DNA from: a virus
Lineage: Duplodnaviria > Caudoviricetes
IMG/VR virus record: IMGVR_UViG_3300011008_000028
Direction: 5' to 3' (one strand)
Length of the DNA stretch: 64,000 nt
A program made the position numbers and the translations under genes. Under the pieces are notes generated by a model. The model had not been told where the DNA came from. It ran no database searches and was given only the letters and a program-made list of their open reading frames with translations. Shown here in pieces: positions 1 through 64,000 of this stretch (position 1 is its first letter; each line of letters starts with the position of its first letter).

Positions 1-1
1 G

Positions 2-1789
2 TGTGTATGGCTTCAGGGTAGATTCGTTAGTATCTATACAGGATCATCTGCAGTTGCATCAGGCTCTACTGGAAGTTCCGGACTTATATGGAAACCAGTA
101 GTACGGGAGATAGATGGTGTTCGTTATCTGTCGTTCGTACTTAGTGCAGAGACAGAGGCTCCAGATCTGATCGATATCTCTGGTACTCCTGGTTATACAC
201 CTATCAAAGGTGTGGATTATTTCGATGGAGCATCTGGACTAGGAGTTCCTTCTGGTGGTGCTGTAAATGATATCATGATCAAATCCACCAGCAAAGATTA
301 TGATGTGGAATGGATATCGTTTGAGAATTTCATCACACAGTATGTCGCCAATGGTGGTACACTCCCGGCAGCGAATGCAAGATGGGATTCCATAACCGGA
401 AGACCGATGGTTTACCAAGCCACGGGTCATGATAACACTGCGCTGATGTCTCAGGATGCTATTACCAATGAAATTGAATCGATAACAGCTAGAATCAATC
501 AGATCATTAGTACTATCAATTCATCATCTGGTATTGCCGGTCTTACAGAAATCATCAACAACCATATTCTGAATCATAACAATCCACATGACATTACAGC
601 TGTTGCAATAGGAGCAGTGTCCACTGATGAATTCATGAATCATAGCTTGAATAAGAATAACCCGCATAATGTTACAGCGGCACAGATCGGTTTAGGGAAC
701 GTTGATAATACTCGTGATATCGATAAGCCTATATCGACACAGGTACAGGATGCCCTGACTAACATCAGGTCGGATATATCCAACATCAATGATGCTCTCA
801 ATGGTGATCAGGTACTATCGAATGTACGGTGGAATTCTTCGAACTGTACACTGACGTTTATGTTCAGGGATGAAAGCGAAATGGATGTTGAGATTCCGTT
901 GATCGATATATTCAGGACATTTGAGTATGATGAAGTCAATAGTGAACTTCTGGTAGTTCTTCCGGATGGTTCTGAACATAGAATCAGTATCAGATCCTTA
1001 ATCACCAACTACAGAGGATCTGATTCTTCGAATATCAGACTCACTGTATCCAAAGGTATTATCCATGCAGAGATTCTGCCTAACTCAGTTGATGGATCGA
1101 TGATCCAGGAGTCGGTTGAACTCAGAGGAGCCCCGACTGCACCAACACAGTCTATTTATGATAAGAGCAACAAGCTTGCTACTACAAAGTGGGTGAAGGA
1201 TGCAACTGTAGACAATCTTGAATCTACGGAACAACAGCTTCCACTGAGCGCGAATATGGGCAGGATTCTGAATACTACCAAAGCATCCAGAGCAGATGTC
1301 CTACAGATGATTGCCGATTCTCCGATGCTGAATGTAATTGACAATCTTGGTGCAGAAGATTCTTATGCAGCTCTCAGTGCGAACATGGGCTTCGTATTGA
1401 ATGCGACGAAAGCGCCGTGGGTACATACGTCACCTTCTGGATCTACTTATGGCCGAGCAACAGTGAATCTGTTTGGTCATGCCAGAGCGTCTGACGTTGA
1501 TCCACTGATGGATGGAAACGTATTCATCGGTACGGACAACGGTTACTATGCAAGAGCAGACCACAGACACCCGTCTGATATCAATAAGGCTCCTGTACAT
1601 TGGCCCGATCCTGAAACAGGAATTGCATCGTTTACAGGTGAACCTAAGTCTACACTCCCGCCAGATGGAGACGAATCGGATAGAATTGCGACTACACTAT
1701 GGGTAGCACGGAATCCTTGCGTTACACCGTTAACATCAGACGAGATCAGGACGGTTGTATACACAGCCTGGGACGTTGCTAATAGATAA
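2..1789 (+). CDS. Tail fibre / virion structural protein (5'-truncated by the window edge)
   Basis: Frame is open from base 2 (..GYTPIKGVDYFDG..). Contains HxxNxNNPHxVT repeats, GLGNVDNTRDIDKPIS, repeated LSANMG and ARADHRHP motifs typical of phage fibre/structural proteins. Confidence 0.7.
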   Translation, partial: CVWLQGRFVSIYTGSSAVASGSTGSSGLIWKPVVREIDGVRYLSFVLSAETEAPDLIDISGTPGYTPIKGVDYFDGASGLGVPSGGAVNDIMIKSTSKDYDVEWISFENFITQYVANGGTLPAANARWDSITGRPMVYQATGHDNTALMSQDAITNEIESITARINQIISTINSSSGIAGLTEIINNHILNHNNPHDITAVAIGAVSTDEFMNHSLNKNNPHNVTAAQIGLGNVDNTRDIDKPISTQVQDALTNIRSDISNINDALNGDQVLSNVRWNSSNCTLTFMFRDESEMDVEIPLIDIFRTFEYDEVNSELLVVLPDGSEHRISIRSLITNYRGSDSSNIRLTVSKGIIHAEILPNSVDGSMIQESVELRGAPTAPTQSIYDKSNKLATTKWVKDATVDNLESTEQQLPLSANMGRILNTTKASRADVLQMIADSPMLNVIDNLGAEDSYAALSANMGFVLNATKAPWVHTSPSGSTYGRATVNLFGHARASDVDPLMDGNVFIGTDNGYYARADHRHPSDINKAPVHWPDPETGIASFTGEPKSTLPPDGDESDRIATTLWVARNPCVTPLTSDEIRTVVYTAWDVANR

Positions 1790-1804
1790 GGAGGGAAATG
1801 AAGT

Positions 1805-2317
1805 ATGAAGATGGAACTGGTTAGTTCATATGCAAAGATGATCAATGATGGTCTTTGTGTAATATCAGATCTACCGGAAATGTATAGGCAACCCGTCCAG
1901 GATTATATCGATAACCCTCCGGAGACTACAGTCAACAATGAAATCCATACTCCAGTTACAGCTCAAGAAGAAATCAATGGAGCTCTGTTTCTGGGAAATG
2001 GGGAATATAAAGTTCCCGTATCCGATACTACATATTGTGAAATCAAAATGGATGAGGTATTCCAAGAATATTCATCTCAAGGATACCCAATTCCGATCAA
2101 CCCAATATTCGGCATTACGATGGTCGAGAATACATTTGGCAAGTTCACAAGAACTCCGGTAGTCAATATAGCAAATAACCAATCAGGATGTGTATTGGCG
2201 GTAAAAGGAGAAATAACAAATGTGGTATCAGGGGATAAAGTTCTCAGGGTCGATCTCGGTATATCATCGGGTAACTATGAAGCGATGAGGTACACGGTAT
2301 ATATCAAAGCAAAATAA
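1805..2317 (+). CDS. Hypothetical protein, possibly fibre-associated
   Basis: 170-aa ORF with GGAGG RBS directly after the fibre gene. Confidence 0.6.
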   Translation: MKMELVSSYAKMINDGLCVISDLPEMYRQPVQDYIDNPPETTVNNEIHTPVTAQEEINGALFLGNGEYKVPVSDTTYCEIKMDEVFQEYSSQGYPIPINPIFGITMVENTFGKFTRTPVVNIANNQSGCVLAVKGEITNVVSGDKVLRVDLGISSGNYEAMRYTVYIKAK

Positions 2318-2324
2318 TATTGTA

Positions 2325-2355
2325 AACACAACGCCCTCAATGAGGGCGTTGTGTT
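2325..2355. terminator. 14-bp stem / 3-nt loop hairpin
   Basis: AACACAACGCCCTC-AAT-GAGGGCGTTGTGTT just after the stop at 2317. Confidence 0.75.
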
Positions 2356-2424
2356 ATCTACCAAAAATAAAGTATACCATATAAAGCCGGGCGCCAGGGA
2401 TGGACGGGGCAGGATGTGGAATAG

Positions 2425-2527
2425 GGGCGCTATTCGGTGGTCACTCGGATCACGGTGCTAATGATGGTGCGTTCCGTTGCGACCTGGATAGTACTGTGTC
2501 TCATTCCTACTGGCATATTGGCGCCCG
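2425..2527 (+). repeat. DGR variable-repeat-like cassette, copy 1 (inside short ORF 2400-2636)
   Basis: Reads ALFGGHSDHGANDGAFRCDLDSTVSHSYWHIGARL, a CLec-fold VR signature. Gap-free 89/103 match to 50200-50302. Confidence 0.85.
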
Positions 2528-2605
2528 CCTCTCCCTGAAACCGACCGCGGAAGGGAGAATGGGTGTCATGTTTATGGAGAGGACAAACGTAGAAGTGTAT
2601 CAAAG

Positions 2606-4462
2606 TTATACATATGCTTCGATCTCATCCTGGTGACTGGAATTGATATCGGCATCCATGAATATGCACTGATTACCAGATATCAGGATTTTGATCAGCT
2701 CTGTTGCTGCAGTAAGTACCATGGTATCTGTCTGGGAAGATGTTATTATTTTAGGATTATAATCACCTATTTCCAGATCAAATACTTCCTGTCTTTTTAC
2801 AGAGTCGTTCAGAATTTGATTTGTTTTCTGGTTGGCCATCTGTTTGAGTTCCGGTATACCGCCTTCATTGATTTTATTCCATAGTGGAATGGTCTTAAGT
2901 ATACCGGTATTATCCGGACCCCGGAGTACTCTGGCGTATGTGTCAAGAACTGCGCCGTATATCATATCGATGATCACATACTCAAGCTTACTGTCATCAT
3001 CTTTCAGATTTTCAAATTCCCCAAGGTCATCAATATACTCATTACATGCCTGGGCAATGGCCAGCTGGCATCCAGGTACAACACCGTACTTTACAGCCGA
3101 CTTAAGACATTTAATTACGTCATCTACGGCGGCTTCCAGTATCTGTTTCTGGAGATCCGAATCGGCACCGATGTAATACAGATAGTTCTTCATTTCTAAC
3201 TGCATTACACGGGTTCTGGCATCGTATACCTTTGCAGCCATGTTCTGTCTTTCAACATAGGTATGATCTTCGGCATCTTTGAGTTCTGCCAATGCACGCT
3301 GATATGCATTTTTATACAGATCATCTTCAAAGATATCCTTATTGGGATTGAAGATGGAACCGTTCTTCACCGATATGAGGACGGAATCACATTGGCCTAT
3401 TGCTCTCCAGAATTCATTGGTCGGGTCATCAATGGTCTCAACAAACATTTCTGGACCGACTTCTTCGATCTTCGCAATAATTGACTTCGAAAGTTCCGGT
3501 GTGATTACGCGGGTCTTCAGTATCGTTGCCAGATCATCAAGCTGGGAAGGAAGAAGCTTGGAAAGTCTGAACTGTGTGAGGACAAGATTCAGTCTACGGT
3601 ACTTCTGTGTCTCCAGGTTTATATACTGCTTCAGTACAGACTCCATGAAATATTCATCATATGCCGGGGCAAGTATTATCAGCTTTTTGCCCATATCGCG
3701 GAATATTTCATTCATTGGTCTGATGAAAGCGTTGAACTCATCTGTTGTGATTGAGTGGTTGCTGACAATGACCTTTACATCTGTCTCTGTAGAAGAGAGA
3801 TCCTGGTCACGGACATAAACCACATCAATTGCGTTTGCCGGGAATTCGAAGCCATTGATCTGCTCCAGATACGACTTATTTGTCAAGGAGTCTTTGATCT
3901 TGATTGCCGGACTCTTCGCTTCCTGATATGCCTTCGCTATCGAGTCTGATACTTCTTTGTTACCGTTGGATACCACATACGCAATACTATAGATAGTATC
4001 ATAATCTGAGGGATCGATCTGCTGTGCCTTTGCTTCAATTCTGGACTTAATGTTTGCTACTACCTTGTCCAAAGTTGCCGTGAGCTGTCTCGGAAGTCTA
4101 TACAGCATCGCAATATTTTCTTTATACTTCTCATACCTGCTAAACAGGTTGTGAGTAAGTGTGATCGCCGTGGTTGTACCGTCACCAACGGTATTGTTCA
4201 TCTTGGTACAAGGCTGCTTTATGAGGTTATATATCATTCTCTTGTAACGATTATGGAATATATATTTTGAGAGTATGGAATAGCCATCTTTAGTGGCTTC
4301 AATATTCATACCATCAAGAATGGTTGCAGAAGAACCAAGAGGACCAAGTGACTTAGACAGGTTGGTCGCAATGACGTTGAATACCTCCTGAGTTAACTTC
4401 TCGAAATCTTCCTGAGGTATAATATTAATATGATTTTCATTTGAGTACTTGAGTGCATTCAT
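2606..4462 (-). CDS. groEL: Phage GroEL-like chaperonin
   Basis: SLGPLG, TKDG, GDGTTT and GVVPG chaperonin motifs; 618 aa. Confidence 0.9.
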   Translation of the reverse strand: MNALKYSNENHINIIPQEDFEKLTQEVFNVIATNLSKSLGPLGSSATILDGMNIEATKDGYSILSKYIFHNRYKRMIYNLIKQPCTKMNNTVGDGTTTAITLTHNLFSRYEKYKENIAMLYRLPRQLTATLDKVVANIKSRIEAKAQQIDPSDYDTIYSIAYVVSNGNKEVSDSIAKAYQEAKSPAIKIKDSLTNKSYLEQINGFEFPANAIDVVYVRDQDLSSTETDVKVIVSNHSITTDEFNAFIRPMNEIFRDMGKKLIILAPAYDEYFMESVLKQYINLETQKYRRLNLVLTQFRLSKLLPSQLDDLATILKTRVITPELSKSIIAKIEEVGPEMFVETIDDPTNEFWRAIGQCDSVLISVKNGSIFNPNKDIFEDDLYKNAYQRALAELKDAEDHTYVERQNMAAKVYDARTRVMQLEMKNYLYYIGADSDLQKQILEAAVDDVIKCLKSAVKYGVVPGCQLAIAQACNEYIDDLGEFENLKDDDSKLEYVIIDMIYGAVLDTYARVLRGPDNTGILKTIPLWNKINEGGIPELKQMANQKTNQILNDSVKRQEVFDLEIGDYNPKIITSSQTDTMVLTAATELIKILISGNQCIFMDADINSSHQDEIEAYV

Positions 4463-4563
4463 AAAGTTACTCTCCTTTCAATTGAGCAATTATAATACAA
4501 TGTAACGTTTAAGTATTATATTACCAGATAACCGTCAATCATAAACAACCGAGGAGGTGTAGT

Positions 4564-5229
4564 ATGAGTAAGAAACAGGTTGAATTAGAAAACAAAGAAT
4601 ACGAATCAACATACCGAGATGTCCCACGGGACACAATGGGACGGATTCAATACATATTAGGACGGCATGTAAATAATGAACGGATGAATGATGACATTCA
4701 AAAGTCGGCAGTGTCCATCAAACGTATTAAACGTCATAAAGTATCATTCGTGATGTATAAGGTATTAAAACCATCTGCCCGCCCCAGAGCAAATACTTCC
4801 ATGGGATACGTGAAGATGTATGTACCCCATGCAGCAGAGAACGGGGAATGGTTTGAGGATTTCATGCGGAAGAATGATCTCCCTCATATAGCAACCCCAT
4901 GTCGTATAGACATCATTGTATATGAAAAATGTCCTTCGAACTTCAGTATCAAAAATAAGATACTAAGCGAACTTGGGTTATTGAAGCCATGGTTCCGCAC
5001 AGGGGATGTGGATAATTATGCAAAATCCGTATTGGATATGATCCAACATGGAATGTTGGAAGACGACTGTCTGTGTGTTGACTCGGAGCAACATTTACGG
5101 TATTCCATATTACCACGGGTAGAAGTTCAGATCGAATACATGGATAGATACCCATTCGAATTAATGCCTAAGGAACTCCGGGCTCAGAATGTAAAGAAGG
5201 TAACTAAAAAGAAGAAACGAAAGAAGTGA
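4564..5229 (+). CDS. RusA-like Holliday junction resolvase
   Basis: PSARPR and GDVDNYAKSVLDMIQHGMLEDD (DxDN..K...D.....DD) motifs. Confidence 0.8.
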   Translation: MSKKQVELENKEYESTYRDVPRDTMGRIQYILGRHVNNERMNDDIQKSAVSIKRIKRHKVSFVMYKVLKPSARPRANTSMGYVKMYVPHAAENGEWFEDFMRKNDLPHIATPCRIDIIVYEKCPSNFSIKNKILSELGLLKPWFRTGDVDNYAKSVLDMIQHGMLEDDCLCVDSEQHLRYSILPRVEVQIEYMDRYPFELMPKELRAQNVKKVTKKKKRKK

Positions 5230-5235
5230 TCAGAT

Positions 5236-5865
5236 ATGATGGGTAAGGACATCGAAAGGATGTTATCGGAAGTAGATGCCGTTAAGAAGGTAACGCTTGA
5301 TTGCATTAATGACTTTGCTGGGAGAACGGCATATCAGTTAACACATTATGGTCCACATGATGTCGTGCTGATACCATGGAGCCCACCCTGTTACCCAATC
5401 GAACTGGAATATCCAGTAGGACCAATAATGCCTCCGATTGATGCAGCCATGGTACCACTATTGATTGACATGGGTAAGATGGATACCTTGAAAGGACTGG
5501 TGTATGCTGGGGCAGGTTCGTTAAATAACTCTATTTCTTCTCCATGGACGGAATTGGAAGATCTGAAGAAGGCATGGACCAATGCGGACATATATCATGG
5601 ATCGTATGTCCCATTCAACTATCTAGGAGAGAAGACAGGCATGCTTGCACATCTGAATGCAGTATATACAGCATGCGTCGACTGTAAGGCTCCGCTGATG
5701 GTATATTACCATACTATTCAACAGGGATGGGATCATAACATGAACGGCAATAGTCCTTCCATCTCATGGAACGATGATCTGAATGGTCGGAAAACAATCG
5801 GCCTCGGGTCTCAGTCTTATAGTGGAGCAGTAGCTGTCCCTGGCAAATCAAATGATCCATACTAA
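5236..5865 (+). CDS. Hypothetical protein
   Basis: 209-aa ORF tightly packed in the operon. Confidence 0.6.
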   Translation: MMGKDIERMLSEVDAVKKVTLDCINDFAGRTAYQLTHYGPHDVVLIPWSPPCYPIELEYPVGPIMPPIDAAMVPLLIDMGKMDTLKGLVYAGAGSLNNSISSPWTELEDLKKAWTNADIYHGSYVPFNYLGEKTGMLAHLNAVYTACVDCKAPLMVYYHTIQQGWDHNMNGNSPSISWNDDLNGRKTIGLGSQSYSGAVAVPGKSNDPY

Positions 5866-5874
5866 GGAGGAACT

Positions 5875-6108
5875 ATGGAAGAATTCATAATCGCTAACTG
5901 GTTGCCATTGTTAATAATCATTGTATCGGCATTCAACGATGTGAGATACAGCGTGTTCTTCGCACTGGGTTGTATGATATTTGGCACAGATAATCTGGTA
6001 TGGTTATGGGTTAATCTGATCATAGTTGGATTATCAACGGGGACGAATACATACCAACATATCCGCAAAAAAGAAAAGCCAAAGGATACAAGTAACTGGG
6101 AAATGTAA
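5875..6108 (+). CDS. Small membrane protein
   Basis: AGGAGG RBS; hydrophobic segments and a basic C-terminus. Confidence 0.6.
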   Translation: MEEFIIANWLPLLIIIVSAFNDVRYSVFFALGCMIFGTDNLVWLWVNLIIVGLSTGTNTYQHIRKKEKPKDTSNWEM

Positions 6109-6114
6109 ATATGA

Positions 6115-6141
6115 TCATCACCACCCAATGGGTGGTGATGA
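6115..6141. terminator. Bidirectional hairpin between convergent genes
   Basis: TCATCACCACCC-AAT-GGGTGGTGATGA. Confidence 0.75.
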
Positions 6142-6149
6142 CATTGCTA

Positions 6150-7319
6150 TTATATTTCCAATGGAGAGTTGATGTACTTTTCTATGACTTCAGATGTTAG
6201 ATTCTGAACTTCTTCGGGAATAGTTCCTTCATCATTCCACCTACGTGTATTCAGGAAGGAATGGATCTTATCAGGGATAGACATATTGTTATCCAAAACG
6301 AAACTGAATTCATCGGACACCGAGTTATCCTCTTCGATAACGGTATGTTCAACTTCTTTGACCAGAGGTGTGATAAGATTGTCAGAAGTTGTAACAGTCT
6401 TGAGGGCTTCAAAGAATGCTTGATCGGTTCCTTCCGGGGCATGGAATACAACACGGATCTTACCAACTGTATCACCGCTGAAGATTCCCTCGTTCTGTTC
6501 TTTGATCTCGTTGATCGTTTTCATGAGTTTATCAGGGGACGAGAACACGTCTGAAGTTTCATCAAATTCATATGTCTTATATATGTAGGCATTTTCATTT
6601 GGAATGAACTTCCATTCCCCATCTTCTATTACGGCATATCCTTTGGCTTCTTCCTCACCAAATGATTTCCTAAACAGGGATCCGACATAATGCACGTTCC
6701 CGTCCAAATCGACATGCCTATGGTAGTGTCCCCAGACATTTAATTTACCTGCCTCCGCAAGTTCTCCTGCTTTGAATCGTGGAACCTGCTTCTCCATCTT
6801 GTCTGATGCAGATTTTACTTTTGCTCCGATCCCCATTCCTTCTTCAATTATACCATGGCCGAATATGTAATCATACTTCTTTCCAGAGTACAGAGTATTC
6901 TTGTAGAACTCATACTTGTCATCGATATACTCCTCAGGTATGTATAGTACATTCACACCTGGGAATAACTCTTCTTCTGCTACTGTTGTAAACAGCTTGA
7001 CATCTACATGAGATGATGTGAAATGATAATTGAATAGCCGATACTGATTCATCTCATGTGATTCTGTTCCATATATAATACGTATTTTGGTCTTCTGTCG
7101 TTTACATGCCCTGATTAGAGCAGACATTACATTGATAGCCAACGACACATATTCTTCATTTACTTTGAATAATCTATCAAAGTAATCTCCCAGTAATATC
7201 ACAGCATCGGTATGAGTCATAATAATTTCATCACTGATGATCTTATTCATATTCCGATAATAATAATCTGTATCTTTGATACTTCCTATATGTAAATCTG
7301 CAAGTAATAATAATCTCAT
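6150..7319 (-). CDS. SbcD/Mre11-like metallophosphoesterase nuclease
   Basis: ADLHIG, LGDYFD, GTESHE, GHG and GHYH metallophosphoesterase motifs, plus YVGS..R.SFGE. Confidence 0.85.
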   Translation of the reverse strand: MRLLLLADLHIGSIKDTDYYYRNMNKIISDEIIMTHTDAVILLGDYFDRLFKVNEEYVSLAINVMSALIRACKRQKTKIRIIYGTESHEMNQYRLFNYHFTSSHVDVKLFTTVAEEELFPGVNVLYIPEEYIDDKYEFYKNTLYSGKKYDYIFGHGIIEEGMGIGAKVKSASDKMEKQVPRFKAGELAEAGKLNVWGHYHRHVDLDGNVHYVGSLFRKSFGEEEAKGYAVIEDGEWKFIPNENAYIYKTYEFDETSDVFSSPDKLMKTINEIKEQNEGIFSGDTVGKIRVVFHAPEGTDQAFFEALKTVTTSDNLITPLVKEVEHTVIEEDNSVSDEFSFVLDNNMSIPDKIHSFLNTRRWNDEGTIPEEVQNLTSEVIEKYINSPLEI

Positions 7320-7357
7320 TGCCTTCTACCTCCAAGGTAAAATTTCATCTTTACAAA

Positions 7358-7373
7358 CGATAATATATTATCG
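7358..7373. promoter_or_regulatory. Palindromic, probably bidirectional phage early promoter (TATATTAT on both strands)
   Basis: CGATAATATATTATCG is a perfect palindrome between divergent genes. Confidence 0.55.
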
Positions 7374-7417
7374 AGTTATGACATAAGTCAAATTCAACAA
7401 TGAAAGGAATATGAGAA

Positions 7418-8251
7418 ATGATTCATGAAAAATATCCTGAGTATAAAGCCAGACTTAAAAGAACGGCAACACCAACCATGCCCAGAGACGGTAATGTTTT
7501 CATACTTGCCAAAGCATGGGTATGCATTGGCTGGAGAGATTATGATCATGAGATATTCGATCGAATCCCCGTAGAGTCTAATATCAACGTTCATATCGTT
7601 ATGACGGGCAAAGAGTGCCTGGTAGGAGATATGCTTGATGTAATTGAGAAGATCCTCGAGGATGCCAAGTTCACCAAGATCACAATTCATACACCATATG
7701 AATTACATGACATATGGAATTTCCTCAATAACAAAAATGAGATCACATTGATGAGATGGACAAAACTCATCGGTGATAAGAATTCTGGGGTAAGACCTGA
7801 ACTGAAGAGGATCTCATTCGAATATAACAGAGGAGATCTAGTATTCGGAACAACCAAGCACCCTCCCAAACATAAGACACACAGCCTTGATCTGCGTAAG
7901 GTAAACTATAAGCTCCGAGTTCATTATGAAGGTGGGAAGATCAGTTGCACAACTCTTCTGTATGAGGACAAAACAAATATTCCAACATCTTCGAAGGGGG
8001 CAATCCAGACACGGGCACAGCAGATCGATCCTGAAGCTCACAAGGAAGAGATCATTGCCAACTTCAAATCTGTGACCCGTTTAGGGATTCTGAAAACATT
8101 CCGTGATGAGAATGACATTTGGAATTACATCATGAAGCAGGGACCGTGGGCAAACAAGGAAAAGTCTGACACAGAAAAGAAGTCAATGTCAAACATGATC
8201 AATGAAAAGGCAATGGCTGATCTCAAATTTCGCATGAGCAATAAGAAATGA
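7418..8251 (+). CDS. Hypothetical protein
   Basis: 277-aa ORF with AAGGA RBS. Confidence 0.65.
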   Translation: MIHEKYPEYKARLKRTATPTMPRDGNVFILAKAWVCIGWRDYDHEIFDRIPVESNINVHIVMTGKECLVGDMLDVIEKILEDAKFTKITIHTPYELHDIWNFLNNKNEITLMRWTKLIGDKNSGVRPELKRISFEYNRGDLVFGTTKHPPKHKTHSLDLRKVNYKLRVHYEGGKISCTTLLYEDKTNIPTSSKGAIQTRAQQIDPEAHKEEIIANFKSVTRLGILKTFRDENDIWNYIMKQGPWANKEKSDTEKKSMSNMINEKAMADLKFRMSNKK

Positions 8252-8256
8252 TCATC

Positions 8257-8286
8257 AATTCCCACCGGGAATTCCCGGTGGGAATT
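8257..8286. terminator. Perfect 30-bp palindrome / terminator
   Basis: AATTCCCACCGGGAATTCCCGGTGGGAATT. Confidence 0.7.
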
Positions 8287-8345
8287 TAATGTGTCTCACA
8301 GATAAACTATGTTTCATAACATTTTGAAAAATATTAACGGAAAGG

Positions 8346-8537
8346 ATGATGTATATGAATTTCTTAAACACAGATTGGTTTGGAATCGACTCAGGCGGCA
8401 CGTCTCCGCCTGAAGATGGTCCTTATTATCCCGATGTCAGAATAAAGTATTCCGGTTGGGATACGGATGAAGACGATGACGACGCAGACGTCGCTAAATT
8501 GTATGATGAAGAAGGTGATCTAACGTGGCAAAGATGA
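8346..8537 (+). CDS. Small acidic hypothetical protein
   Basis: ORF with RBS; overlaps the next gene. Confidence 0.5.
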   Translation: MMYMNFLNTDWFGIDSGGTSPPEDGPYYPDVRIKYSGWDTDEDDDDADVAKLYDEEGDLTWQR

Positions 8538-9064
8538 TAGACTTGCATAATCAAGCAAAGTTTATGATCGACGAATGTATGCAATCGCTTATAAAATGGA
8601 TTAAAGATAACTTTATCACCATTGAGCAGCATGAGCAGGATCTGGCAAACTTGCGGGCAGAATTAATGGGTGTTCCGAAACTTTCCAAGACTATCTCTCA
8701 GGGCATAGACGCAGGGCGAATCATAACAGAGAATGACGACAACGATCGGGTTTACAGGCATTACTGTATCATCGATGGCAAGAAGGAGTTAATCGAAGAA
8801 ATCCCATACGATCAGTATCTGAAAGATTCCAACAACCCCGAACTTGGTCGAGGTGGCTATAGTAATGTAGCTGCGTTGAACATGATGAGATCTATACATG
8901 ATACAATGGATAAAGCCAGACCAATTCCTGACGGTTACGCTGACGAACAATTCAAGTACACGGAGGCTGCTCAGAAACAAGGTGCAACAGCATGGGCGGA
9001 AATCAACCAATCCATTGCAAGTCAATGGAATGACATGATAGGAGGTAACCATGGGAACGATTAG
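8525..9064 (+). CDS. Hypothetical protein
   Basis: 179-aa ORF in the operon. Confidence 0.6.
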   Translation: MAKMIDLHNQAKFMIDECMQSLIKWIKDNFITIEQHEQDLANLRAELMGVPKLSKTISQGIDAGRIITENDDNDRVYRHYCIIDGKKELIEEIPYDQYLKDSNNPELGRGGYSNVAALNMMRSIHDTMDKARPIPDGYADEQFKYTEAAQKQGATAWAEINQSIASQWNDMIGGNHGND

Positions 9065-9296
9065 TACCGAAAAGGTAGGAGGCATAACACGTACACTTGC
9101 AGAAGTCAACGCGGAGGCAATACAGGAACTGCAGAAGATGGTTCAGACTCTTTCCAATCAGATCTCATCATTACAGGATGAGAATGACCGTCTTAAGAAG
9201 CAGATCAGATCTCTGCAGGAGCAGATCAGATCTCTGCAGGAGCAGATTGATGATCATGATATGCAGATAGCTGGTGTTAGAGCGTGTTGTATGTAG
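9051..9296 (+). CDS. Coiled-coil protein
   Basis: Heptad repeats; GGAGG RBS. Confidence 0.65.
   Translation: MGTISTEKVGGITRTLAEVNAEAIQELQKMVQTLSNQISSLQDENDRLKKQIRSLQEQIRSLQEQIDDHDMQIAGVRACCM
9199..9247 (+). repeat. 21-bp tandem repeat (about 2.3 copies), one heptad QIRSLQE
   Basis: AGCAGATCAGATCTCTGCAGG x2 followed by AGCAGAT. Confidence 0.9.
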
Positions 9297-9306
9297 AGGT
9301 GATGAC

Positions 9307-9723
9307 ATGAGTATCAATCGACACTTTTATGACTATGAATACATAGATCATGGTCTTGCTGATAACATCGCAGATGTAATGAGATGGCATACACCATCAG
9401 TTCGGGAGATGCTAAAACAGTGGATAGATGCCGTTGGTATAACATCAGATCCTATTGAACTGTATCCGCCAGTCAATGATCTACGTACATCAGCCGAAAT
9501 TCTGTCAGATCCTGAAACGGAATTCACTGAATTACCATTATCCGGAGGACATATCACATCAGCCGATGGGAAAGACCGTATCATCGAGAAAGCGTATACA
9601 ACAGGTAACAATGACCTGATTGTGAAGTTTGATGATGGTAAATACTGCCACTATACCGGACTAATACCTACTTCATTTATCAGTAGATCAGAAGAGGAGG
9701 AAACAAACAATGATACCATATAA
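9307..9723 (+). CDS. Hypothetical protein
   Basis: ATG at 9307 follows a GAGGTG RBS. Confidence 0.6.
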   Translation: MSINRHFYDYEYIDHGLADNIADVMRWHTPSVREMLKQWIDAVGITSDPIELYPPVNDLRTSAEILSDPETEFTELPLSGGHITSADGKDRIIEKAYTTGNNDLIVKFDDGKYCHYTGLIPTSFISRSEEEETNNDTI

Positions 9724-9824
9724 ACCACATGACCCAGAGCAAATCAGTAGGGCATCTATTGCCATGGAACGGATGATGCAATGGATCCAATTAATATCAA
9801 AAGAAAGGAGACTATTCGAAGCAT

Positions 9825-12800
9825 ATGTTAGCATATTTAAATGATTTGCCAAACGAGTTCCGTGAAATGCTGAATCATGATCTCATGAACAAGACATTTG
9901 ACAAGCCGTTGGAAGAGTTCATCTTCGATGCCTTCAAAGGGTTTGAGATTCTGCCCAACATCAAGATTCTGGGATATGAATGGGTCCCAGATGAAGATAA
10001 GTATGACGTCAATGACCATGTCATTCGCAGAAACTCAAACAAGAATAAGGTCATTAAGAACATCTCCGAGACACGTTGTGGTGTACTGTACTTAGACGTT
10101 GAAGTTACAGGTACAGACAAGAACGGAATTCTGAAGACGGTGGTGCTGAAGAAACCGTTAATCATCCCAGTTGCCGACAAACACGGCTACTACACTATCA
10201 AAGGCAAGAAGTGCTATCTTATATACCAGATGGTGGATAAGATGCTCTATCCTTCCTTCGGTGCTGTAACGGTGAAGTCACTGATGCCCATCTGTGTCAA
10301 AACATCCAAAGATGATTTCACTGATACCAAGGGGAATGTATACACCATTCCGACCTACACCATTCAGATCTTCAAATCGGCAATCAATGTTCTGCTGATG
10401 TATTCCAATCTCTGTATTACCAAGTCACTGATGTTTCTTGAAGTAGATAGATTCATCAAGGTTGAGCAGAAGAACAAGGAGTACCCGGAATCTGATAACA
10501 TCATCCGTTTCGAATGTGATAACAAGACGGATGTTGTGATTGCTGTCAAGAAGAAGGCATTCGATGATCAGATCTACATTCGTTCCATTGTAGGATGCTT
10601 GGTAAAGCTCTTCAATGAGACCCATGTTCAGTATGCAGATATTGATAACTGGGAGAACTGGATGATCATCGTAGGCGGAAAGAATACAATTAGGAGAGGT
10701 ATATACCAACATATCTTCTTCAACAGATTACTGGATGAAGTTACCAGGAAAGAGTTAAAGATCAATGACTATGATAAGCAGGACATATACCATTTACTCA
10801 AATGGGTTATAGGCAATTTTCATACGTTGTGGGCGAAAGATAACCTTTCCATGATAAACAAACGTCTCAGATGTAATGAGTATATTTCATCATTCATAAC
10901 CGCAGAGGTATCAAAGCGTATAAACCGCATCGTGTCATTAGGAGATAAAGCCGGATTAAGTGACATGCTTAAGGCGTTTAAATTCCCTGAACTCTTTGGG
11001 GTTCCTTTCGAAATTGCGGGAATATCTTTAGAGCTCTAATTACTAACTCATAGTAGTGATACATATGAGGGCTGAACTAATCATTCAGGTATAGTAAAAA
11101 GATTAGAGATTAGACAATCCGCAGTGAATCAACATTAGCTATCAAAAAATATAAAAGGAGGTGTTAATATGGGAAAATATAAACTTACTAAAAGCGAAAA
11201 AGCCATCTTGGATTTGACAGAAACCTTGACATGGAAGCCTTATATATTCAATGGAAAAGAAACGATGTATGAAGTATCTGATTTAGGAATAGTTCGTAAT
11301 AAGAATTCAAAAGTTATATTGAATGGCTCTCCTGATAAACGTGGCTATATTATGCTAACATTACACATTGATGGAAAAAGTAGATCTACTTTACTGCATC
11401 GAATTGTAGCCAAAACATTTATACCAAATCCTGATAACAAGCCTACTGTAAATCACAAAGATGGAAATAAACGCAATAATGCGGTTTCCAATCTAGAATG
11501 GGCTACTCATCAGGAGAACATAACCCATGCCCTGAGGACTGGTTTAAGAGATCTACGTGGGACCAGAGCTATTAGTAATAAATATAGTGAAAAGCAAGTT
11601 TGTGACATGTGTGAATTATTACAAAAAGGATATTCAATGAAAGATGCAGCAGAGTTACTCAATGCGAATATCAATCTGGCAAGAAGAATCCTCTATTTCG
11701 GAAAATGGGCACATATCACAAAAGATTACATATTCCCAAAATACCACTTTAACAAAGATCTCGTAATAAAAACCAATGAAACGTATGCTAATGTTGAACA
11801 TTCATCGACTATCCCGAAAGGGAGTACACAGTAAGCCAATGACTGTGGAAGTGAAAGGCTCATGTAAATGAGAAGATATAGTCACAACGTACTACGAGAG
11901 TAGTAGCAGAGTTAAAAGCTCGGCCATGAACTTGCGAATCATGGTGAAGATAATTGGAAGATTTGTTTATTTCCAGATTGTATAAATCTGGAGTTCTAAG
12001 ATATATCGAGAATGATTCTGATATCGACATAAGCTCCAAGTTTGCATACACAGCAAAAGGCGAATACATTGGGGACAACACGAATGAGTACCCTAATTGG
12101 CCTTCTCTCTCATAATTGCGGGAACACCCTTAGAGCCTAACTAACCGCGGCTACTGGTGACAGATAGTGAATTTACTATATTTAATTTCTATACAAGGAG
12201 ATGATAATATGAATCCTGAAGAAATTAACAATATGAATGTTCTTGGCAAAATATTAGTTCAGGAATTAATAGATGGAATTAATTCTGGTAAATATGTAAA
12301 ATTAAAAATGAATACAATTCCACGTGATCAGGTAATTCCAGTAAAGGTTCAGCCACCTAAATCAAGAGCAAAAGAGATGGCAAGTAAACCATTCATAATA
12401 GATTGAATATAGTAAAAAGTTCAACGACTATCGACCAACACTAGTATTGGAGAAATACCATACATAGTGTCAGTAGAGTACGGACCAGGGATATTAGGTT
12501 CATATACACAATGGAGCGGTGTATATCTAAAGCGGAAACGAGAGACCCTGTATATTGGTAACAGATATACAGGGAAGATATAGTCTCAGCATGCACCGAA
12601 AGGTGTAGCAGTTCATAAGAGAACGTTATTATCTCCCAAAGATAATAAGAAGATAACTGCCAAATTCGTTAGGTGGTAAAGACACCAGAAGAATTCCAAT
12701 CCGCCAAAGAGCGTTACACCCATCCATGTTGGGCTGGCTCGATGTAGCCGCCACCAGCAGTTCGGACCCAGGACGCTCTGGTAGCTTATCTCCGTATAAT

Positions 12801-13094
12801 GAAATGAAATCAATGTATTTTGATGATTCATTATATGAGAATCAAATGCACTATGTAATAGCAAAGATGTTGGAATCTGAGGAACTTGATGATGATTGCG
12901 AGGAAATCAGAATCCACTGCGACTCTGAAGAAGAGTATAACAAGACACTGGATTTGTTGTACCATGCAGGGGAAGGTAAGATCAAAATGTTTGGCGTTAC
13001 AAACATGCCTTTCGACATTATTATTGAAAAAGATCCGAGAGTTAAGTACAGAAAATTTGATGAATCCAACCTTCTGAACAGCAATCCAGAATAA
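9825..13094 (+). CDS. Multisubunit RNA polymerase beta subunit, N-terminal part; spliced join(9825..10988,11957..12061,12660..13094), about 567 aa
   Basis: Joined exons read FKFP|EDLFISRLYKSG...YTAKG|PNSLGG...RALHPSMLGWLDVAATSSSDPG, matching the beta-subunit fork-loop / HPSHYG region of split jumbo-phage RNAPs. Confidence 0.8.
10989..11956 (+). mobile_element. Group I intron 1 in the RNAP gene
   Basis: P AATTGCGGGAA, Q CAATCCGCAG, R TTCATCGACTA, S AAGATATAGTC; P3 CCTTTC/GAAAGG; exon ends in U, intron ends in G. Confidence 0.9.
11169..11834 (+). CDS. Intron-encoded NUMOD4/HNH homing endonuclease
   Basis: YEVSDLG, HRIVAKTFIPNP, VNHKDGNKRNNAVSNLEW; ORF runs into the intron R element. Confidence 0.92.
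   Translation: MGKYKLTKSEKAILDLTETLTWKPYIFNGKETMYEVSDLGIVRNKNSKVILNGSPDKRGYIMLTLHIDGKSRSTLLHRIVAKTFIPNPDNKPTVNHKDGNKRNNAVSNLEWATHQENITHALRTGLRDLRGTRAISNKYSEKQVCDMCELLQKGYSMKDAAELLNANINLARRILYFGKWAHITKDYIFPKYHFNKDLVIKTNETYANVEHSSTIPKGSTQ
12062..12659 (+). mobile_element. Group I intron 2 in the RNAP gene
   Basis: P AATTGCGGGAA, Q-like TAACCGCGGC, R TTCAACGACTA, S AAGATATAGTC; P3 TCTCTC/GAGAGA; terminal G at 12659 restores KG|PNSLG. Confidence 0.85.
12209..12406 (+). CDS. Small intron-embedded ORF, no nuclease motif
   Basis: AGGAG RBS then ATG 12209; 65 aa, AT-rich. Confidence 0.5.
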   Translation: MNPEEINNMNVLGKILVQELIDGINSGKYVKLKMNTIPRDQVIPVKVQPPKSRAKEMASKPFIID

Positions 13095-13111
13095 TACAGA
13101 AAGGCTCAAGT

Positions 13112-13837
13112 ATGAAGCAAATAGTAAGATACAAATTCCTGTCGATACCGCACAAGTTGGCAGGTGAAATCCGTTTGACAATTGATAGCAAGTCCGTTGC
13201 CTATACCAGCACATACGAGGGAGGAAGGTCCACAAATGTTTCCATGATGCCCTCTGTGGTGCTGACCATCATGAGGGAATCAGAACGAGATGAGAATGGA
13301 AGATTCGTAAGACCACCTTGGAATCCAAATGACTCCATCCCTCTCACTCGGTATCATGTCCCTCTTCTCCTCATGGAAATGAAAGAGATATATAAGGATA
13401 TGAAGATCCCCGAGATGTATAAATACCATGGGGATAGGTTGGAGCTCAATGAGACCTTGGCATCGAAATCCCGCAAGGTGTTCATCATCGGCTCCGTGAC
13501 TGTGGAGTTGGTTCCAGTTGTAATCCAGAGAGATGAGACAACGGCAATCGAGGGAATCAAGATGAAGTTCAACAATGAATCTTCCACGGTTGCTCTGACA
13601 TTGAATGAGTTCTACTCCCTGATATATCAGATAGAGAAACTCAATCTGGATGTCATGGTCACATGGATGTATGATAAGTACATCACGGATGAGGCGAAGG
13701 AACCATATCAGAGAAAGCCCCGTGTTCGTCCCGCAATTGTGGACATTGAACCCAAGACCAGAATGGACTCTATCTTGGCGGAGACGACTGCAACTGAAAC
13801 CAAGGATATGTCATCTATGTTTGATGAGGAAGAATAA
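13112..13837 (+). CDS. Hypothetical protein
   Basis: 241-aa ORF after the RNAP subunit. Confidence 0.7.
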   Translation: MKQIVRYKFLSIPHKLAGEIRLTIDSKSVAYTSTYEGGRSTNVSMMPSVVLTIMRESERDENGRFVRPPWNPNDSIPLTRYHVPLLLMEMKEIYKDMKIPEMYKYHGDRLELNETLASKSRKVFIIGSVTVELVPVVIQRDETTAIEGIKMKFNNESSTVALTLNEFYSLIYQIEKLNLDVMVTWMYDKYITDEAKEPYQRKPRVRPAIVDIEPKTRMDSILAETTATETKDMSSMFDEEE

Positions 13838-13841
13838 CATC

Positions 13842-13867
13842 ATGCCCAGGGATCAATCCCTGGGCAT
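13842..13867 (+). terminator. Hairpin terminator
   Basis: ATGCCCAGGGAT-CA-ATCCCTGGGCAT followed by a T-rich tail. Confidence 0.75.
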
Positions 13868-13882
13868 TTCCTTTCACTTCAA

Positions 13883-13896
13883 ATATATATTATTAC
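13883..13896 (+). promoter_or_regulatory. Putative early promoter TATATATTATTA
   Basis: Recurrent intergenic motif upstream of an RBS. Confidence 0.6.
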
Positions 13897-13920
13897 TATA
13901 GAAAGGGAAGGTGATGTTAT

Positions 13921-14808
13921 ATGATTGGAGTAATTCCGAGTGGCTCCAAAACATACGAAATATTCGGAGACATAACATGTGTAGAGCCTGTTGAAGGGAA
14001 GCTGTATTATGATCCGGCAACCAGCCGGTTATACTATTACTCGAAGAAAGAAAGTCGATCGAATCCAAACACGGGATATTTTCCGGTGTGGGATGGTAAA
14101 CGAACCTATGTTACGTCAATATCCAATGCCAAATATTTCGATAAAGATGCGATTAAAGTTGACTTCAATACGATGAGTAATAACATCAGTTCTGATGTTG
14201 CAGCAGATATACGGTATAAACAACGGCATGCAACAGATGAGGATATTCTGAAACCGGCGATATCTGATGGGGATAATGCATTCACCCAATGTGTGAAAGG
14301 TGTCATCTCCGCCATGAATATCACGATGGTGGATCTGGTTGATATGACCAATCCACATATGGAAGAAGTGGCTGTGGAGAACTTCTACAATGCCCTGTCG
14401 AAAATCACATTCATGCGGAATGATAAATGGGATATTTGGTGCAATGTGATATTGCATATTCACTATGATATCAATGTTTACAAAGACGGCAAACGGATTC
14501 TGATGTACAAACACCCGGAGCAGACATTCGACACGGGAATCGTGAAGTATGATGATATTGCAAATTCCAAACAGGATCCACTGAAGAAGATCGTCAAGAT
14601 ACTGATGGTAATGTGCAATATCAGTAAGAAGCAGCTCCAGTTATCGGGGATTGATGACTACACCGTCAACAACATGATGACCACCATCAACAGTACGAAG
14701 GTGTTATCTGCACAGCTATTCAGCAGATTCATACGGCTGTCCGAACTCTCGTATGATATCCAAATCTATGACAGGAATAAGAAGTTCCTGTTCGAATATT
14801 CAGAATGA
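13921..14808 (+). CDS. Hypothetical protein
   Basis: 295-aa ORF with RBS. Confidence 0.7.
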   Translation: MIGVIPSGSKTYEIFGDITCVEPVEGKLYYDPATSRLYYYSKKESRSNPNTGYFPVWDGKRTYVTSISNAKYFDKDAIKVDFNTMSNNISSDVAADIRYKQRHATDEDILKPAISDGDNAFTQCVKGVISAMNITMVDLVDMTNPHMEEVAVENFYNALSKITFMRNDKWDIWCNVILHIHYDINVYKDGKRILMYKHPEQTFDTGIVKYDDIANSKQDPLKKIVKILMVMCNISKKQLQLSGIDDYTVNNMMTTINSTKVLSAQLFSRFIRLSELSYDIQIYDRNKKFLFEYSE

Positions 14809-14825
14809 CATAAGAGGAGTTACAA

Positions 14826-15008
14826 ATGCAACTTGAAGTGAAGTATGACAGAAACAACCACCGTGTTATTGTAGAAGATATCTCATCTGGGATAATTGGT
14901 CGAATAATCCGGGTCAAAGATGACGATGATGCATACCGTGTCATGTCATCCATCGACTTGGAGGAAGCGGCTAACCGTGTTAAAGAAATATCTCTACATA
15001 ACACTTGA
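14826..15008 (+). CDS. Small hypothetical protein
   Basis: GAGGAG RBS. Confidence 0.55.
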   Translation: MQLEVKYDRNNHRVIVEDISSGIIGRIIRVKDDDDAYRVMSSIDLEEAANRVKEISLHNT

Positions 15009-15023
15009 AAGGAGTAATGTAAA

Positions 15024-15662
15024 ATGAAATTCAGATCTAAAGATGGTAGAATCCATAACAACCGTGTCAGCATGCTGCTGGCAAACATCAAGTCCAAAGT
15101 CAGTAATCGGAAAACAGATGAGGATGAATTTCTCGATTTCGAAGAATTTGACGACGATCTCTTTGATGAGGACGACGATGATTCAGATCGGTCAATAAGC
15201 GAAATCGATAAGAATATACTCATCTCGAGTGCCAACAATCTCTCTGAAATGAGTAGAGCCGCAGACGAATCTTTGAGATCAAATACTAAAACGGTATATG
15301 ATGCTGATGCTGTTGATAAAGCAATCAATGATCAGCTTAATGCGGCTGCTAACGCTGGTATCATAAACCCTCCGGATGGGTCTTCAGCAACTGTCATCCT
15401 GGAAGATGGCAGGAAGATCGAACTCCGCAACCTACAGGCTGTAGATGACAGTACTGATATTCTGGATGAACCCATTGAAGATGATCCTCCTATACGTGTC
15501 ACTGAACATCCGGTTGAAGGTAGTGTAGACGTCTCTATACTCAGAGGCTATGCCAATGAGGATGATCCCGAGCTTGCGTATAAGCTCAAGAGGGATGCAG
15601 AGCGAGAGCGTTCCATGAGTGAAGAAGAGACGAATGACTCGGATGATGGTGAACAGCTTTAA
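15024..15662 (+). CDS. Acidic hypothetical protein
   Basis: AAGGAG RBS; D/E-rich; contains DILDEPIEDD. Confidence 0.65.
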   Translation: MKFRSKDGRIHNNRVSMLLANIKSKVSNRKTDEDEFLDFEEFDDDLFDEDDDDSDRSISEIDKNILISSANNLSEMSRAADESLRSNTKTVYDADAVDKAINDQLNAAANAGIINPPDGSSATVILEDGRKIELRNLQAVDDSTDILDEPIEDDPPIRVTEHPVEGSVDVSILRGYANEDDPELAYKLKRDAERERSMSEEETNDSDDGEQL

Positions 15663-15722
15663 GGAGATATACGATGGACGAGAAATTTTACAAAATTCTA
15701 TCGGCATGTTATCCCTGTAGGG

Positions 15723-16343
15723 GTGACTGAATGCATCGAGAACGTTACTGTGCATGATTTATTTGATATGCTTAAAGTCGAAGCTCCACTGTCGAAGAGT
15801 GACTTGCCGGATAAAGTTCTGGCTGGCATGCTGTGCAATGTCAACTATGATGCGGATACCCACAGCGTGTTGTTAAAGATTTTCTGTCATCATAAGCGCA
15901 ATGGCAACGTTATCGAAAACATTATCCCTGTCCGTTTCGAGGTATATGAAGCCACTATTGACATTAAGGAGATTATATTCGATTGCAAAAAGAAAAGCAT
16001 CTATCTCATATACATGAGTGGTGGGCTCGACAATGTTGAGATGGTGTTGACCGATGCATGGGCTTCTCCATTCCCAGATAACAAGGTTATCAAAGAAAAT
16101 CATTTGAAGGTCAAATTCAATTCATACGTTACATTGAATGAAGCTGAGTTGTGGTTCATAGAAAACTACAGACGGATTCCTGAAGAAGATGACGAGGGTC
16201 TTGATAACGTTGATTTCTGGAGGACGGAAGGTGAGAGGGGATGTAATCTACGGATTCGACCGATATATCCCTACAGCAAGGGATATCGAACCATCAGTAA
16301 TGAATGGGACTTCATCTATACCGGCAAGATTGCCAAGAAGTAA
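15723..16343 (+). CDS. Hypothetical protein
   Basis: 206-aa ORF; start uncertain. Confidence 0.55.
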   Translation: MTECIENVTVHDLFDMLKVEAPLSKSDLPDKVLAGMLCNVNYDADTHSVLLKIFCHHKRNGNVIENIIPVRFEVYEATIDIKEIIFDCKKKSIYLIYMSGGLDNVEMVLTDAWASPFPDNKVIKENHLKVKFNSYVTLNEAELWFIENYRRIPEEDDEGLDNVDFWRTEGERGCNLRIRPIYPYSKGYRTISNEWDFIYTGKIAKK

Positions 16344-16351
16344 CAAAGAAC

Positions 16352-16380
16352 CCACACCACCGGAACTTCCGGTGGTGTGG
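16352..16380. terminator. Bidirectional hairpin between convergent operons
   Basis: CCACACCACCGGAA-C-TTCCGGTGGTGTGG. Confidence 0.75.
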
Positions 16381-16449
16381 TATTCATTTTCTTTTGTATT
16401 TCTATCGAATATACTCAAGCGCCGCGACTATTGCCACGATGCGAGCTGC

Positions 16450-17277
16450 TTATTTGCAGTCGAGCTTTTCGGTTGCAGCAGTGATGTTCTTCAGAGCAGC
16501 ATCAACCTTGGTTGCAGCAGCAGATATTGCCTTGATACATTCCTTGGTTTCAGGACACTCAGTCTTCTCTGCCTTAAGCGAGTTGAGCTTTGTCGAAGCA
16601 TCTTCGATAAGTGTCTTCGCCTTGGTGATCTTCTTAAGAATTGCCGAAACCTGAGAATGGAATTCACCGAGCTTCTTAGCTGCATCTTTCTCCTTCTTAG
16701 CATCTGCTGCTTCCTTAGCCTTATCCATATCTGCCTTCTCACCGAATACAGATTCAAGCCAAGCCTGAAGCTGAGCAGGCTTTGTCTCCGCCATTTCAAG
16801 TACAGTATCCATTGCAAGATTCTCGAACTCGTCGATTGATGCTTCCTGGACAACTGTTACTGTCTGTAATGCTTCACATATATCAGCAGCTTCTTTGAAA
16901 GACTGTTGGAGCTGCTTGATTGCGTTGTTGTACTCAGAAGCTGTAAGAGTTGCTCCCTGAGGAACGGAAATTGAAGCGGTGTCATAGGGTTTTGCCGAAG
17001 GTGTTTCAGAAATGCTGTTAGGATTAACAGGTCCCATCTCGCCATTTGCAGGCTTTGCTGCGGGCTTTTCAGCAGGCTTAGGAGCTACATCCTTCTCTCC
17101 AGAATTGTTAGCATCGAAATGCTCTGCAGGAGCTGCCGGGCTCTTTGTGTCGAACTCCTGTTCACTCTCCGTGATAGGTTCGTCAAGTATGTTCAGTTCA
17201 GGCGCTATTGTTGCATCTGCATCAGCACTTTCAAATGCTGTAAGATTAAATAATCCTTTTTCCATGATTAAATTCAT
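16450..17277 (-). CDS. Putative internal head / virion protein
   Basis: Acidic Pro/Ala N-terminus, A/K-rich coiled C-terminus, xxE-S/A putative processing sites. Confidence 0.6.
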   Translation of the reverse strand: MNLIMEKGLFNLTAFESADADATIAPELNILDEPITESEQEFDTKSPAAPAEHFDANNSGEKDVAPKPAEKPAAKPANGEMGPVNPNSISETPSAKPYDTASISVPQGATLTASEYNNAIKQLQQSFKEAADICEALQTVTVVQEASIDEFENLAMDTVLEMAETKPAQLQAWLESVFGEKADMDKAKEAADAKKEKDAAKKLGEFHSQVSAILKKITKAKTLIEDASTKLNSLKAEKTECPETKECIKAISAAATKVDAALKNITAATEKLDCK

Positions 17278-17296
17278 CCTTTCAAAAAATAATTTG

Positions 17297-18691
17297 TTAT
17301 TTCCGTATTCTCATGGCCATGCCATAATCGATTGTTACAGCATTTCCATCTTCACGGAATCTGACGTTGTCAAAATGCATATCGGCATTAATATTTAATG
17401 GGATATCCATTTCCTTTATAACCGTTGCCAGATCAGAGCGGAACTCGGTTAGCTCTTTAGCACTTGGTTTCCGTGGATTTGTAATTTTTTCCATCATTGT
17501 GATACATTTATTTGGTGTAAGCCCTTGAACAGCTGCAAAGTATTTACTTGCTTTGCTATTCTTTACCTTTTCATATATTTTTTCTTCAGCCTCATTGGCC
17601 CTTGCCCCCATTTTGGAAAGAGCAACTTTCATCACGTATCCTTTCCCCGGAGGAAATAGTACGGTCCTCGTTTGCCCTAATATGGGTTTAAGCGGATTTG
17701 CTTTCTCGCCTTTAAGAGATTTATCCGAAGCAAGAATGATATTTAGAGCAGTATACTTTGCTGGGATACCTGCTTCAATACATTTCTCGGCAAATTTAGA
17801 AAGTATACCCGGACTCTTAATACTATCAATATATGATGCATCAATTGAGTAGATATTCCTCATACATTCTGCGATCGTATTAATACCGAACTGAATCTCA
17901 TTGCACAGTTCAGCAAACTCATTTATCTTTTTTAGATCATCCATAAATAGACCTGATTCCGGAATATCATATTCCTGCATTCGCTCATGAACGTAGTTGA
18001 TGGTTTTCTGAAATTCTGTAAGCCGACTTGACTTAATACTGAACTTCTTCAGTGGAGTATTCATAGCGATTAGGCTTGATAACGCAGCATTTCCTTTATA
18101 TGATAACTTATGAGTGGTTGCCAATTCGTCAGCAACCAATTTAAGTTTATTATCATTCTCAGGATCCTCAATTAGTTTGAACACTAAATTGTGAACGCCT
18201 TTAATAGGGAAATAATAGTTACCTTTCCTGCCTTTGATGGGGGTAGTAGAACCATGCTGGAGAGCATTTGATATCACTGCTGTAGATGTGATTGTAAAAT
18301 CATCTTTATTAAATGCAGCAATCAGTGGCTTGTATACAACATGAACATTTCCGAATGTTATCTTGGAACTACTATCAATTTCAGGAATCTCAACATCCCC
18401 TGTATGCTTGCCGGAAACTCCCAGCTCATCAAGTATTTGGTCAGCACTCTTTGTATCCTTTTTGAATAGTCCAGTTATAAAACCGATCAGCTTAGAAATA
18501 GCAGTTCTGATAAGGCTGAGTATCTTCTTAATGATGTCAATTATTTTTGTCCCGAAATTCTTTTTCTCTACAGGCTTCTTAGCTTCAAGAAGAATTTCAT
18601 CATGACGGTAGAATAGATCTTCACAATCAGAAGAAAATGTTTCATATAAGTAATTAGTAGGATTAAATGGTAATTCCCAAATATCAGTCAT
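17297..18691 (-). CDS. Virion-type protein with C-terminal protein-kinase-like domain
   Basis: GQTRTV, VMKVA, NEAE, DMHFDNV and IDYG kinase-fold motifs; N-terminal LLE-A plus amphipathic helix like its neighbours. Confidence 0.7.
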   Translation of the reverse strand: MTDIWELPFNPTNYLYETFSSDCEDLFYRHDEILLEAKKPVEKKNFGTKIIDIIKKILSLIRTAISKLIGFITGLFKKDTKSADQILDELGVSGKHTGDVEIPEIDSSSKITFGNVHVVYKPLIAAFNKDDFTITSTAVISNALQHGSTTPIKGRKGNYYFPIKGVHNLVFKLIEDPENDNKLKLVADELATTHKLSYKGNAALSSLIAMNTPLKKFSIKSSRLTEFQKTINYVHERMQEYDIPESGLFMDDLKKINEFAELCNEIQFGINTIAECMRNIYSIDASYIDSIKSPGILSKFAEKCIEAGIPAKYTALNIILASDKSLKGEKANPLKPILGQTRTVLFPPGKGYVMKVALSKMGARANEAEEKIYEKVKNSKASKYFAAVQGLTPNKCITMMEKITNPRKPSAKELTEFRSDLATVIKEMDIPLNINADMHFDNVRFREDGNAVTIDYGMAMRIRK

Positions 18692-18704
18692 GTTAATCCC
18701 ACCT

Positions 18705-19616
18705 TTACTTACCTACAACATCCGTATACTCTTCTGAATCACTAACGATGCCATCATTGAGTTTGGCCAGTTCCGAATCCAACTTTCTATCAACAAGAAG
18801 GAAGTATGACTTTCTCTGATCTTTCCAACCAAAATGAGTTTTGAATGCATCGTGTATCGTTGGGATGGACTTCAGCGAAATTATTTTATATTCTCCGAGA
18901 GTTTCAGCAAATTTTTCGGTAAGTTGATTACATAGAGAATTGATATTTGCATCCTCAACATGTACAACTCCTATTACCTGCCAAAGACGAGTCTGAAGAA
19001 CCTGCTGAATGCCTGATATAGCAGTTTTAGCTCCTTTGGCACCGGCAACTCCAGCAGCAGCTGCTCCAGCAGCTCCTGCTGCAACTTTCGTCGCCGCACC
19101 TGCTGCCAGATGGGCACCGATAGCCTGGCCAGCTACAGGAATAGCCTTCGATGCTATTGCTCCTTTTGCAAGTCCTGCAGCACCACCTAGAATTGCTTTA
19201 CCTGCAACACCACCGGCGGCGATACCGCCTGCAGTTATGAGTCCGCCAACAATTAATCTTGCAATGAGATTAGGCCTATAAAAGCTCACCTTGTCTTTTA
19301 CAAGGGTTTCTTCGATCTTGGGGCGAAGAGTTCTGACAATCGACTTGATACGTTCCTTGTCCTTACGAGTAACTGCTTCAAACAACGGACCATCTTCGTA
19401 TGATTCAAGAATAGCCGTACTAATGGCTTCATCTATTGCCGATTCAGTATATAGCTCTTGTCGTTCTTCAGGAGTACTAATGATAGTCTTTTCAGATAAA
19501 GCTTCAAGTGTATCAGATGCACTTTCAAAACATGCATGAAGCTGCTTTAGTACATCATTATATTCTGATCGTGTGAGCTTTATGGAATTACCTTCCATAA
19601 GTATCACTCCTTTCAT
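18705..19616 (-). CDS. Putative virion protein with Gly/Ala-rich hydrophobic core
   Basis: Long GA-rich segment; N-terminal motif shared with 16450..17277. Confidence 0.6.
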   Translation of the reverse strand: MKGVILMEGNSIKLTRSEYNDVLKQLHACFESASDTLEALSEKTIISTPEERQELYTESAIDEAISTAILESYEDGPLFEAVTRKDKERIKSIVRTLRPKIEETLVKDKVSFYRPNLIARLIVGGLITAGGIAAGGVAGKAILGGAAGLAKGAIASKAIPVAGQAIGAHLAAGAATKVAAGAAGAAAAGVAGAKGAKTAISGIQQVLQTRLWQVIGVVHVEDANINSLCNQLTEKFAETLGEYKIISLKSIPTIHDAFKTHFGWKDQRKSYFLLVDRKLDSELAKLNDGIVSDSEEYTDVVGK

Positions 19617-19643
19617 TTGGAATTAACTTTCGTTATGATCTTG

Positions 19644-20966
19644 TCATTCAAGCCCATTAAGCTCTTTGACAAGATTATTGATATATTCAGTAGATACCGA
19701 AATTAGCAATCTGTATGTCCTGTGGGTATTTGGTCTGGTAATATGGAGCTCATATTTATACCAATCAATGTAGAACATTTCCTCATTCAAGATCTGCCCA
19801 TTCTCTCGGAATTGGATAGATATGAATCTATCCATTGGAATTCCCATCTTCAAATGGTAATCGATCACCGATTTAATACTGAGATTCAGTATCGGTTCCA
19901 ATGAGATTGAAGATTCATTTTCTCCCAGTTTGAATATTGGCCATCCCAATATCTGCCATCCGATTGGCAACTGGAAATCATCCAAATTAATTACATCGGA
20001 GAAGATCGGAACTACCACATCTGAATCAGGAGCCTGAATGTTTACAGGACGTTTGATATCAGGTGAATTCAATGTGAAGTAACCAATAGTATTGAAGTCA
20101 CACCTTACAGTGAATGAGATATCAAAATTTCTTCGGATCTGTCCATCCTTCACGCCCTGACCTTGATTCACATCCTGGAATGTGAGATCGATATCTGTCA
20201 AATAGTACATGAAGAACTCGTTGGTGTTCGATCCACCCTTCAACTTGTATGTGATGGGGTTATACATCATCGTATTCATCAATGACAGGAATTGCTGTAC
20301 AGATCCATTCTCATCTGTAATAGGTACACCTGCATAGTGGGATATCAACGAGCAGAATTGCCCTGGAATGTACAATTCTAACGGCGCGCGTACGGATTGT
20401 GGGTGTCCAATCGGAAGCACATTGTACAAGTACGACATCATATTCACCTGTTCGGAATATGTATTGAATGACATTACAATGTCAACGAACATCACAGCAC
20501 GGTTGTAGTGACCATGAATATACATATTCTTTTCCCGATGGTGCCCGAGTTCCAATAGGGATCCATCTCCCCACATTGAGTGCAGATTCGTGACACGTTC
20601 ATTGATCAATGTATGTCCCAGGAAGCGGTTGTCATCTTGACCGAATGATGGTCTTGGAACCAGAACCATGATCGGCATTTCCTTTTTGATGAGCTTGTTA
20701 GGCAGTCGTTGCAATTGCCGGGAAGAGATGGTTGTCGATGCTGTTACAGTCTTGAATCTGTCTTTTGGGAATTGATCTAAAATGAACTTCTCAACGATCC
20801 CCAACACATTTCCGTATGTATGGGAAGCAGACGAATTACATATTGCAGATGTCTGCCGAATATGTTCCCCGTACTCTGCTCCGACATTCTTCTCGTATTT
20901 CCTACCGGGGATATTTACATCCGGATTTGCCACGGAAGGATTCGCATTATAATCTCTAGGTAACAA
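19644..20966 (-). CDS. Putative virion structural protein
   Basis: 440-aa beta-rich ORF in the structural block. Confidence 0.55.
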   Translation of the reverse strand: MLPRDYNANPSVANPDVNIPGRKYEKNVGAEYGEHIRQTSAICNSSASHTYGNVLGIVEKFILDQFPKDRFKTVTASTTISSRQLQRLPNKLIKKEMPIMVLVPRPSFGQDDNRFLGHTLINERVTNLHSMWGDGSLLELGHHREKNMYIHGHYNRAVMFVDIVMSFNTYSEQVNMMSYLYNVLPIGHPQSVRAPLELYIPGQFCSLISHYAGVPITDENGSVQQFLSLMNTMMYNPITYKLKGGSNTNEFFMYYLTDIDLTFQDVNQGQGVKDGQIRRNFDISFTVRCDFNTIGYFTLNSPDIKRPVNIQAPDSDVVVPIFSDVINLDDFQLPIGWQILGWPIFKLGENESSISLEPILNLSIKSVIDYHLKMGIPMDRFISIQFRENGQILNEEMFYIDWYKYELHITRPNTHRTYRLLISVSTEYINNLVKELNGLE

Positions 20967-20972
20967 TCTAAA

Positions 20973-21365
20973 TCACCTCTTATCTTCTCGACGGAAAAAT
21001 ACCCGAATCAAATCTGCCAGTTCCTGGGGTTTATAGATTTTGATGATCGGTTTACAGAATTCCGGGATCGTTTTCATATTATTGCATCTCAACAGTGCTA
21101 ACCACAGTTCTGTTGTCCCGTACAGGATATCTGATACGGACTTTGGCTTGTAATAGTAATGCTGATCCAGCTGTACATATTTTTCGATTGATTGAAGTTC
21201 GTTGTGATGTTTCAGAAAGAAATCATCAAATGGTGTACGGTATATATGGGTAGGATTATTTGCATCCATGATCAACTGGGTATCATATAAGTTGTGTAGG
21301 GAAACGGTTGCCTTATTTCCTTCGCTGATGAATGTATCCAAATACATGATTGCGTTTTCTGTCAT
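20973..21365 (-). CDS. Baseplate wedge-like (T4 gp53/LysM-like) protein
   Basis: YYYKPKSVSDILYGTTELWLALLRCN motif. Confidence 0.6.
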   Translation of the reverse strand: MTENAIMYLDTFISEGNKATVSLHNLYDTQLIMDANNPTHIYRTPFDDFFLKHHNELQSIEKYVQLDQHYYYKPKSVSDILYGTTELWLALLRCNNMKTIPEFCKPIIKIYKPQELADLIRVFFRREDKR

Positions 21366-21802
21366 GCCATTTCACCTCCACCCGGCCATGTTGTAAGATC
21401 CATACCGCCACGGTTTGCACCATGAATGACGGATTCAGTGCCAAACATTCTGTAACGTTCTGTCGGGATACCATTTCTACAGAGTAACAGGAATTCTCTT
21501 CCTTTCTTAGTATACTCGCCAGGGTTGTACCAGTGCAATGGGGCTTGACCAACATAACGTGTCGTCAGAAAATTCTGAGTTGGAATCTGTGTTGCTACGG
21601 AAAGTTTCGTTTCCTTGGCATTTAAAAAGATTGATTTATCTATACTCTGTGGAGTGGACATTGCTTCTCCAAATGGGATCAATGGCATCAATGCAACAGA
21701 GTGTATTTTATATACTCCGATATCTGTAAAACGGTAGTCTTTAGACGATCGACATGTTGATTCTTCAACAACACGTTCTACGGCAAATGTTCCAGTTAAC
21801 AT
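21362..21802 (-). CDS. Hypothetical (baseplate-associated?) protein
   Basis: AAGGAG RBS; stop/start overlap with the next gene. Confidence 0.6.
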   Translation of the reverse strand: MLTGTFAVERVVEESTCRSSKDYRFTDIGVYKIHSVALMPLIPFGEAMSTPQSIDKSIFLNAKETKLSVATQIPTQNFLTTRYVGQAPLHWYNPGEYTKKGREFLLLCRNGIPTERYRMFGTESVIHGANRGGMDLTTWPGGGEMA

Positions 21803-21855
21803 TTCAAATACTCCTTTCTAATGGATTATCTGAGTCTGTTCCATAAGAACGAAAT

Positions 21856-21893
21856 TATCAACACCCGGGATCGATCGATCCCGGGTGTTGATA
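21856..21893. terminator. Perfect 38-bp palindrome
   Basis: TATCAACACCCGGGATCGA|TCGATCCCGGGTGTTGATA. Confidence 0.75.
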
Positions 21894-21947
21894 CAATGTT
21901 ATTTCTTTTCATCTTCGGAATTCTTTTCAGGTTGCCCTGAAACTTTC

Positions 21948-23003
21948 TCATTTTTTTAATTGATTTATTTGAGAAAGTGATCCGTTAATAGCATTCACAG
22001 ACGATGTGTATATCTGTATACCTTGCTGCTCTAGCTTAACCACGTTGGCTAAAGCTTTAGCGAGGATACTATATACTTCATTTAACAATGAATATTTAGT
22101 AGCTATCTCATTAGGTACCGATTTTCCATCATTATTGATCTTTTTCATCTTCTCTGAAAGATTAGTTAACTTGTCGTTCAGGCGTGAAAGCTGATCTTCA
22201 AAGCTCTTGATTTCTGTAAAACTTGGGCCGGTATATGTCTTGAATGAATATACAGGGTTGCTCAATTTTTTCCGTAACTCTGTAAGGGAATATTCTCCAT
22301 CGATTACTCCAGATGCTATAATAAACGCTTCGTCCATACCAAAAAGATTGGAAGGACAATACTGATCCTGAACAGGGAGTTTTATAACGCCGCTGTCTAT
22401 TATATGTACGAGCCTCTTTAAGAATTTGCGATTTATCTGGTCTTGGTGTTCATCCGAAACCTTTTGATCGATTGATTTAGCTTTATCAATTTCTTCTTCC
22501 ATCGACTTGACGGATTTTCTCCCTATAGCCTCTATTGAAACTCCGATGACACCGGTAAGCAGGGCGAGTACTCCAACCTTTTTGAGACCACTGATTATAT
22601 TTGAAGCATTCTCTGCAGGAATTTTTCCATTAGTTATGTCTTCAACACTTACGGCTAGTTTACCGAATTTTGCTTCTTTACGCTTCCTTAAAAATCCGGT
22701 AAACTTTTTAAGAAGCCCCTTGATCATCTCTATGATTCTGGATATTAATCCTTCCTTCTTCTTACCGAAAGCTTCGGTGATAGCCGCAAAATCAGTATCA
22801 GCAGCAGCCTCAGCGAAGTATGTTGCCGACACAGTCATACCTGCAGCTTCAAGCATGGGAACATCTTCCTTCAAGAACTCCTGATTGCGGATATACATTC
22901 CCATGAGATCCAGTTCATAACCTTCCTTCATGAGTTCATAGTATTCCTTACTATACTCATACAGTTCACATTCCGTTATGAACTCTCTAAATGTAGTAGC
23001 CAT
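21948..23003 (-). CDS. Internal-head-protein-like paralogue A
   Basis: N-terminus MATTFREFITECELYEYSKEYYELMKE; YFAE-A and ITE-A sites followed by an amphipathic helix. Confidence 0.7.
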   Translation of the reverse strand: MATTFREFITECELYEYSKEYYELMKEGYELDLMGMYIRNQEFLKEDVPMLEAAGMTVSATYFAEAAADTDFAAITEAFGKKKEGLISRIIEMIKGLLKKFTGFLRKRKEAKFGKLAVSVEDITNGKIPAENASNIISGLKKVGVLALLTGVIGVSIEAIGRKSVKSMEEEIDKAKSIDQKVSDEHQDQINRKFLKRLVHIIDSGVIKLPVQDQYCPSNLFGMDEAFIIASGVIDGEYSLTELRKKLSNPVYSFKTYTGPSFTEIKSFEDQLSRLNDKLTNLSEKMKKINNDGKSVPNEIATKYSLLNEVYSILAKALANVVKLEQQGIQIYTSSVNAINGSLSQINQLKK

Positions 23004-23005
23004 AT
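22923..23005 (-). repeat. 83-bp perfect direct repeat, copy 1
   Basis: Identical to 24369..24451. Confidence 0.95.
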
Positions 23006-23027
23006 ATCATCAATTCCTTTCCTGTGA

Positions 23028-24449
23028 TTATTTACGTTTGATATCATCCGGATTCTCTCCAGCATCGATCTTGGCTTGAGCTGCAGCTCGATCCGACTTG
23101 GCTTTATCAGCAGCCTTCTGTGCAGCAGATGTAGCCTCTTTAGCTTTGTTTTTCACAGAATCGGCTACACCCTTCTGCATATCGGCTCCAGCCTTCCTAG
23201 CCTGAGCATCATCGACAGCTTTCTGAGCCTTTTTCTTAGCACTACTGCCGGCATTAGGATTTGCTTTGACAGACTTAAGATTATTTTCAGCTTTCTTAAG
23301 ATCTTTATCAGCATCTCTGGCTGCTTTACCCTTTTCATCTGCCGCAGCAATCGCTTCATTCTCAGCTTTCTGTGCTTCTTCAACTGCTGCAACAGCAGCT
23401 TCAACAGCTTGATCATACTCGGCCATTACACCCATCAGAGCAGCGATCATTTGATTTGCAATCTTGATAGCCTGTGTAGCAGCTTCAAGCTGCTTACGGT
23501 CAGTTTCATTGGTTGCACTCCAAACATCGTTCGCCTTAACTTCAAGATCTGTTTTGATCTGCTGAAGATGATTTCTGTATGTTGTAAGTTCACTTATGAT
23601 TTGATCTTTCTGCTCAGAATCAAGATCATCTATAAATGTCTTATTGGCCTTCCAGCCACTAGTGGCTGTAGTGATATAATTTATGGCTTCAAGATAATGC
23701 ATCTTATTCTCATTATCTTTCATACCTGTAATCATACCAAAGAATCCTTTGATGACAGAGAATCCTTTTGACGCAGCCGGAGGAAGAAGTGGCACTACCA
23801 TATCACCTGCGGATGTAACTATCTGCTTGATCGGAGCACCTTTATCTTGCAGAATAGAAGAAAGCTCATTGACTATATTACCGGTCTTTTCTTCGATTGT
23901 ATCACCTTCAGTAGAATCAATCTTTTTATCGATTGCTTTTTTTGCAGCGATACCGCCTGCAGTAGCTAAACCTGCCCCGCCTGCTCCTAAAATTATGTAC
24001 TTGAGAGTCTTCGGTCCATGTTCATCCCACCAGTCTTCCATAGCAACGATCTGCCTCTTGGTAAAGAGCTTCTTCTTGAGACGATCCCATTTACTTCCTC
24101 TGATTGCTTTGGAAATATTCTTCTTAGCTCTCTTAAGGAACTTGATGAGAATGTCAATGAGCTTAGTGATCCCATCCCATATCTTACTAAAGAACCCCTT
24201 GATACCCTTGGAAGCCTTTTCCTCAAGTACCTGTATACCAGAATCCTCTATAGATTCTGCAAAGAACCCATCTCGAACGGATAACTTTGTAGCCTCCATG
24301 TACGGGATATACTGAGAAGTGAACTGATGGTTTTCTACGAACTTAGAGATCAGAGATATCTCAGTACATTCCTTCATGAGTTCATAGTATTCCTTACTAT
24401 ACTCATACAGTTCACATTCCGTTATGAACTCTCTAAATGTAGTAGCCAT
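23028..24449 (-). CDS. Internal-head-protein-like paralogue B (true start 24449)
   Basis: Same first 27 aa as paralogue A; GAAGGTG RBS; A/K-rich coiled C-terminus. Confidence 0.7.
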   Translation of the reverse strand: MATTFREFITECELYEYSKEYYELMKECTEISLISKFVENHQFTSQYIPYMEATKLSVRDGFFAESIEDSGIQVLEEKASKGIKGFFSKIWDGITKLIDILIKFLKRAKKNISKAIRGSKWDRLKKKLFTKRQIVAMEDWWDEHGPKTLKYIILGAGGAGLATAGGIAAKKAIDKKIDSTEGDTIEEKTGNIVNELSSILQDKGAPIKQIVTSAGDMVVPLLPPAASKGFSVIKGFFGMITGMKDNENKMHYLEAINYITTATSGWKANKTFIDDLDSEQKDQIISELTTYRNHLQQIKTDLEVKANDVWSATNETDRKQLEAATQAIKIANQMIAALMGVMAEYDQAVEAAVAAVEEAQKAENEAIAAADEKGKAARDADKDLKKAENNLKSVKANPNAGSSAKKKAQKAVDDAQARKAGADMQKGVADSVKNKAKEATSAAQKAADKAKSDRAAAQAKIDAGENPDDIKRK

Positions 24450-24451
24450 AT
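24369..24451 (-). repeat. 83-bp perfect direct repeat, copy 2
   Basis: Identical to 22923..23005. Confidence 0.95.
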
Positions 24452-25521
24452 TATTCACCTTCCTTCTGTTTCGGCGTGATCTTGGCGTGTTCATTCACGA
24501 ATGATGTTAATGCCGTAATCATTGCCTTCCTATACGTTGTATAAAGATCATACATATGAATTGTATTTGTTACACAGAGTTTGATATACTGAATATTATC
24601 AGAAATCTGCTGGAATTCGGCACCAGACGGATTCTCAAACTCCTTAGCATTGATAGCTTCTACTTTAGGCTGAAGTTCTTTGATCTTGGCTCCATTACTC
24701 TTCAGAGTTTCGGAATCAACCTTAACAGTTATCTTCTTAGACTTGGCAATGGAAGATGTTTCGAGATGACTTCTTACCGCAGCAATCTGGGATGTTGATT
24801 TTGCCGTTATGAAATCCTCTATTGCAGGGATAAGACGTTCCTGAGATACAGCATCCGGAATATCTTTACCTCTAAGCGCTGAAAGCCAATCCTTCGTCAG
24901 AACGACTTCAGTGTTGCTCATTACCAACGAAAGAAGCCATAGTACAGTCTTGAGTTTCTCATCTTTCTGAACATCTGTATCGAATTTCAGATTCAGAGAA
25001 CTTTCAAAGGGCTGAGATGACGTAATGATAGACTTATAGTCGACATCTTTACCATTCTTAAGAATAGTATACAGCTTATCGACATCTGCTTGATTAAATG
25101 TAGCTTGCTGAAGCCGCCCGATCAGACTGGACGATGCTGCGTTTACATTTGCTGCAACTTCATCAAACTTATTTAAGAAGCCGAGGATATTCCTGCAGAT
25201 TACTTTAATTATCTCAAGAATTTTGCCCAGCAGCTTCGGCTGCTGGTCATTATATGCCTGCATAGCCTTCTTGCCCATGGTTGTATTCAGAGCTCCATTT
25301 GCCAGATTCGCCGCACCTTGAGCAACATCATCAGCCAATGCCTCTATGAAATAAGACTCTGTAAGAGTAACACCAGCTTCCTGGAGTTCTGCTGCTTTCT
25401 TGCAGTTCTCAATATATTTCTCAGTAAGAATGAAACTCATGATATCTCTTTGAAGATCATAATTCTGCTGAGAATACTCAAAGAATTCTGCTTCAACGAG
25501 GAAGTCACGTATACTAGCCAT
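24451..25521 (-). CDS. Internal-head-protein-like paralogue C
   Basis: Diverged N-terminus MASIRDFLVEAEFFEYSQQNYDL; SYFIE-A. Confidence 0.65.
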   Translation of the reverse strand: MASIRDFLVEAEFFEYSQQNYDLQRDIMSFILTEKYIENCKKAAELQEAGVTLTESYFIEALADDVAQGAANLANGALNTTMGKKAMQAYNDQQPKLLGKILEIIKVICRNILGFLNKFDEVAANVNAASSSLIGRLQQATFNQADVDKLYTILKNGKDVDYKSIITSSQPFESSLNLKFDTDVQKDEKLKTVLWLLSLVMSNTEVVLTKDWLSALRGKDIPDAVSQERLIPAIEDFITAKSTSQIAAVRSHLETSSIAKSKKITVKVDSETLKSNGAKIKELQPKVEAINAKEFENPSGAEFQQISDNIQYIKLCVTNTIHMYDLYTTYRKAMITALTSFVNEHAKITPKQKEGE

Positions 25522-25533
25522 GTCCTTCCCTCC

Positions 25534-26238
25534 TTAATGCTGTGTCTGGGGAAGCAGGTCATTTGCTGCCTGTCTCGCCACAGACGAATTGTTTGTATTT
25601 GCGACCATCAGAAGATACTTCTGTGCAAGCATTTTTGCATCATTGTATTCTTCAGACTGGATTGCAAGCTTTGCCTTGTTACGTATCATTGCAGCCTTGG
25701 AGAACATCTGCCACTGAGGAGTGTTCTTCTTCTGTGCAAGGAGAAGTGCACATGTTGCTACCAACTGTGCATAACGTGTCTCATCATCAAATGCAATTAC
25801 ATTCTTTTCGGTCATTACATTTGCTTCCGTGAGTTCCTTGGTCTTATGATCTGCAATGTCCTGTTCAATCCCCTGACTTATCAGGATTGGCGTGAACATG
25901 TTATTGAGCTTATCCAGCAAGGACGAATCATCCAGAGGATTTGGAGAGTCATCTTCGATGGGCTCATCGAGTACATTAGAATCTTCTTCCGCAGGGTTGT
26001 CGAAAGTCTCTTCGATTTCACTCATTGCTTCAAGCATCTTCGTGAAGGTCATAAGAGGACTTTTCATCACACCACCATCGGTCGTTTTACCGTCCGTCGG
26101 TACACCCTTCGGCTGATCCTTAACTTCAGTAGTATCCGAATCAGCAGAGTCTATCTGCTCATCCAGCAGAGATTTGAAATGATTATTCATCTTTTCATCA
26201 CCTGCTGGATTGTGACCCAGCTCGGCTGTTTGTGCCAT
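25534..26238 (-). CDS. Putative head/virion protein
   Basis: Acidic N-terminus with LTE-A / MTE-K sites; follows the portal gene. Confidence 0.6.
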   Translation of the reverse strand: MAQTAELGHNPAGDEKMNNHFKSLLDEQIDSADSDTTEVKDQPKGVPTDGKTTDGGVMKSPLMTFTKMLEAMSEIEETFDNPAEEDSNVLDEPIEDDSPNPLDDSSLLDKLNNMFTPILISQGIEQDIADHKTKELTEANVMTEKNVIAFDDETRYAQLVATCALLLAQKKNTPQWQMFSKAAMIRNKAKLAIQSEEYNDAKMLAQKYLLMVANTNNSSVARQAANDLLPQTQH

Positions 26239-26274
26239 AGGTTATTCCTCCTTTATTATGGTATTTCACTGAGG

Positions 26275-28581
26275 TTATTCCTCTGTTTCTTGGACGGATT
26301 TGATATCCTCATTTGAGATCTTAGCCTCATCAACCTTCTGCTGAAGTTTCTCCTCAGGAGTCTTTGCATCGATGTCCTCAAAGATTTGATCAAGTTTAGC
26401 AAAGTCAAGCTGTGGCAGATTTATCTCTGCAAGCTTCCGTCTAAGAAGAACTCTCTTTATTGTTGCATTGCCATCTTTATCTTCCAGATCACTCTTCTTG
26501 AAGTTGGTACTTTCAATGAGCTCTACTGTGGTATTGAAGTTAGTAATCATATCATTATTGATTACCAGCTCAGGCTGCTTAATCTGATTGAATTGGAATC
26601 GGAACGATCTCACGATTTCATCCGGTATATCCGTCTCATATTTAATAAGTCTCTGATACAGCTGGGTGATACCATCATTCATATCGATCTTATATGAAGA
26701 TACGGTTGATAGGTATCGGCTGTTTGCAATCTCCATTGTCTTTGCGAAGTCAACTTCATCAATTGCATTGATGATCATCAGGCTTGGGTTACCTGTACCA
26801 GACAGAGCCTGTCTGCGATGAATGTCCAGGAAGTCATTATCAAATGGACGTTCAACCGCCGGAACGGTCTCGATATCGAACGGTTTGAAATCGCCACGTC
26901 CCGAAGGAAGTACTACTTCACCCATACCACCTATCTTATTCAATACTCCGGAGTATGAATAGATATCATCAATGGTAATTCTTCTGGACTGCAGCTTGCG
27001 CATCAACCTCTGTATTGAAGGAGCATAGTCCTTATTCAAACCAGATGACCTCATCTGATAGTAACGGATGGTGTTGTTATTCAGAGTATACATCAGGTTG
27101 TACATTACCAGCATCAGATATGTTCTGGCGGGGAATAGAGACGGCTCCAATACGGAATGTCCTCTACCGTTCTCATCTTCGTTAATTACCAGACGAACAA
27201 CTTCAGATTCAGGAATATATATGAAGGAGAGTTTTCCTTCGGAGAACTTGTGAGCCATTATGATATCGGCTATCTCATTCTTGAGCTTGATATTCTTCTC
27301 CAGAACCTTCTTGTCGAAAGATCTGATAATGATGTTCGCCAGTGTCTCGACCATGTTCCGATCACGGGTATATGTCTGGTATGACAGATCAACAATGCCA
27401 TTCGGATTCGCCGGGTTAGTCTGAAGATCCATCGTGGTACTAATATAATAGTATCCGATAATTCTTCGATCGATTCTGATTGGAACCATCCTCAATCCAT
27501 CCAGATACCGGATGTAACAGCCTTTGATCTGGGAATATGCAGAAAAGTCAATCGCGTCCTGATCAACATTATCGAAGATAGAATTTCCACTGTTGTGGAA
27601 TGATTGATTCATTGCTTCATTGAAATGTTGATCCTGTGATGTTGGACAGTGTCTCTTATACTCTTTATATTCGGATATCAATGTCTCTTTCAATCCATCA
27701 TATCCATATTCTGAATATAATAGAGATGAGCCATTACATACTTCAATATTCTCCAGCAGACTGGACAGTTCCCCGCTTACAACAGTTGAAGTCTTCAGTG
27801 TTGCTTTGCCCGTTTCAACTTTCGCATCAAGAGTTGCTTCCCGAGCACTTGCAGCCGTAACAGCTTCGGTCAGAACCTTAATGTTCTCTTCAGAGTTGAG
27901 GTTCTTGATAGGTCTGAATCCCTGAGCAATACCACTGGGGACCGACTCTTTGAAATGTTTCCGAGCATTTGTAATCTCATGGGAATCATGTAATGCTTCC
28001 AATTCAGCGAAGAGCTTGGCGAACGGTACCACATGGGCATACATTTCACCATGCATCAACGTCTTCATTACAAGAGTATTCTTGATTGCAATGAGAAGTC
28101 GATGTCTCTTTTCAATCTCATTTACTTGGTCAAGAAGAGTGTCATCATCAGAATGATTTTCGAATGTTAACGAACGGGATACCTCACCTGTTGCGACATT
28201 GCATTCAATGATGTTATCGCGCATCATTTTAATGGCGTCCTGCATCTCAGGCATCTGGGTGCAAATGTTGTATATATCACGCCTCAGAAGAAGTTCATTC
28301 TGATTCAAAACATCTGCTGAAATGTAATCACCCTTGATCCCATCAAGAATGGATTTCATCACGTCTTCATCATTCTGCCCTGTATTATATTCACCCATTC
28401 GTTTGATGAACCCGTCATCATCAAATGCGTTAGAGTTATATGATTTTAAAGCGTCAGACAATGTCTGATTGAACATGGAGGCAATATGGTCCAGATCCTT
28501 TTCGGGGACGGCACCTGTCGTTCGGCCGATATCATCCTCCAATTCCCGAATTATATCATCCCTTGTCGGCATTTGAATCAT
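26275..28581 (-). CDS. Portal protein (jumbo-phage type)
   Basis: 768 aa; TLMHGEMYAHVVP, RIIGYYY, GRGHSVLEPSLFPAR and DFAK patterns; located in the head block. Confidence 0.65.
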   Translation of the reverse strand: MIQMPTRDDIIRELEDDIGRTTGAVPEKDLDHIASMFNQTLSDALKSYNSNAFDDDGFIKRMGEYNTGQNDEDVMKSILDGIKGDYISADVLNQNELLLRRDIYNICTQMPEMQDAIKMMRDNIIECNVATGEVSRSLTFENHSDDDTLLDQVNEIEKRHRLLIAIKNTLVMKTLMHGEMYAHVVPFAKLFAELEALHDSHEITNARKHFKESVPSGIAQGFRPIKNLNSEENIKVLTEAVTAASAREATLDAKVETGKATLKTSTVVSGELSSLLENIEVCNGSSLLYSEYGYDGLKETLISEYKEYKRHCPTSQDQHFNEAMNQSFHNSGNSIFDNVDQDAIDFSAYSQIKGCYIRYLDGLRMVPIRIDRRIIGYYYISTTMDLQTNPANPNGIVDLSYQTYTRDRNMVETLANIIIRSFDKKVLEKNIKLKNEIADIIMAHKFSEGKLSFIYIPESEVVRLVINEDENGRGHSVLEPSLFPARTYLMLVMYNLMYTLNNNTIRYYQMRSSGLNKDYAPSIQRLMRKLQSRRITIDDIYSYSGVLNKIGGMGEVVLPSGRGDFKPFDIETVPAVERPFDNDFLDIHRRQALSGTGNPSLMIINAIDEVDFAKTMEIANSRYLSTVSSYKIDMNDGITQLYQRLIKYETDIPDEIVRSFRFQFNQIKQPELVINNDMITNFNTTVELIESTNFKKSDLEDKDGNATIKRVLLRRKLAEINLPQLDFAKLDQIFEDIDAKTPEEKLQQKVDEAKISNEDIKSVQETEE

Positions 28582-28631
28582 CTCCTTTTAATTACGAATT
28601 TACATTCCGGTGCGGTAAGAATGCATGTTTA

Positions 28632-28666
28632 AATCAAGAAGGGACTGTAAAAGTCCCTTCTTGATT
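28632..28666. terminator. 15-bp hairpin
   Basis: AATCAAGAAGGGACT-GTAAA-AGTCCCTTCTTGATT. Confidence 0.75.
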
Positions 28667-28672
28667 GTCATG

Positions 28673-29929
28673 TTATTTAGATGAATCAATGACCAGGGTT
28701 TTCGTATCCTCGAGTGCCTTAGAGAGATTGGCAAGCTTCTTCAGAATTGCTTCCTTAGATGATGCCGCGTTTGTTTCGCCATCGGATGCATTCATTTCTC
28801 CAAGCTTGTCCTTAACAGCTGCTGTCACGACATTGTCCGTCTGAGCAGTATCTGCAGCAGGTTCCTCAGCAGGAGTATCAGTTGAATCAGTATCAGCTGC
28901 TGCATCTCCGCCATCGTCGCCTATGGATATTGCCTCGACGAACTTGTCAAGAATTCCAGCAGATTCAAGCTTTGCTTTGAACCCAGGGAGCATTGCGTTC
29001 TTGATCTGATCAGGTGTCATACCGTTGACATCACCAATCTTGTCAAAGATAACCTTGGGCTTTTCCTCTTTATTCTCCGTCTTCGGAGTTGTCTTAGTTT
29101 CAGTTTCTTCTGTTTTAGATTCAGGGTCCTTGGATTCCTCCTTGGGTTCTTCTTCCTTAGACTCTTCAGTTGGAGCAGCGGGTGCAGGATCGCCACACTC
29201 TTCCTTGGTTTCTTCCTCTGCAGATTCCTTCTTCTCGGGTTCATCGTCTATCTCTTCATCAAGAAGATCTTTGGCCTCTTTGAACTCATCCGTCTTCTCC
29301 GTAGGAGTAGCAGCTTCTCTCTTCTTTTCTTCACCCTTTTCTTCCTTCTTGGCTACACCATTGGGATCAGGGATTTCAACTTCCTCATCAATAGGAAGGT
29401 CAAGAAGATCTGTCGCTTCATCCTCAGGGACAGGATCTCTGGAGTCTTCGGGTTCCGCAACATCTGCTGTACCGAAGCCAGAATCAACCTTCTGAGCATC
29501 TCCTTCAGGGACGACATCTGCAGCACCTGCAGGTGGTGTAGGAAGAATGTCCTTGGGAGTATTCGACTGAAGATCAATGTCCATAGAGAGGAGATCCGAG
29601 TCTCCAAGCTGAGCAGGTTCTCCTGTCTGTGCTCCTATGGGCTCAGGAAGAGTCTCTCCTCCTTCAGGATTTTCAGCCGGTGCAGGTTTGCCTTCAGCAG
29701 GGGGTTCAGCACCATCTTCAGGAGTATCCTCCTTAGGTTCCTCTGTGGAAGCATCCCCTTCCTTAGACTCTTCTTCATTGCCTTCTTCCTTCTCAGGGAG
29801 CTCCAGTTCATCAGGGCCTTCACTGATAAGAATTAGCGAATCGTCAAGCTCTGTATCTTCAAGAAGAAGATCAGCTGCTTCATTGAATGTTTTCTTTTCC
29901 TTAATCAAGGATTTAATGGTATCAAGCAT
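28673..29929 (-). CDS. Highly acidic low-complexity protein (prohead core/scaffold-like)
   Basis: E/D/P-rich; FNE-A, FKE-A and FVE-A sites; next to the portal gene. Confidence 0.55.
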   Translation of the reverse strand: MLDTIKSLIKEKKTFNEAADLLLEDTELDDSLILISEGPDELELPEKEEGNEEESKEGDASTEEPKEDTPEDGAEPPAEGKPAPAENPEGGETLPEPIGAQTGEPAQLGDSDLLSMDIDLQSNTPKDILPTPPAGAADVVPEGDAQKVDSGFGTADVAEPEDSRDPVPEDEATDLLDLPIDEEVEIPDPNGVAKKEEKGEEKKREAATPTEKTDEFKEAKDLLDEEIDDEPEKKESAEEETKEECGDPAPAAPTEESKEEEPKEESKDPESKTEETETKTTPKTENKEEKPKVIFDKIGDVNGMTPDQIKNAMLPGFKAKLESAGILDKFVEAISIGDDGGDAAADTDSTDTPAEEPAADTAQTDNVVTAAVKDKLGEMNASDGETNAASSKEAILKKLANLSKALEDTKTLVIDSSK

Positions 29930-30064
29930 GATTTATTTCTCCTTTGCTATAAATTTTTAAAATCAATGACTCATCGATATGAGGATTATTAAACAGTCAC
30001 CCTTTATATATAAATAGTATTTAGTACGCGTTGAAGTACCCAATCATAAATTCCTAGAAAGGGT

Positions 30065-30262
30065 GTGAAATATATGGATGGAGTAATGACAATATTGACA
30101 AAATCTATCATACGTAAACGTCAACAACCAGAGAAGACCGAAAAGAACCGGAACAAAGTGACCGTACGGTCACGAACAGGCTTAGTATTAGCCATGCAAG
30201 GAGACAGAATATCAGATGAAATCGCTCGGGTTCTATTATCAGATAACCCAAATGAAAAGTGA
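30065..30262 (+). CDS. Small hypothetical protein
   Basis: Short ORF upstream of the endolysin. Confidence 0.45.
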   Translation: MKYMDGVMTILTKSIIRKRQQPEKTEKNRNKVTVRSRTGLVLAMQGDRISDEIARVLLSDNPNEK

Positions 30263-30277
30263 AAGGAGATATTTGTT

Positions 30278-30460
30278 ATGATAAACCCAAAAAACATAGA
30301 CTTCACAAACCCAGATTCAATCAAGAATCTTCCACCAGAGTTTCTCAAGGAGATGGCGGATGGAAGAGATGAAAACGAAAAGCTGGCAGCTATTACTAAG
30401 TCGGCCTTAGATCTGGCATCCATAGCCATCAATGAAGCAAAAAAAGAAAGGAGTTGGTAA
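30278..30460 (+). CDS. Small hypothetical protein
   Basis: AAGGAG RBS. Confidence 0.55.
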   Translation: MINPKNIDFTNPDSIKNLPPEFLKEMADGRDENEKLAAITKSALDLASIAINEAKKERSW

Positions 30461-30463
30461 CTA

Positions 30464-32320
30464 ATGGCTGCAACGCAAAAGTTCACTAACTCAGGATTGG
30501 TTACCTATACCAAGCTGAGTTCACATCATTCCGGCCAACGAGTTCAAAACATAGACACAATAACACCTCACTGCATGGCAGGTAATATGACTGCTGAAAA
30601 CTGTGCAAACTTCTTTGCATCTGATTATACCCAGGCATCTTCCCAATACACCATCGGTTCTGATGGACATATTGCATTATCTGTAGAAGAAAAGAATAGG
30701 TCATGGTGTTCTTCATCCAACGCAAATGACCAGAGAGCTGTCACGATCGAAGTTGCCAACTTGACAACATCTGAGCCATTCCCTGTTTCAGCTCAGGCAT
30801 GGAACGCTCTTGTCGACCTCTGTACGGATGTATGCCAGAGGAATAGCATCAAGGAGCTCAAGTGGAAAGCCGATAAGACCCTGATAGGTCAGCCGGATAA
30901 ACAGAACATCACTGTTCATCGTTGGTTCACCAACAACCGCTCCTGCCTTCCTATCGACACGAAGGTACTTCGTAGACCCTCCAAGGATGCTGTATATGTA
31001 GATGATGATCATACCGTCTCTGGGGACTGGATCACCTTGGAAGATATTCAACTCAATGATGAAATCCTTTCTGTAAATGATAACGGTGAAATCGTTGGTT
31101 GGTATCCTGTGTTGGACAAGATTGAGATCGAGCCTGATAGAGTGTATGAATTCCAATGTGGTCTTACAGCTACTGGAGATCATAAGCTTCTCGTCAAGAG
31201 ATCTCCTACCGAAAGCACATACGCTACGATGTCGGTGGATGAGATTCTGGATGAAATGGACAAGATAGGAACTTCCTTCTATGTACCATTCTTGGATCCT
31301 ACGGTTACCGACATTCCTCTAGGTAATATAACCAGAACTTATAGCACAGAAGTTTCCTGTGTGACTGTATCTTCTGGTTATATTTTCATCAAGCAGAATG
31401 ACAAAAAGTTCTATGTAGGTAATTGTCCTGGTGAATACATGTATTCCAGAATGGGTCAATTGGCATCCGAAGTCAATGCAAAGTTGAAGGCCAAGAGTCA
31501 GGAATTGTCCACAACAACTACAAACAATCTCACCAAGATGACCAACGAGGAATTTGTTCAATCCTATCTCAAGGGCAAACAGCTTAATGACTATGCAATC
31601 TGTGCAATTATGGGCTGTATGCAGGCTGAGTCCGGATTCATTCCGAACAACCTTGAGAATACAAAAGAAAAGACCCTGAACCTCACGGATACAACATATA
31701 CTCTTGCAGTTGATAAGGGAGCATATCCTAACTTCGCAAAGGACGGTGCCGGATATGGTCTTTGTCAATGGACATATTCTGTTGGCAAACAGAGACTCCT
31801 TGACTTCGCTAGACAGAGAAAGAAGTCTGTAGGAGATCTGTATACCCAGTGCGAATTCTTCTGGTGGGATCTCAATAACAACTTCAAGAATCTTAAGACG
31901 AAACTTGTTGCAGCAAAGTCTGTTGCAGAAGCTCTTAGAGCATTCCTTGATACTTATGAATATGGCGGACATGCTCCGGATAATATCTATAACAAGAGAC
32001 TGGAATATGCAACCAAGTTCTACAATAAGTATGCTGTAAAGACTACGACAATCCAGACAACTTCGTCTACAGGTACAGGCAAACGTCCTGATGCTGCGGC
32101 ATCGAGAAAGGTTCCGTACCTTGTAAGGGTTGAAGTAGGTGAACTCCGTATTCGTGAAAAGCCCAGTATTAATTCGACGATCAAAGGATCTATAAAAGAT
32201 AAATCCATATATACGATCGTCGAAGAAGCCAAGGGCGTAGGAACAATACTCTGGGGCAGACTGAAGTCTGGTGCAGGATGGATTGCTCTTGATTACACTT
32301 CATTCGTAAGGAATGTATAA
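30464..32320 (+). CDS. Endolysin / cell-wall hydrolase: Amidase_2 (intein-split) + tail-lysozyme-like domain + SH3b
   Basis: TPHCMAG, ASSQY, RSWCSSS, TIEVAN, VHRWF..CPG amidase motifs; AIMGCMQAES..GYGLCQWT lysozyme motifs; C-terminal WGRLKSGAGWI. Confidence 0.88.
   Translation: MAATQKFTNSGLVTYTKLSSHHSGQRVQNIDTITPHCMAGNMTAENCANFFASDYTQASSQYTIGSDGHIALSVEEKNRSWCSSSNANDQRAVTIEVANLTTSEPFPVSAQAWNALVDLCTDVCQRNSIKELKWKADKTLIGQPDKQNITVHRWFTNNRSCLPIDTKVLRRPSKDAVYVDDDHTVSGDWITLEDIQLNDEILSVNDNGEIVGWYPVLDKIEIEPDRVYEFQCGLTATGDHKLLVKRSPTESTYATMSVDEILDEMDKIGTSFYVPFLDPTVTDIPLGNITRTYSTEVSCVTVSSGYIFIKQNDKKFYVGNCPGEYMYSRMGQLASEVNAKLKAKSQELSTTTTNNLTKMTNEEFVQSYLKGKQLNDYAICAIMGCMQAESGFIPNNLENTKEKTLNLTDTTYTLAVDKGAYPNFAKDGAGYGLCQWTYSVGKQRLLDFARQRKKSVGDLYTQCEFFWWDLNNNFKNLKTKLVAAKSVAEALRAFLDTYEYGGHAPDNIYNKRLEYATKFYNKYAVKTTTIQTTSSTGTGKRPDAAASRKVPYLVRVEVGELRIREKPSINSTIKGSIKDKSIYTIVEEAKGVGTILWGRLKSGAGWIALDYTSFVRNV
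30944..31423 (+). mobile_element. Mini-intein (160 aa) in the amidase active site
   Basis: S|CLPIDTKV start, TGDH block B, VSCVTV..YVGN|C end; no endonuclease domain. Confidence 0.88.
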
Positions 32321-32437
32321 CGACAAAAAATTAAGAAGCTGATGAGGCTTCCTAATTGTTCACTTCACCGTATAAGCTCGAATGAAGTAGAGAACCGCTA
32401 TATTTCTCCTGCGTGTATATGTAAAGCTTAAAGCAGC

Positions 32438-32584
32438 TTACTTGCCTGATGTGAATATTGTTTCAATTACAAAGTTAATGGTCATAACTGTAAGCATTAC
32501 AACTACAGCTATTGTGCTAACAATCGCACATGCCCATAGAATCGAAACAACGATTGAGAATATTATTGCGAATATCCCATCCAT
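32438..32584 (-). CDS. 48-aa hydrophobic peptide (not in the ORF track)
   Basis: MDGIFAIIFSIVVSILWACAIVSTIAVVVMLTVMTINFVIETIFTSGK with AAAGGAGGTG RBS. Confidence 0.65.
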   Translation of the reverse strand: MDGIFAIIFSIVVSILWACAIVSTIAVVVMLTVMTINFVIETIFTSGK

Positions 32585-32694
32585 GATATTCACCTCCTTT
32601 CATTAGGAGATATGAGATATTGGGTCCATCATTTCCTATATCTCATATTAATAATATGAGCATGTGAAGAGAAGATACGGTGTAAGTACAAAAG

Positions 32695-32726
32695 AAATGA
32701 TCCCCGGGAACTCCCGGGGATCATTT
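32695..32726. terminator. 15-bp hairpin
   Basis: AAATGATCCCCGGGA-AC-TCCCGGGGATCATTT. Confidence 0.7.
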
Positions 32727-32885
32727 TTATGTCTCTAACATGAAGTCATATGTTGTCACTATAGTTCCGTCATCAAGCATTACATCGTATGAATACCCAA
32801 TCGAAGTTCTTTCGACGATTCTGATGATTACACCATATTCGTCTCGACTAGGTATGTATACGATAACACCGGGACTATACATGAC

Positions 32886-33401
32886 TCATATAACACCTCG
32901 CTTACATACACGGATTTTACCAGGCTTGATATATCTGGTATATACTTTTATCATCGTAGTGATATACCGCTGTAATGATGATATCATATCTTCATAGTAC
33001 TGAGTTGCAAATGGGTTGCCAGACCGCTCTTCATATGATTCATTAATCATCTTAAACATTGTAGTCAGAGTTACATCATAATCAACGGTAATATCAAAGC
33101 GGGAGTTTGAATCATGATGCCGCAATATCAATTCATCATGATCTCCCTTCTTCGCTTGTAATATAATTTGATTATCATTTCTCCGGAAGAAGTTGAAAAC
33201 AATCCCTTGATCATACCCTATGAACACGATAAAGTAGTCGATACCATCTATTGAATAGTATCGACGTATTTGCTTCATAGACTTAATGTTGCAACCATAT
33301 CCTTCGTCAATCATAATATCAACGACGGTCTTGCTTGGGAAAGTTTCCGATGCAAAATCGATATACTCAACCAGGTCCCTGACATGAAAGTTTGTACTCA
33401 T
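32886..33401 (-). CDS. Hypothetical protein
   Basis: GGAGGAG RBS; coupled ORF. Confidence 0.6.
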   Translation of the reverse strand: MSTNFHVRDLVEYIDFASETFPSKTVVDIMIDEGYGCNIKSMKQIRRYYSIDGIDYFIVFIGYDQGIVFNFFRRNDNQIILQAKKGDHDELILRHHDSNSRFDITVDYDVTLTTMFKMINESYEERSGNPFATQYYEDMISSLQRYITTMIKVYTRYIKPGKIRVCKRGVI

Positions 33402-33877
33402 TCTTCTCCTCCTTGAAACATGATATTGACTCTGTGCCTAGTTCTGTATCTGTGAATAAAACTATTAATATCAGACGGGAAGCTTTCGATAAATCGTTCT
33501 ATGTTCTGGTAATAAACACCATCTATGTCTGCACAATCATTGTCATACTCTTCCATCAATGAATCAAATATGTTGTTTATCCCACATAAAGGTTGAGCAT
33601 GCTTTTCACAATATACATATTCTCTATCGTCCTGTACACCGTTCCCTAGTATGAATATCATGTCTTTATTCTCTGGGATAATTCTCACGATCAGGTATCC
33701 TGCTTCTGAATGGTATACATCAAAGCTTTCAATACCTTTCTCTGACATATTTCTGAGAATTGCATAATGATCTTTGAAGTCATCAGATGGCGAAGCATAC
33801 TTCTCTGTATTGAAGACAATTCCATTCCATGAATTGGGATCATTAAGCATCTCTAATAAATCTTGACATGTATACAT
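33398..33877 (-). CDS. Hypothetical protein
   Basis: ORF with RBS. Confidence 0.6.
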   Translation of the reverse strand: MYTCQDLLEMLNDPNSWNGIVFNTEKYASPSDDFKDHYAILRNMSEKGIESFDVYHSEAGYLIVRIIPENKDMIFILGNGVQDDREYVYCEKHAQPLCGINNIFDSLMEEYDNDCADIDGVYYQNIERFIESFPSDINSFIHRYRTRHRVNIMFQGGEE

Positions 33878-33912
33878 TTATTCATTCCTTTCTAACATAT
33901 TACCATGTGCCC

Positions 33913-34569
33913 TCAAACAGGGGCACATGGTAATACTATTGTACCAAGTGTATCGTATGAATATGCTGGAACATCTCGTTTTGTATATGATACTTTGGTA
34001 TTTAAACGATCATTCCAGCATTCAAGTATTCTATCATATTCGGTATATGATTCAGTCTCATCATAGCACAAACATTGATTGTATAATAATTCAGTTACAG
34101 CAATAAACTCATCCCTAGATACTTCTCTATCCCATAATGGGATTTTGATAATATCATTGCTAATCAATGAAATCATTGCCCCATTCGACCATGTATCAAA
34201 ATCATGCTTCGAGATAAATGTACATATATGAGGTATTTGAACATTGGTCTCATCCGGAATATGTGCCATTACAATTCCACCATGTATCTTGATGGGATCA
34301 CAATTTGGTGTTAGAGACATTCCTGCATAATGTTGACGAGCAAAGCATTCTGTATCAGGTAGTATAATGGCCTCTTCGGGACGCCACTTATAATCCTCAT
34401 CTCCAAATACATCATATACTTGAATCATAGTTTTTCCAAATCTGTGCTTCTTTTTCAAATATATGACAGAACGTTTCAACCCAACATCATGAACATATCG
34501 ATTGTCATTTGTAGTCGGATATTCCAGATTCGTAGTCAGGCATGGTTGATTTTGGATCAATTCGCCCAT
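33913..34569 (-). CDS. Hypothetical protein
   Basis: AAGGAG RBS; upstream promoter motif. Confidence 0.6.
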   Translation of the reverse strand: MGELIQNQPCLTTNLEYPTTNDNRYVHDVGLKRSVIYLKKKHRFGKTMIQVYDVFGDEDYKWRPEEAIILPDTECFARQHYAGMSLTPNCDPIKIHGGIVMAHIPDETNVQIPHICTFISKHDFDTWSNGAMISLISNDIIKIPLWDREVSRDEFIAVTELLYNQCLCYDETESYTEYDRILECWNDRLNTKVSYTKRDVPAYSYDTLGTIVLPCAPV

Positions 34570-34620
34570 TCTTCACATCTCCTTTCTAAATATTTTGAAA
34601 ATATTTTCATATTCTCTGCA

Positions 34621-34635
34621 TTAATAATATATATT
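34621..34635 (-). promoter_or_regulatory. Putative early promoter
   Basis: Minus-strand AATATATATTATTAA. Confidence 0.6.
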
Positions 34636-34699
34636 TATAAAAGAATGAACTGCAGGTGGGATATCCCACCTGCGGGATTGTTAATGTTTATTGAACGAA

Positions 34700-35353
34700 T
34701 TAGTCTGTTGGATATATTGTGAAGCTCCCTTGATATTGAGTCCAATCATCAAGGTAACCTCTTAGTATGAACTGTTGACCTTTGTCTTCTACTTGTCCGA
34801 CATACTCAATATCATCAGCATCCCTCATAATCCGTTCTTCACCGTTGTAATTCACGGTAAGATTAGTATCATCACTCATGATGATCGCCCGGATTTTATT
34901 ATCGAGAAGAAGTCTAAAGTCATTTGCTGCATCCTGATTGTTGAAAACTCCTTCAACTTCAGGAAATATTTGTTGGATGAGCTGAAGAATACTAACTTTC
35001 TTTATTACCTTCCTAGGAGCAACTTTGATATCGATAATGTATGTCGTGTCCTGTTCTTCTGGAACTCCTTCAATTGTTATCGGGATATATCCAGGGCGAA
35101 TGTTATCGAAGTTGCATACAGCCTTTGCAGATCTGCACTTTATTAACTTATTACTATTCTGCTCAGGCATGTACAGTTCACCTTTCTCAGCGGCATTATC
35201 CAGCATCGCCTGAAGGTTATCGACATATGTCTGTGCTTCCTCCTTCGGATCAGGTTTGTCATTGAAATCAAAGGAATAGTTTTGTACAGTATTGTCGAGT
35301 ACATCTTTGAGATTATCAAGCATTTCTTTAGTCACCATTTTACACCTCTCCAT
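34700..35353 (-). CDS. Hypothetical protein
   Basis: ORF in the operon. Confidence 0.6.
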   Translation of the reverse strand: MERCKMVTKEMLDNLKDVLDNTVQNYSFDFNDKPDPKEEAQTYVDNLQAMLDNAAEKGELYMPEQNSNKLIKCRSAKAVCNFDNIRPGYIPITIEGVPEEQDTTYIIDIKVAPRKVIKKVSILQLIQQIFPEVEGVFNNQDAANDFRLLLDNKIRAIIMSDDTNLTVNYNGEERIMRDADDIEYVGQVEDKGQQFILRGYLDDWTQYQGSFTIYPTD

Positions 35354-35543
35354 TCGTTAGAACGTTTATCTTCTTCTGAAGCCGATCAATCTCCTGTGCT
35401 AAGTCTAGCACGATATTGCAGAGTTTGACTATGCTTTCTTCAGTTCTAGAAGGGCCATACATACACGTATCCCTATCATCAGATATATGCTGAATTATAT
35501 AATCGAGATGCTCATTGATATTATCCATTTTTTCTTGGGTCAT
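35340..35543 (-). CDS. Small hypothetical protein
   Basis: AGGAGG RBS. Confidence 0.55.
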   Translation of the reverse strand: MTQEKMDNINEHLDYIIQHISDDRDTCMYGPSRTEESIVKLCNIVLDLAQEIDRLQKKINVLTNGEV

Positions 35544-35746
35544 CGTCTGTATCCTCCTTTTCCATCCTTGATAGGCTTTATGAATGCATTATACGCCTTC
35601 TCATGAAGATAACATATTGAACACCCGATATTCTCTGCATCAACAACGACGCCATCCTCGGAGGGTTTAAGTTCATATACCTCTCCATTCTTCTTTATGC
35701 GGAACTTAGTGGTATCATAATAATCCAAGAAATCTTTAACTTTCAT
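35540..35746 (-). CDS. Small hypothetical protein
   Basis: AAGGA RBS. Confidence 0.55.
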   Translation of the reverse strand: MKVKDFLDYYDTTKFRIKKNGEVYELKPSEDGVVVDAENIGCSICYLHEKAYNAFIKPIKDGKGGYRR

Positions 35747-35819
35747 AATTACTTTCCTTTCTCTTATAATGAAAGAATATCCATGGAGCCTATTATAGGC
35801 TCCATGGATTTATTATATT

Positions 35820-36227
35820 TTACTTTTGATCTCCTACCCATATCTTGGTATAGAGTCCACAGTGACATATAGCATCACCGATGGTCTCACGGAATTCTCT
35901 GCACTTACACAGTGTATCCTTATTTTTTGTGATCTTGCAAGGGCAGTAACCATCATTATCTTTGATCGCCTGTTCGATTTGGTCGGCGCCTTTACCGCTA
36001 TTACGGTGAATGATGTCCGCACGTTCAAACTGATACTCTTGGTTACTATCCACATTAGCCGGAACTTTCTTCCCTAGGAATGCTTCGATCGGTTCGGAAA
36101 GTTTGATTCCTGTCTTGAGATTGGTGTATCCAACGATCCCATTCTCATACGTATCGACAATGTACAGCTCACCTGTGTAGTATCTGTATATACGGCCTAC
36201 TGCTAATTCGCGATCCATATTAATCAA
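35820..36227 (-). CDS. DUF1653-like N-terminus fused to a ferredoxin-thioredoxin reductase catalytic-type domain
   Basis: GRIYRYYTGELYIV..QEYQFE, then GYCPC..CKC..CHCGLY. Confidence 0.7.
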   Translation of the reverse strand: MINMDRELAVGRIYRYYTGELYIVDTYENGIVGYTNLKTGIKLSEPIEAFLGKKVPANVDSNQEYQFERADIIHRNSGKGADQIEQAIKDNDGYCPCKITKNKDTLCKCREFRETIGDAICHCGLYTKIWVGDQK

Positions 36228-36274
36228 CTCCTTTACGATTGTTTCGCAATTGAATACGATTAATCGACAGTTGA

Positions 36275-36796
36275 TTACGGATGATTAGATTGCAGTGTCA
36301 TGAACTCGTTACTGATGTACCGAGCATACTGGTTGGGAGATGCCAGCTTCACCCCGAGAGTTTCATCGAACTTCGATTGTTGCCCAGGTATGAACCGGCC
36401 GAACTTAACGATGATATTCGGGATTTCCGCGAGTTGTTTTATCTCCTTCTCAACTTCTTCTTCTTTGTATCCGGTGTATATGACAATGGTATCATTCACC
36501 CTCTCCCTGAAGAGTTTGATCAAGTTGTATAACTCCTCAAACTGTTCAAAGGGTTCAAGCCCACCGAACACAATGGCGGAAGTAAACTGATTACAGAGAT
36601 AACGGGAAACGATCTGTTCATCATCAATATCGATTACTCGTGCTCCTCGCCAGAAATCATTCTGACATGTTGCAATATCGATACCGGCTTCGATACAACA
36701 TTTCCCACTGCATGAAATAGTTCCAATGAACATTGATGGAACTTTGAAGTTGATGAAGTCTTCGTCTTTGATTGTTTTGACTCTCATTTTGATCAC
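36275..36796 (-). CDS. nrdG: Anaerobic RNR activating protein (radical SAM)
   Basis: CSGKC..CQN and GGLEPF motifs; adjacent to nrdD. Confidence 0.85.
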   Translation of the reverse strand: MIKMRVKTIKDEDFINFKVPSMFIGTISCSGKCCIEAGIDIATCQNDFWRGARVIDIDDEQIVSRYLCNQFTSAIVFGGLEPFEQFEELYNLIKLFRERVNDTIVIYTGYKEEEVEKEIKQLAEIPNIIVKFGRFIPGQQSKFDETLGVKLASPNQYARYISNEFMTLQSNHP

Positions 36797-39700
36797 TCCA
36801 TTAATGTTTGCGCATATTCGAACCAGAGTCTAGAATTGAACTCCTTCTTGCGATCCATGGAGTACGATCTGGTAGGTACAAGGTAACCAACGATACGTTG
36901 ATATGTATCGAATACCGGTTCTCCACATACATCACAGTGATCTCCCAGGAACGCATGATGGTTCTTGCATTCATTTATCCGGGTGTTGTACGCAAAGTAG
37001 ATGACATCCGACAGAGCAATCTCGTTGAGGTTAACCCATGCAGCATCTGTATTCGGGAAGTTTGCTTCCAGATTGATGTGGGCAATTGCTCCACCCCCAC
37101 ACTTGGCATCGAGTATTGAGCATACTCTGAGCTTTTCCTTGAGAGTGCACTGCTGTGAAAGCGGGATCCACTGATTAGAGTATATGAATCTATCCGGGTT
37201 GTAATATCTGGATTCAGGGTATAACACATTATCCTTTTGGGCAAATATGCACGCACAGCGCTCGCCCGGGACGCTTTCAACGTTAAATGAATAATCGATC
37301 GTTAAATCTTCATATTGTGGATGAGTAGTATCGACTTGAATCCATTTCTGTTTAATCGTATTAAATGTGTCTTTTACATCGTTGAGTACTTCGAATATCT
37401 GAGATGAAAACTCTATACCTTCTTTGGTGTAGTATACATTCCCGAATTCATCCTGTTCCGTCATTCCGAGTGCTTCAATAACTTCATACATTCCAAGGAT
37501 TCCAATTGTACTGTAGCAATGATCCATTTCCACGCCGCCATCACAGAAGTTAGGAAGTAATCCTTTATCAATGTTACGTTTGATAATATGGCGTTGAACG
37601 TCCAGGACTTTGCAACATAATAGAGTTTTAGAACGTAAAATATCAAGATACTTCTTCTTGAGAAGTTCTCGATCATCTGAACCCATACATGCTTCAGTTT
37701 CATAAACAATCCTCATCAGGTTGATTGTATTAACTTTGATAGAGCCAATCGATAGAGCTGTACCGCCGATGGAGTTAATGAATGCATTCAATTTTTGGGT
37801 GTCGGACAATAAACGGCAGCAATTTGAGAGGACGCCACAGTCTGTGGACATGAAGAAGTTTGAATCATTCCATACGGTGTTATGATCGGAACACCATCTT
37901 GCAAATTCATTATCCGCAAACACATCATAGTGTTGGGTTCGTCTCATTTCGGCAATATCAGCCTCTGTCATCCATTCCCGTTCGTTGAATCCTGGTTTGG
38001 AAGCAAGTTCCTTTAATGTTTCGGGGGTTGATATTTTCTTCTTAAGAAGAGAATACGTCAATCGTTGTATTCATACAGTTCGCAGCACTGCACAGTTCTC
38101 TTATGAACTTCCCTATGTCACCATAGGATACTAGACTATATCATATCCCAGATATGATATATCTGGGATCCCAGCACTTCGCGTTTCCTCAGTCCCTTGC
38201 AGGATTTAAACTGACCTGGCATTAGCTTCCAGGGCTACTCTACTCACTTCCATATTAGATATCATCATCTAAATATGCGCTTTCGATAGTCGTTGCACTT
38301 TTCCATCGATATGGACTTAGCTCATGATTGTCTGAATAATGTGTATTGAAGTGACATTTATGACATAAAACGACTATATTGGATTCATCTATAAAATCCG
38401 GATATGTGATTAATTGAGCATAAAATGTCGTTTTGTCATGATCATATGTCGTTTTAAGAAATTCATCAAGTATTACTTTGAATGGCTTAATATGGTGGGT
38501 CTCTATATTCTCTGTAGATTTACAGTGTACACAAACGGTACCACGATTTCTGATTATGCGTTTAGAAATCGTTTTAAGCATTCCTCTGGCAAGAGATTTC
38601 TCGTTCAATGCACCCCTGTAATTTGGATTTTTAGATCCAATATATCTGCCTAATAAACTATTACTAATTCGATTTCTTAATTCGACATTGTTGATTTTTG
38701 ACTTTCGATCAGTAATTCCCATTCTATTAAGAATGATCGTAATGTTAGATCTAGTACAGCCAAGCATCAATGCGATTTCTAGATCAGTGTAGCCATAATC
38801 ATGCAATTCTTTAACTGCATTTTTGTCTACTACAGAAGTTCGAATTCCCATCTTGATTAGTTCATGCGTTACTGTACTTATACCACAACCTAATTGTTGG
38901 GCAATTTCTCTATGTAAGTAGCCCTCTTCCCTAAGACGTAGTATTTCGTCACGAATATCTTTGGTAATTTTCATATATTACACCTCCTTTCATATAGGCG
39001 TAATATATCACTAAATACACATTGTGAAAAATATTTTCAGAGTTTCCATGAATTCACTGGGTTTTCATAACGGATTACTCTGTTATGCCGCTATTTTTTC
39101 AACGGGGAACGTGAACATATTTTGCTTGCGAACATCGGACACAACTTCCATGAATATCTTCTGATGTTCTATTATTTCATCAACACAATCGATGACACAT
39201 GTTCCATCCGGATATATAACTCCTCCGAAAAGAGACTCTATATAAAACCTGTCAAAAATTGAAACATTGGTGAAGCTCGACTGATCTACCCGGAGGAATG
39301 GCTGGTTTAGGCGGTATATCAACTTCTGGAATGTTTGTCTCAAGTAATAGTCGGGATTACGGATATAATAATCATTAGCAACATCATTCTTCCAGAAATA
39401 GTATGTCCAGATTAAAACATTTGGGATACCGACCGCGCCTGAAGTCCTGTTACACATGAAACTGATGTACTCGATCAGGTCATCTGTGAATGTCGTCAAA
39501 TGTTTTGGGGATTCATGGTTGTAATTCTGAAGGAAGAATAAACCTTCGGTAGCCAAGCGGGTTAGATCGTATGCAAAGCAGTAACTCATCTCAGATGAAG
39601 AAAATGCATCATGCATATAGAATGATCCATTCCACTCTGCTTCCAACCATTCCCTCGCAGTTTTAAGTCCGTATATCTTCTTAATATCATGAAAGATCTT

Positions 39701-39955
39701 ATTGAATGCAAACATCTTATCATGAGGCTTACCTTTCTCAGATATTAAAGATCTTACATCCTTATGTGATGCATTTGCATTGGCATCAATGGTTACATCA
39801 GCGACATTCTTGTCAATGAATCCGTTGATGAAATCGGAAAAGTTTAGGTTTGATTCATGGAGACCGTTCAGATATTCAAATCCTTCACCATATCGTATCT
39901 GAAGATTGGTAAGGGTTAATTCAAAATCCCGACAGGTTTTAATCGGAATATTCAT
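36793..39955 (-). CDS. nrdD: Class III anaerobic ribonucleotide reductase; spliced join(complement 39102..39955, 36793..38062)
   Basis: Spliced junction MFTFPV-LTYSLL; YCFAY, SNCCRL, ESVPGE, zinc-site cysteines, glycyl-radical QRIVGYL; no ATP cone. Confidence 0.92.
38063..39101 (-). mobile_element. Group I intron in nrdD
   Basis: P GAATTCATGGAAA, Q CAATCATGAGC, R GCAACGACTATC, S GATATAGTCTAG; P1 CCGU/GCGG with U.G at the splice site; terminal G at 38063. Confidence 0.9.
38255..38974 (-). CDS. Intron-encoded HNH endonuclease with two N-terminal HTH repeats
   Basis: REIAQQLGCG / EIALMLGCT HTH motifs; CVHC..ETHHIK..NIVVLCHKCH. Confidence 0.88.
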   Translation of the reverse strand: MKITKDIRDEILRLREEGYLHREIAQQLGCGISTVTHELIKMGIRTSVVDKNAVKELHDYGYTDLEIALMLGCTRSNITIILNRMGITDRKSKINNVELRNRISNSLLGRYIGSKNPNYRGALNEKSLARGMLKTISKRIIRNRGTVCVHCKSTENIETHHIKPFKVILDEFLKTTYDHDKTTFYAQLITYPDFIDESNIVVLCHKCHFNTHYSDNHELSPYRWKSATTIESAYLDDDI

Positions 39956-39979
39956 GATATATCAATCCTTTCATTTGGT

Positions 39980-40303
39980 TTAATATGAATCTCTTACTCG
40001 ATATCTCCATTCAAAGGTGTGATATAGCCAGTTATCAACATATTGGAACGACACCGTTCTCCAGCTGACACCGTGCTCTTCCTCATCCTGATCATCGAGT
40101 ATTCGTTCAATGAGCGCTTTCACCATTTCTTCCGCTTCTTCCTTTGAAGTCTTGGTAGATGTATAGAATACATATCCTGGGTACTCACTGGACGTTGGCC
40201 GGAGTCTGTCATAATAGATAGTAATACCGTTTATGTCAACTTCCAGTCGGAGCGGAATTGGATTTCCGGGTTTATATACTTTTGGCGTTATTGTATATTC
40301 CAT
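39980..40303 (-). CDS. Hypothetical protein
   Basis: AAGGAG RBS. Confidence 0.6.
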   Translation of the reverse strand: MEYTITPKVYKPGNPIPLRLEVDINGITIYYDRLRPTSSEYPGYVFYTSTKTSKEEAEEMVKALIERILDDQDEEEHGVSWRTVSFQYVDNWLYHTFEWRYRVRDSY

Positions 40304-40315
40304 TTTATGACTCCT

Positions 40316-40516
40316 TCAGAAGGTGTTTATATATGCAGCTGCTTCGGTGAAGGACATGATTGGTCCATCATCCTCCTGCAGCATCGGTACTGTAGAGATT
40401 CCGAGTTCCTGCATCTTATCAGTGTCATTGCACTCGGTATAGTCAATGCCTTTCTGATCAAGCTTCATCTTAAGAACCTTGCACTTGGGGCATCCTGTAG
40501 AATATAATGTAAGCAT
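40316..40516 (-). CDS. NrdH/glutaredoxin-like redoxin
   Basis: LYSTGCPKC and STVPML motifs. Confidence 0.85.
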   Translation of the reverse strand: MLTLYSTGCPKCKVLKMKLDQKGIDYTECNDTDKMQELGISTVPMLQEDDGPIMSFTEAAAYINTF

Positions 40517-40533
40517 TGTAATTTTCTCCTTTC

Positions 40534-40872
40534 TTATATATCTCCCTCGGCTCTGTGCAGCGATCTTTCAGCTTCGAAGCCCTGAGGAAATCTTGCCTTC
40601 AGCTTGTCAATGTTCATTTGCATGATATCATCCATTGTGCAACCAATGTAGTCACATGCTTCCGCAATGAACCAGAGTACATCACCGAGCTCTATCTTCA
40701 GATGATCCGTATCAAGATCATGGCCCTGATAGATCTTCTGAACCAACCCGGTGCATTCACCTGCTTCTGATGCGAGACCGCATACAGCATGGATGAGTTC
40801 ATCACGTGTACGTACTTTGTCTTTAAATACAGAAGTCACCATTGCCAACTTCTGATATTCAGTTCCTGTCAT
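40534..40872 (-). CDS. MazG-like NTP pyrophosphohydrolase
   Basis: GLASEAGE, ELGDVLWF, NIDKLKARFP. Confidence 0.9.
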   Translation of the reverse strand: MTGTEYQKLAMVTSVFKDKVRTRDELIHAVCGLASEAGECTGLVQKIYQGHDLDTDHLKIELGDVLWFIAEACDYIGCTMDDIMQMNIDKLKARFPQGFEAERSLHRAEGDI

Positions 40873-41062
40873 ATCTGTATTCCTCCTGATAAATAAGATT
40901 TAGTATCTCAATTGTTTTGAGCCTACTAGTAAGATATATCATTTCAATTTGAAATGGAGTTACAATATTGGAAAATCAAAAATTTGAATTCAATTTTCAC
41001 ATACAATGTCAAAAAAATGAATAAAAGAAAGCGGGGTTTATTACCCGCTTTCTGGTGATTAA

Positions 41063-41260
41063 TTATTCAACTTCATTCTCGCTTTCGTAAATCGTGATAT
41101 ATCTGATTGCTGTTTTGAATATCAGTCGTTCACAATTATCGACACATTGTACCACGTAGTACAACGGTGATTCGTCAACAACATTGCCGTCGATAGTATC
41201 GAATCCCGTACCCCTTAGCATCTTGATATGGACATATTTACCCTGTAATCTGTCATCCAT
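41063..41260 (-). CDS. Possible Sm/Hfq-fold small protein
   Basis: 65 aa; LIFKTAIRYI resembles the Hfq Sm2 motif LIYKHAISTI. Confidence 0.45.
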   Translation of the reverse strand: MDDRLQGKYVHIKMLRGTGFDTIDGNVVDESPLYYVVQCVDNCERLIFKTAIRYITIYESENEVE

Positions 41261-41789
41261 TTGAGTTCATCCTTTCTTTGCGGAGATGTTCACTCCAATG
41301 TATTCCTTCCTGCGGGAAGATCTCATACTCAGTATAGTCATGATAGTTCCCACTGGAGTCCCGTGTTACTTCATGAAATTCATGAGTATAGAAACGATTG
41401 AAACGTTTGGCGAAACGATCGTAGTGTCTTTTCACCGGGTTATCGTTCATTACGCCGAACGTCATCCGGCGGATATGAACTTCGTTGATCAACTTATCCA
41501 GTATCTGTCTAACGGCGGTTGGAAATGCTGGGTCATTTTTGAATGACATCAGACCCCATCTCCACGCCGTAGAATCATACAGATCAAGTCTGTATTCAAT
41601 GTATCCTACCAGTTCTTCATGATCATTCACCACTGCATACTGAAATATCCGGTCATTGTCCAGAGGCTGGATATACAGCTGGAAATGTTCGATCGAGCCG
41701 CATAAGTACATTGACATCTTTTCATCATATGCCATCAATGCGAACTTTTTCTCGAGTTCTGCCTTATACACTATTGCTGGAACTAGCAT
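41253..41789 (-). CDS. GNAT-family acetyltransferase-like protein
   Basis: YAVV..ELVGYI, RRMTFGVMNDNP..RHYDRF pattern. Confidence 0.6.
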   Translation of the reverse strand: MLVPAIVYKAELEKKFALMAYDEKMSMYLCGSIEHFQLYIQPLDNDRIFQYAVVNDHEELVGYIEYRLDLYDSTAWRWGLMSFKNDPAFPTAVRQILDKLINEVHIRRMTFGVMNDNPVKRHYDRFAKRFNRFYTHEFHEVTRDSSGNYHDYTEYEIFPQEGIHWSEHLRKERMNSNG

Positions 41790-42339
41790 TGTTCTTCATC
41801 CTTTCCATGAATTCTTCCATAAACATCTTCTCCATTTTTTCGCGATGTTTATCTCGGTCAAACGGTGTGTTAAGCAGAATCTGGACCAGCTCCCGTATAG
41901 GCTCCGGACGTATCTCAGGCAGATCACCGAGTATGTTTTCGATTCTACGTCTAGTCGGAATCACCCCGAGCATTCGATGACGCGACATATATGATGAAAG
42001 GTCAGTTTTCATTTTCGGCGCCCAGAATGCCGTCGATTCGCCCTCTTCTACGAATGAATATATTAATTCGTGTTTGGTATAAGTAGGATAGTTGATGAGG
42101 CATGTTAGTATAAGTTTATCGCCTTTCTTAACATCCATAGCGATAACGTCTTTGACGGTATCATAGTACGGGTATACAACCCACTCGTCATTGAGTTTCG
42201 CACAGGATATGCCATCCTCAAGGTCTGTTTCAATGTCGAGTTTGGCAGCATTATCCTTCACGTAATCGATAAAGTCTTGAATTGTTTTCATGCCGATTTC
42301 TCCTTTCACGCTTTCTTCCCGGGGTGTTTTGCTTCCCAC
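41764..42339 (-). CDS. Hypothetical protein (start probably about 42291)
   Basis: ORF; AAGGAG precedes the internal Met. Confidence 0.55.
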   Translation of the reverse strand: MGSKTPREESVKGEIGMKTIQDFIDYVKDNAAKLDIETDLEDGISCAKLNDEWVVYPYYDTVKDVIAMDVKKGDKLILTCLINYPTYTKHELIYSFVEEGESTAFWAPKMKTDLSSYMSRHRMLGVIPTRRRIENILGDLPEIRPEPIRELVQILLNTPFDRDKHREKMEKMFMEEFMERMKNNASSSNSV

Positions 42340-42644
42340 TTCAGTGCTCGTTCATTCCTGTTCTCTTCCCGCTCATTGAGCATATGAATTGCCGATGGAA
42401 TAGTGACAACCAAACAGAAGAGTAGAATTACTGTCGGGATTGTTGACAGATCATCATATCGATCTTCAATGGTCCATGCGATCAGATGCAACTTCTGTTC
42501 CTTGATTGCTTTAACAATCCCTTCGACCAGAATGAACGGGAACAGAATCAGGGTCAACAGGAATGCCATTATATTGGCATACACTTCCTGTATCACATCC
42601 CATGTTTTCTTTAAGAACTTTTTCATGATATTATACCTCCTCAT
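42306..42644 (-). CDS. Two-TM membrane protein
   Basis: Two hydrophobic helices; promoter motif upstream. Confidence 0.6.
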   Translation of the reverse strand: MRRYNIMKKFLKKTWDVIQEVYANIMAFLLTLILFPFILVEGIVKAIKEQKLHLIAWTIEDRYDDLSTIPTVILLFCLVVTIPSAIHMLNEREENRNERALKWEAKHPGKKA

Positions 42645-42766
42645 GATGAATTTGAGTTCCCATCTTACATATTAAGAATATATAATTATTCACACGGGAT
42701 ATACGGATAAAAAATACACACAGGACCCCAATGGGGTCCTGTGTGTGAGCCGCTGCAGAAAATGAT

Positions 42767-43345
42767 TTACTTCTTAAGCCATGTGAATGCATAGCCGAGA
42801 GCGTTTATCGGTGTCGAGAGCAGGTCAACGAACTTGATTGTATTGGTCAGAGAGTTTACAGTTACAAGAGCAACCTTTACTTCGGGCTCAGGAACCACCG
42901 GTGCAACCTCTGCGGCGAAGATGAAGTCTGTACCCTTTGTGATCTGTGTGCCGAGAAGTGCGAAAGGCTTAACCGAAGAACCTACGAAACCGCTGAGAAC
43001 AGCATCGAATGCCTGCTGTGCTTCCTCAGGAATATCGGTTGTCGGGTTAAGCTGTATGCCGCCGAGAGCCTCGCCGCCTTCGATAACGCGTTCGATGTTA
43101 ACAAGATTGCATTCCATACCCTTCTCATTGAAGATGAGGATGACGATGTTCTTGACATCTCTGCCTGAGAGAACCGTCTGTTCAGCGAGAACAGCGTGAT
43201 TTGTGCCGTTTACAAGCTGCGATCCGAGATAAGCTATAGGTGTGTATTCTGCTCCAAGAAGCTTCTCACCAAGCTCACCGAGTGCTGTTGCCAGCTTCTG
43301 CGGCATGCCTGTAGTTGAAATGTTGATTGTCCATGATCCTATCAT
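42767..43345 (-). CDS. Tandem two-domain protein with cystatin-like QxVxG motif
   Basis: Internal duplication: PIAYLGSQLVNGTNH / PFALLGTQITKGTDF. Confidence 0.6.
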   Translation of the reverse strand: MIGSWTINISTTGMPQKLATALGELGEKLLGAEYTPIAYLGSQLVNGTNHAVLAEQTVLSGRDVKNIVILIFNEKGMECNLVNIERVIEGGEALGGIQLNPTTDIPEEAQQAFDAVLSGFVGSSVKPFALLGTQITKGTDFIFAAEVAPVVPEPEVKVALVTVNSLTNTIKFVDLLSTPINALGYAFTWLKK

Positions 43346-43401
43346 GATGTAATTCCTCCTTTTGGAATATTGATATCTGATTGTTATTGCGATTGAAATT
43401 T

Positions 43402-43777
43402 TTATATTTTATCCTTTCTCAAATGAAGATAGCAATCGTCATTGGCCATGAAACATTCTTGTCCCATAACGTCCCATATGTCAAACCACTTATCGTCAAC
43501 AATATTGCCGATCTTCTCAATTACCGAGTTTTCACCATCACTGGTGAACCGAACGTATTGTCCTTGGAGATCTTCCCATCTCATAACTCCAACAACGTCG
43601 AGTATTGAGCAAATACATCTTATTGCTTCTGGGTGAGGAGCTCTAATTTTACCGCCCAATATATACTCTCCGATCACGGCCTCATATTTATCACTCTGAA
43701 CCGTGATCCTGAACATCAGGTAGTCCGGAGGCGTAAGAAACAGAGATACATCTGTAATTTGTCCATTTAATACCATA
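43402..43777 (-). CDS. Hypothetical protein
   Basis: Start after GAGGAGG RBS (MVLNGQIT). Confidence 0.55.
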
Positions 43778-43792
43778 ATTAACCCTCCTCTC

Positions 43793-44056
43793 TTAGTATT
43801 GCGCCCATGTACTCGATGTGCGTTCCAACTTCCAGTATTCACCTTTCGTATACACAAGGTGGTATACGATATCATCATTGGTGAATGCGGCCTTATTACC
43901 GTACGTTTTGGTTGAGGTATAGTGAAGATCATCTTCCGGGATGAACACCAACTGTTTGGCAATATTTGTCATCTCAGTCAGCTTATATCCACCCTCAATC
44001 TGTATCAATGATAATTTCTTACCTTTCAACTTGTCTGTCAGACTTTCAGTCTTCAT
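43793..44056 (-). CDS. Hypothetical protein
   Basis: GGAGG RBS. Confidence 0.55.
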   Translation of the reverse strand: MKTESLTDKLKGKKLSLIQIEGGYKLTEMTNIAKQLVFIPEDDLHYTSTKTYGNKAAFTNDDIVYHLVYTKGEYWKLERTSSTWAQY

Positions 44057-44618
44057 AATATGATACCTCCTCGCAGTATATGATGTCCTTTACCTTCTCG
44101 GCGGTTTCAGGTGTTATCTTCTTATCCTCCAACAGAGTATCGATATCATAGAATGCTTCTTTGATGTTGTCCGGAAGGTCTTTGTATTCATCAACATTGT
44201 TGATTCGATTCTTGATATCGATCTTGTTTACGGTTGTCATCAGTGATTGGAATTCTTTGACAGCAACAGGGCGGCTGTCATTAGGGAACATAGTGCGGAT
44301 ACTATGGTTCCAATCGGCAAGACCATACTGCCCTGCCGACACCACATACATTACCTTCCGATAGAACTTCCCGTTCTCATACTCTGTATAGAGCTTCATT
44401 GAAATTGTCGGTGGATGAGTCGATACCTTCACCACATTTGGTTCGACATAGACATCGACTCGGGTTACACATCCCTCATATGGATCTCGTTCGATCTTCA
44501 TCAACCATCCATCCAGATGAACACATTCACACTCGAAACGTTCACTGTATGATGAGTTAACATCACACCATTTGAAGAACTCTCGAAACTTCAATTGTCT
44601 TCCGTCTCTGTAACTCAT
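44046..44618 (-). CDS. Hypothetical protein
   Basis: Coupled ORF. Confidence 0.6.
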   Translation of the reverse strand: MSYRDGRQLKFREFFKWCDVNSSYSERFECECVHLDGWLMKIERDPYEGCVTRVDVYVEPNVVKVSTHPPTISMKLYTEYENGKFYRKVMYVVSAGQYGLADWNHSIRTMFPNDSRPVAVKEFQSLMTTVNKIDIKNRINNVDEYKDLPDNIKEAFYDIDTLLEDKKITPETAEKVKDIIYCEEVSYYED

Positions 44619-45160
44619 TCATCATCACTTCCTTCTGAACGTTCAACGATATCAACGTCTTCGATTTTAATATCATCGAAGTTGAAGAGCGGAGTTACAT
44701 GGATTATTGCTTCTCCAGACTTAGGATCGTATCGCTTACTTTGAGTCTTGAATATCGTATTGATCACAACATCGAAAATGGGCCGGTAATGGAACAGGTT
44801 CTCTGGAACAACCAGGACCAGTTCTTTCAGCTGTTCATATACCATCAATGCCCGAAATGATCGATCCAACTTCTCCATGATGTAACTCGGCCTTTTGAAC
44901 ATAGGCCGAAGAAGTCTCTTGGCTTTGAACTTGAATAGTCTTTTCGCCGTATTCGGAATATCGAAGACGTATATCAGGTAGTCATCGTCATCATTTTTGG
45001 CCGTAACATACGTGCGGTTTGGTCCGCTATCGGGACATACGCCCATATCGAATTCATTAACGAATTCATCCGGTGGGGTTTGTGACATCTTTGGAAGGTC
45101 GAGAATGGCGAAATATACATTCGGAATCTTGTCATTCATTGGTATCAACCTGACTTTCAT
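44615..45160 (-). CDS. Hypothetical protein
   Basis: Coupled ORF. Confidence 0.6.
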   Translation of the reverse strand: MKVRLIPMNDKIPNVYFAILDLPKMSQTPPDEFVNEFDMGVCPDSGPNRTYVTAKNDDDDYLIYVFDIPNTAKRLFKFKAKRLLRPMFKRPSYIMEKLDRSFRALMVYEQLKELVLVVPENLFHYRPIFDVVINTIFKTQSKRYDPKSGEAIIHVTPLFNFDDIKIEDVDIVERSEGSDDE

Positions 45161-45857
45161 ATAGATATAAATGCGTCCCCGGATTGGGGGACTTGTGTTT
45201 GATGATGATTTCGCATATGCCGTCTTGAATCGTGATCTTCTTGATAGGATGAACGATCAGACAATTGTGGTTTGGGTAATTATCGAATGACACCACAGTG
45301 CATTCCTCGAAAGGGACGGTTTTCCAGTCGTTGTCCATGAACCGGAGATAGAAGCATTTGTTCTGCAGCTTCCTCTTGATCTGACCCATCTGCGTGAAAC
45401 TTTGACTCATGTAATTATCCCCGAAGGAATGCAGTGTCCACACTCGTTTCGAATACTGTGGATCAATAGGTGTATGATACAGGGAAACCAAATTGATGAG
45501 CATCTGTGAGTATACCTTGTCATACTCATCTGCGATTATATTATCAATATCAAATTCTGAGTTTGGACTGATGGGTATTCGATGAACATCTCCATGACCA
45601 ATCAATACAATATCTACTTCATCACAGAATTTACCCATCTCAATAAATATACAATCTCGTATATCACGTCGACAAATATCAATTCTTATTACTTTTGGAC
45701 GACCGAGGAGTAGTACGGATTCAGTCTCTGATGCAATGATAACATCATCTCCTATATAGATGGAGTTATTTTTGCATTTTCTAGCCTCGGTAGATATATA
45801 ATTAATAACATCAATAACCTTAACCATCCTTTTCCTCCGTAGATCTAAGCACAGCAT
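45132..45857 (-). CDS. Hypothetical protein
   Basis: ORF in the operon. Confidence 0.55.
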   Translation of the reverse strand: MLCLDLRRKRMVKVIDVINYISTEARKCKNNSIYIGDDVIIASETESVLLLGRPKVIRIDICRRDIRDCIFIEMGKFCDEVDIVLIGHGDVHRIPISPNSEFDIDNIIADEYDKVYSQMLINLVSLYHTPIDPQYSKRVWTLHSFGDNYMSQSFTQMGQIKRKLQNKCFYLRFMDNDWKTVPFEECTVVSFDNYPNHNCLIVHPIKKITIQDGICEIIIKHKSPNPGTHLYLYESQVDTNE

Positions 45858-46446
45858 TTAAGCTGTAACCAGTCCAGCATGTTACTAACTTCTCCCAGAA
45901 TGGCAACCATTTTTCATCTCCCATCTTATCAAGGAGATCTTTCATCATAAGCGGCGTCTCACCCTGATGTATATAAGTGCCGTTTGACATTAAAACGTTC
46001 ACAAGATACTTTTCTCCTGTATTAAGATTCATTTTACGATAATAGAATATAATGCTCATATCATGGGACTCGCATTTGAGCACTATATTATCCGGATCGG
46101 CTTCTAAGTTCGTTTTAACATGGAAACCGATACCACCATACATCCGATATAGATAATCATCTTCTTCTTTACCAAATCCGCCAAACAGAGCGTTCATGAC
46201 ATCCTTATTGAAAGATTTGTCTCCAAGGAATGATGTCAGTTCAGTAACAAAGTCAGAGATTGTTAGAGCATGGAGCATTTCGTAGTGAGCAGCACATTCG
46301 AAAATGAATTGAATATGCTCCTGTGTATCATTCTCATCTGCGGCTTTACGTTCTTTGACGAACTCCGGATCTTCGAGAAGTCTGATCGAGTCCTTAATGT
46401 AATTCAATGTCTTTTGTCTCATCTTTAAATCCTTTCTTAATAACAA
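45820..46446 (-). CDS. Hypothetical protein
   Basis: ORF in the operon. Confidence 0.55.
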   Translation of the reverse strand: MLLRKDLKMRQKTLNYIKDSIRLLEDPEFVKERKAADENDTQEHIQFIFECAAHYEMLHALTISDFVTELTSFLGDKSFNKDVMNALFGGFGKEEDDYLYRMYGGIGFHVKTNLEADPDNIVLKCESHDMSIIFYYRKMNLNTGEKYLVNVLMSNGTYIHQGETPLMMKDLLDKMGDEKWLPFWEKLVTCWTGYSLNAVLRSTEEKDG

Positions 46447-46643
46447 CGATTATCATTCCCTGCCAGATGGGCAGGGAATGATATCATAATACGTAGCCGA
46501 ATACTTCAAGCATAATTTCGGTGACATCAGATGATGTCATTGGAACGAGACCATAGTCTTCCAATCTTTTGTCGCCTATAACAGTGACCCCATTAACGCA
46601 CGGGAGCAAACGAAGTAGACTGTACGACATTTGTCATTCCCCC

Positions 46644-47063
46644 TTAACACAGTAACATCCACATTAGCCATGTTAGTATGATTTGTAGAATATGACATGA
46701 TTGGTCTGTTACCAGATTTATTACCATCCGGTTAGCTTTCCAGTTATCAATATCGGCATGTAGGATTGTATTCCCAACCAGGAATAACATATACAGCATG
46801 ACATGTTTGAAGTCCATGATATTCCATGAGTACACCATGATTGGAATCATGATCATGAATGACCATTCAAATGCATGTGCAATCAAAGCAACAGCCCAGT
46901 CGAACCTGTACAGCTTCTGGTGGTGTTCATTCATATGTTTGGTTTGCTGTTCCCACCATGACTTCTGTTTCATTTTGGCAAGGATATGTTGCAATACGAA
47001 ATCATCGATGATATGAGCGAAGATCATCATGGGAAGAATGAGAGCATAATTCAGTTGTATCAT
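46644..47063 (-). CDS. DUF3307-like membrane protein
   Basis: AHIIDDFVLQ, H, HADID, DQSCH motif set; true start MIQLNY. Confidence 0.75.
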   Translation of the reverse strand: MIQLNYALILPMMIFAHIIDDFVLQHILAKMKQKSWWEQQTKHMNEHHQKLYRFDWAVALIAHAFEWSFMIMIPIMVYSWNIMDFKHVMLYMLFLVGNTILHADIDNWKANRMVINLVTDQSCHILQIILTWLMWMLLC

Positions 47064-47064
47064 A

Positions 47065-47673
47065 TCAGTCCCTCTTCTTATTCTTCTCATTGTTCTTCTC
47101 ATTGGTGGTGGTTTCATATACAGTATCAACCTCAACTGCAAATTCAGAAGCAGCCGTCGTTGCAAGCTGATCCGCCTTTTCATTCCACTCATGGCCGGAA
47201 TGACCCATCACATGCGTTAACGCCAGATTTACTGTCTTCTGTTTCAGGGTGTTTTGGATCTGGGTGATCTGTTCCCACAGATCTTTGTTGGTAACGGGTC
47301 TGGGTTTCTTGCCGCCGAATCCAGATGTCATCCAGTTATTCTTCTCCCATTTCGCAACCCAGTTCTGTGTTATTCCCTTTACCAGATACTCGGAGTCAGA
47401 GAATACATTCAGCTGTGTAACATTCTTGAAGAGACCAGAATCATGTTCTTCGATGAACTTCTGAGCTCCTCTGATGAATGCCATCAGTTCCATTCGGTTG
47501 TTGGTGGAGAGACGGAATCCCTGAGATCCCTCCATGGTGTGTTCTTCGGGCATGGAATCGGGATTGGAATCATCCCGATAGCGGATTATCCAACCAAGTC
47601 CAGCCGAACCAGGGTTATGGAGAGATGATCCATCTGTATACATTTCAACAGGCATAGATATCATCTCAATCAC
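47065..47673 (-). CDS. rnhA: Ribonuclease HI
   Basis: YTDGS, TNNRMEL, SDSEY, NKDLW, HVMGHSG, NEKADQLA. Confidence 0.95.
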   Translation of the reverse strand: MIEMISMPVEMYTDGSSLHNPGSAGLGWIIRYRDDSNPDSMPEEHTMEGSQGFRLSTNNRMELMAFIRGAQKFIEEHDSGLFKNVTQLNVFSDSEYLVKGITQNWVAKWEKNNWMTSGFGGKKPRPVTNKDLWEQITQIQNTLKQKTVNLALTHVMGHSGHEWNEKADQLATTAASEFAVEVDTVYETTTNEKNNEKNKKRD

Positions 47674-47699
47674 TTCCTTTCTTTTTAATAGATATTGAT

Positions 47700-48149
47700 T
47701 TAGTTCTGCATCTCGATGGTAAAGAAATGCAGAAGCGATATGTTATCATGTTTGACAATATGGAATTGACACGTAAGAACATTCTCGAGAATCTCAAGAA
47801 TCCCGACATATGAATCATCATCTGCATATCGGACTTCAATCTGTTCATATTCTCCATCCTTGATGAACTCTTTGATTGTTCTGACGAGACGAATGTACAG
47901 CTCACCATAGTCAAGAAAGACATCATCAATCATGTGACCGTATTTGTGTGCATACTCTTTCTTGAGTTCACGATCAACATATGGAGCAGGGATCATCAAC
48001 ATGAACGAGTTTTTGACACCGGGTTCAAACTCCCGGATTTCGTACGTCTCCTTCCTCTTTTCCTGTTTGATCCGTTGTGCTTCCTCCTGATTCATCTGGA
48101 AGAATATTTCCTTCGGTCTTGTCCATCTTATTGTCAGTATTGGTACCAT
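47700..48149 (-). CDS. Hypothetical protein
   Basis: ORF with RBS. Confidence 0.55.
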   Translation of the reverse strand: MVPILTIRWTRPKEIFFQMNQEEAQRIKQEKRKETYEIREFEPGVKNSFMLMIPAPYVDRELKKEYAHKYGHMIDDVFLDYGELYIRLVRTIKEFIKDGEYEQIEVRYADDDSYVGILEILENVLTCQFHIVKHDNISLLHFFTIEMQN

Positions 48150-48672
48150 CTTTAAATTCCTTCCTTTTCACCGTGTACCGTATTGCATATACCCCATCTG
48201 CCCACCTTTGAGCAACAGGAGTTCCAGATGGGTTTGGCATCCAGAACTCATCTACTAGAACTCGGAAAAATATCCCGAACATTATATGTTGATCTGGCGG
48301 GACCATGACCGGCGGCGGAAACAAGAAATCCAGTTCGGTGATACCCAAGACTTCTTTGGCCGCATCGAATATTTTGTTTACAGTGCGAGTAAACTTGTCA
48401 TATACATCAAGGTCAAGAATAGCATATACACCATACTTTTTTCTTGCAATGTCCATATCCTCATCCCTACCAATAGCATGGTCCATGAATCGAATATTGA
48501 TCACATCGATTTGTGGGTCGTTGTAATCTACGGGCTCAATGATATAGTAGTCCAGCTTGCCTTTCTCCTCGAGTGCTCTTAATCGATCAATTTCCGGAAT
48601 AATCCATCGATATTCCTTGCATATATTTCCCATCAATAATGACAAGTTTGCCGCACCAATTTTAACAACCAC
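48025..48672 (-). CDS. Hypothetical protein
   Basis: GGAGG RBS. Confidence 0.55.
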   Translation of the reverse strand: MVVKIGAANLSLLMGNICKEYRWIIPEIDRLRALEEKGKLDYYIIEPVDYNDPQIDVINIRFMDHAIGRDEDMDIARKKYGVYAILDLDVYDKFTRTVNKIFDAAKEVLGITELDFLFPPPVMVPPDQHIMFGIFFRVLVDEFWMPNPSGTPVAQRWADGVYAIRYTVKRKEFKDGTNTDNKMDKTEGNILPDESGGSTTDQTGKEEGDVRNPGV

Positions 48673-48673
48673 A

Positions 48674-50116
48674 TTACTCTTCCTCCCCCATCTTATTTAA
48701 TTTATCCTCGGCCTTACCAATGAGCTTCTTGAACTTTGGATTCCGATTGAGTTTCGTTATACGTTGTAACAGACTTGACTCAATTTTACGGTTCTCCTTT
48801 TGTTTCTTCTTTATTGTGGCTCGTTTGTCGGCTTCGGATGTCATATTCATCTGTTGTCTAAGATGAGTAACATTCATACCCTGTTCTTCCATCATCTTGA
48901 ATACATCCTGGAATTCAAGATCCCCATATGTTAGAACACCCCCAGGGGCAGCAGTCTCCAACATCTTCTCCCTCATAATGAGATCATAGATAAAGAGGGC
49001 GTTCTTGTCGGTCCAAGAAGCATCAAAGTGAATATCATCAAACGGGTTCTTGATTCTCTTGGGTGGTTCAAACATAGAGTGAGTGAGTAGCGTGGATCTA
49101 TTCAGTTGAATATCAGAATCATGATTCTTCGGATTCGACTGAATCTTCATCAATATGTCATGGAGATTGTCACGGACATATTTCTTTCTCTTGGAGAGTT
49201 TCCGTTTCTTCTTGGAACGGAATCGGTGGTACTTGTTCCCTTCATAACCCTTCAGTTCAGATCGTTTGAACTCCTTGACGTAAATGTCTTCTGGATGCTC
49301 TTCATGATCAAGAATGTATTGGACTTCTTCAGGGGAGAGAAGCCTCTTCATTGCTTCTTCATCATCTTCCTCGGGTTCATCCCATCCATCATCCATATAC
49401 CATGCATTCTCTTCCTGTTTCTCCTGCGAGAGAAGATCCGAGGGATCCAGGTCTGGGTTGGATATATACTGTATCAGGAGATCTTTGTTATAACGATCCA
49501 TATGCCGCAGTTTCGGTATCGGGATACGGTTGTGATATATTCGGCCATCGGAGATCATCTTCCAGAACTCTTCATCGGAATGGAGATAGTTCTCTTTCTT
49601 CTCCAGCAATTCCCATGCCTCGACCACAATCCTCATTGCCAGGACATACTTGTCTACTTGGCCATAGGTAGTCTTAAGCCCAGACAGCTTGGTTGCAATC
49701 TCATTCAGGGAATCAAGCTTTGCCCTTTCTTCGTCCGAGATATGATAAATGTCCTGCTCGGAATAATCATGCACCAGGCAATATCGACATGACTCTCGGA
49801 TCTGTTCTAACTCGGCTTCCGTGTATTTGTGTTCACGAACCTCCGTATACCTTTTAAAGTGAAGATACTCTTCAAACTCATCAGGTCTTCTAGCAATTCC
49901 CGATGATGAGGGATTCTCTTCTTCCTGCATCTTTGCGATTTCCTTACTGGTGACGAATGTTTCCGCATCTTCATCATCTTCCTCAAAAGTACGGCGATGA
50001 TATTTTGCTCCGGTGTATTCGCCGGTATCAGGGTCAAATCCGGAACTTTCCATCATCTCTTGGTACTTTTCAAATATGGTCTTGCCCATAATAAGCCTCC
50101 TCTCATATAGCTTCAA
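48674..50116 (-). CDS. Hypothetical charged protein (start probably 50089)
   Basis: About 470 aa; GGAGG before MGKT; promoter motif at 50119-50130. Confidence 0.7.
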   Translation of the reverse strand: MKLYERRLIMGKTIFEKYQEMMESSGFDPDTGEYTGAKYHRRTFEEDDEDAETFVTSKEIAKMQEEENPSSSGIARRPDEFEEYLHFKRYTEVREHKYTEAELEQIRESCRYCLVHDYSEQDIYHISDEERAKLDSLNEIATKLSGLKTTYGQVDKYVLAMRIVVEAWELLEKKENYLHSDEEFWKMISDGRIYHNRIPIPKLRHMDRYNKDLLIQYISNPDLDPSDLLSQEKQEENAWYMDDGWDEPEEDDEEAMKRLLSPEEVQYILDHEEHPEDIYVKEFKRSELKGYEGNKYHRFRSKKKRKLSKRKKYVRDNLHDILMKIQSNPKNHDSDIQLNRSTLLTHSMFEPPKRIKNPFDDIHFDASWTDKNALFIYDLIMREKMLETAAPGGVLTYGDLEFQDVFKMMEEQGMNVTHLRQQMNMTSEADKRATIKKKQKENRKIESSLLQRITKLNRNPKFKKLIGKAEDKLNKMGEEE

Positions 50117-50118
50117 GT

Positions 50119-50131
50119 TAATAATATATAT
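50119..50131 (-). promoter_or_regulatory. Putative early promoter
   Basis: Minus-strand ATATATATTATTA. Confidence 0.6.
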
Positions 50132-50199
50132 CTAAGAAATGTGTATAAACTATCAAACGAAATAATCCATCAGGCTAATTGTACCCTATAAAAGTCGGC

Positions 50200-50302
50200 G
50201 GGCGCTATTCGGTGGTGACTCGGGTCACGGTGCTGGGGATGGTGCATTCAGTTGCTACCTGAATGGTACTGTGTCTTTTTCCTACTGGTATTTTGGCGCC
50301 CG
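50200..50302 (+). repeat. DGR variable-repeat-like cassette, copy 2 (intergenic)
   Basis: Reads ALFGGDSGHGAGDGAFSCYLNGTVSFSYWYFGARL; in-frame stop at 50163 and no ATG/GTG/TTG before it. Confidence 0.85.
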
Positions 50303-50330
50303 ACTTTTAGGAATTCATAAAAGGTCCCAA

Positions 50331-50370
50331 ACACCACACATCCGCCCAGACACGGGCGGATGTGTGGTGT
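50331..50370. terminator. Long hairpin
   Basis: ACACCACACATCCGCCC-AGACAC-GGGCGGATGTGTGGTGT. Confidence 0.75.
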
Positions 50371-50384
50371 GTTTATTGGGCAGA

Positions 50385-52937
50385 TTAAGTTGTCGGGTTC
50401 GCTTGCTGCTGAGAATTAACTCTCATACCCCATGCTTGCTGAATGTATTTGTATTCAGTGCGGAGCATTCCTGTAATGATCGGAATCATCGGGTTGTAGA
50501 GATCATTAATCGCCTGCTGAGTTGTATTAAGAACATTCTGTGAAGCGGTGTACATAGCCGTATCCTGCTCATGCTTCTTCTGAGCTTCTTCACCCTTTTT
50601 CTTTTCCTCTTCTGTCTGATTATCACTAACAGAAGGTGGCTGTTCAGTTTGCTGATCAGGTTTCAGGGAAACAACCTTATTCTTCAGCGATTGCATAGCC
50701 GCAGTAATATCATCGTTCATCTTCTTACATTCTTCATATGTTGTCATCGAAGCGGAAACATCATTAAGCCATTTCTCTACAAGAGTTTTATCAACGACCT
50801 TCTCTCCTGCAGGAATATCGCCAGCGGAAGGATTTCCGAAAAGAACCCAGTTCTGGAAAGCTTTGGGGTTCCAATCTTTAGATGCCCCATATGTGGATGA
50901 ATACAATCTGTCGTCTATACCTTCATACAGAGTCTTTCTGTATTCTTCAAGTCCACCTTCTTTAGTAGCTTTACCCAGATCACAATTGGTGATTGCTGCA
51001 ATCAATTTGTCAAGATGAGTTCCTTTGTTGTACTTATAATCAAAACACTGGATACTTCCATTGAATGTTGCCGAGGTCAGTGCATCTTTGTTCTTCTGAC
51101 ACCAATTAACGGCAGCTTTGAACTGCTGATTGGTGAAGAACTCATCCCACTTCTTCTTGATCCCCTGAAGAAGAGCAAGAATTTTGTTGATTATATCCTG
51201 GAAGGAGAATGCCTCAGAGTAATACCAATCGTCCGCCATCCCCGGTATTGTCTTGACATATTCATCATACATGTTAAGACGGTCCATCTCACTCATCAGA
51301 GAGATTACATCTGCAGCCTCAACAAAGGATCTGTTCGTATCAGGAATAGCAGACATGGTATTGATATTGCTATCATAATCACTCTTTAGAGTTCCGGGGA
51401 TCTTGATGCTTATCTCTTCTATTGCGGACTTGAAATTAGCACGTCTGAGATCATTGATCTTCATCTCAATGTCTCTGCACTTTGACAGTACAGCAACGCC
51501 TGCCGTCTTATATATCTCACTGAGTATAAATCTCATATCATTCATATACTTTAACGTGAGCGTGTTTTTCTGGTTACCAATATCAATCACAGAGTTGGAT
51601 AAGCGACGGTATATGTCAGTGATCTTGTACGCAAATAGCGTGTATGCATATATCATATCACATGCCAGCTGTTCGTAGCCCGCGACAGTATCATCCCGTT
51701 CTCCCTTGCTGTTTACAGGAGTGATATTCTTAATCACCTCGATGAGTTCAAGTAACGGGGAAGTGCTATTGCCGGTACCAAGATTCTTCGATGTGATGAA
51801 GTCTTTGAGGTTACGGAGAACCTTCTCTGGGGCAGCATCGTTGATATTGTCATCGTAGAATGCACGTATTATTGATTCGCTCATATTGGAATCAAAGATG
51901 AAGTTGTATAACGAATTCAGACTTAGCTTTGCATAGACCTTATTCTCTGCGGCCAACTTTGCGAGCTCGTTATCACTATGCCAAGTATCTCTGATGGCTT
52001 TAAGTGTAGGAATATTACCTACAGTAGTAAATGACATCAGCCACTCCGTTACCTTCTCGAGATAGTCATCGTAGTTGAATGGATCGAATATGATAGAATC
52101 GTCAATGTCCTTCATGTATGTTATTTCAGAAAGAGCCACCGCATCCGCAGCCTCGGTCACACATTCATCTTTAGTTGTAGTTCTGGGATCAACGAAGTCT
52201 CTGGCATATACTGTAATTGCATATGCCCTGCATGCGAAGGCAATCATTGTTGTCTTAACATACTCGATTATCCAGTTGCATGCTGAAGCCCTCATCTGTC
52301 CATTGAAGTACGTATACTCCTTGCTCGTCGGGTTAAGAATCACATCTGTAAGATATTCAACCGACTTCTCGATGGACTTGTATATCTCGATACGGTCGTT
52401 GTTATCAAACATATTCTTATTCTTAATGGACTTGAAGAGAGCTTTCTCCTTGTCATCGGCTTTCTGGATGTTGAATGTCATTACTTCATTCACCATCATG
52501 CCGGCATCTGCTGGTCTATCCTTGAATGCATTTCTGCATGTTATTGCAAAGAAATCGGCATACTTCGAATCCTTGGTAATGTCGGTATTCTTTGCGCCAC
52601 GGACAACCCCGTCTGTAAATTGCAGTACGGATGCATAGTCGTATGCAGCAAATATAAATGGCTTTACTCGATCATATTCAACCGAGTATGCGGTATCCAT
52701 CTTATCAGGGTTGGAATTCTGAATAGCCTTCTGAAGTTCTTTGCCGTAAGATTCCCAAGAACGCACGAACGAGTTCACACTTCCCAGGAACGTTCTTACC
52801 TTATAATCATCAACGGAGCCATTGGCTGCGGATGAACGGAATACATCGATCTTAAACTTGGTACATATTTCCGATATGCCAGTTACAGATGCCCTGAATT
52901 CTTCAGCTTTCATCGGAACGGTAAATTTGTTTATCAT
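50385..52937 (-). CDS. Large putative virion / internal protein
   Basis: 850 aa; VTE-A, FVE-A and YYSE-A sites followed by an amphipathic helix. Confidence 0.6.
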   Translation of the reverse strand: MINKFTVPMKAEEFRASVTGISEICTKFKIDVFRSSAANGSVDDYKVRTFLGSVNSFVRSWESYGKELQKAIQNSNPDKMDTAYSVEYDRVKPFIFAAYDYASVLQFTDGVVRGAKNTDITKDSKYADFFAITCRNAFKDRPADAGMMVNEVMTFNIQKADDKEKALFKSIKNKNMFDNNDRIEIYKSIEKSVEYLTDVILNPTSKEYTYFNGQMRASACNWIIEYVKTTMIAFACRAYAITVYARDFVDPRTTTKDECVTEAADAVALSEITYMKDIDDSIIFDPFNYDDYLEKVTEWLMSFTTVGNIPTLKAIRDTWHSDNELAKLAAENKVYAKLSLNSLYNFIFDSNMSESIIRAFYDDNINDAAPEKVLRNLKDFITSKNLGTGNSTSPLLELIEVIKNITPVNSKGERDDTVAGYEQLACDMIYAYTLFAYKITDIYRRLSNSVIDIGNQKNTLTLKYMNDMRFILSEIYKTAGVAVLSKCRDIEMKINDLRRANFKSAIEEISIKIPGTLKSDYDSNINTMSAIPDTNRSFVEAADVISLMSEMDRLNMYDEYVKTIPGMADDWYYSEAFSFQDIINKILALLQGIKKKWDEFFTNQQFKAAVNWCQKNKDALTSATFNGSIQCFDYKYNKGTHLDKLIAAITNCDLGKATKEGGLEEYRKTLYEGIDDRLYSSTYGASKDWNPKAFQNWVLFGNPSAGDIPAGEKVVDKTLVEKWLNDVSASMTTYEECKKMNDDITAAMQSLKNKVVSLKPDQQTEQPPSVSDNQTEEEKKKGEEAQKKHEQDTAMYTASQNVLNTTQQAINDLYNPMIPIITGMLRTEYKYIQQAWGMRVNSQQQANPTT

Positions 52938-52999
52938 ACAAATACATCTCCTTATAATGAATTTATTATGAGTTACACCTTGGTCAAGTCATATGTTAC

Positions 53000-53800
53000 A
53001 TGAATAATAATCTTCACGCAATCAATATTAAAGGGACGGTGGATCAAATGAAAATATATAGATGTATGTACTGTGCTTATAGCGCAATCCCCAATAAGAA
53101 TAAAAAGGGGATTCACTCTGCTAAATATATGATGGGTAAACATTATGAAACCAAACACAAGTCTATGCTTCCTCCAGATATGGACGGATATAGATTCTTT
53201 TACTGGAGTATTACTGGGAAGCAGAATGGAAGTTGCGTAATGTGTAAGTCACCTACGGATTTCAATTATGTGACCATGAAGTATTCCAGGTTTTGTAATA
53301 GCCCAGCATGCAAGCAGAAATACAAGGAAGAACGAGATCGTCGAATGATAGCCAAGTATGGGAAGGTGTATCTATTAGATGATCCGATCATGCAACAGAA
53401 GATGTTACAGGGACGGAAGATATCCGGAACTTATACTTGGTCGGATGGGGTGACCAAGTTCCCGTATGTGGGATCATATGAGCAGGATTTCCTTAGGCAT
53501 ATGGACAAAGACCTTCACTGGCCAGTTGGCGATTTGATCATGCCTAGTCCTCATACATACACATACAAGTTCAAGAATGAAGATCACTTCTATATTCCTG
53601 ATGCATTTATACCTAGCATGAACTGTGAGATTGAGATGAAATCCACAGTTCGACATGAAAAGCAAAACAATCCCGATTCCCGGGAAAAAGAGAAAATAAA
53701 AGATGAATTAATGAAATCATGTAGTAACATAATAAATTACGTTAAGATCGACGATAAGAACTATTCCGAGTTCGACGCACTTATTCAAAAGGAGGAATAA
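53000..53800 (+). CDS. Zinc-finger PD-(D/E)xK nuclease
   Basis: CMYC..H...H, CVMC..C...C, SYE..F, YIPDAF..EIEMKS. Confidence 0.7.
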   Translation: MNNNLHAINIKGTVDQMKIYRCMYCAYSAIPNKNKKGIHSAKYMMGKHYETKHKSMLPPDMDGYRFFYWSITGKQNGSCVMCKSPTDFNYVTMKYSRFCNSPACKQKYKEERDRRMIAKYGKVYLLDDPIMQQKMLQGRKISGTYTWSDGVTKFPYVGSYEQDFLRHMDKDLHWPVGDLIMPSPHTYTYKFKNEDHFYIPDAFIPSMNCEIEMKSTVRHEKQNNPDSREKEKIKDELMKSCSNIINYVKIDDKNYSEFDALIQKEE

Positions 53801-53803
53801 GCC

Positions 53804-54010
53804 ATGATACACGACCTAAGTCAGTACTATATCGACTTTTCCAATCGGACTAATCTTACCGACAGTGAGAAAACTTACCTCGAGAATATTCAGAATTCAT
53901 ACAGACCGATTGAAAGAGTCGAGTTCTTAACTGAGTATCTCCTGATGGCGAAGATCACCAATGATGATTTCATAACCATGACTGGTGTTCCATACGAAGC
54001 AAATCAGTGA
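53804..54010 (+). CDS. Small hypothetical protein
   Basis: AGGAGG RBS. Confidence 0.6.
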   Translation: MIHDLSQYYIDFSNRTNLTDSEKTYLENIQNSYRPIERVEFLTEYLLMAKITNDDFITMTGVPYEANQ

Positions 54011-54075
54011 TACTCAATTATGTTACACATAACAGAAACTATGTCAGGGAGCAATGCTCCCTGACATCATATTTT

Positions 54076-54420
54076 TCATTCTGTTTCTGCCGGGTCTTCG
54101 TTCTTATATGCGTCCAGGATGAGCGCCGTAAGAGGCATGATATCTTCGTCTTTGCAGGACATTCTAACGCCCTTCCATTCACCAGCCGTGATATCCGCGT
54201 AGTCCTTGCCGAAGGTGATATCATTTTCACCCAGGGTAATGAACACAGTGTCTTCGACGATATGTCTTACTTCATAGCCGGTATCGGTTTTGAACAGCCT
54301 AACGAACTCCTTTTCATTGTTCTGGAACTCTTTGATATAGTAGATGATGTACTCCAACGGGACGGCGTTCTTCGGAAGCTCTTTGAAAGCATCTCTACCT
54401 ATTTCATCAATAATGCTCAT
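54076..54420 (-). CDS. Hypothetical protein
   Basis: GAGG RBS; flanked by hairpins. Confidence 0.6.
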   Translation of the reverse strand: MSIIDEIGRDAFKELPKNAVPLEYIIYYIKEFQNNEKEFVRLFKTDTGYEVRHIVEDTVFITLGENDITFGKDYADITAGEWKGVRMSCKDEDIMPLTALILDAYKNEDPAETE

Positions 54421-54493
54421 GTTATTTCCTCCTATTAATACAAAAATTAGTCTCCTTGAAGGAGACTAATTTGATGTTCTTTGATATGAATGT

Positions 54494-55027
54494 TTAATCA
54501 GTGTAACGAGACCATGTTGTGATAATCCACACCGAATGGTCTTCTGTTGGTTCAACATCGACATATGACTCATACCACGCAGCTTCTTTCTCCGTCTTGT
54601 ATGTTTTACCGTTGAGTTTGAAGAACTTTCTGATTTCCTTCTCAGAAGTCGGTCTGTTAAACTGGTACTTTCTCTTCATATAGCCATCGCCATAATTAAT
54701 GGGTTTGGAGTTGATGAACTCAGTTGTCACAACAGCCAATGCATTGGGTTCCTCGAGTTCTTCATCGATACCTATCTTAGTCGTAGTCGGGAGAAGGAAC
54801 ATTACATCGATGAGGTCATATGTTGTGTTCTGTGTGGTTATAGTAATTCCGTCCACGGTGTTCAAAACATTGGTAATGGATGAAGTATTCCAGATAGGCT
54901 TTTCCGTAATTGCGTCAACGAATGTGATATGCATGGGATCGGGCTTCATTGCTTTGAAGATCTTACCGTTTAATGCCTGACCATGACCTCCGGACATTGC
55001 CTTCCTAAGTGTATACAAGTGCGCCAT
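54494..55027 (-). CDS. Hypothetical protein
   Basis: GGAGG RBS. Confidence 0.6.
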   Translation of the reverse strand: MAHLYTLRKAMSGGHGQALNGKIFKAMKPDPMHITFVDAITEKPIWNTSSITNVLNTVDGITITTQNTTYDLIDVMFLLPTTTKIGIDEELEEPNALAVVTTEFINSKPINYGDGYMKRKYQFNRPTSEKEIRKFFKLNGKTYKTEKEAAWYESYVDVEPTEDHSVWIITTWSRYTD

Positions 55028-55029
55028 AG

Positions 55030-55260
55030 TTACCTCCTATTCTTGTTCGAGACGTTCAGAGCATATGCCATAAGAACTCCGGCAGTCATCAACATTACTG
55101 CTCCAACGATGAGATGTTGGATGCCTTCATTCTTCAGTTTGTCTGCCTGCTCTTCGAGACTTTCCGGAGTTGCATCCTTCGGAAGTTCGAAGTTTATCCC
55201 CGGGATGTTGTTGATGACCTGCTCGTAATCATTCATCATGTTACGTTTCCTCCTGTACAT
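55030..55260 (-). CDS. Small single-TM protein
   Basis: C-terminal hydrophobic helix. Confidence 0.55.
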   Translation of the reverse strand: MYRRKRNMMNDYEQVINNIPGINFELPKDATPESLEEQADKLKNEGIQHLIVGAVMLMTAGVLMAYALNVSNKNRR

Positions 55261-55664
55261 TTGAATTTGGTTTCGATATCATGAATGATATCATTGAATT
55301 CCTCTAATACATCCTTATTCTTTTCGAAGGTCTTCTCGAAAATATCCAGATCGATCTCCGTTGAATCAGAACTACAAGAGGAATACATGGTCGTAAGATT
55401 TGCCCATGTGGAGCCGCCTGATACCTCGACATACATCGTATTATCTACATAGGATATTACAATGATCGTCAAGATATCAGGCTTATTGCTGGTGACTGTG
55501 AAACGACGTCTTTCCTTGCTTACTGTAACATACTTGGAAATACGTTTTGTCATTCCTTCACCGCTGGCATGATTGAATATATGCTTCAGCTGTTCGTAGA
55601 CAGGCATCATATCCATCATGCGTTTAGGTTTGAACTCAGGGAACTTAAACTTTTTAAGCATCAT
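55236..55664 (-). CDS. Hypothetical protein
   Basis: GGAGGTG RBS; promoter motif at about 55694-55707. Confidence 0.6.
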   Translation of the reverse strand: MMLKKFKFPEFKPKRMMDMMPVYEQLKHIFNHASGEGMTKRISKYVTVSKERRRFTVTSNKPDILTIIVISYVDNTMYVEVSGGSTWANLTTMYSSCSSDSTEIDLDIFEKTFEKNKDVLEEFNDIIHDIETKFKCTGGNVT

Positions 55665-55727
55665 AACACCTCCGATTTGTTATTCCCTTCATATTAATAA
55701 TATATATTTGAAAATGAAAGAAATGCA

Positions 55728-55757
55728 TGAGTCCCAGGGAATTCCCTGGGACTCATT
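55728..55757. terminator. Perfect 30-bp palindrome
   Basis: ATGAGTCCCAGGGAATTCCCTGGGACTCAT. Confidence 0.7.
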
Positions 55758-55761
55758 GATA

Positions 55762-56622
55762 TTACGAATTTAACCAATCGGTGAGGATGGACTTCGTCTT
55801 CTGACGTATTCCAGATGATGTGATCGGAGATACATATACGTTATCATTCTCTTTCAGAACAACGGAGTTGCCTGTTGCAGTTACTCCGAGAAGATCATCT
55901 GCCGTAAGATCGAATGCTTCACAGATCATGTCTGCATCTTTTGATCCAGCAACAGCCATCTTGGCAAGTTCCGGAAGGAATATAATTGTGCCAACGAAAT
56001 CTTCCATAGCCTTTACAGATTCCTGAATAGGCTGTGTTATTCTGGCCTGAGCTTCACGATGTGACGGGAACATTACCCAGTCATACGTGATGAGCTTGCG
56101 TACATGTACCACGGGCTTTGCTCCTATGGATCTCAGAGCACCGAGGACACGAGCACTGAAGCACGGTATGATTTTACCATCAACAATCTTGATTGCCATG
56201 TTCATACCATACTTGTTACTGGAGTCAGTCTGAATGGTAGCGATAAGAAGATTGCCTTCAAGACGAGGTGAACGGATGAAGTGAGAAGATCTATTGGCAT
56301 CAGGTGTGGAGATCCTCTGCATTGTAAGTTCTTCACCTTGTTTCTGAGCAGATGGGTGATCCATCTCACCAATCCAGGAGTTGTTCTTCAACCATGTCTG
56401 AATCTGCTCATCTGTCTGGATGCAATTCCATACATTCTCGGCTTCATACATTCTCTTGTTACGATTCAGAACGCCGAACGACTGCAGTATGGCATCAAAT
56501 ATCAGATAGAATCTATTACCCTTATCGAATACCTGATAGCCGAAGTTATTACGGTAGTCATCTGTAAACGATGTCTGTTCATGAATATAACACAGGGTTT
56601 CAAGATATTTAGGATCAATCAT
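55762..56622 (-). CDS. Prohead maturation protease (T4 gp21-like)
   Basis: NRNKRMY, GEMDHP, FSARVLG, TYDWVMFPSH. Confidence 0.85.
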   Translation of the reverse strand: MIDPKYLETLCYIHEQTSFTDDYRNNFGYQVFDKGNRFYLIFDAILQSFGVLNRNKRMYEAENVWNCIQTDEQIQTWLKNNSWIGEMDHPSAQKQGEELTMQRISTPDANRSSHFIRSPRLEGNLLIATIQTDSSNKYGMNMAIKIVDGKIIPCFSARVLGALRSIGAKPVVHVRKLITYDWVMFPSHREAQARITQPIQESVKAMEDFVGTIIFLPELAKMAVAGSKDADMICEAFDLTADDLLGVTATGNSVVLKENDNVYVSPITSSGIRQKTKSILTDWLNS

Positions 56623-57746
56623 TATGATCCACCTTCCTTCTCTTCTGTGATGGGAATATCAAAGAGCTCTTCCGCCGACTTTCCAAACTCGAGAACAAAG
56701 TCATCATCCTTAGTGTTATTTTTGATCTGAGGATTCTCCTTATTGATAGCAGTAGCAACTTCCTTCTCAGTTTCACACAGCTGTGCTCTGAGTTTCTCCG
56801 CCTTCTTTTGGTAAGCTTCAATTGTTGCTTCCTGCTTCTTAATTATGACTTCCTTCTTCTTCTCGTCCATGTTCTTGATGTTCTTCAGTTGGTCTATGTT
56901 CATCTTGATGAACTGACACTGCTGATCAAGAGCGGAGATGGTATCTGCTTTCTTCTTGTACTTCAGATACAGACCGGAACGAATCAGAGGAACTATACCG
57001 AAGAGAGAGTTCTTGACACCCTTTACAGCATGAACTGCCAGAGAACCGATCTTCTTACCGCCGGTGATAGCAACATCGATTGCCTGGAGCATCTCGTCAA
57101 CAGCACCTTCCATCATTACAGATTCCTGATAGTTGGAAGGACCCACATCATCGATGGACTTGAGCATTGTTTCAAGATACTGCTTGTGATCTCTACTGGT
57201 GAGCTGCTTTGCATAGTCTGTAAGCATTCTTGCTATGACACCGTTGGTCTGGGCAGATTTCTTCTTGATCTTGATATCGGTACCATTGGATACAACATCA
57301 ACATTGGTAGCCATGATCATTGACAAACCTGTCACCAGCAAATATGCAGCGGTTTCATACTCGTAAACAACCAGACGGGCTTTCTTAGTATATCCCTCAC
57401 TGTACAGAGCAGTGAACTCTTCAAGCTTCTTGAAGATGTTTCTGCAGTCTGTAAGCATTCCAAGATTAGAAACGTTCTTCGATAGGAAATCAATGGAGAA
57501 CTTGATGTTCTCATAAGAATCAAAGTTCTTGATGTTACCTTTCGTTTCACTGATTCTCGTGTCGGTTCCCTTCTTGGAGAGCTGGTCTATAGACTTCACG
57601 AAGTTACGAAGATAACCATAACCTGTCGAAGTATTCTTATTCACATTCTCAGCCGCTTCTGTATATACAGGGGAGAGAACATTTGTCGTACCGGAAATGA
57701 TTTCCATGTAGTCATGTGTAATATTATATGCACTCATTGTATTCAA
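56622..57746 (-). CDS. Putative head protein
   Basis: In an operon with the protease; YTE-A and YQE-S sites. Confidence 0.6.
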   Translation of the reverse strand: MNTMSAYNITHDYMEIISGTTNVLSPVYTEAAENVNKNTSTGYGYLRNFVKSIDQLSKKGTDTRISETKGNIKNFDSYENIKFSIDFLSKNVSNLGMLTDCRNIFKKLEEFTALYSEGYTKKARLVVYEYETAAYLLVTGLSMIMATNVDVVSNGTDIKIKKKSAQTNGVIARMLTDYAKQLTSRDHKQYLETMLKSIDDVGPSNYQESVMMEGAVDEMLQAIDVAITGGKKIGSLAVHAVKGVKNSLFGIVPLIRSGLYLKYKKKADTISALDQQCQFIKMNIDQLKNIKNMDEKKKEVIIKKQEATIEAYQKKAEKLRAQLCETEKEVATAINKENPQIKNNTKDDDFVLEFGKSAEELFDIPITEEKEGGS

Positions 57747-57759
57747 TCTCCCTTCTATA

Positions 57760-59574
57760 TTACTTATTCACCAGACGGTTGAGCTCTCTCATTAACTGGC
57801 TATTGTCCGTCTTGGCAACTTCAGCGTCAATTGCCGACAGGGATTGTACATCCCAATCCGTCATGTTGTCGGGGAATATGTATCTCATCGTTCCTGCCGA
57901 GGAATCAACGATCACAACAGCAATGAGGAAGAGAGACTTCGCAAGGCGAACTGCATTACCTACAACGGAAAGATCGATGCCCGTCTCATTGGTGAGACTT
58001 GTAACATCAGGCTGGGTCAGAATAAGTGTTCCATTCGGAATCGGAATATCGCCCTTATTAAGTCCAGATACAGGACCTCTCATGAGTGATCCATGAGTCT
58101 TATCAAACTCACTGAGTCTCTTGAGAGTGTTGACCCATCTCTTGTTATAATTGATGGACTTTCCAGCATCCTTCTTGATCGCCTTGGTGTTGAAGAGGTA
58201 TTCCCAGTATGAAATTTCGCCAGTCTTGTAGCGAACCTTCTGCAGGGACTTAATCTTACCTGTAACAAGCTCTCTCAGATCCTCTGCCAGATCCTGAGTG
58301 CGGATAAGATGCATTATTGTCTTAACGCCGATGAGGTAGTGAACATCCGTATCAAGCTTGCCTTGAGAACGAACTCTGAAATGACATTCAATCATATATG
58401 GTGCAATGGAGTTCATCTTCTTGATTTCAACTTCTCTTAGGAGAGTTGGAACCTCCGGTCCCTTGATCGTTTCAGGTGCTTTGCGCTGAACAACCTTGGT
58501 GGATGTTGAAGACGTAGATATCTTAGTACGAATTCTACCTGCACCATCGATTTCATAACCCTTAACCTTACCACGACTAATCTCAGCCTTGAATGCAGTG
58601 AGAGCCCGATCATAGCGATCTTCGATTTCCTTCTTATCATCCTTCTTATCATCAGGGACATCCTTCAACGACATCTGGAGAAGTTTCTTATCTTCAGAAG
58701 ATATCCTGTCTCTATCACAGATAATATCGATGAGTTCCGCATCTGTAAGAGGCTTAAGCTGTGTCTGAGTTGTTGCAGACGTTTCCTTGTCATGAGATGC
58801 ATTGTAAGCATCCTGCTCTCTCTTTGCAACTTTCTTTGCAACGAAGCCCTTCTTTTCTGCTTCCTGAAGATATGTGAAACCATCGAGAGGTTCACTGGAA
58901 AGACGAGCACATTCCTTGACAAGATATTCCGATGCCGTCTCAGGAACATATCTGAATTCAACGGTCATATCAGGGGTGATCTGATATTCAGCAAACACAG
59001 ACTCTTTCAGAATGGCATCCAGATCATCGATAGGCTGATAGAAGCCACCGTACATTACATCAACACTCTCCTTGAGGTTGGTGTGGAATTGCTTCAGGAA
59101 AAGGAGTTCATTTGCTTCAGATTCATCAATTATCTTCTTCTGAGCAATTGCTGTCTGAACAAAAGAAGCATACACTCTCTCAAACGTTTTGGAGAGTATC
59201 TGAGCAGCGTTTACGGGCATTGACTGAGTTACATAGCAAGGGAATTGGAGAACTGAGTTCTTTGCTCTGGCGATGATACTTCTGGTATCAACCTTACCCT
59301 TGTTGAGCATTCGGTCAAGCTCACTGGCTGTATCTGCAGCAGGTTTGATTCCCTTATTTGCTACAGCAGTCATTACATTTGCGGCACCCTTGGCACCATT
59401 TCCCATTCCAGGCTGGTTATGACGCCAAACATCGCGTATGGCATCAGTATCGACGTCGGCAACGTCTTTAATTGCGCTGGATATGAATCCTCCCTTCTTC
59501 TCGGTGAGGTATTCATTATTCTTATCGATCATGATATATCGCTCCTTTACAAAAGTGAATTTCCTATTGGACAT
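57760..59574 (-). CDS. Putative head protein
   Basis: 604 aa in the protease operon; LKE-S and YLQE-A sites. Confidence 0.6.
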   Translation of the reverse strand: MSNRKFTFVKERYIMIDKNNEYLTEKKGGFISSAIKDVADVDTDAIRDVWRHNQPGMGNGAKGAANVMTAVANKGIKPAADTASELDRMLNKGKVDTRSIIARAKNSVLQFPCYVTQSMPVNAAQILSKTFERVYASFVQTAIAQKKIIDESEANELLFLKQFHTNLKESVDVMYGGFYQPIDDLDAILKESVFAEYQITPDMTVEFRYVPETASEYLVKECARLSSEPLDGFTYLQEAEKKGFVAKKVAKREQDAYNASHDKETSATTQTQLKPLTDAELIDIICDRDRISSEDKKLLQMSLKDVPDDKKDDKKEIEDRYDRALTAFKAEISRGKVKGYEIDGAGRIRTKISTSSTSTKVVQRKAPETIKGPEVPTLLREVEIKKMNSIAPYMIECHFRVRSQGKLDTDVHYLIGVKTIMHLIRTQDLAEDLRELVTGKIKSLQKVRYKTGEISYWEYLFNTKAIKKDAGKSINYNKRWVNTLKRLSEFDKTHGSLMRGPVSGLNKGDIPIPNGTLILTQPDVTSLTNETGIDLSVVGNAVRLAKSLFLIAVVIVDSSAGTMRYIFPDNMTDWDVQSLSAIDAEVAKTDNSQLMRELNRLVNK

Positions 59575-59640
59575 TTGTTAAGCTTCTGTTTTAGGCCCGC
59601 AAATACAAAAGAAAGCGGGTTTTACCGCTTTCTTCTTGGA

Positions 59641-60315
59641 TTAATCATCGACCCAAGCTTCATGGAGAAGCTTGTCTAAATCATCATGTTTCCCAGGTGT
59701 TATACCGAGTTCATCCAGTTTCTTCAGCTTGTCTCGTTTACTCATTATTTTTAATAGATATGCCCTGCCTTCAACCGAAGTCTCATATGCTTTATATTGA
59801 TCTATGGCAGCCGACTTGGCAAACTTGACTGCTTTATTATGGATCTCTTTCCGGTCAATATAGATTGCACCGACTTTGCCCTTTTCAAATAACTGATTTA
59901 GATCGATGCAATCAAGCTTATATGTTTCCTTCACATATTTCACAATGCAATCGATATAAGCGTTCTCTGACTTATCACATATAAGACATACATCGAAATG
60001 TCGTAATACAGGATTTACAATACATTGATATACCGTAGTGGCCATATCTGTGACCATTCCTTTGGGCAGGTTTCTTGTATCCGTCAGACGATCTTTATAC
60101 ATTTTATATAGGACAGCAGGATCGCCAGAGTTTACAAATGCATCAATCATCTCAGGCAATGGATATAACTCACTACCATGGTTGACATTGCTTTGGGTAC
60201 CGGTAGATTTCACCTTTGCAGATACGATTAGATACTGAATAGAGATCAATTCTTTCAATGTAAAATAATCGATCATATATCCAAGATAATTCTGATAATC
60301 AATTCTATATAACAT
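59641..60315 (-). CDS. Hypothetical protein
   Basis: GAGGTG RBS. Confidence 0.65.
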   Translation of the reverse strand: MLYRIDYQNYLGYMIDYFTLKELISIQYLIVSAKVKSTGTQSNVNHGSELYPLPEMIDAFVNSGDPAVLYKMYKDRLTDTRNLPKGMVTDMATTVYQCIVNPVLRHFDVCLICDKSENAYIDCIVKYVKETYKLDCIDLNQLFEKGKVGAIYIDRKEIHNKAVKFAKSAAIDQYKAYETSVEGRAYLLKIMSKRDKLKKLDELGITPGKHDDLDKLLHEAWVDD

Positions 60316-60368
60316 AGATTCACCTCAGATATTAATGACCGGGAGGATGTCCTCCCGGTCATTGGTTC

Positions 60369-63053
60369 TTAGTTGAATTTTCTGTGAATGGGTTCCATTA
60401 CACCGAGTTCCTCAGATTCTTCCGGTTCCTCTACAGGTTCCTCAGCAGGTTCTCCGCCGTTTTCGTCTTCATCATCTTCGATGTAACCAGCGAGAACCAT
60501 CTTCGCATACTTCTCATCTCTGAAAAGATCCTGACTGTTCAGAGCTCTGGTGTAGTAAGAAACAGGACCATTACCGATCTCGCTCTTGAAGAGGATATCC
60601 AGACGCTTCAGTGTTTCAGCATCATTGTTAACAATCGTATTGCCGTTCTCATCAACGACAAATATTCCCTTCACTGCATACATACCGACAACCGTGTGGC
60701 CGTTGTAATCAGGATCGAGAATAACGAACTTGACTGTGTCATCATACTCGTCATCGTTGTTAAGTTCCAGCCAGGAATCGGGATCATCGGTTGTGAACAT
60801 CATATCCGGGGTAGTATGGATGAGCCAATCCCAATTGCCGTTGCGAGGATCCGCCAGAGACGGAATGGTTTCTGTAGAATCAATATCAGCGAGCTTCTTG
60901 TAGAAGGGGATCTCGATGTTGCCCCAGGAATCTGACAGCTTCAGACGGATCACATCATAATTCTCATTGGGATAGATTACAACCTCGAGATCATTCAGGG
61001 CATCTACTTCGTCCTCATCATCTGTGAGATATTCCATCTCTTCAGGTACGGGAGCCGACGGGCCGTCGATCTTGCTCAGAACATCTCCGGAAAATGCAAG
61101 CATTTCATCATCAGATTCGAATGATTCCTCTGCCGGCGTCTCCGGAACAGTTAACTCTTCCTTGCCCTTGTCCGTAAGTGAAAGCATACCGTCATCATTG
61201 TTGATGAGTCCTTTGTCCTCAAGCTTCTCAACAACGTCCTCGATCTTCTTCTCGAATACCATAAGAGGTGTGCACCAGATCTGAGCAATGATGTCCTTAA
61301 CATACTCAATGCCGTCCGGGTCGATATTGAGCTTGCCGTTCTTCATATTTCTGGCAAATAAGTCAAGCCAGTCTCTCTGGAGGCCGAGGTAATCAGAGTT
61401 CTCCTCGCGGTAAAGTGCCATACCCGCAGCGGCGCCATCATTATTATCATTATACCTTTTTGCATTGAACCATCTTTCCATGAATATCATGGAAGGTTCA
61501 GCATCGCTGCCTTCGAACTTCTTGCAAACCCATTCAGTATGTTTGTCATCCGTCTTAATCGGTCTCATCCTCAGCCATTTGGTGAAAGCGTGATATACAG
61601 CGGATTGTACTTCAGTGTAGAAGAGACCGTTGATGACCTGCTTCCCCGCAGCGATATACTGCTCCTTCACCTCGGTAAAGAGATCCATATCATACAGCGA
61701 CTGCTGGATCTTGCTCGCCAGTTTCGTCAAGCAGCGATTGAAATCTGCTTTGAAACTCTCTTTCGGATGCCAACCCGATCCCTCAGTTTCTTCAACGACT
61801 TCTTCCTTCGGTGCTTCAGTCGTTATGATTTCCTCCGCCGCTTCTTCTGTGGTATCAAGTGTTCCTTCTTCTCCTACGGGTACCTCGATGCCCTCCATGG
61901 GTTCTCCAGTTCCAGCAGCTTCTTCTGTCTTGGAGAACTGAACACCCGGAACATCCGGCGTTGTCTCATCAGGTACAACATTTGCTTCGACCAGCGGAAT
62001 AGGCTGTTCATATGTTTTCTTGTTCTCAGTAATGATCGGAACTGCCACAGCTTCGATCACAGGGGTATCCCCAATATTTCCCGAGAACGCAACACCTTCG
62101 TCGGTGCCTGCAGTGTTGTTCGGATAAATATTCATTCCATCTGCCAGAATAGCAATTGCATTGATTGTCGTCATGTCGACTTCCTCCTTCTTAAATACGA
62201 AATTATCAAATGGGATTTCTTCTTCATTTGATTTTTCTTTGACCGGTTTTGATTTCATCTTGAGCCTACGGAGATAATTACTTCGGTCTGGGGTTAACTC
62301 CGTGAGAATTTTGCTTTCGGATATCTTATATGCCTCTTCGGATAGATCTCCTATCTCTCGTTCATGTACAGCATTGGACATTCTTCCTCGAATATCCTCA
62401 AAGTTGTACTTATGCCCACACGCTGGATTTGGACATACCAGCTGAGTATAATCAGCATTTGGTATTAACATCGAATTGGTGTTACACTCCCCACATATGA
62501 ACAGCTCGGACTTTGCATCATAGATATATGCAAAGTCCAAACATACGGGATCATCTTCGGCACCGATTCGTGTCCCCCAGTTGGCATAGTTCTTCGCGTC
62601 GATTCCAACATCACCGATTAGATACACTTGAGAAATCTTCCTTAGCTTCTCTTTGATACGTTCTTGATGTTTAATCATCTCTCCGAAACTCTGGAATGGC
62701 TGAATATATTCAGCAACCAACAAAGTTCCATTCTCGGAGACTTCGTATATCTTGGTGACGTCAGGATATAGTCGCTTTGCCATCTTCATCTCTTTGAGAT
62801 TATCGATCTTTCCGTCATTGTCGGTCGCGACTTTGACCACGAATCCATTCATCTTGAATGCATACCGATTCGTTCCAGAACCGAGCTGTGTGATATTCTC
62901 TATGTTGGCATTCCGCAGAAGCTTCAATAACTCTTCTTGCTTGGTCTTATTAAGTATATCACGTCGTCTGGATAATAATTCAATCTGTACACGCAAGTCA
63001 AATGGAAACTGTTCAAGTATCATTGACCGTAATACCTTTTGCATGGTTGACAT
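60369..63053 (-). CDS. Protein-kinase-like N-terminal domain + zinc ribbon + long acidic C-terminus
   Basis: LGSGTNR, VVKVA, NLKE, LVAEY, GDVG..NWG, CLDFAY; CGEC..CPNPAC. Confidence 0.7.
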   Translation of the reverse strand: MSTMQKVLRSMILEQFPFDLRVQIELLSRRRDILNKTKQEELLKLLRNANIENITQLGSGTNRYAFKMNGFVVKVATDNDGKIDNLKEMKMAKRLYPDVTKIYEVSENGTLLVAEYIQPFQSFGEMIKHQERIKEKLRKISQVYLIGDVGIDAKNYANWGTRIGAEDDPVCLDFAYIYDAKSELFICGECNTNSMLIPNADYTQLVCPNPACGHKYNFEDIRGRMSNAVHEREIGDLSEEAYKISESKILTELTPDRSNYLRRLKMKSKPVKEKSNEEEIPFDNFVFKKEEVDMTTINAIAILADGMNIYPNNTAGTDEGVAFSGNIGDTPVIEAVAVPIITENKKTYEQPIPLVEANVVPDETTPDVPGVQFSKTEEAAGTGEPMEGIEVPVGEEGTLDTTEEAAEEIITTEAPKEEVVEETEGSGWHPKESFKADFNRCLTKLASKIQQSLYDMDLFTEVKEQYIAAGKQVINGLFYTEVQSAVYHAFTKWLRMRPIKTDDKHTEWVCKKFEGSDAEPSMIFMERWFNAKRYNDNNDGAAAGMALYREENSDYLGLQRDWLDLFARNMKNGKLNIDPDGIEYVKDIIAQIWCTPLMVFEKKIEDVVEKLEDKGLINNDDGMLSLTDKGKEELTVPETPAEESFESDDEMLAFSGDVLSKIDGPSAPVPEEMEYLTDDEDEVDALNDLEVVIYPNENYDVIRLKLSDSWGNIEIPFYKKLADIDSTETIPSLADPRNGNWDWLIHTTPDMMFTTDDPDSWLELNNDDEYDDTVKFVILDPDYNGHTVVGMYAVKGIFVVDENGNTIVNNDAETLKRLDILFKSEIGNGPVSYYTRALNSQDLFRDEKYAKMVLAGYIEDDEDENGGEPAEEPVEEPEESEELGVMEPIHRKFN

Positions 63054-63087
63054 CCTCCTTCCCTACTATTATAATATATCATCTGAA

Positions 63088-63621
63088 TCAGAAGTCCTCC
63101 GGTCGCAATCTGGCAAACACCACCAACTCATCAATATCAATGTCAAGCAGCCATGGACTGGTCTGCTCATACAGCGATTGTTTGATTGCGTCTTGTAAAT
63201 GCAACACAGCAAAAGCTCGTTGATATTTTTCTTTCAGGAATTCGATACTGGCAGAAAGTGCTTGATATTTGATTCTGGACCCCAACAGTTGGTGTGCCTC
63301 TGAAGTAACCAGACTGTGTTCATTCTGTGTCATGGGCACGACAATCGTTGTCGACTTATTGTGGTTATCAGGATCCCGTATTGTGAGCGGAATAGGGATT
63401 ATTTCGTCGAAATGATTCTCCTCCAGGATCTTCGTGATATTATCGAATCGATTTGTCATGGTACGAATCTTGAAATTCTTACATTTATGGAAATCCATAT
63501 ATGCTTTGACAAGATACTCATCATCACTCCATGCCTGAATGCTTGGCTCAATACCCTCTCTTTTACTCTTACGCACAACGAAATACATAGTCATTCGTTC
63601 ATCGGCGTCATATGTCTTCAT
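63088..63621 (-). CDS. Hypothetical protein
   Basis: AGGAGG RBS. Confidence 0.6.
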   Translation of the reverse strand: MKTYDADERMTMYFVVRKSKREGIEPSIQAWSDDEYLVKAYMDFHKCKNFKIRTMTNRFDNITKILEENHFDEIIPIPLTIRDPDNHNKSTTIVVPMTQNEHSLVTSEAHQLLGSRIKYQALSASIEFLKEKYQRAFAVLHLQDAIKQSLYEQTSPWLLDIDIDELVVFARLRPEDF

Positions 63622-63993
63622 TTATAGCTCCTCCTTTAATACAATAACGAATGACTCCAATGTCAGAATCATCTTTGAATACTCATCTCGTAAAGAATCT
63701 AATCCGGCTGGATACCGATTCTCACTACGGCCTGATTTGTATTCTTCAATCATCTTCTCCGTATAGGCGTTCTCGACGGCATCAACGATACCTTCGATGG
63801 ATGTTTCATCGGCATCTCCTACCCAGTCGTCTCGATCATACAGTGCTTCAACCTCTGGTGGACGGAACCCAAGATAATCCAATGCATATGCATACTTGTC
63901 CTTGAGGTGAATGAATAAGTTGATTACTTCAGGTCTGCCTTCAGCTCGTTCAATGAGCTTAGGCAGTTCTCTGAAGTATCGTTGGATATTCAC
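63622..63993 (-). CDS. Hypothetical protein (may be 5'-truncated by the window edge)
   Basis: ORF at the window edge. Confidence 0.55.
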   Translation of the reverse strand: MNIQRYFRELPKLIERAEGRPEVINLFIHLKDKYAYALDYLGFRPPEVEALYDRDDWVGDADETSIEGIVDAVENAYTEKMIEEYKSGRSENRYPAGLDSLRDEYSKMILTLESFVIVLKEEL

Positions 63994-64000
63994 TTCTGTT

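Follow-up and report, generated by a model that had tools for sequence, protein, structure and literature searches.

The DGR of Bordetella phage BPP-1 (mtd-avd-TR-brt) has its RT beside an intergenic template repeat (TR), and its variable repeat (VR), which differs from the TR at adenines only, forms the C-terminal end of a tail protein with a lectin fold, accompanied at its 3′ end by a GC-rich element and a homing signal (IMH) with a diverged counterpart (IMH*) at the TR. The jumbo phage described here (~270–300 kb) shares these features, but no Avd-like gene was found, and most of its VRs lack a gene body and stand behind a GC-rich leader. In Neisseria (pilE/pilS) and Borrelia (vlsE/vls), one expressed gene is accompanied by start-less partial copies, and short conserved flanks allow gene conversion. 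The phage likewise has a single expressed gene and, without promoters or start codons, partial copies of its variable part, one of them identical to the expressed allele; unlike pilS and vls, the phage cassettes are written by a retroelement and dispersed singly, and directional conversion is a proposal only.

DGRs have been described as acting on VRs within target-protein coding sequences (PMC8144416; PMC4143802). In the Trichodesmium erythraeum DGR, all 12 VRs are the 3′ ends of complete protein-coding genes; there, as in our phage, a single TR and RT act in trans on scattered VRs, some of which have lost the homing stretch and appear frozen, whereas only one VR here ends a full-length gene (PMC4143802). 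The partial DGRs of DUSEL4 Nanoarchaeota, which their authors read as fossils or remote targets, also have a VR and cis elements distant from any RT, but the target gene there is complete (PMC4372165). By sequence comparison, what differs in our phage is that most VR copies of one DGR are gene-less.

Two variable repeats and their template

The window, the 64,000-nucleotide stretch that we analysed, corresponds to ENA contig NODE_13 (147 kb) apart from two short deletions. Re-alignment reproduced the ungapped match that had drawn attention to 2425–2527 and 50200–50302, with 14 mismatches over 103 nt, 12 of them at codon positions 1–2 (frame GCG CTA TTC GGT GGT) and the remaining two, AAT/GGG and GCG/GCA, at codon position 3. 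The 16-mer common to the 5′ ends of both copies occurs exactly twice in the window, as compared with 0.1 occurrences expected from shuffles, and a search with this 16-mer allowing 3 mismatches found no third copy there.

Copy 1 is inside an ATG-started ORF of 78 aa. A TAA stands 6 codons 5′ of this start codon, and a hairpin of 13 bp (2327–2357) separates the ORF from one of 170 aa that ends at 2317. The 78-aa ORF had no family match, shrinks to ~55 aa when a 41-nt palindromic hairpin is present between window positions 2561 and 2562, as it is in NODE_13 and JGI contig Ga0139311_1008068 (other assemblies of the same phage), and is probably not a gene. Copy 2 is intergenic, as the initial annotation stated, being flanked by minus-strand ORFs at 48674–50116 and 50385–52937 with no in-frame ATG, GTG, or TTG upstream.

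Table 1. Features of the two cassettes, in window coordinates.
Feature	Position	Strand	Description
Cassette 1, type-A leader	2356..2426	+	AT-rich box ending TATAAAG, then GC-rich octamer CGGGCGCC (2389–2396), then ATG at 2400
Cassette 1, variable repeat	2436..2525	+	90 nt homologous to TR
Cassette 1, GC-rich element, IMH-like homing signal, and hairpin	2520..2558	+	Homing signal to 2546; 7-bp hairpin downstream
78-aa ORF over cassette 1	2400..2636	+	Gene status doubtful
Cassette 2, short leader	50175..50204	+	TATAAAAG box, then GGCGGGCG (50197–50204)
Cassette 2, variable repeat	50211..50300	+	90 nt homologous to TR
Cassette 2, 3′ segment	50295..50316	+	Truncated GC element without IMH, then imperfect inverted copy of own leader
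Terminator-like hairpin	50331..50370	.	17 bp; between cassette 2 and end of minus-strand 850-aa ORF

An AAY-rich template had been predicted from the two copies alone, and it exists as a 90-nt TR (L036:427–516) on the window's own contig, distinct from both copies and adjoining the RT. Its translation, GGNSNNGAKDGAFNCNLNNTVSNSNWNIGA, matches the prediction, with lysine at the residue that had been left as x. A tblastn search with a relative's RT found none in the window, in keeping with the initial annotation; the RT and TR lie on NODE_13 ~60 kb past the window. The RT is a 369-aa ORF (PF00078, E = 1e-21) that begins 234 nt downstream of the end of the TR. Motif 4 of this enzyme reads LGFYTSH instead of the SQ that is usual in DGR RTs. 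No Avd-like ORF or family match was found between the VR, TR, and RT or just downstream, and the relatives have the same compact VR–TR–RT layout; DGRs without Avd have been reported.

Adenine-specific mutagenic retrohoming, which the initial annotation had taken as the source of the mismatches, was borne out, as all internal mismatches of both copies sit on TR adenines, of which there are 27. For copy 1, 13 of 13 mismatches with the TR fall on adenines (hypergeometric P = 1.2e-8) and for copy 2, 16 of 16 (P = 6e-11), with zero non-adenine changes; the corresponding values are 13/14 for the expressed VR, 12/12 for cassette n99908, and 17/17 for the type-B cassette. VR copies differ from one another at 14–18 positions, not far from the ~18 differences that we calculated for independent draws from the mutation spectrum. 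On these sequence patterns, each cassette was evidently written independently by adenine-error-prone cDNA of the RT, as was the target VR.

A dispersed family of truncated target ends

The wider genome contains a TR, an RT, a true target gene, and further orphan copies, all of which the initial annotation had proposed to look for there. The sole full-length target, a tail protein of 545 aa, is encoded elsewhere, and both window copies therefore lie outside any full-length target, with upstream ORFs that lack lectin-domain homology; a truncated target VR accompanies the RT and TR on NODE_13. The 545-aa protein matches the tail protein phrog_5302 end to end, and its structural model (pLDDT 81) has the DGR variable protein TaqVP as its best structural match (E = 2e-11), followed by Mtd, FGE, and TvpA. 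The target is thus predicted to have a C-type-lectin fold with the VR at its C-terminus, where, in a lectin domain that covers about residues 140–545, the VR would supply just the final strands. A VR in the 3′ end of a lectin-fold coding gene is a property of this target alone, not of either window copy. The target's protein cluster has n = 2 members, and the closest homologue outside it shares 61% identity.

At least seven gene-less VR loci are distributed across NODE_13, NODE_23, G001, and G002, a count that covers part of NODE_23 and the 144 of 147 kb of NODE_13 outside positions 105360–108544. These cassettes are 5′-truncated target ends, each comprising the last ~135 nt (VR plus homing signal) preceded by a short GC-rich leader, which is absent from the expressed gene. 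At their 5′ side, 15 nt are common to the expressed VR and every cassette; at their 3′ side, ~27 nt are common to the expressed VR and every cassette except copy 2. The 21 nt after GGCGCC, which constitute the IMH and in cassette 1 extend to 2546, are common to the expressed VR and cassettes 1, A2, X, B, and n99908 and are absent from copy 2; the TR departs from the first base after GGCGCC, as expected of IMH*. Every cassette also has GCGCTATTC 5′ of the TR homology, as does the expressed VR but not the TR. Because these upstream bases are VR-specific and the IMH is of the VR type, sequence comparison places the origin of the cassettes in VR DNA, as duplicates of the target gene end.

The leader of cassette 1 is 87–88% identical to leaders at G001:92170 and G001:118549. 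Its octamer is complementary to GGCGCCCG at 2520–2527, and leader-type GC octamers are nearly confined to cassette units. Reading by eye, we also found that 2530–2536, downstream of the cassette 1 IMH, can pair with 2552–2558. The core of the cassette 2 leader recurs in n99908 on NODE_13 and in the type-B cassette, which adds 41 nt after it. In cassette 2, GGCGCCCG is followed by ACTTTTAGGAATT, the reverse complement of leader positions 50176–50198 with three small gaps. The units do not qualify as a MITE or hairpin mobile element: no target-site duplication was found, the only general inverted repeat is the 8-bp complement of leader and GC element, and the longer one is unique to copy 2. Homology of the leader to the TR flank came down to a single 11-mer (E = 0.02) and was dropped.

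Cassette A3 equals the expressed VR exactly over a 99-nt overlap, and cassettes A2 and X have one and the same sequence, down to two changes at non-adenine positions; DNA has therefore been copied between cassettes, these allele identities being those of short-read consensus assemblies whose contigs break inside VRs. The type-B cassette is precisely absent from G002, where the "empty" site is a deletion because the IMH is still there, and G001 has several small deletions. Together with the loss of the IMH from copy 2, these differences in sequence indicate that members of the family are decaying.

No orphan cassettes were present in relatives G003, G004, G005, G006, G008, G009, G010, or G011, a set comprising three DGR phages with RTs 44–46% identical, the 32-kb contig of the closest relative, 90 kb of another contig with an equally close RT, and three jumbo phages with complete genomes whose tail protein is homologous. 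Megablast against GenBank phages gave no match, nor did one scan of metagenome_contigs with a degenerate VR pattern. By these comparisons, the cassette family is lineage-specific.

Stored tips or by-products

The explanation that we favor, holding it about as strongly as we doubt it, is that both window repeats are silent, gene-less VR cassettes that are written by the DGR and recombine with the expressed gene as stored tips. A single RT and TR supply the adenine-error-prone cDNA that has written the VR of the 545-aa target and, independently, each cassette. Copy 1, which keeps a complete homing signal, would still be rewritten in trans; copy 2, having lost this signal, would be a frozen, rearranged member. 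The cassettes would not be translated. Homologous recombination could move whole variable regions between loci, because of the short flanks that these share with the expressed VR (15 nt 5′ and, except in copy 2, ~27 nt 3′), and the family would then act as a reserve of binding tips, diversified in advance and exchangeable with the expressed one. Among the three explanations offered in the initial annotation, the best fit is a cassette archive that recombines into a receptor-binding gene; the other two, ectopic cDNA integration and RNAs or micro-peptides, fared poorly, the former on the VR-specific bases and VR-type IMH of the copies and the latter on conservation.

A strong rival, to which we give somewhat less credence, is that the cassettes are neutral by-products: 3′-end fragments of the target, duplicated by illegitimate or repeat-mediated recombination and tolerated as junk, would be diversified merely because the DGR rewrites any DNA with a homing signal, and alleles would be shared through ordinary repeat recombination. 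Restriction of the family to one lineage, presence/absence polymorphism of type B, and a copy 2 without an IMH are all consistent with this possibility; with relatives free of cassettes, comparison lends no support to selection for a library. Moreover, no start codon, frame, or RBS is conserved across the cassettes, no sigma-70-type promoter was found at them, and their open frames are uninformative about selection because mutagenesis of TR adenines can create stops only at a single AAA codon. Against neutrality, first, intact cis elements are kept in at least seven copies. Second, the leaders are of two classes that differ in the register of their pairing with the same GC element. Third, one cassette holds the expressed allele. 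Finally, one AAC codon has become CAC in five of six distinct VRs.

It is improbable that the cassettes are expressed, either as DGR-diversified micro-proteins of ~55–70 aa or as small structured RNAs. Copy 1, A3, and n99908 do have an in-frame ATG 8–9 codons upstream, which in n99908 lies 4 nt past the stop codon of the co-oriented gene before it, but the leader ATG of A2 is out of frame in three assemblies; start codons are missing from copy 2, B, and X; inspection by eye showed no SD-like sequence at a usual spacing from the ATG in copy 1 or n99908; and the tail of the copy 1 ORF varies by assembly. In addition, the VR corresponds only to the closing strands of the lectin domain and, judging from the model, would not be expected to fold alone. 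For RNAs, pairing of the leader with the GC element can close a long hairpin, and the copy 2 region folds as one (z = −3.3 on the + strand, −2.75 on the − strand), but the copy 1 fold is no better than those of shuffles (z = −0.87). The window had no Rfam match at gathering thresholds, a tRNA search of it was also empty, and no Pfam match was obtained. Two related candidates were rejected. The TATAAA box of the leaders, considered as a promoter, is nearly confined to leaders and is not the genome's common upstream motif; a split gene is inconsistent with the absence of lectin-domain homology in ORFs upstream of cassettes and with a gap too small to accommodate a group I intron.

Ectopic integration of mutagenised cDNA, away from target sites, would account for differences from the TR falling at adenines, but such cDNA would carry the TR versions of the flanks, whereas every cassette has GCGCTATTC upstream of its TR homology and every one but copy 2 has a VR-type IMH rather than IMH*; the flank comparison thus largely refutes this very improbable origin. 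Assembly artefacts are hardly credible, for although contigs of all assemblies break inside VRs and two short deletions distinguish the window from NODE_13, copy 1 with both flanks and copy 2 are identical in these two, and JGI contig L034 agrees for copy 1 from 2471 onward.

Implications for DGR biology

Tentatively, the phage may couple two mechanisms of diversification, with the DGR writing both the expressed gene and silent cassettes and recombination swapping tips, which would amount to a heritable memory of variants in receptor binding. By analogy, and just as tentatively, such a memory might be a viral counterpart of pilS/vls antigenic variation that is fed by a retroelement. The survey of PMC8144416 sought VRs only beside the RT, and DGR surveys restricted in this way would miss dispersed copies. 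If the cassettes are junk, then retrohoming needs only a target end of ~135 nt and works in trans at many sites, a small requirement that would be useful for DGR-based engineering. If they are donors or an archive, then host-range switching in phages would include a memory component in addition to random mutagenesis.

The parent phage and its retroelement

Among the genes of the window are those for a tail-fibre protein, a GroEL-like phage chaperonin (2606-4462, minus strand; phrog_5725, E = 1.5e-63), RusA, and SbcD; GenBank phages yielded no near match to the window. Pseudomonas jumbo phage EL is likewise known to encode a chaperonin. Exact look-up of the chaperonin placed the window on ENA contig ERZ3810914 NODE_13 (147,105 bp), and the same gene is also on a JGI contig from sample 3300010998. 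Two IMG/VR sister-sample contigs found by a shared 16-mer, G001 (118.7 kb) and G002 (71.5 kb), are 99.97% identical to the far end of NODE_13 where they overlap it and run on past it, and all three thus represent the same phage, whose genome is ~270 kb as implied by CheckV completeness figures. Elsewhere in the window, the group I intron model RF00028 has two matches below threshold (11689-11906 and 12288-12608; E = 0.03 and 7e-4); both carry the motif AAGATATAGTC and adjoin an ORF (11169-11834) whose product matches the HNH_3 family in a pre-computed table. Window segments 12065-12169 and 12415-12537 recur in G001 and G002, the former at contig ends.

That copies 1 and 2 are variable repeats (VRs) written by a diversity-generating retroelement (DGR) and lacking a gene is certain or close to it. 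First, re-alignment reproduced the coordinates and mismatch counts of the initial annotation exactly: the copies are gapless over 103 nt with 14 mismatches, of which 12 affect codon positions 1-2 (frame ALFGG...IGAR), and the 16-mer common to their 5' ends occurs twice in the window against 0.1 times expected from shuffles. Second, the unseen AAY-rich template that had been predicted exists as a template repeat (TR) that translates as GGNSNNGAKDGAFNCNLNNTVSNSNWNIGA, an exact match to the prediction. Third, adenine-specific mutagenesis is supported, as every difference of either copy from the TR, which has 27 adenines in 90 nt, falls on an adenine, and the remaining VR copies behave in the same way. 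Finally, a 21-nt stretch directly after GGCGCC is common to the expressed VR, copy 1, and cassettes A2, X, B, and n99908, whereas the TR diverges at once, which, judged from sequence, is the asymmetry of DGR homing signals (IMH in the VR, IMH* in the TR).

Beyond the window, the search for the other parts of the system yielded the reverse transcriptase (RT), the TR, the real target, and further orphan copies; no Avd-like gene was found between VR, TR, and RT or just downstream, by ORFs and family search. The RT ORF (369 aa, PF00078) is on both G001 and G002, with two repeat copies just upstream, and an identical RT is encoded on NODE_13, 750 nt from the contig end. The compact VR-TR-RT layout also occurs in the loci of related RTs. 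About 90 nt upstream of the TR, L036:333-344 (L036 is a piece of NODE_13) is the exact reverse complement of the first 12 nt of the TR (L036:427-438); this pairing may form a DGR-RNA helix marking the 5' limit of the cDNA. The TR-RT spacer (L013:2172-2252) has a sub-threshold match to the Rfam RT-18 RNA (27.7 bits, gathering score 41.3, E = 0.06).

The VR adjoining the TR is the end of a 545-aa protein with a full-length match to phrog_5302 'tail protein' (E = 7e-89); this separate, full-length target leaves copies 1 and 2 outside any complete target gene, as first proposed. An AlphaFold model of the protein (pLDDT 81, 25 homologues) has the DGR variable protein TaqVP as its best PDB match (E = 2e-11), followed by Mtd of phage BPP-1, formylglycine-generating enzymes, and TvpA, and these modelled fold matches therefore support the original C-type-lectin reading of the repeat. 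At VR codon 6 (window 2451-2453 and 50226-50228), TR AAC has become CAC (His) in 5/6 distinct VR alleles, among them those of copies 1 and 2 and of the expressed gene, while neighbouring variable sites differ freely; selection, RT site bias, or a past template state could account for this recurrence.

The gene-less cassettes

Repeat features of the phage, with differences from the TR where counted
Feature	Location	Description	Differences from TR (on TR adenines)	Hypergeometric P
Copy 1	window 2425-2527	type-A leader, full homing signal	13 (13)	1.2e-8
Copy 2	window 50200-50302	short leader, homing signal lost	16 (16)	6e-11
n99908	NODE_13 99908-100043	short leader
Leader only	NODE_13 position 1	type-B leader at contig start; VR beyond contig end
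B	G001:23190	type-B leader
X	G002:1-137 = G001:71592-71704
A2	G001:92214	intact in ENA NODE_23
A3	G001:118588	contig ends inside VR
Template repeat	L036:427-516	90 nt
VR tail	L036:1-57	NODE_13 ends inside that VR

All gene-less copies start 9 nt upstream of the TR homology, with bases that are in the expressed VR and absent from the TR, and in every copy but copy 2, which has lost it, the homing signal is of the VR type. Three kinds of leader precede them, each with a GC octamer complementary to a GC element at the VR 3' end; the pairing register of type B and short leaders differs from that of type A, and the octamers are nearly absent elsewhere in the 260 kb of phage genome scanned. Distinct cassettes differ pairwise at 14-18 positions, near the ~18 calculated if each were drawn independently from the substitution spectrum observed, so each was written separately by the DGR.

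Judged by its sequence, copy 1 should still be a DGR target, and a 7-bp hairpin lies just downstream of it. Upstream are the tail-fibre operon and then a hairpin without a U-tract; downstream is the convergent chaperonin gene. Between copy 1 and that gene, the other two assemblies (NODE_13 and one JGI contig) have a perfect palindromic terminator hairpin of 41 nt, absent from the window between 2561 and 2562, that reads as a bidirectional terminator. JGI contig L034, from an independent assembly, ends at window 2471, in unique copy-1 VR sequence and not at any repeat common to other copies; population heterogeneity at copy 1 would produce such a break.

Copy 2 has lost everything after GGCGCCCG; where the lost segment would stand, its leader recurs imperfectly in inverted orientation. 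The locus, antisense between two minus-strand genes, folds as one long hairpin (z = -3.3). We infer that copy 2 can no longer be rewritten by the DGR; it has no non-adenine change relative to the TR, which suggests that it was frozen recently or refreshed by recombination.

The type-B cassette (137 nt, G001:23153-23289) is precisely absent between G002:48439 and 48440, from leader octamer to GC element, with the homing signal remaining; the deletion may have been hairpin-mediated or homing-associated. This loss, like small deletions at three VR loci of G001, is a sign of decay.

Allele sharing and alternative explanations

The A3 VR equals the expressed VR exactly over their shared stretch, and A2 equals X, two non-adenine changes included. 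Independent mutagenesis cannot yield identical alleles, and DNA must therefore have been copied among cassettes and between cassette and expressed gene, in one direction or the other. Contig ends share stretches of exactly 99 nt, a length that we attribute to the k-mer overlap of the assembler; on that assumption, there must be reads that link the unique A3 leader with the expressed allele. Most likely, the copies are silent cassettes that would be rewritten in trans by the DGR and would recombine with the expressed tip. A strong rival, which explains much of the same evidence, is that they are neutral duplicated ends of the target gene.

Expression of the cassettes as micro-proteins or RNAs is unlikely. 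In copy 1 and A3, the ATG of the leader is in frame, and in A2 it is off by one base (three independent assemblies); copy 2, B, and X lack a start codon, and sequence inspection revealed no SD-like sequence suitably spaced upstream of the ATG in copy 1 or n99908. The copy-1 ORF end differs between assemblies, the leader TATAAA box is not the genome's common upstream motif, no sigma-70-type promoter was found upstream of copy 1 or copy 2, and the cassettes have no Rfam or Pfam matches. n99908 may be translated, because its in-frame ATG is 4 nt past the previous gene's stop. Detached exons were also considered and ruled out, as no lectin-domain homology was found in ORFs upstream of the cassettes.

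Ectopic integration of mutagenised cDNA, an option raised initially, is improbable, because the 9 VR-only bases and the VR-type homing signal (copy 2 excepted) mark the cassettes as duplicated DNA from the final ~135 nt of the target gene. An assembly artefact is also unlikely, as the window is 100% identical to NODE_13 apart from the 41-nt deletion and one of 64 nt between 12169 and 12170 (present in NODE_13), each either an assembly collapse of hairpins or repeats or a real variant.

Relatives and significance

A single VR is present in each of three DGR phages whose RTs share 44-46% identity (2/3 genomes are complete), and a 32-kb contig with the closest RT (58% identical) as well as the closest target (52%) showed only its target VR and TR. 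A 90-kb contig with an equally close RT had no copy of that target VR, and three jumbo phages with complete genomes and a homologous tail protein had neither TR nor orphans. As the relatives examined show no orphans, the cassette family is specific to this lineage. In the papers searched, VRs are described as inside coding sequences, and the many remote targets and partial DGRs reported always have complete target genes (PMC8144416, PMC4143802, PMC4372165). By contrast, this phage has VR copies without a gene, of which we found no description in the DGR literature searched. If these are silent cassettes that recombine with the expressed tip, they would constitute a store of binding-tip variants.
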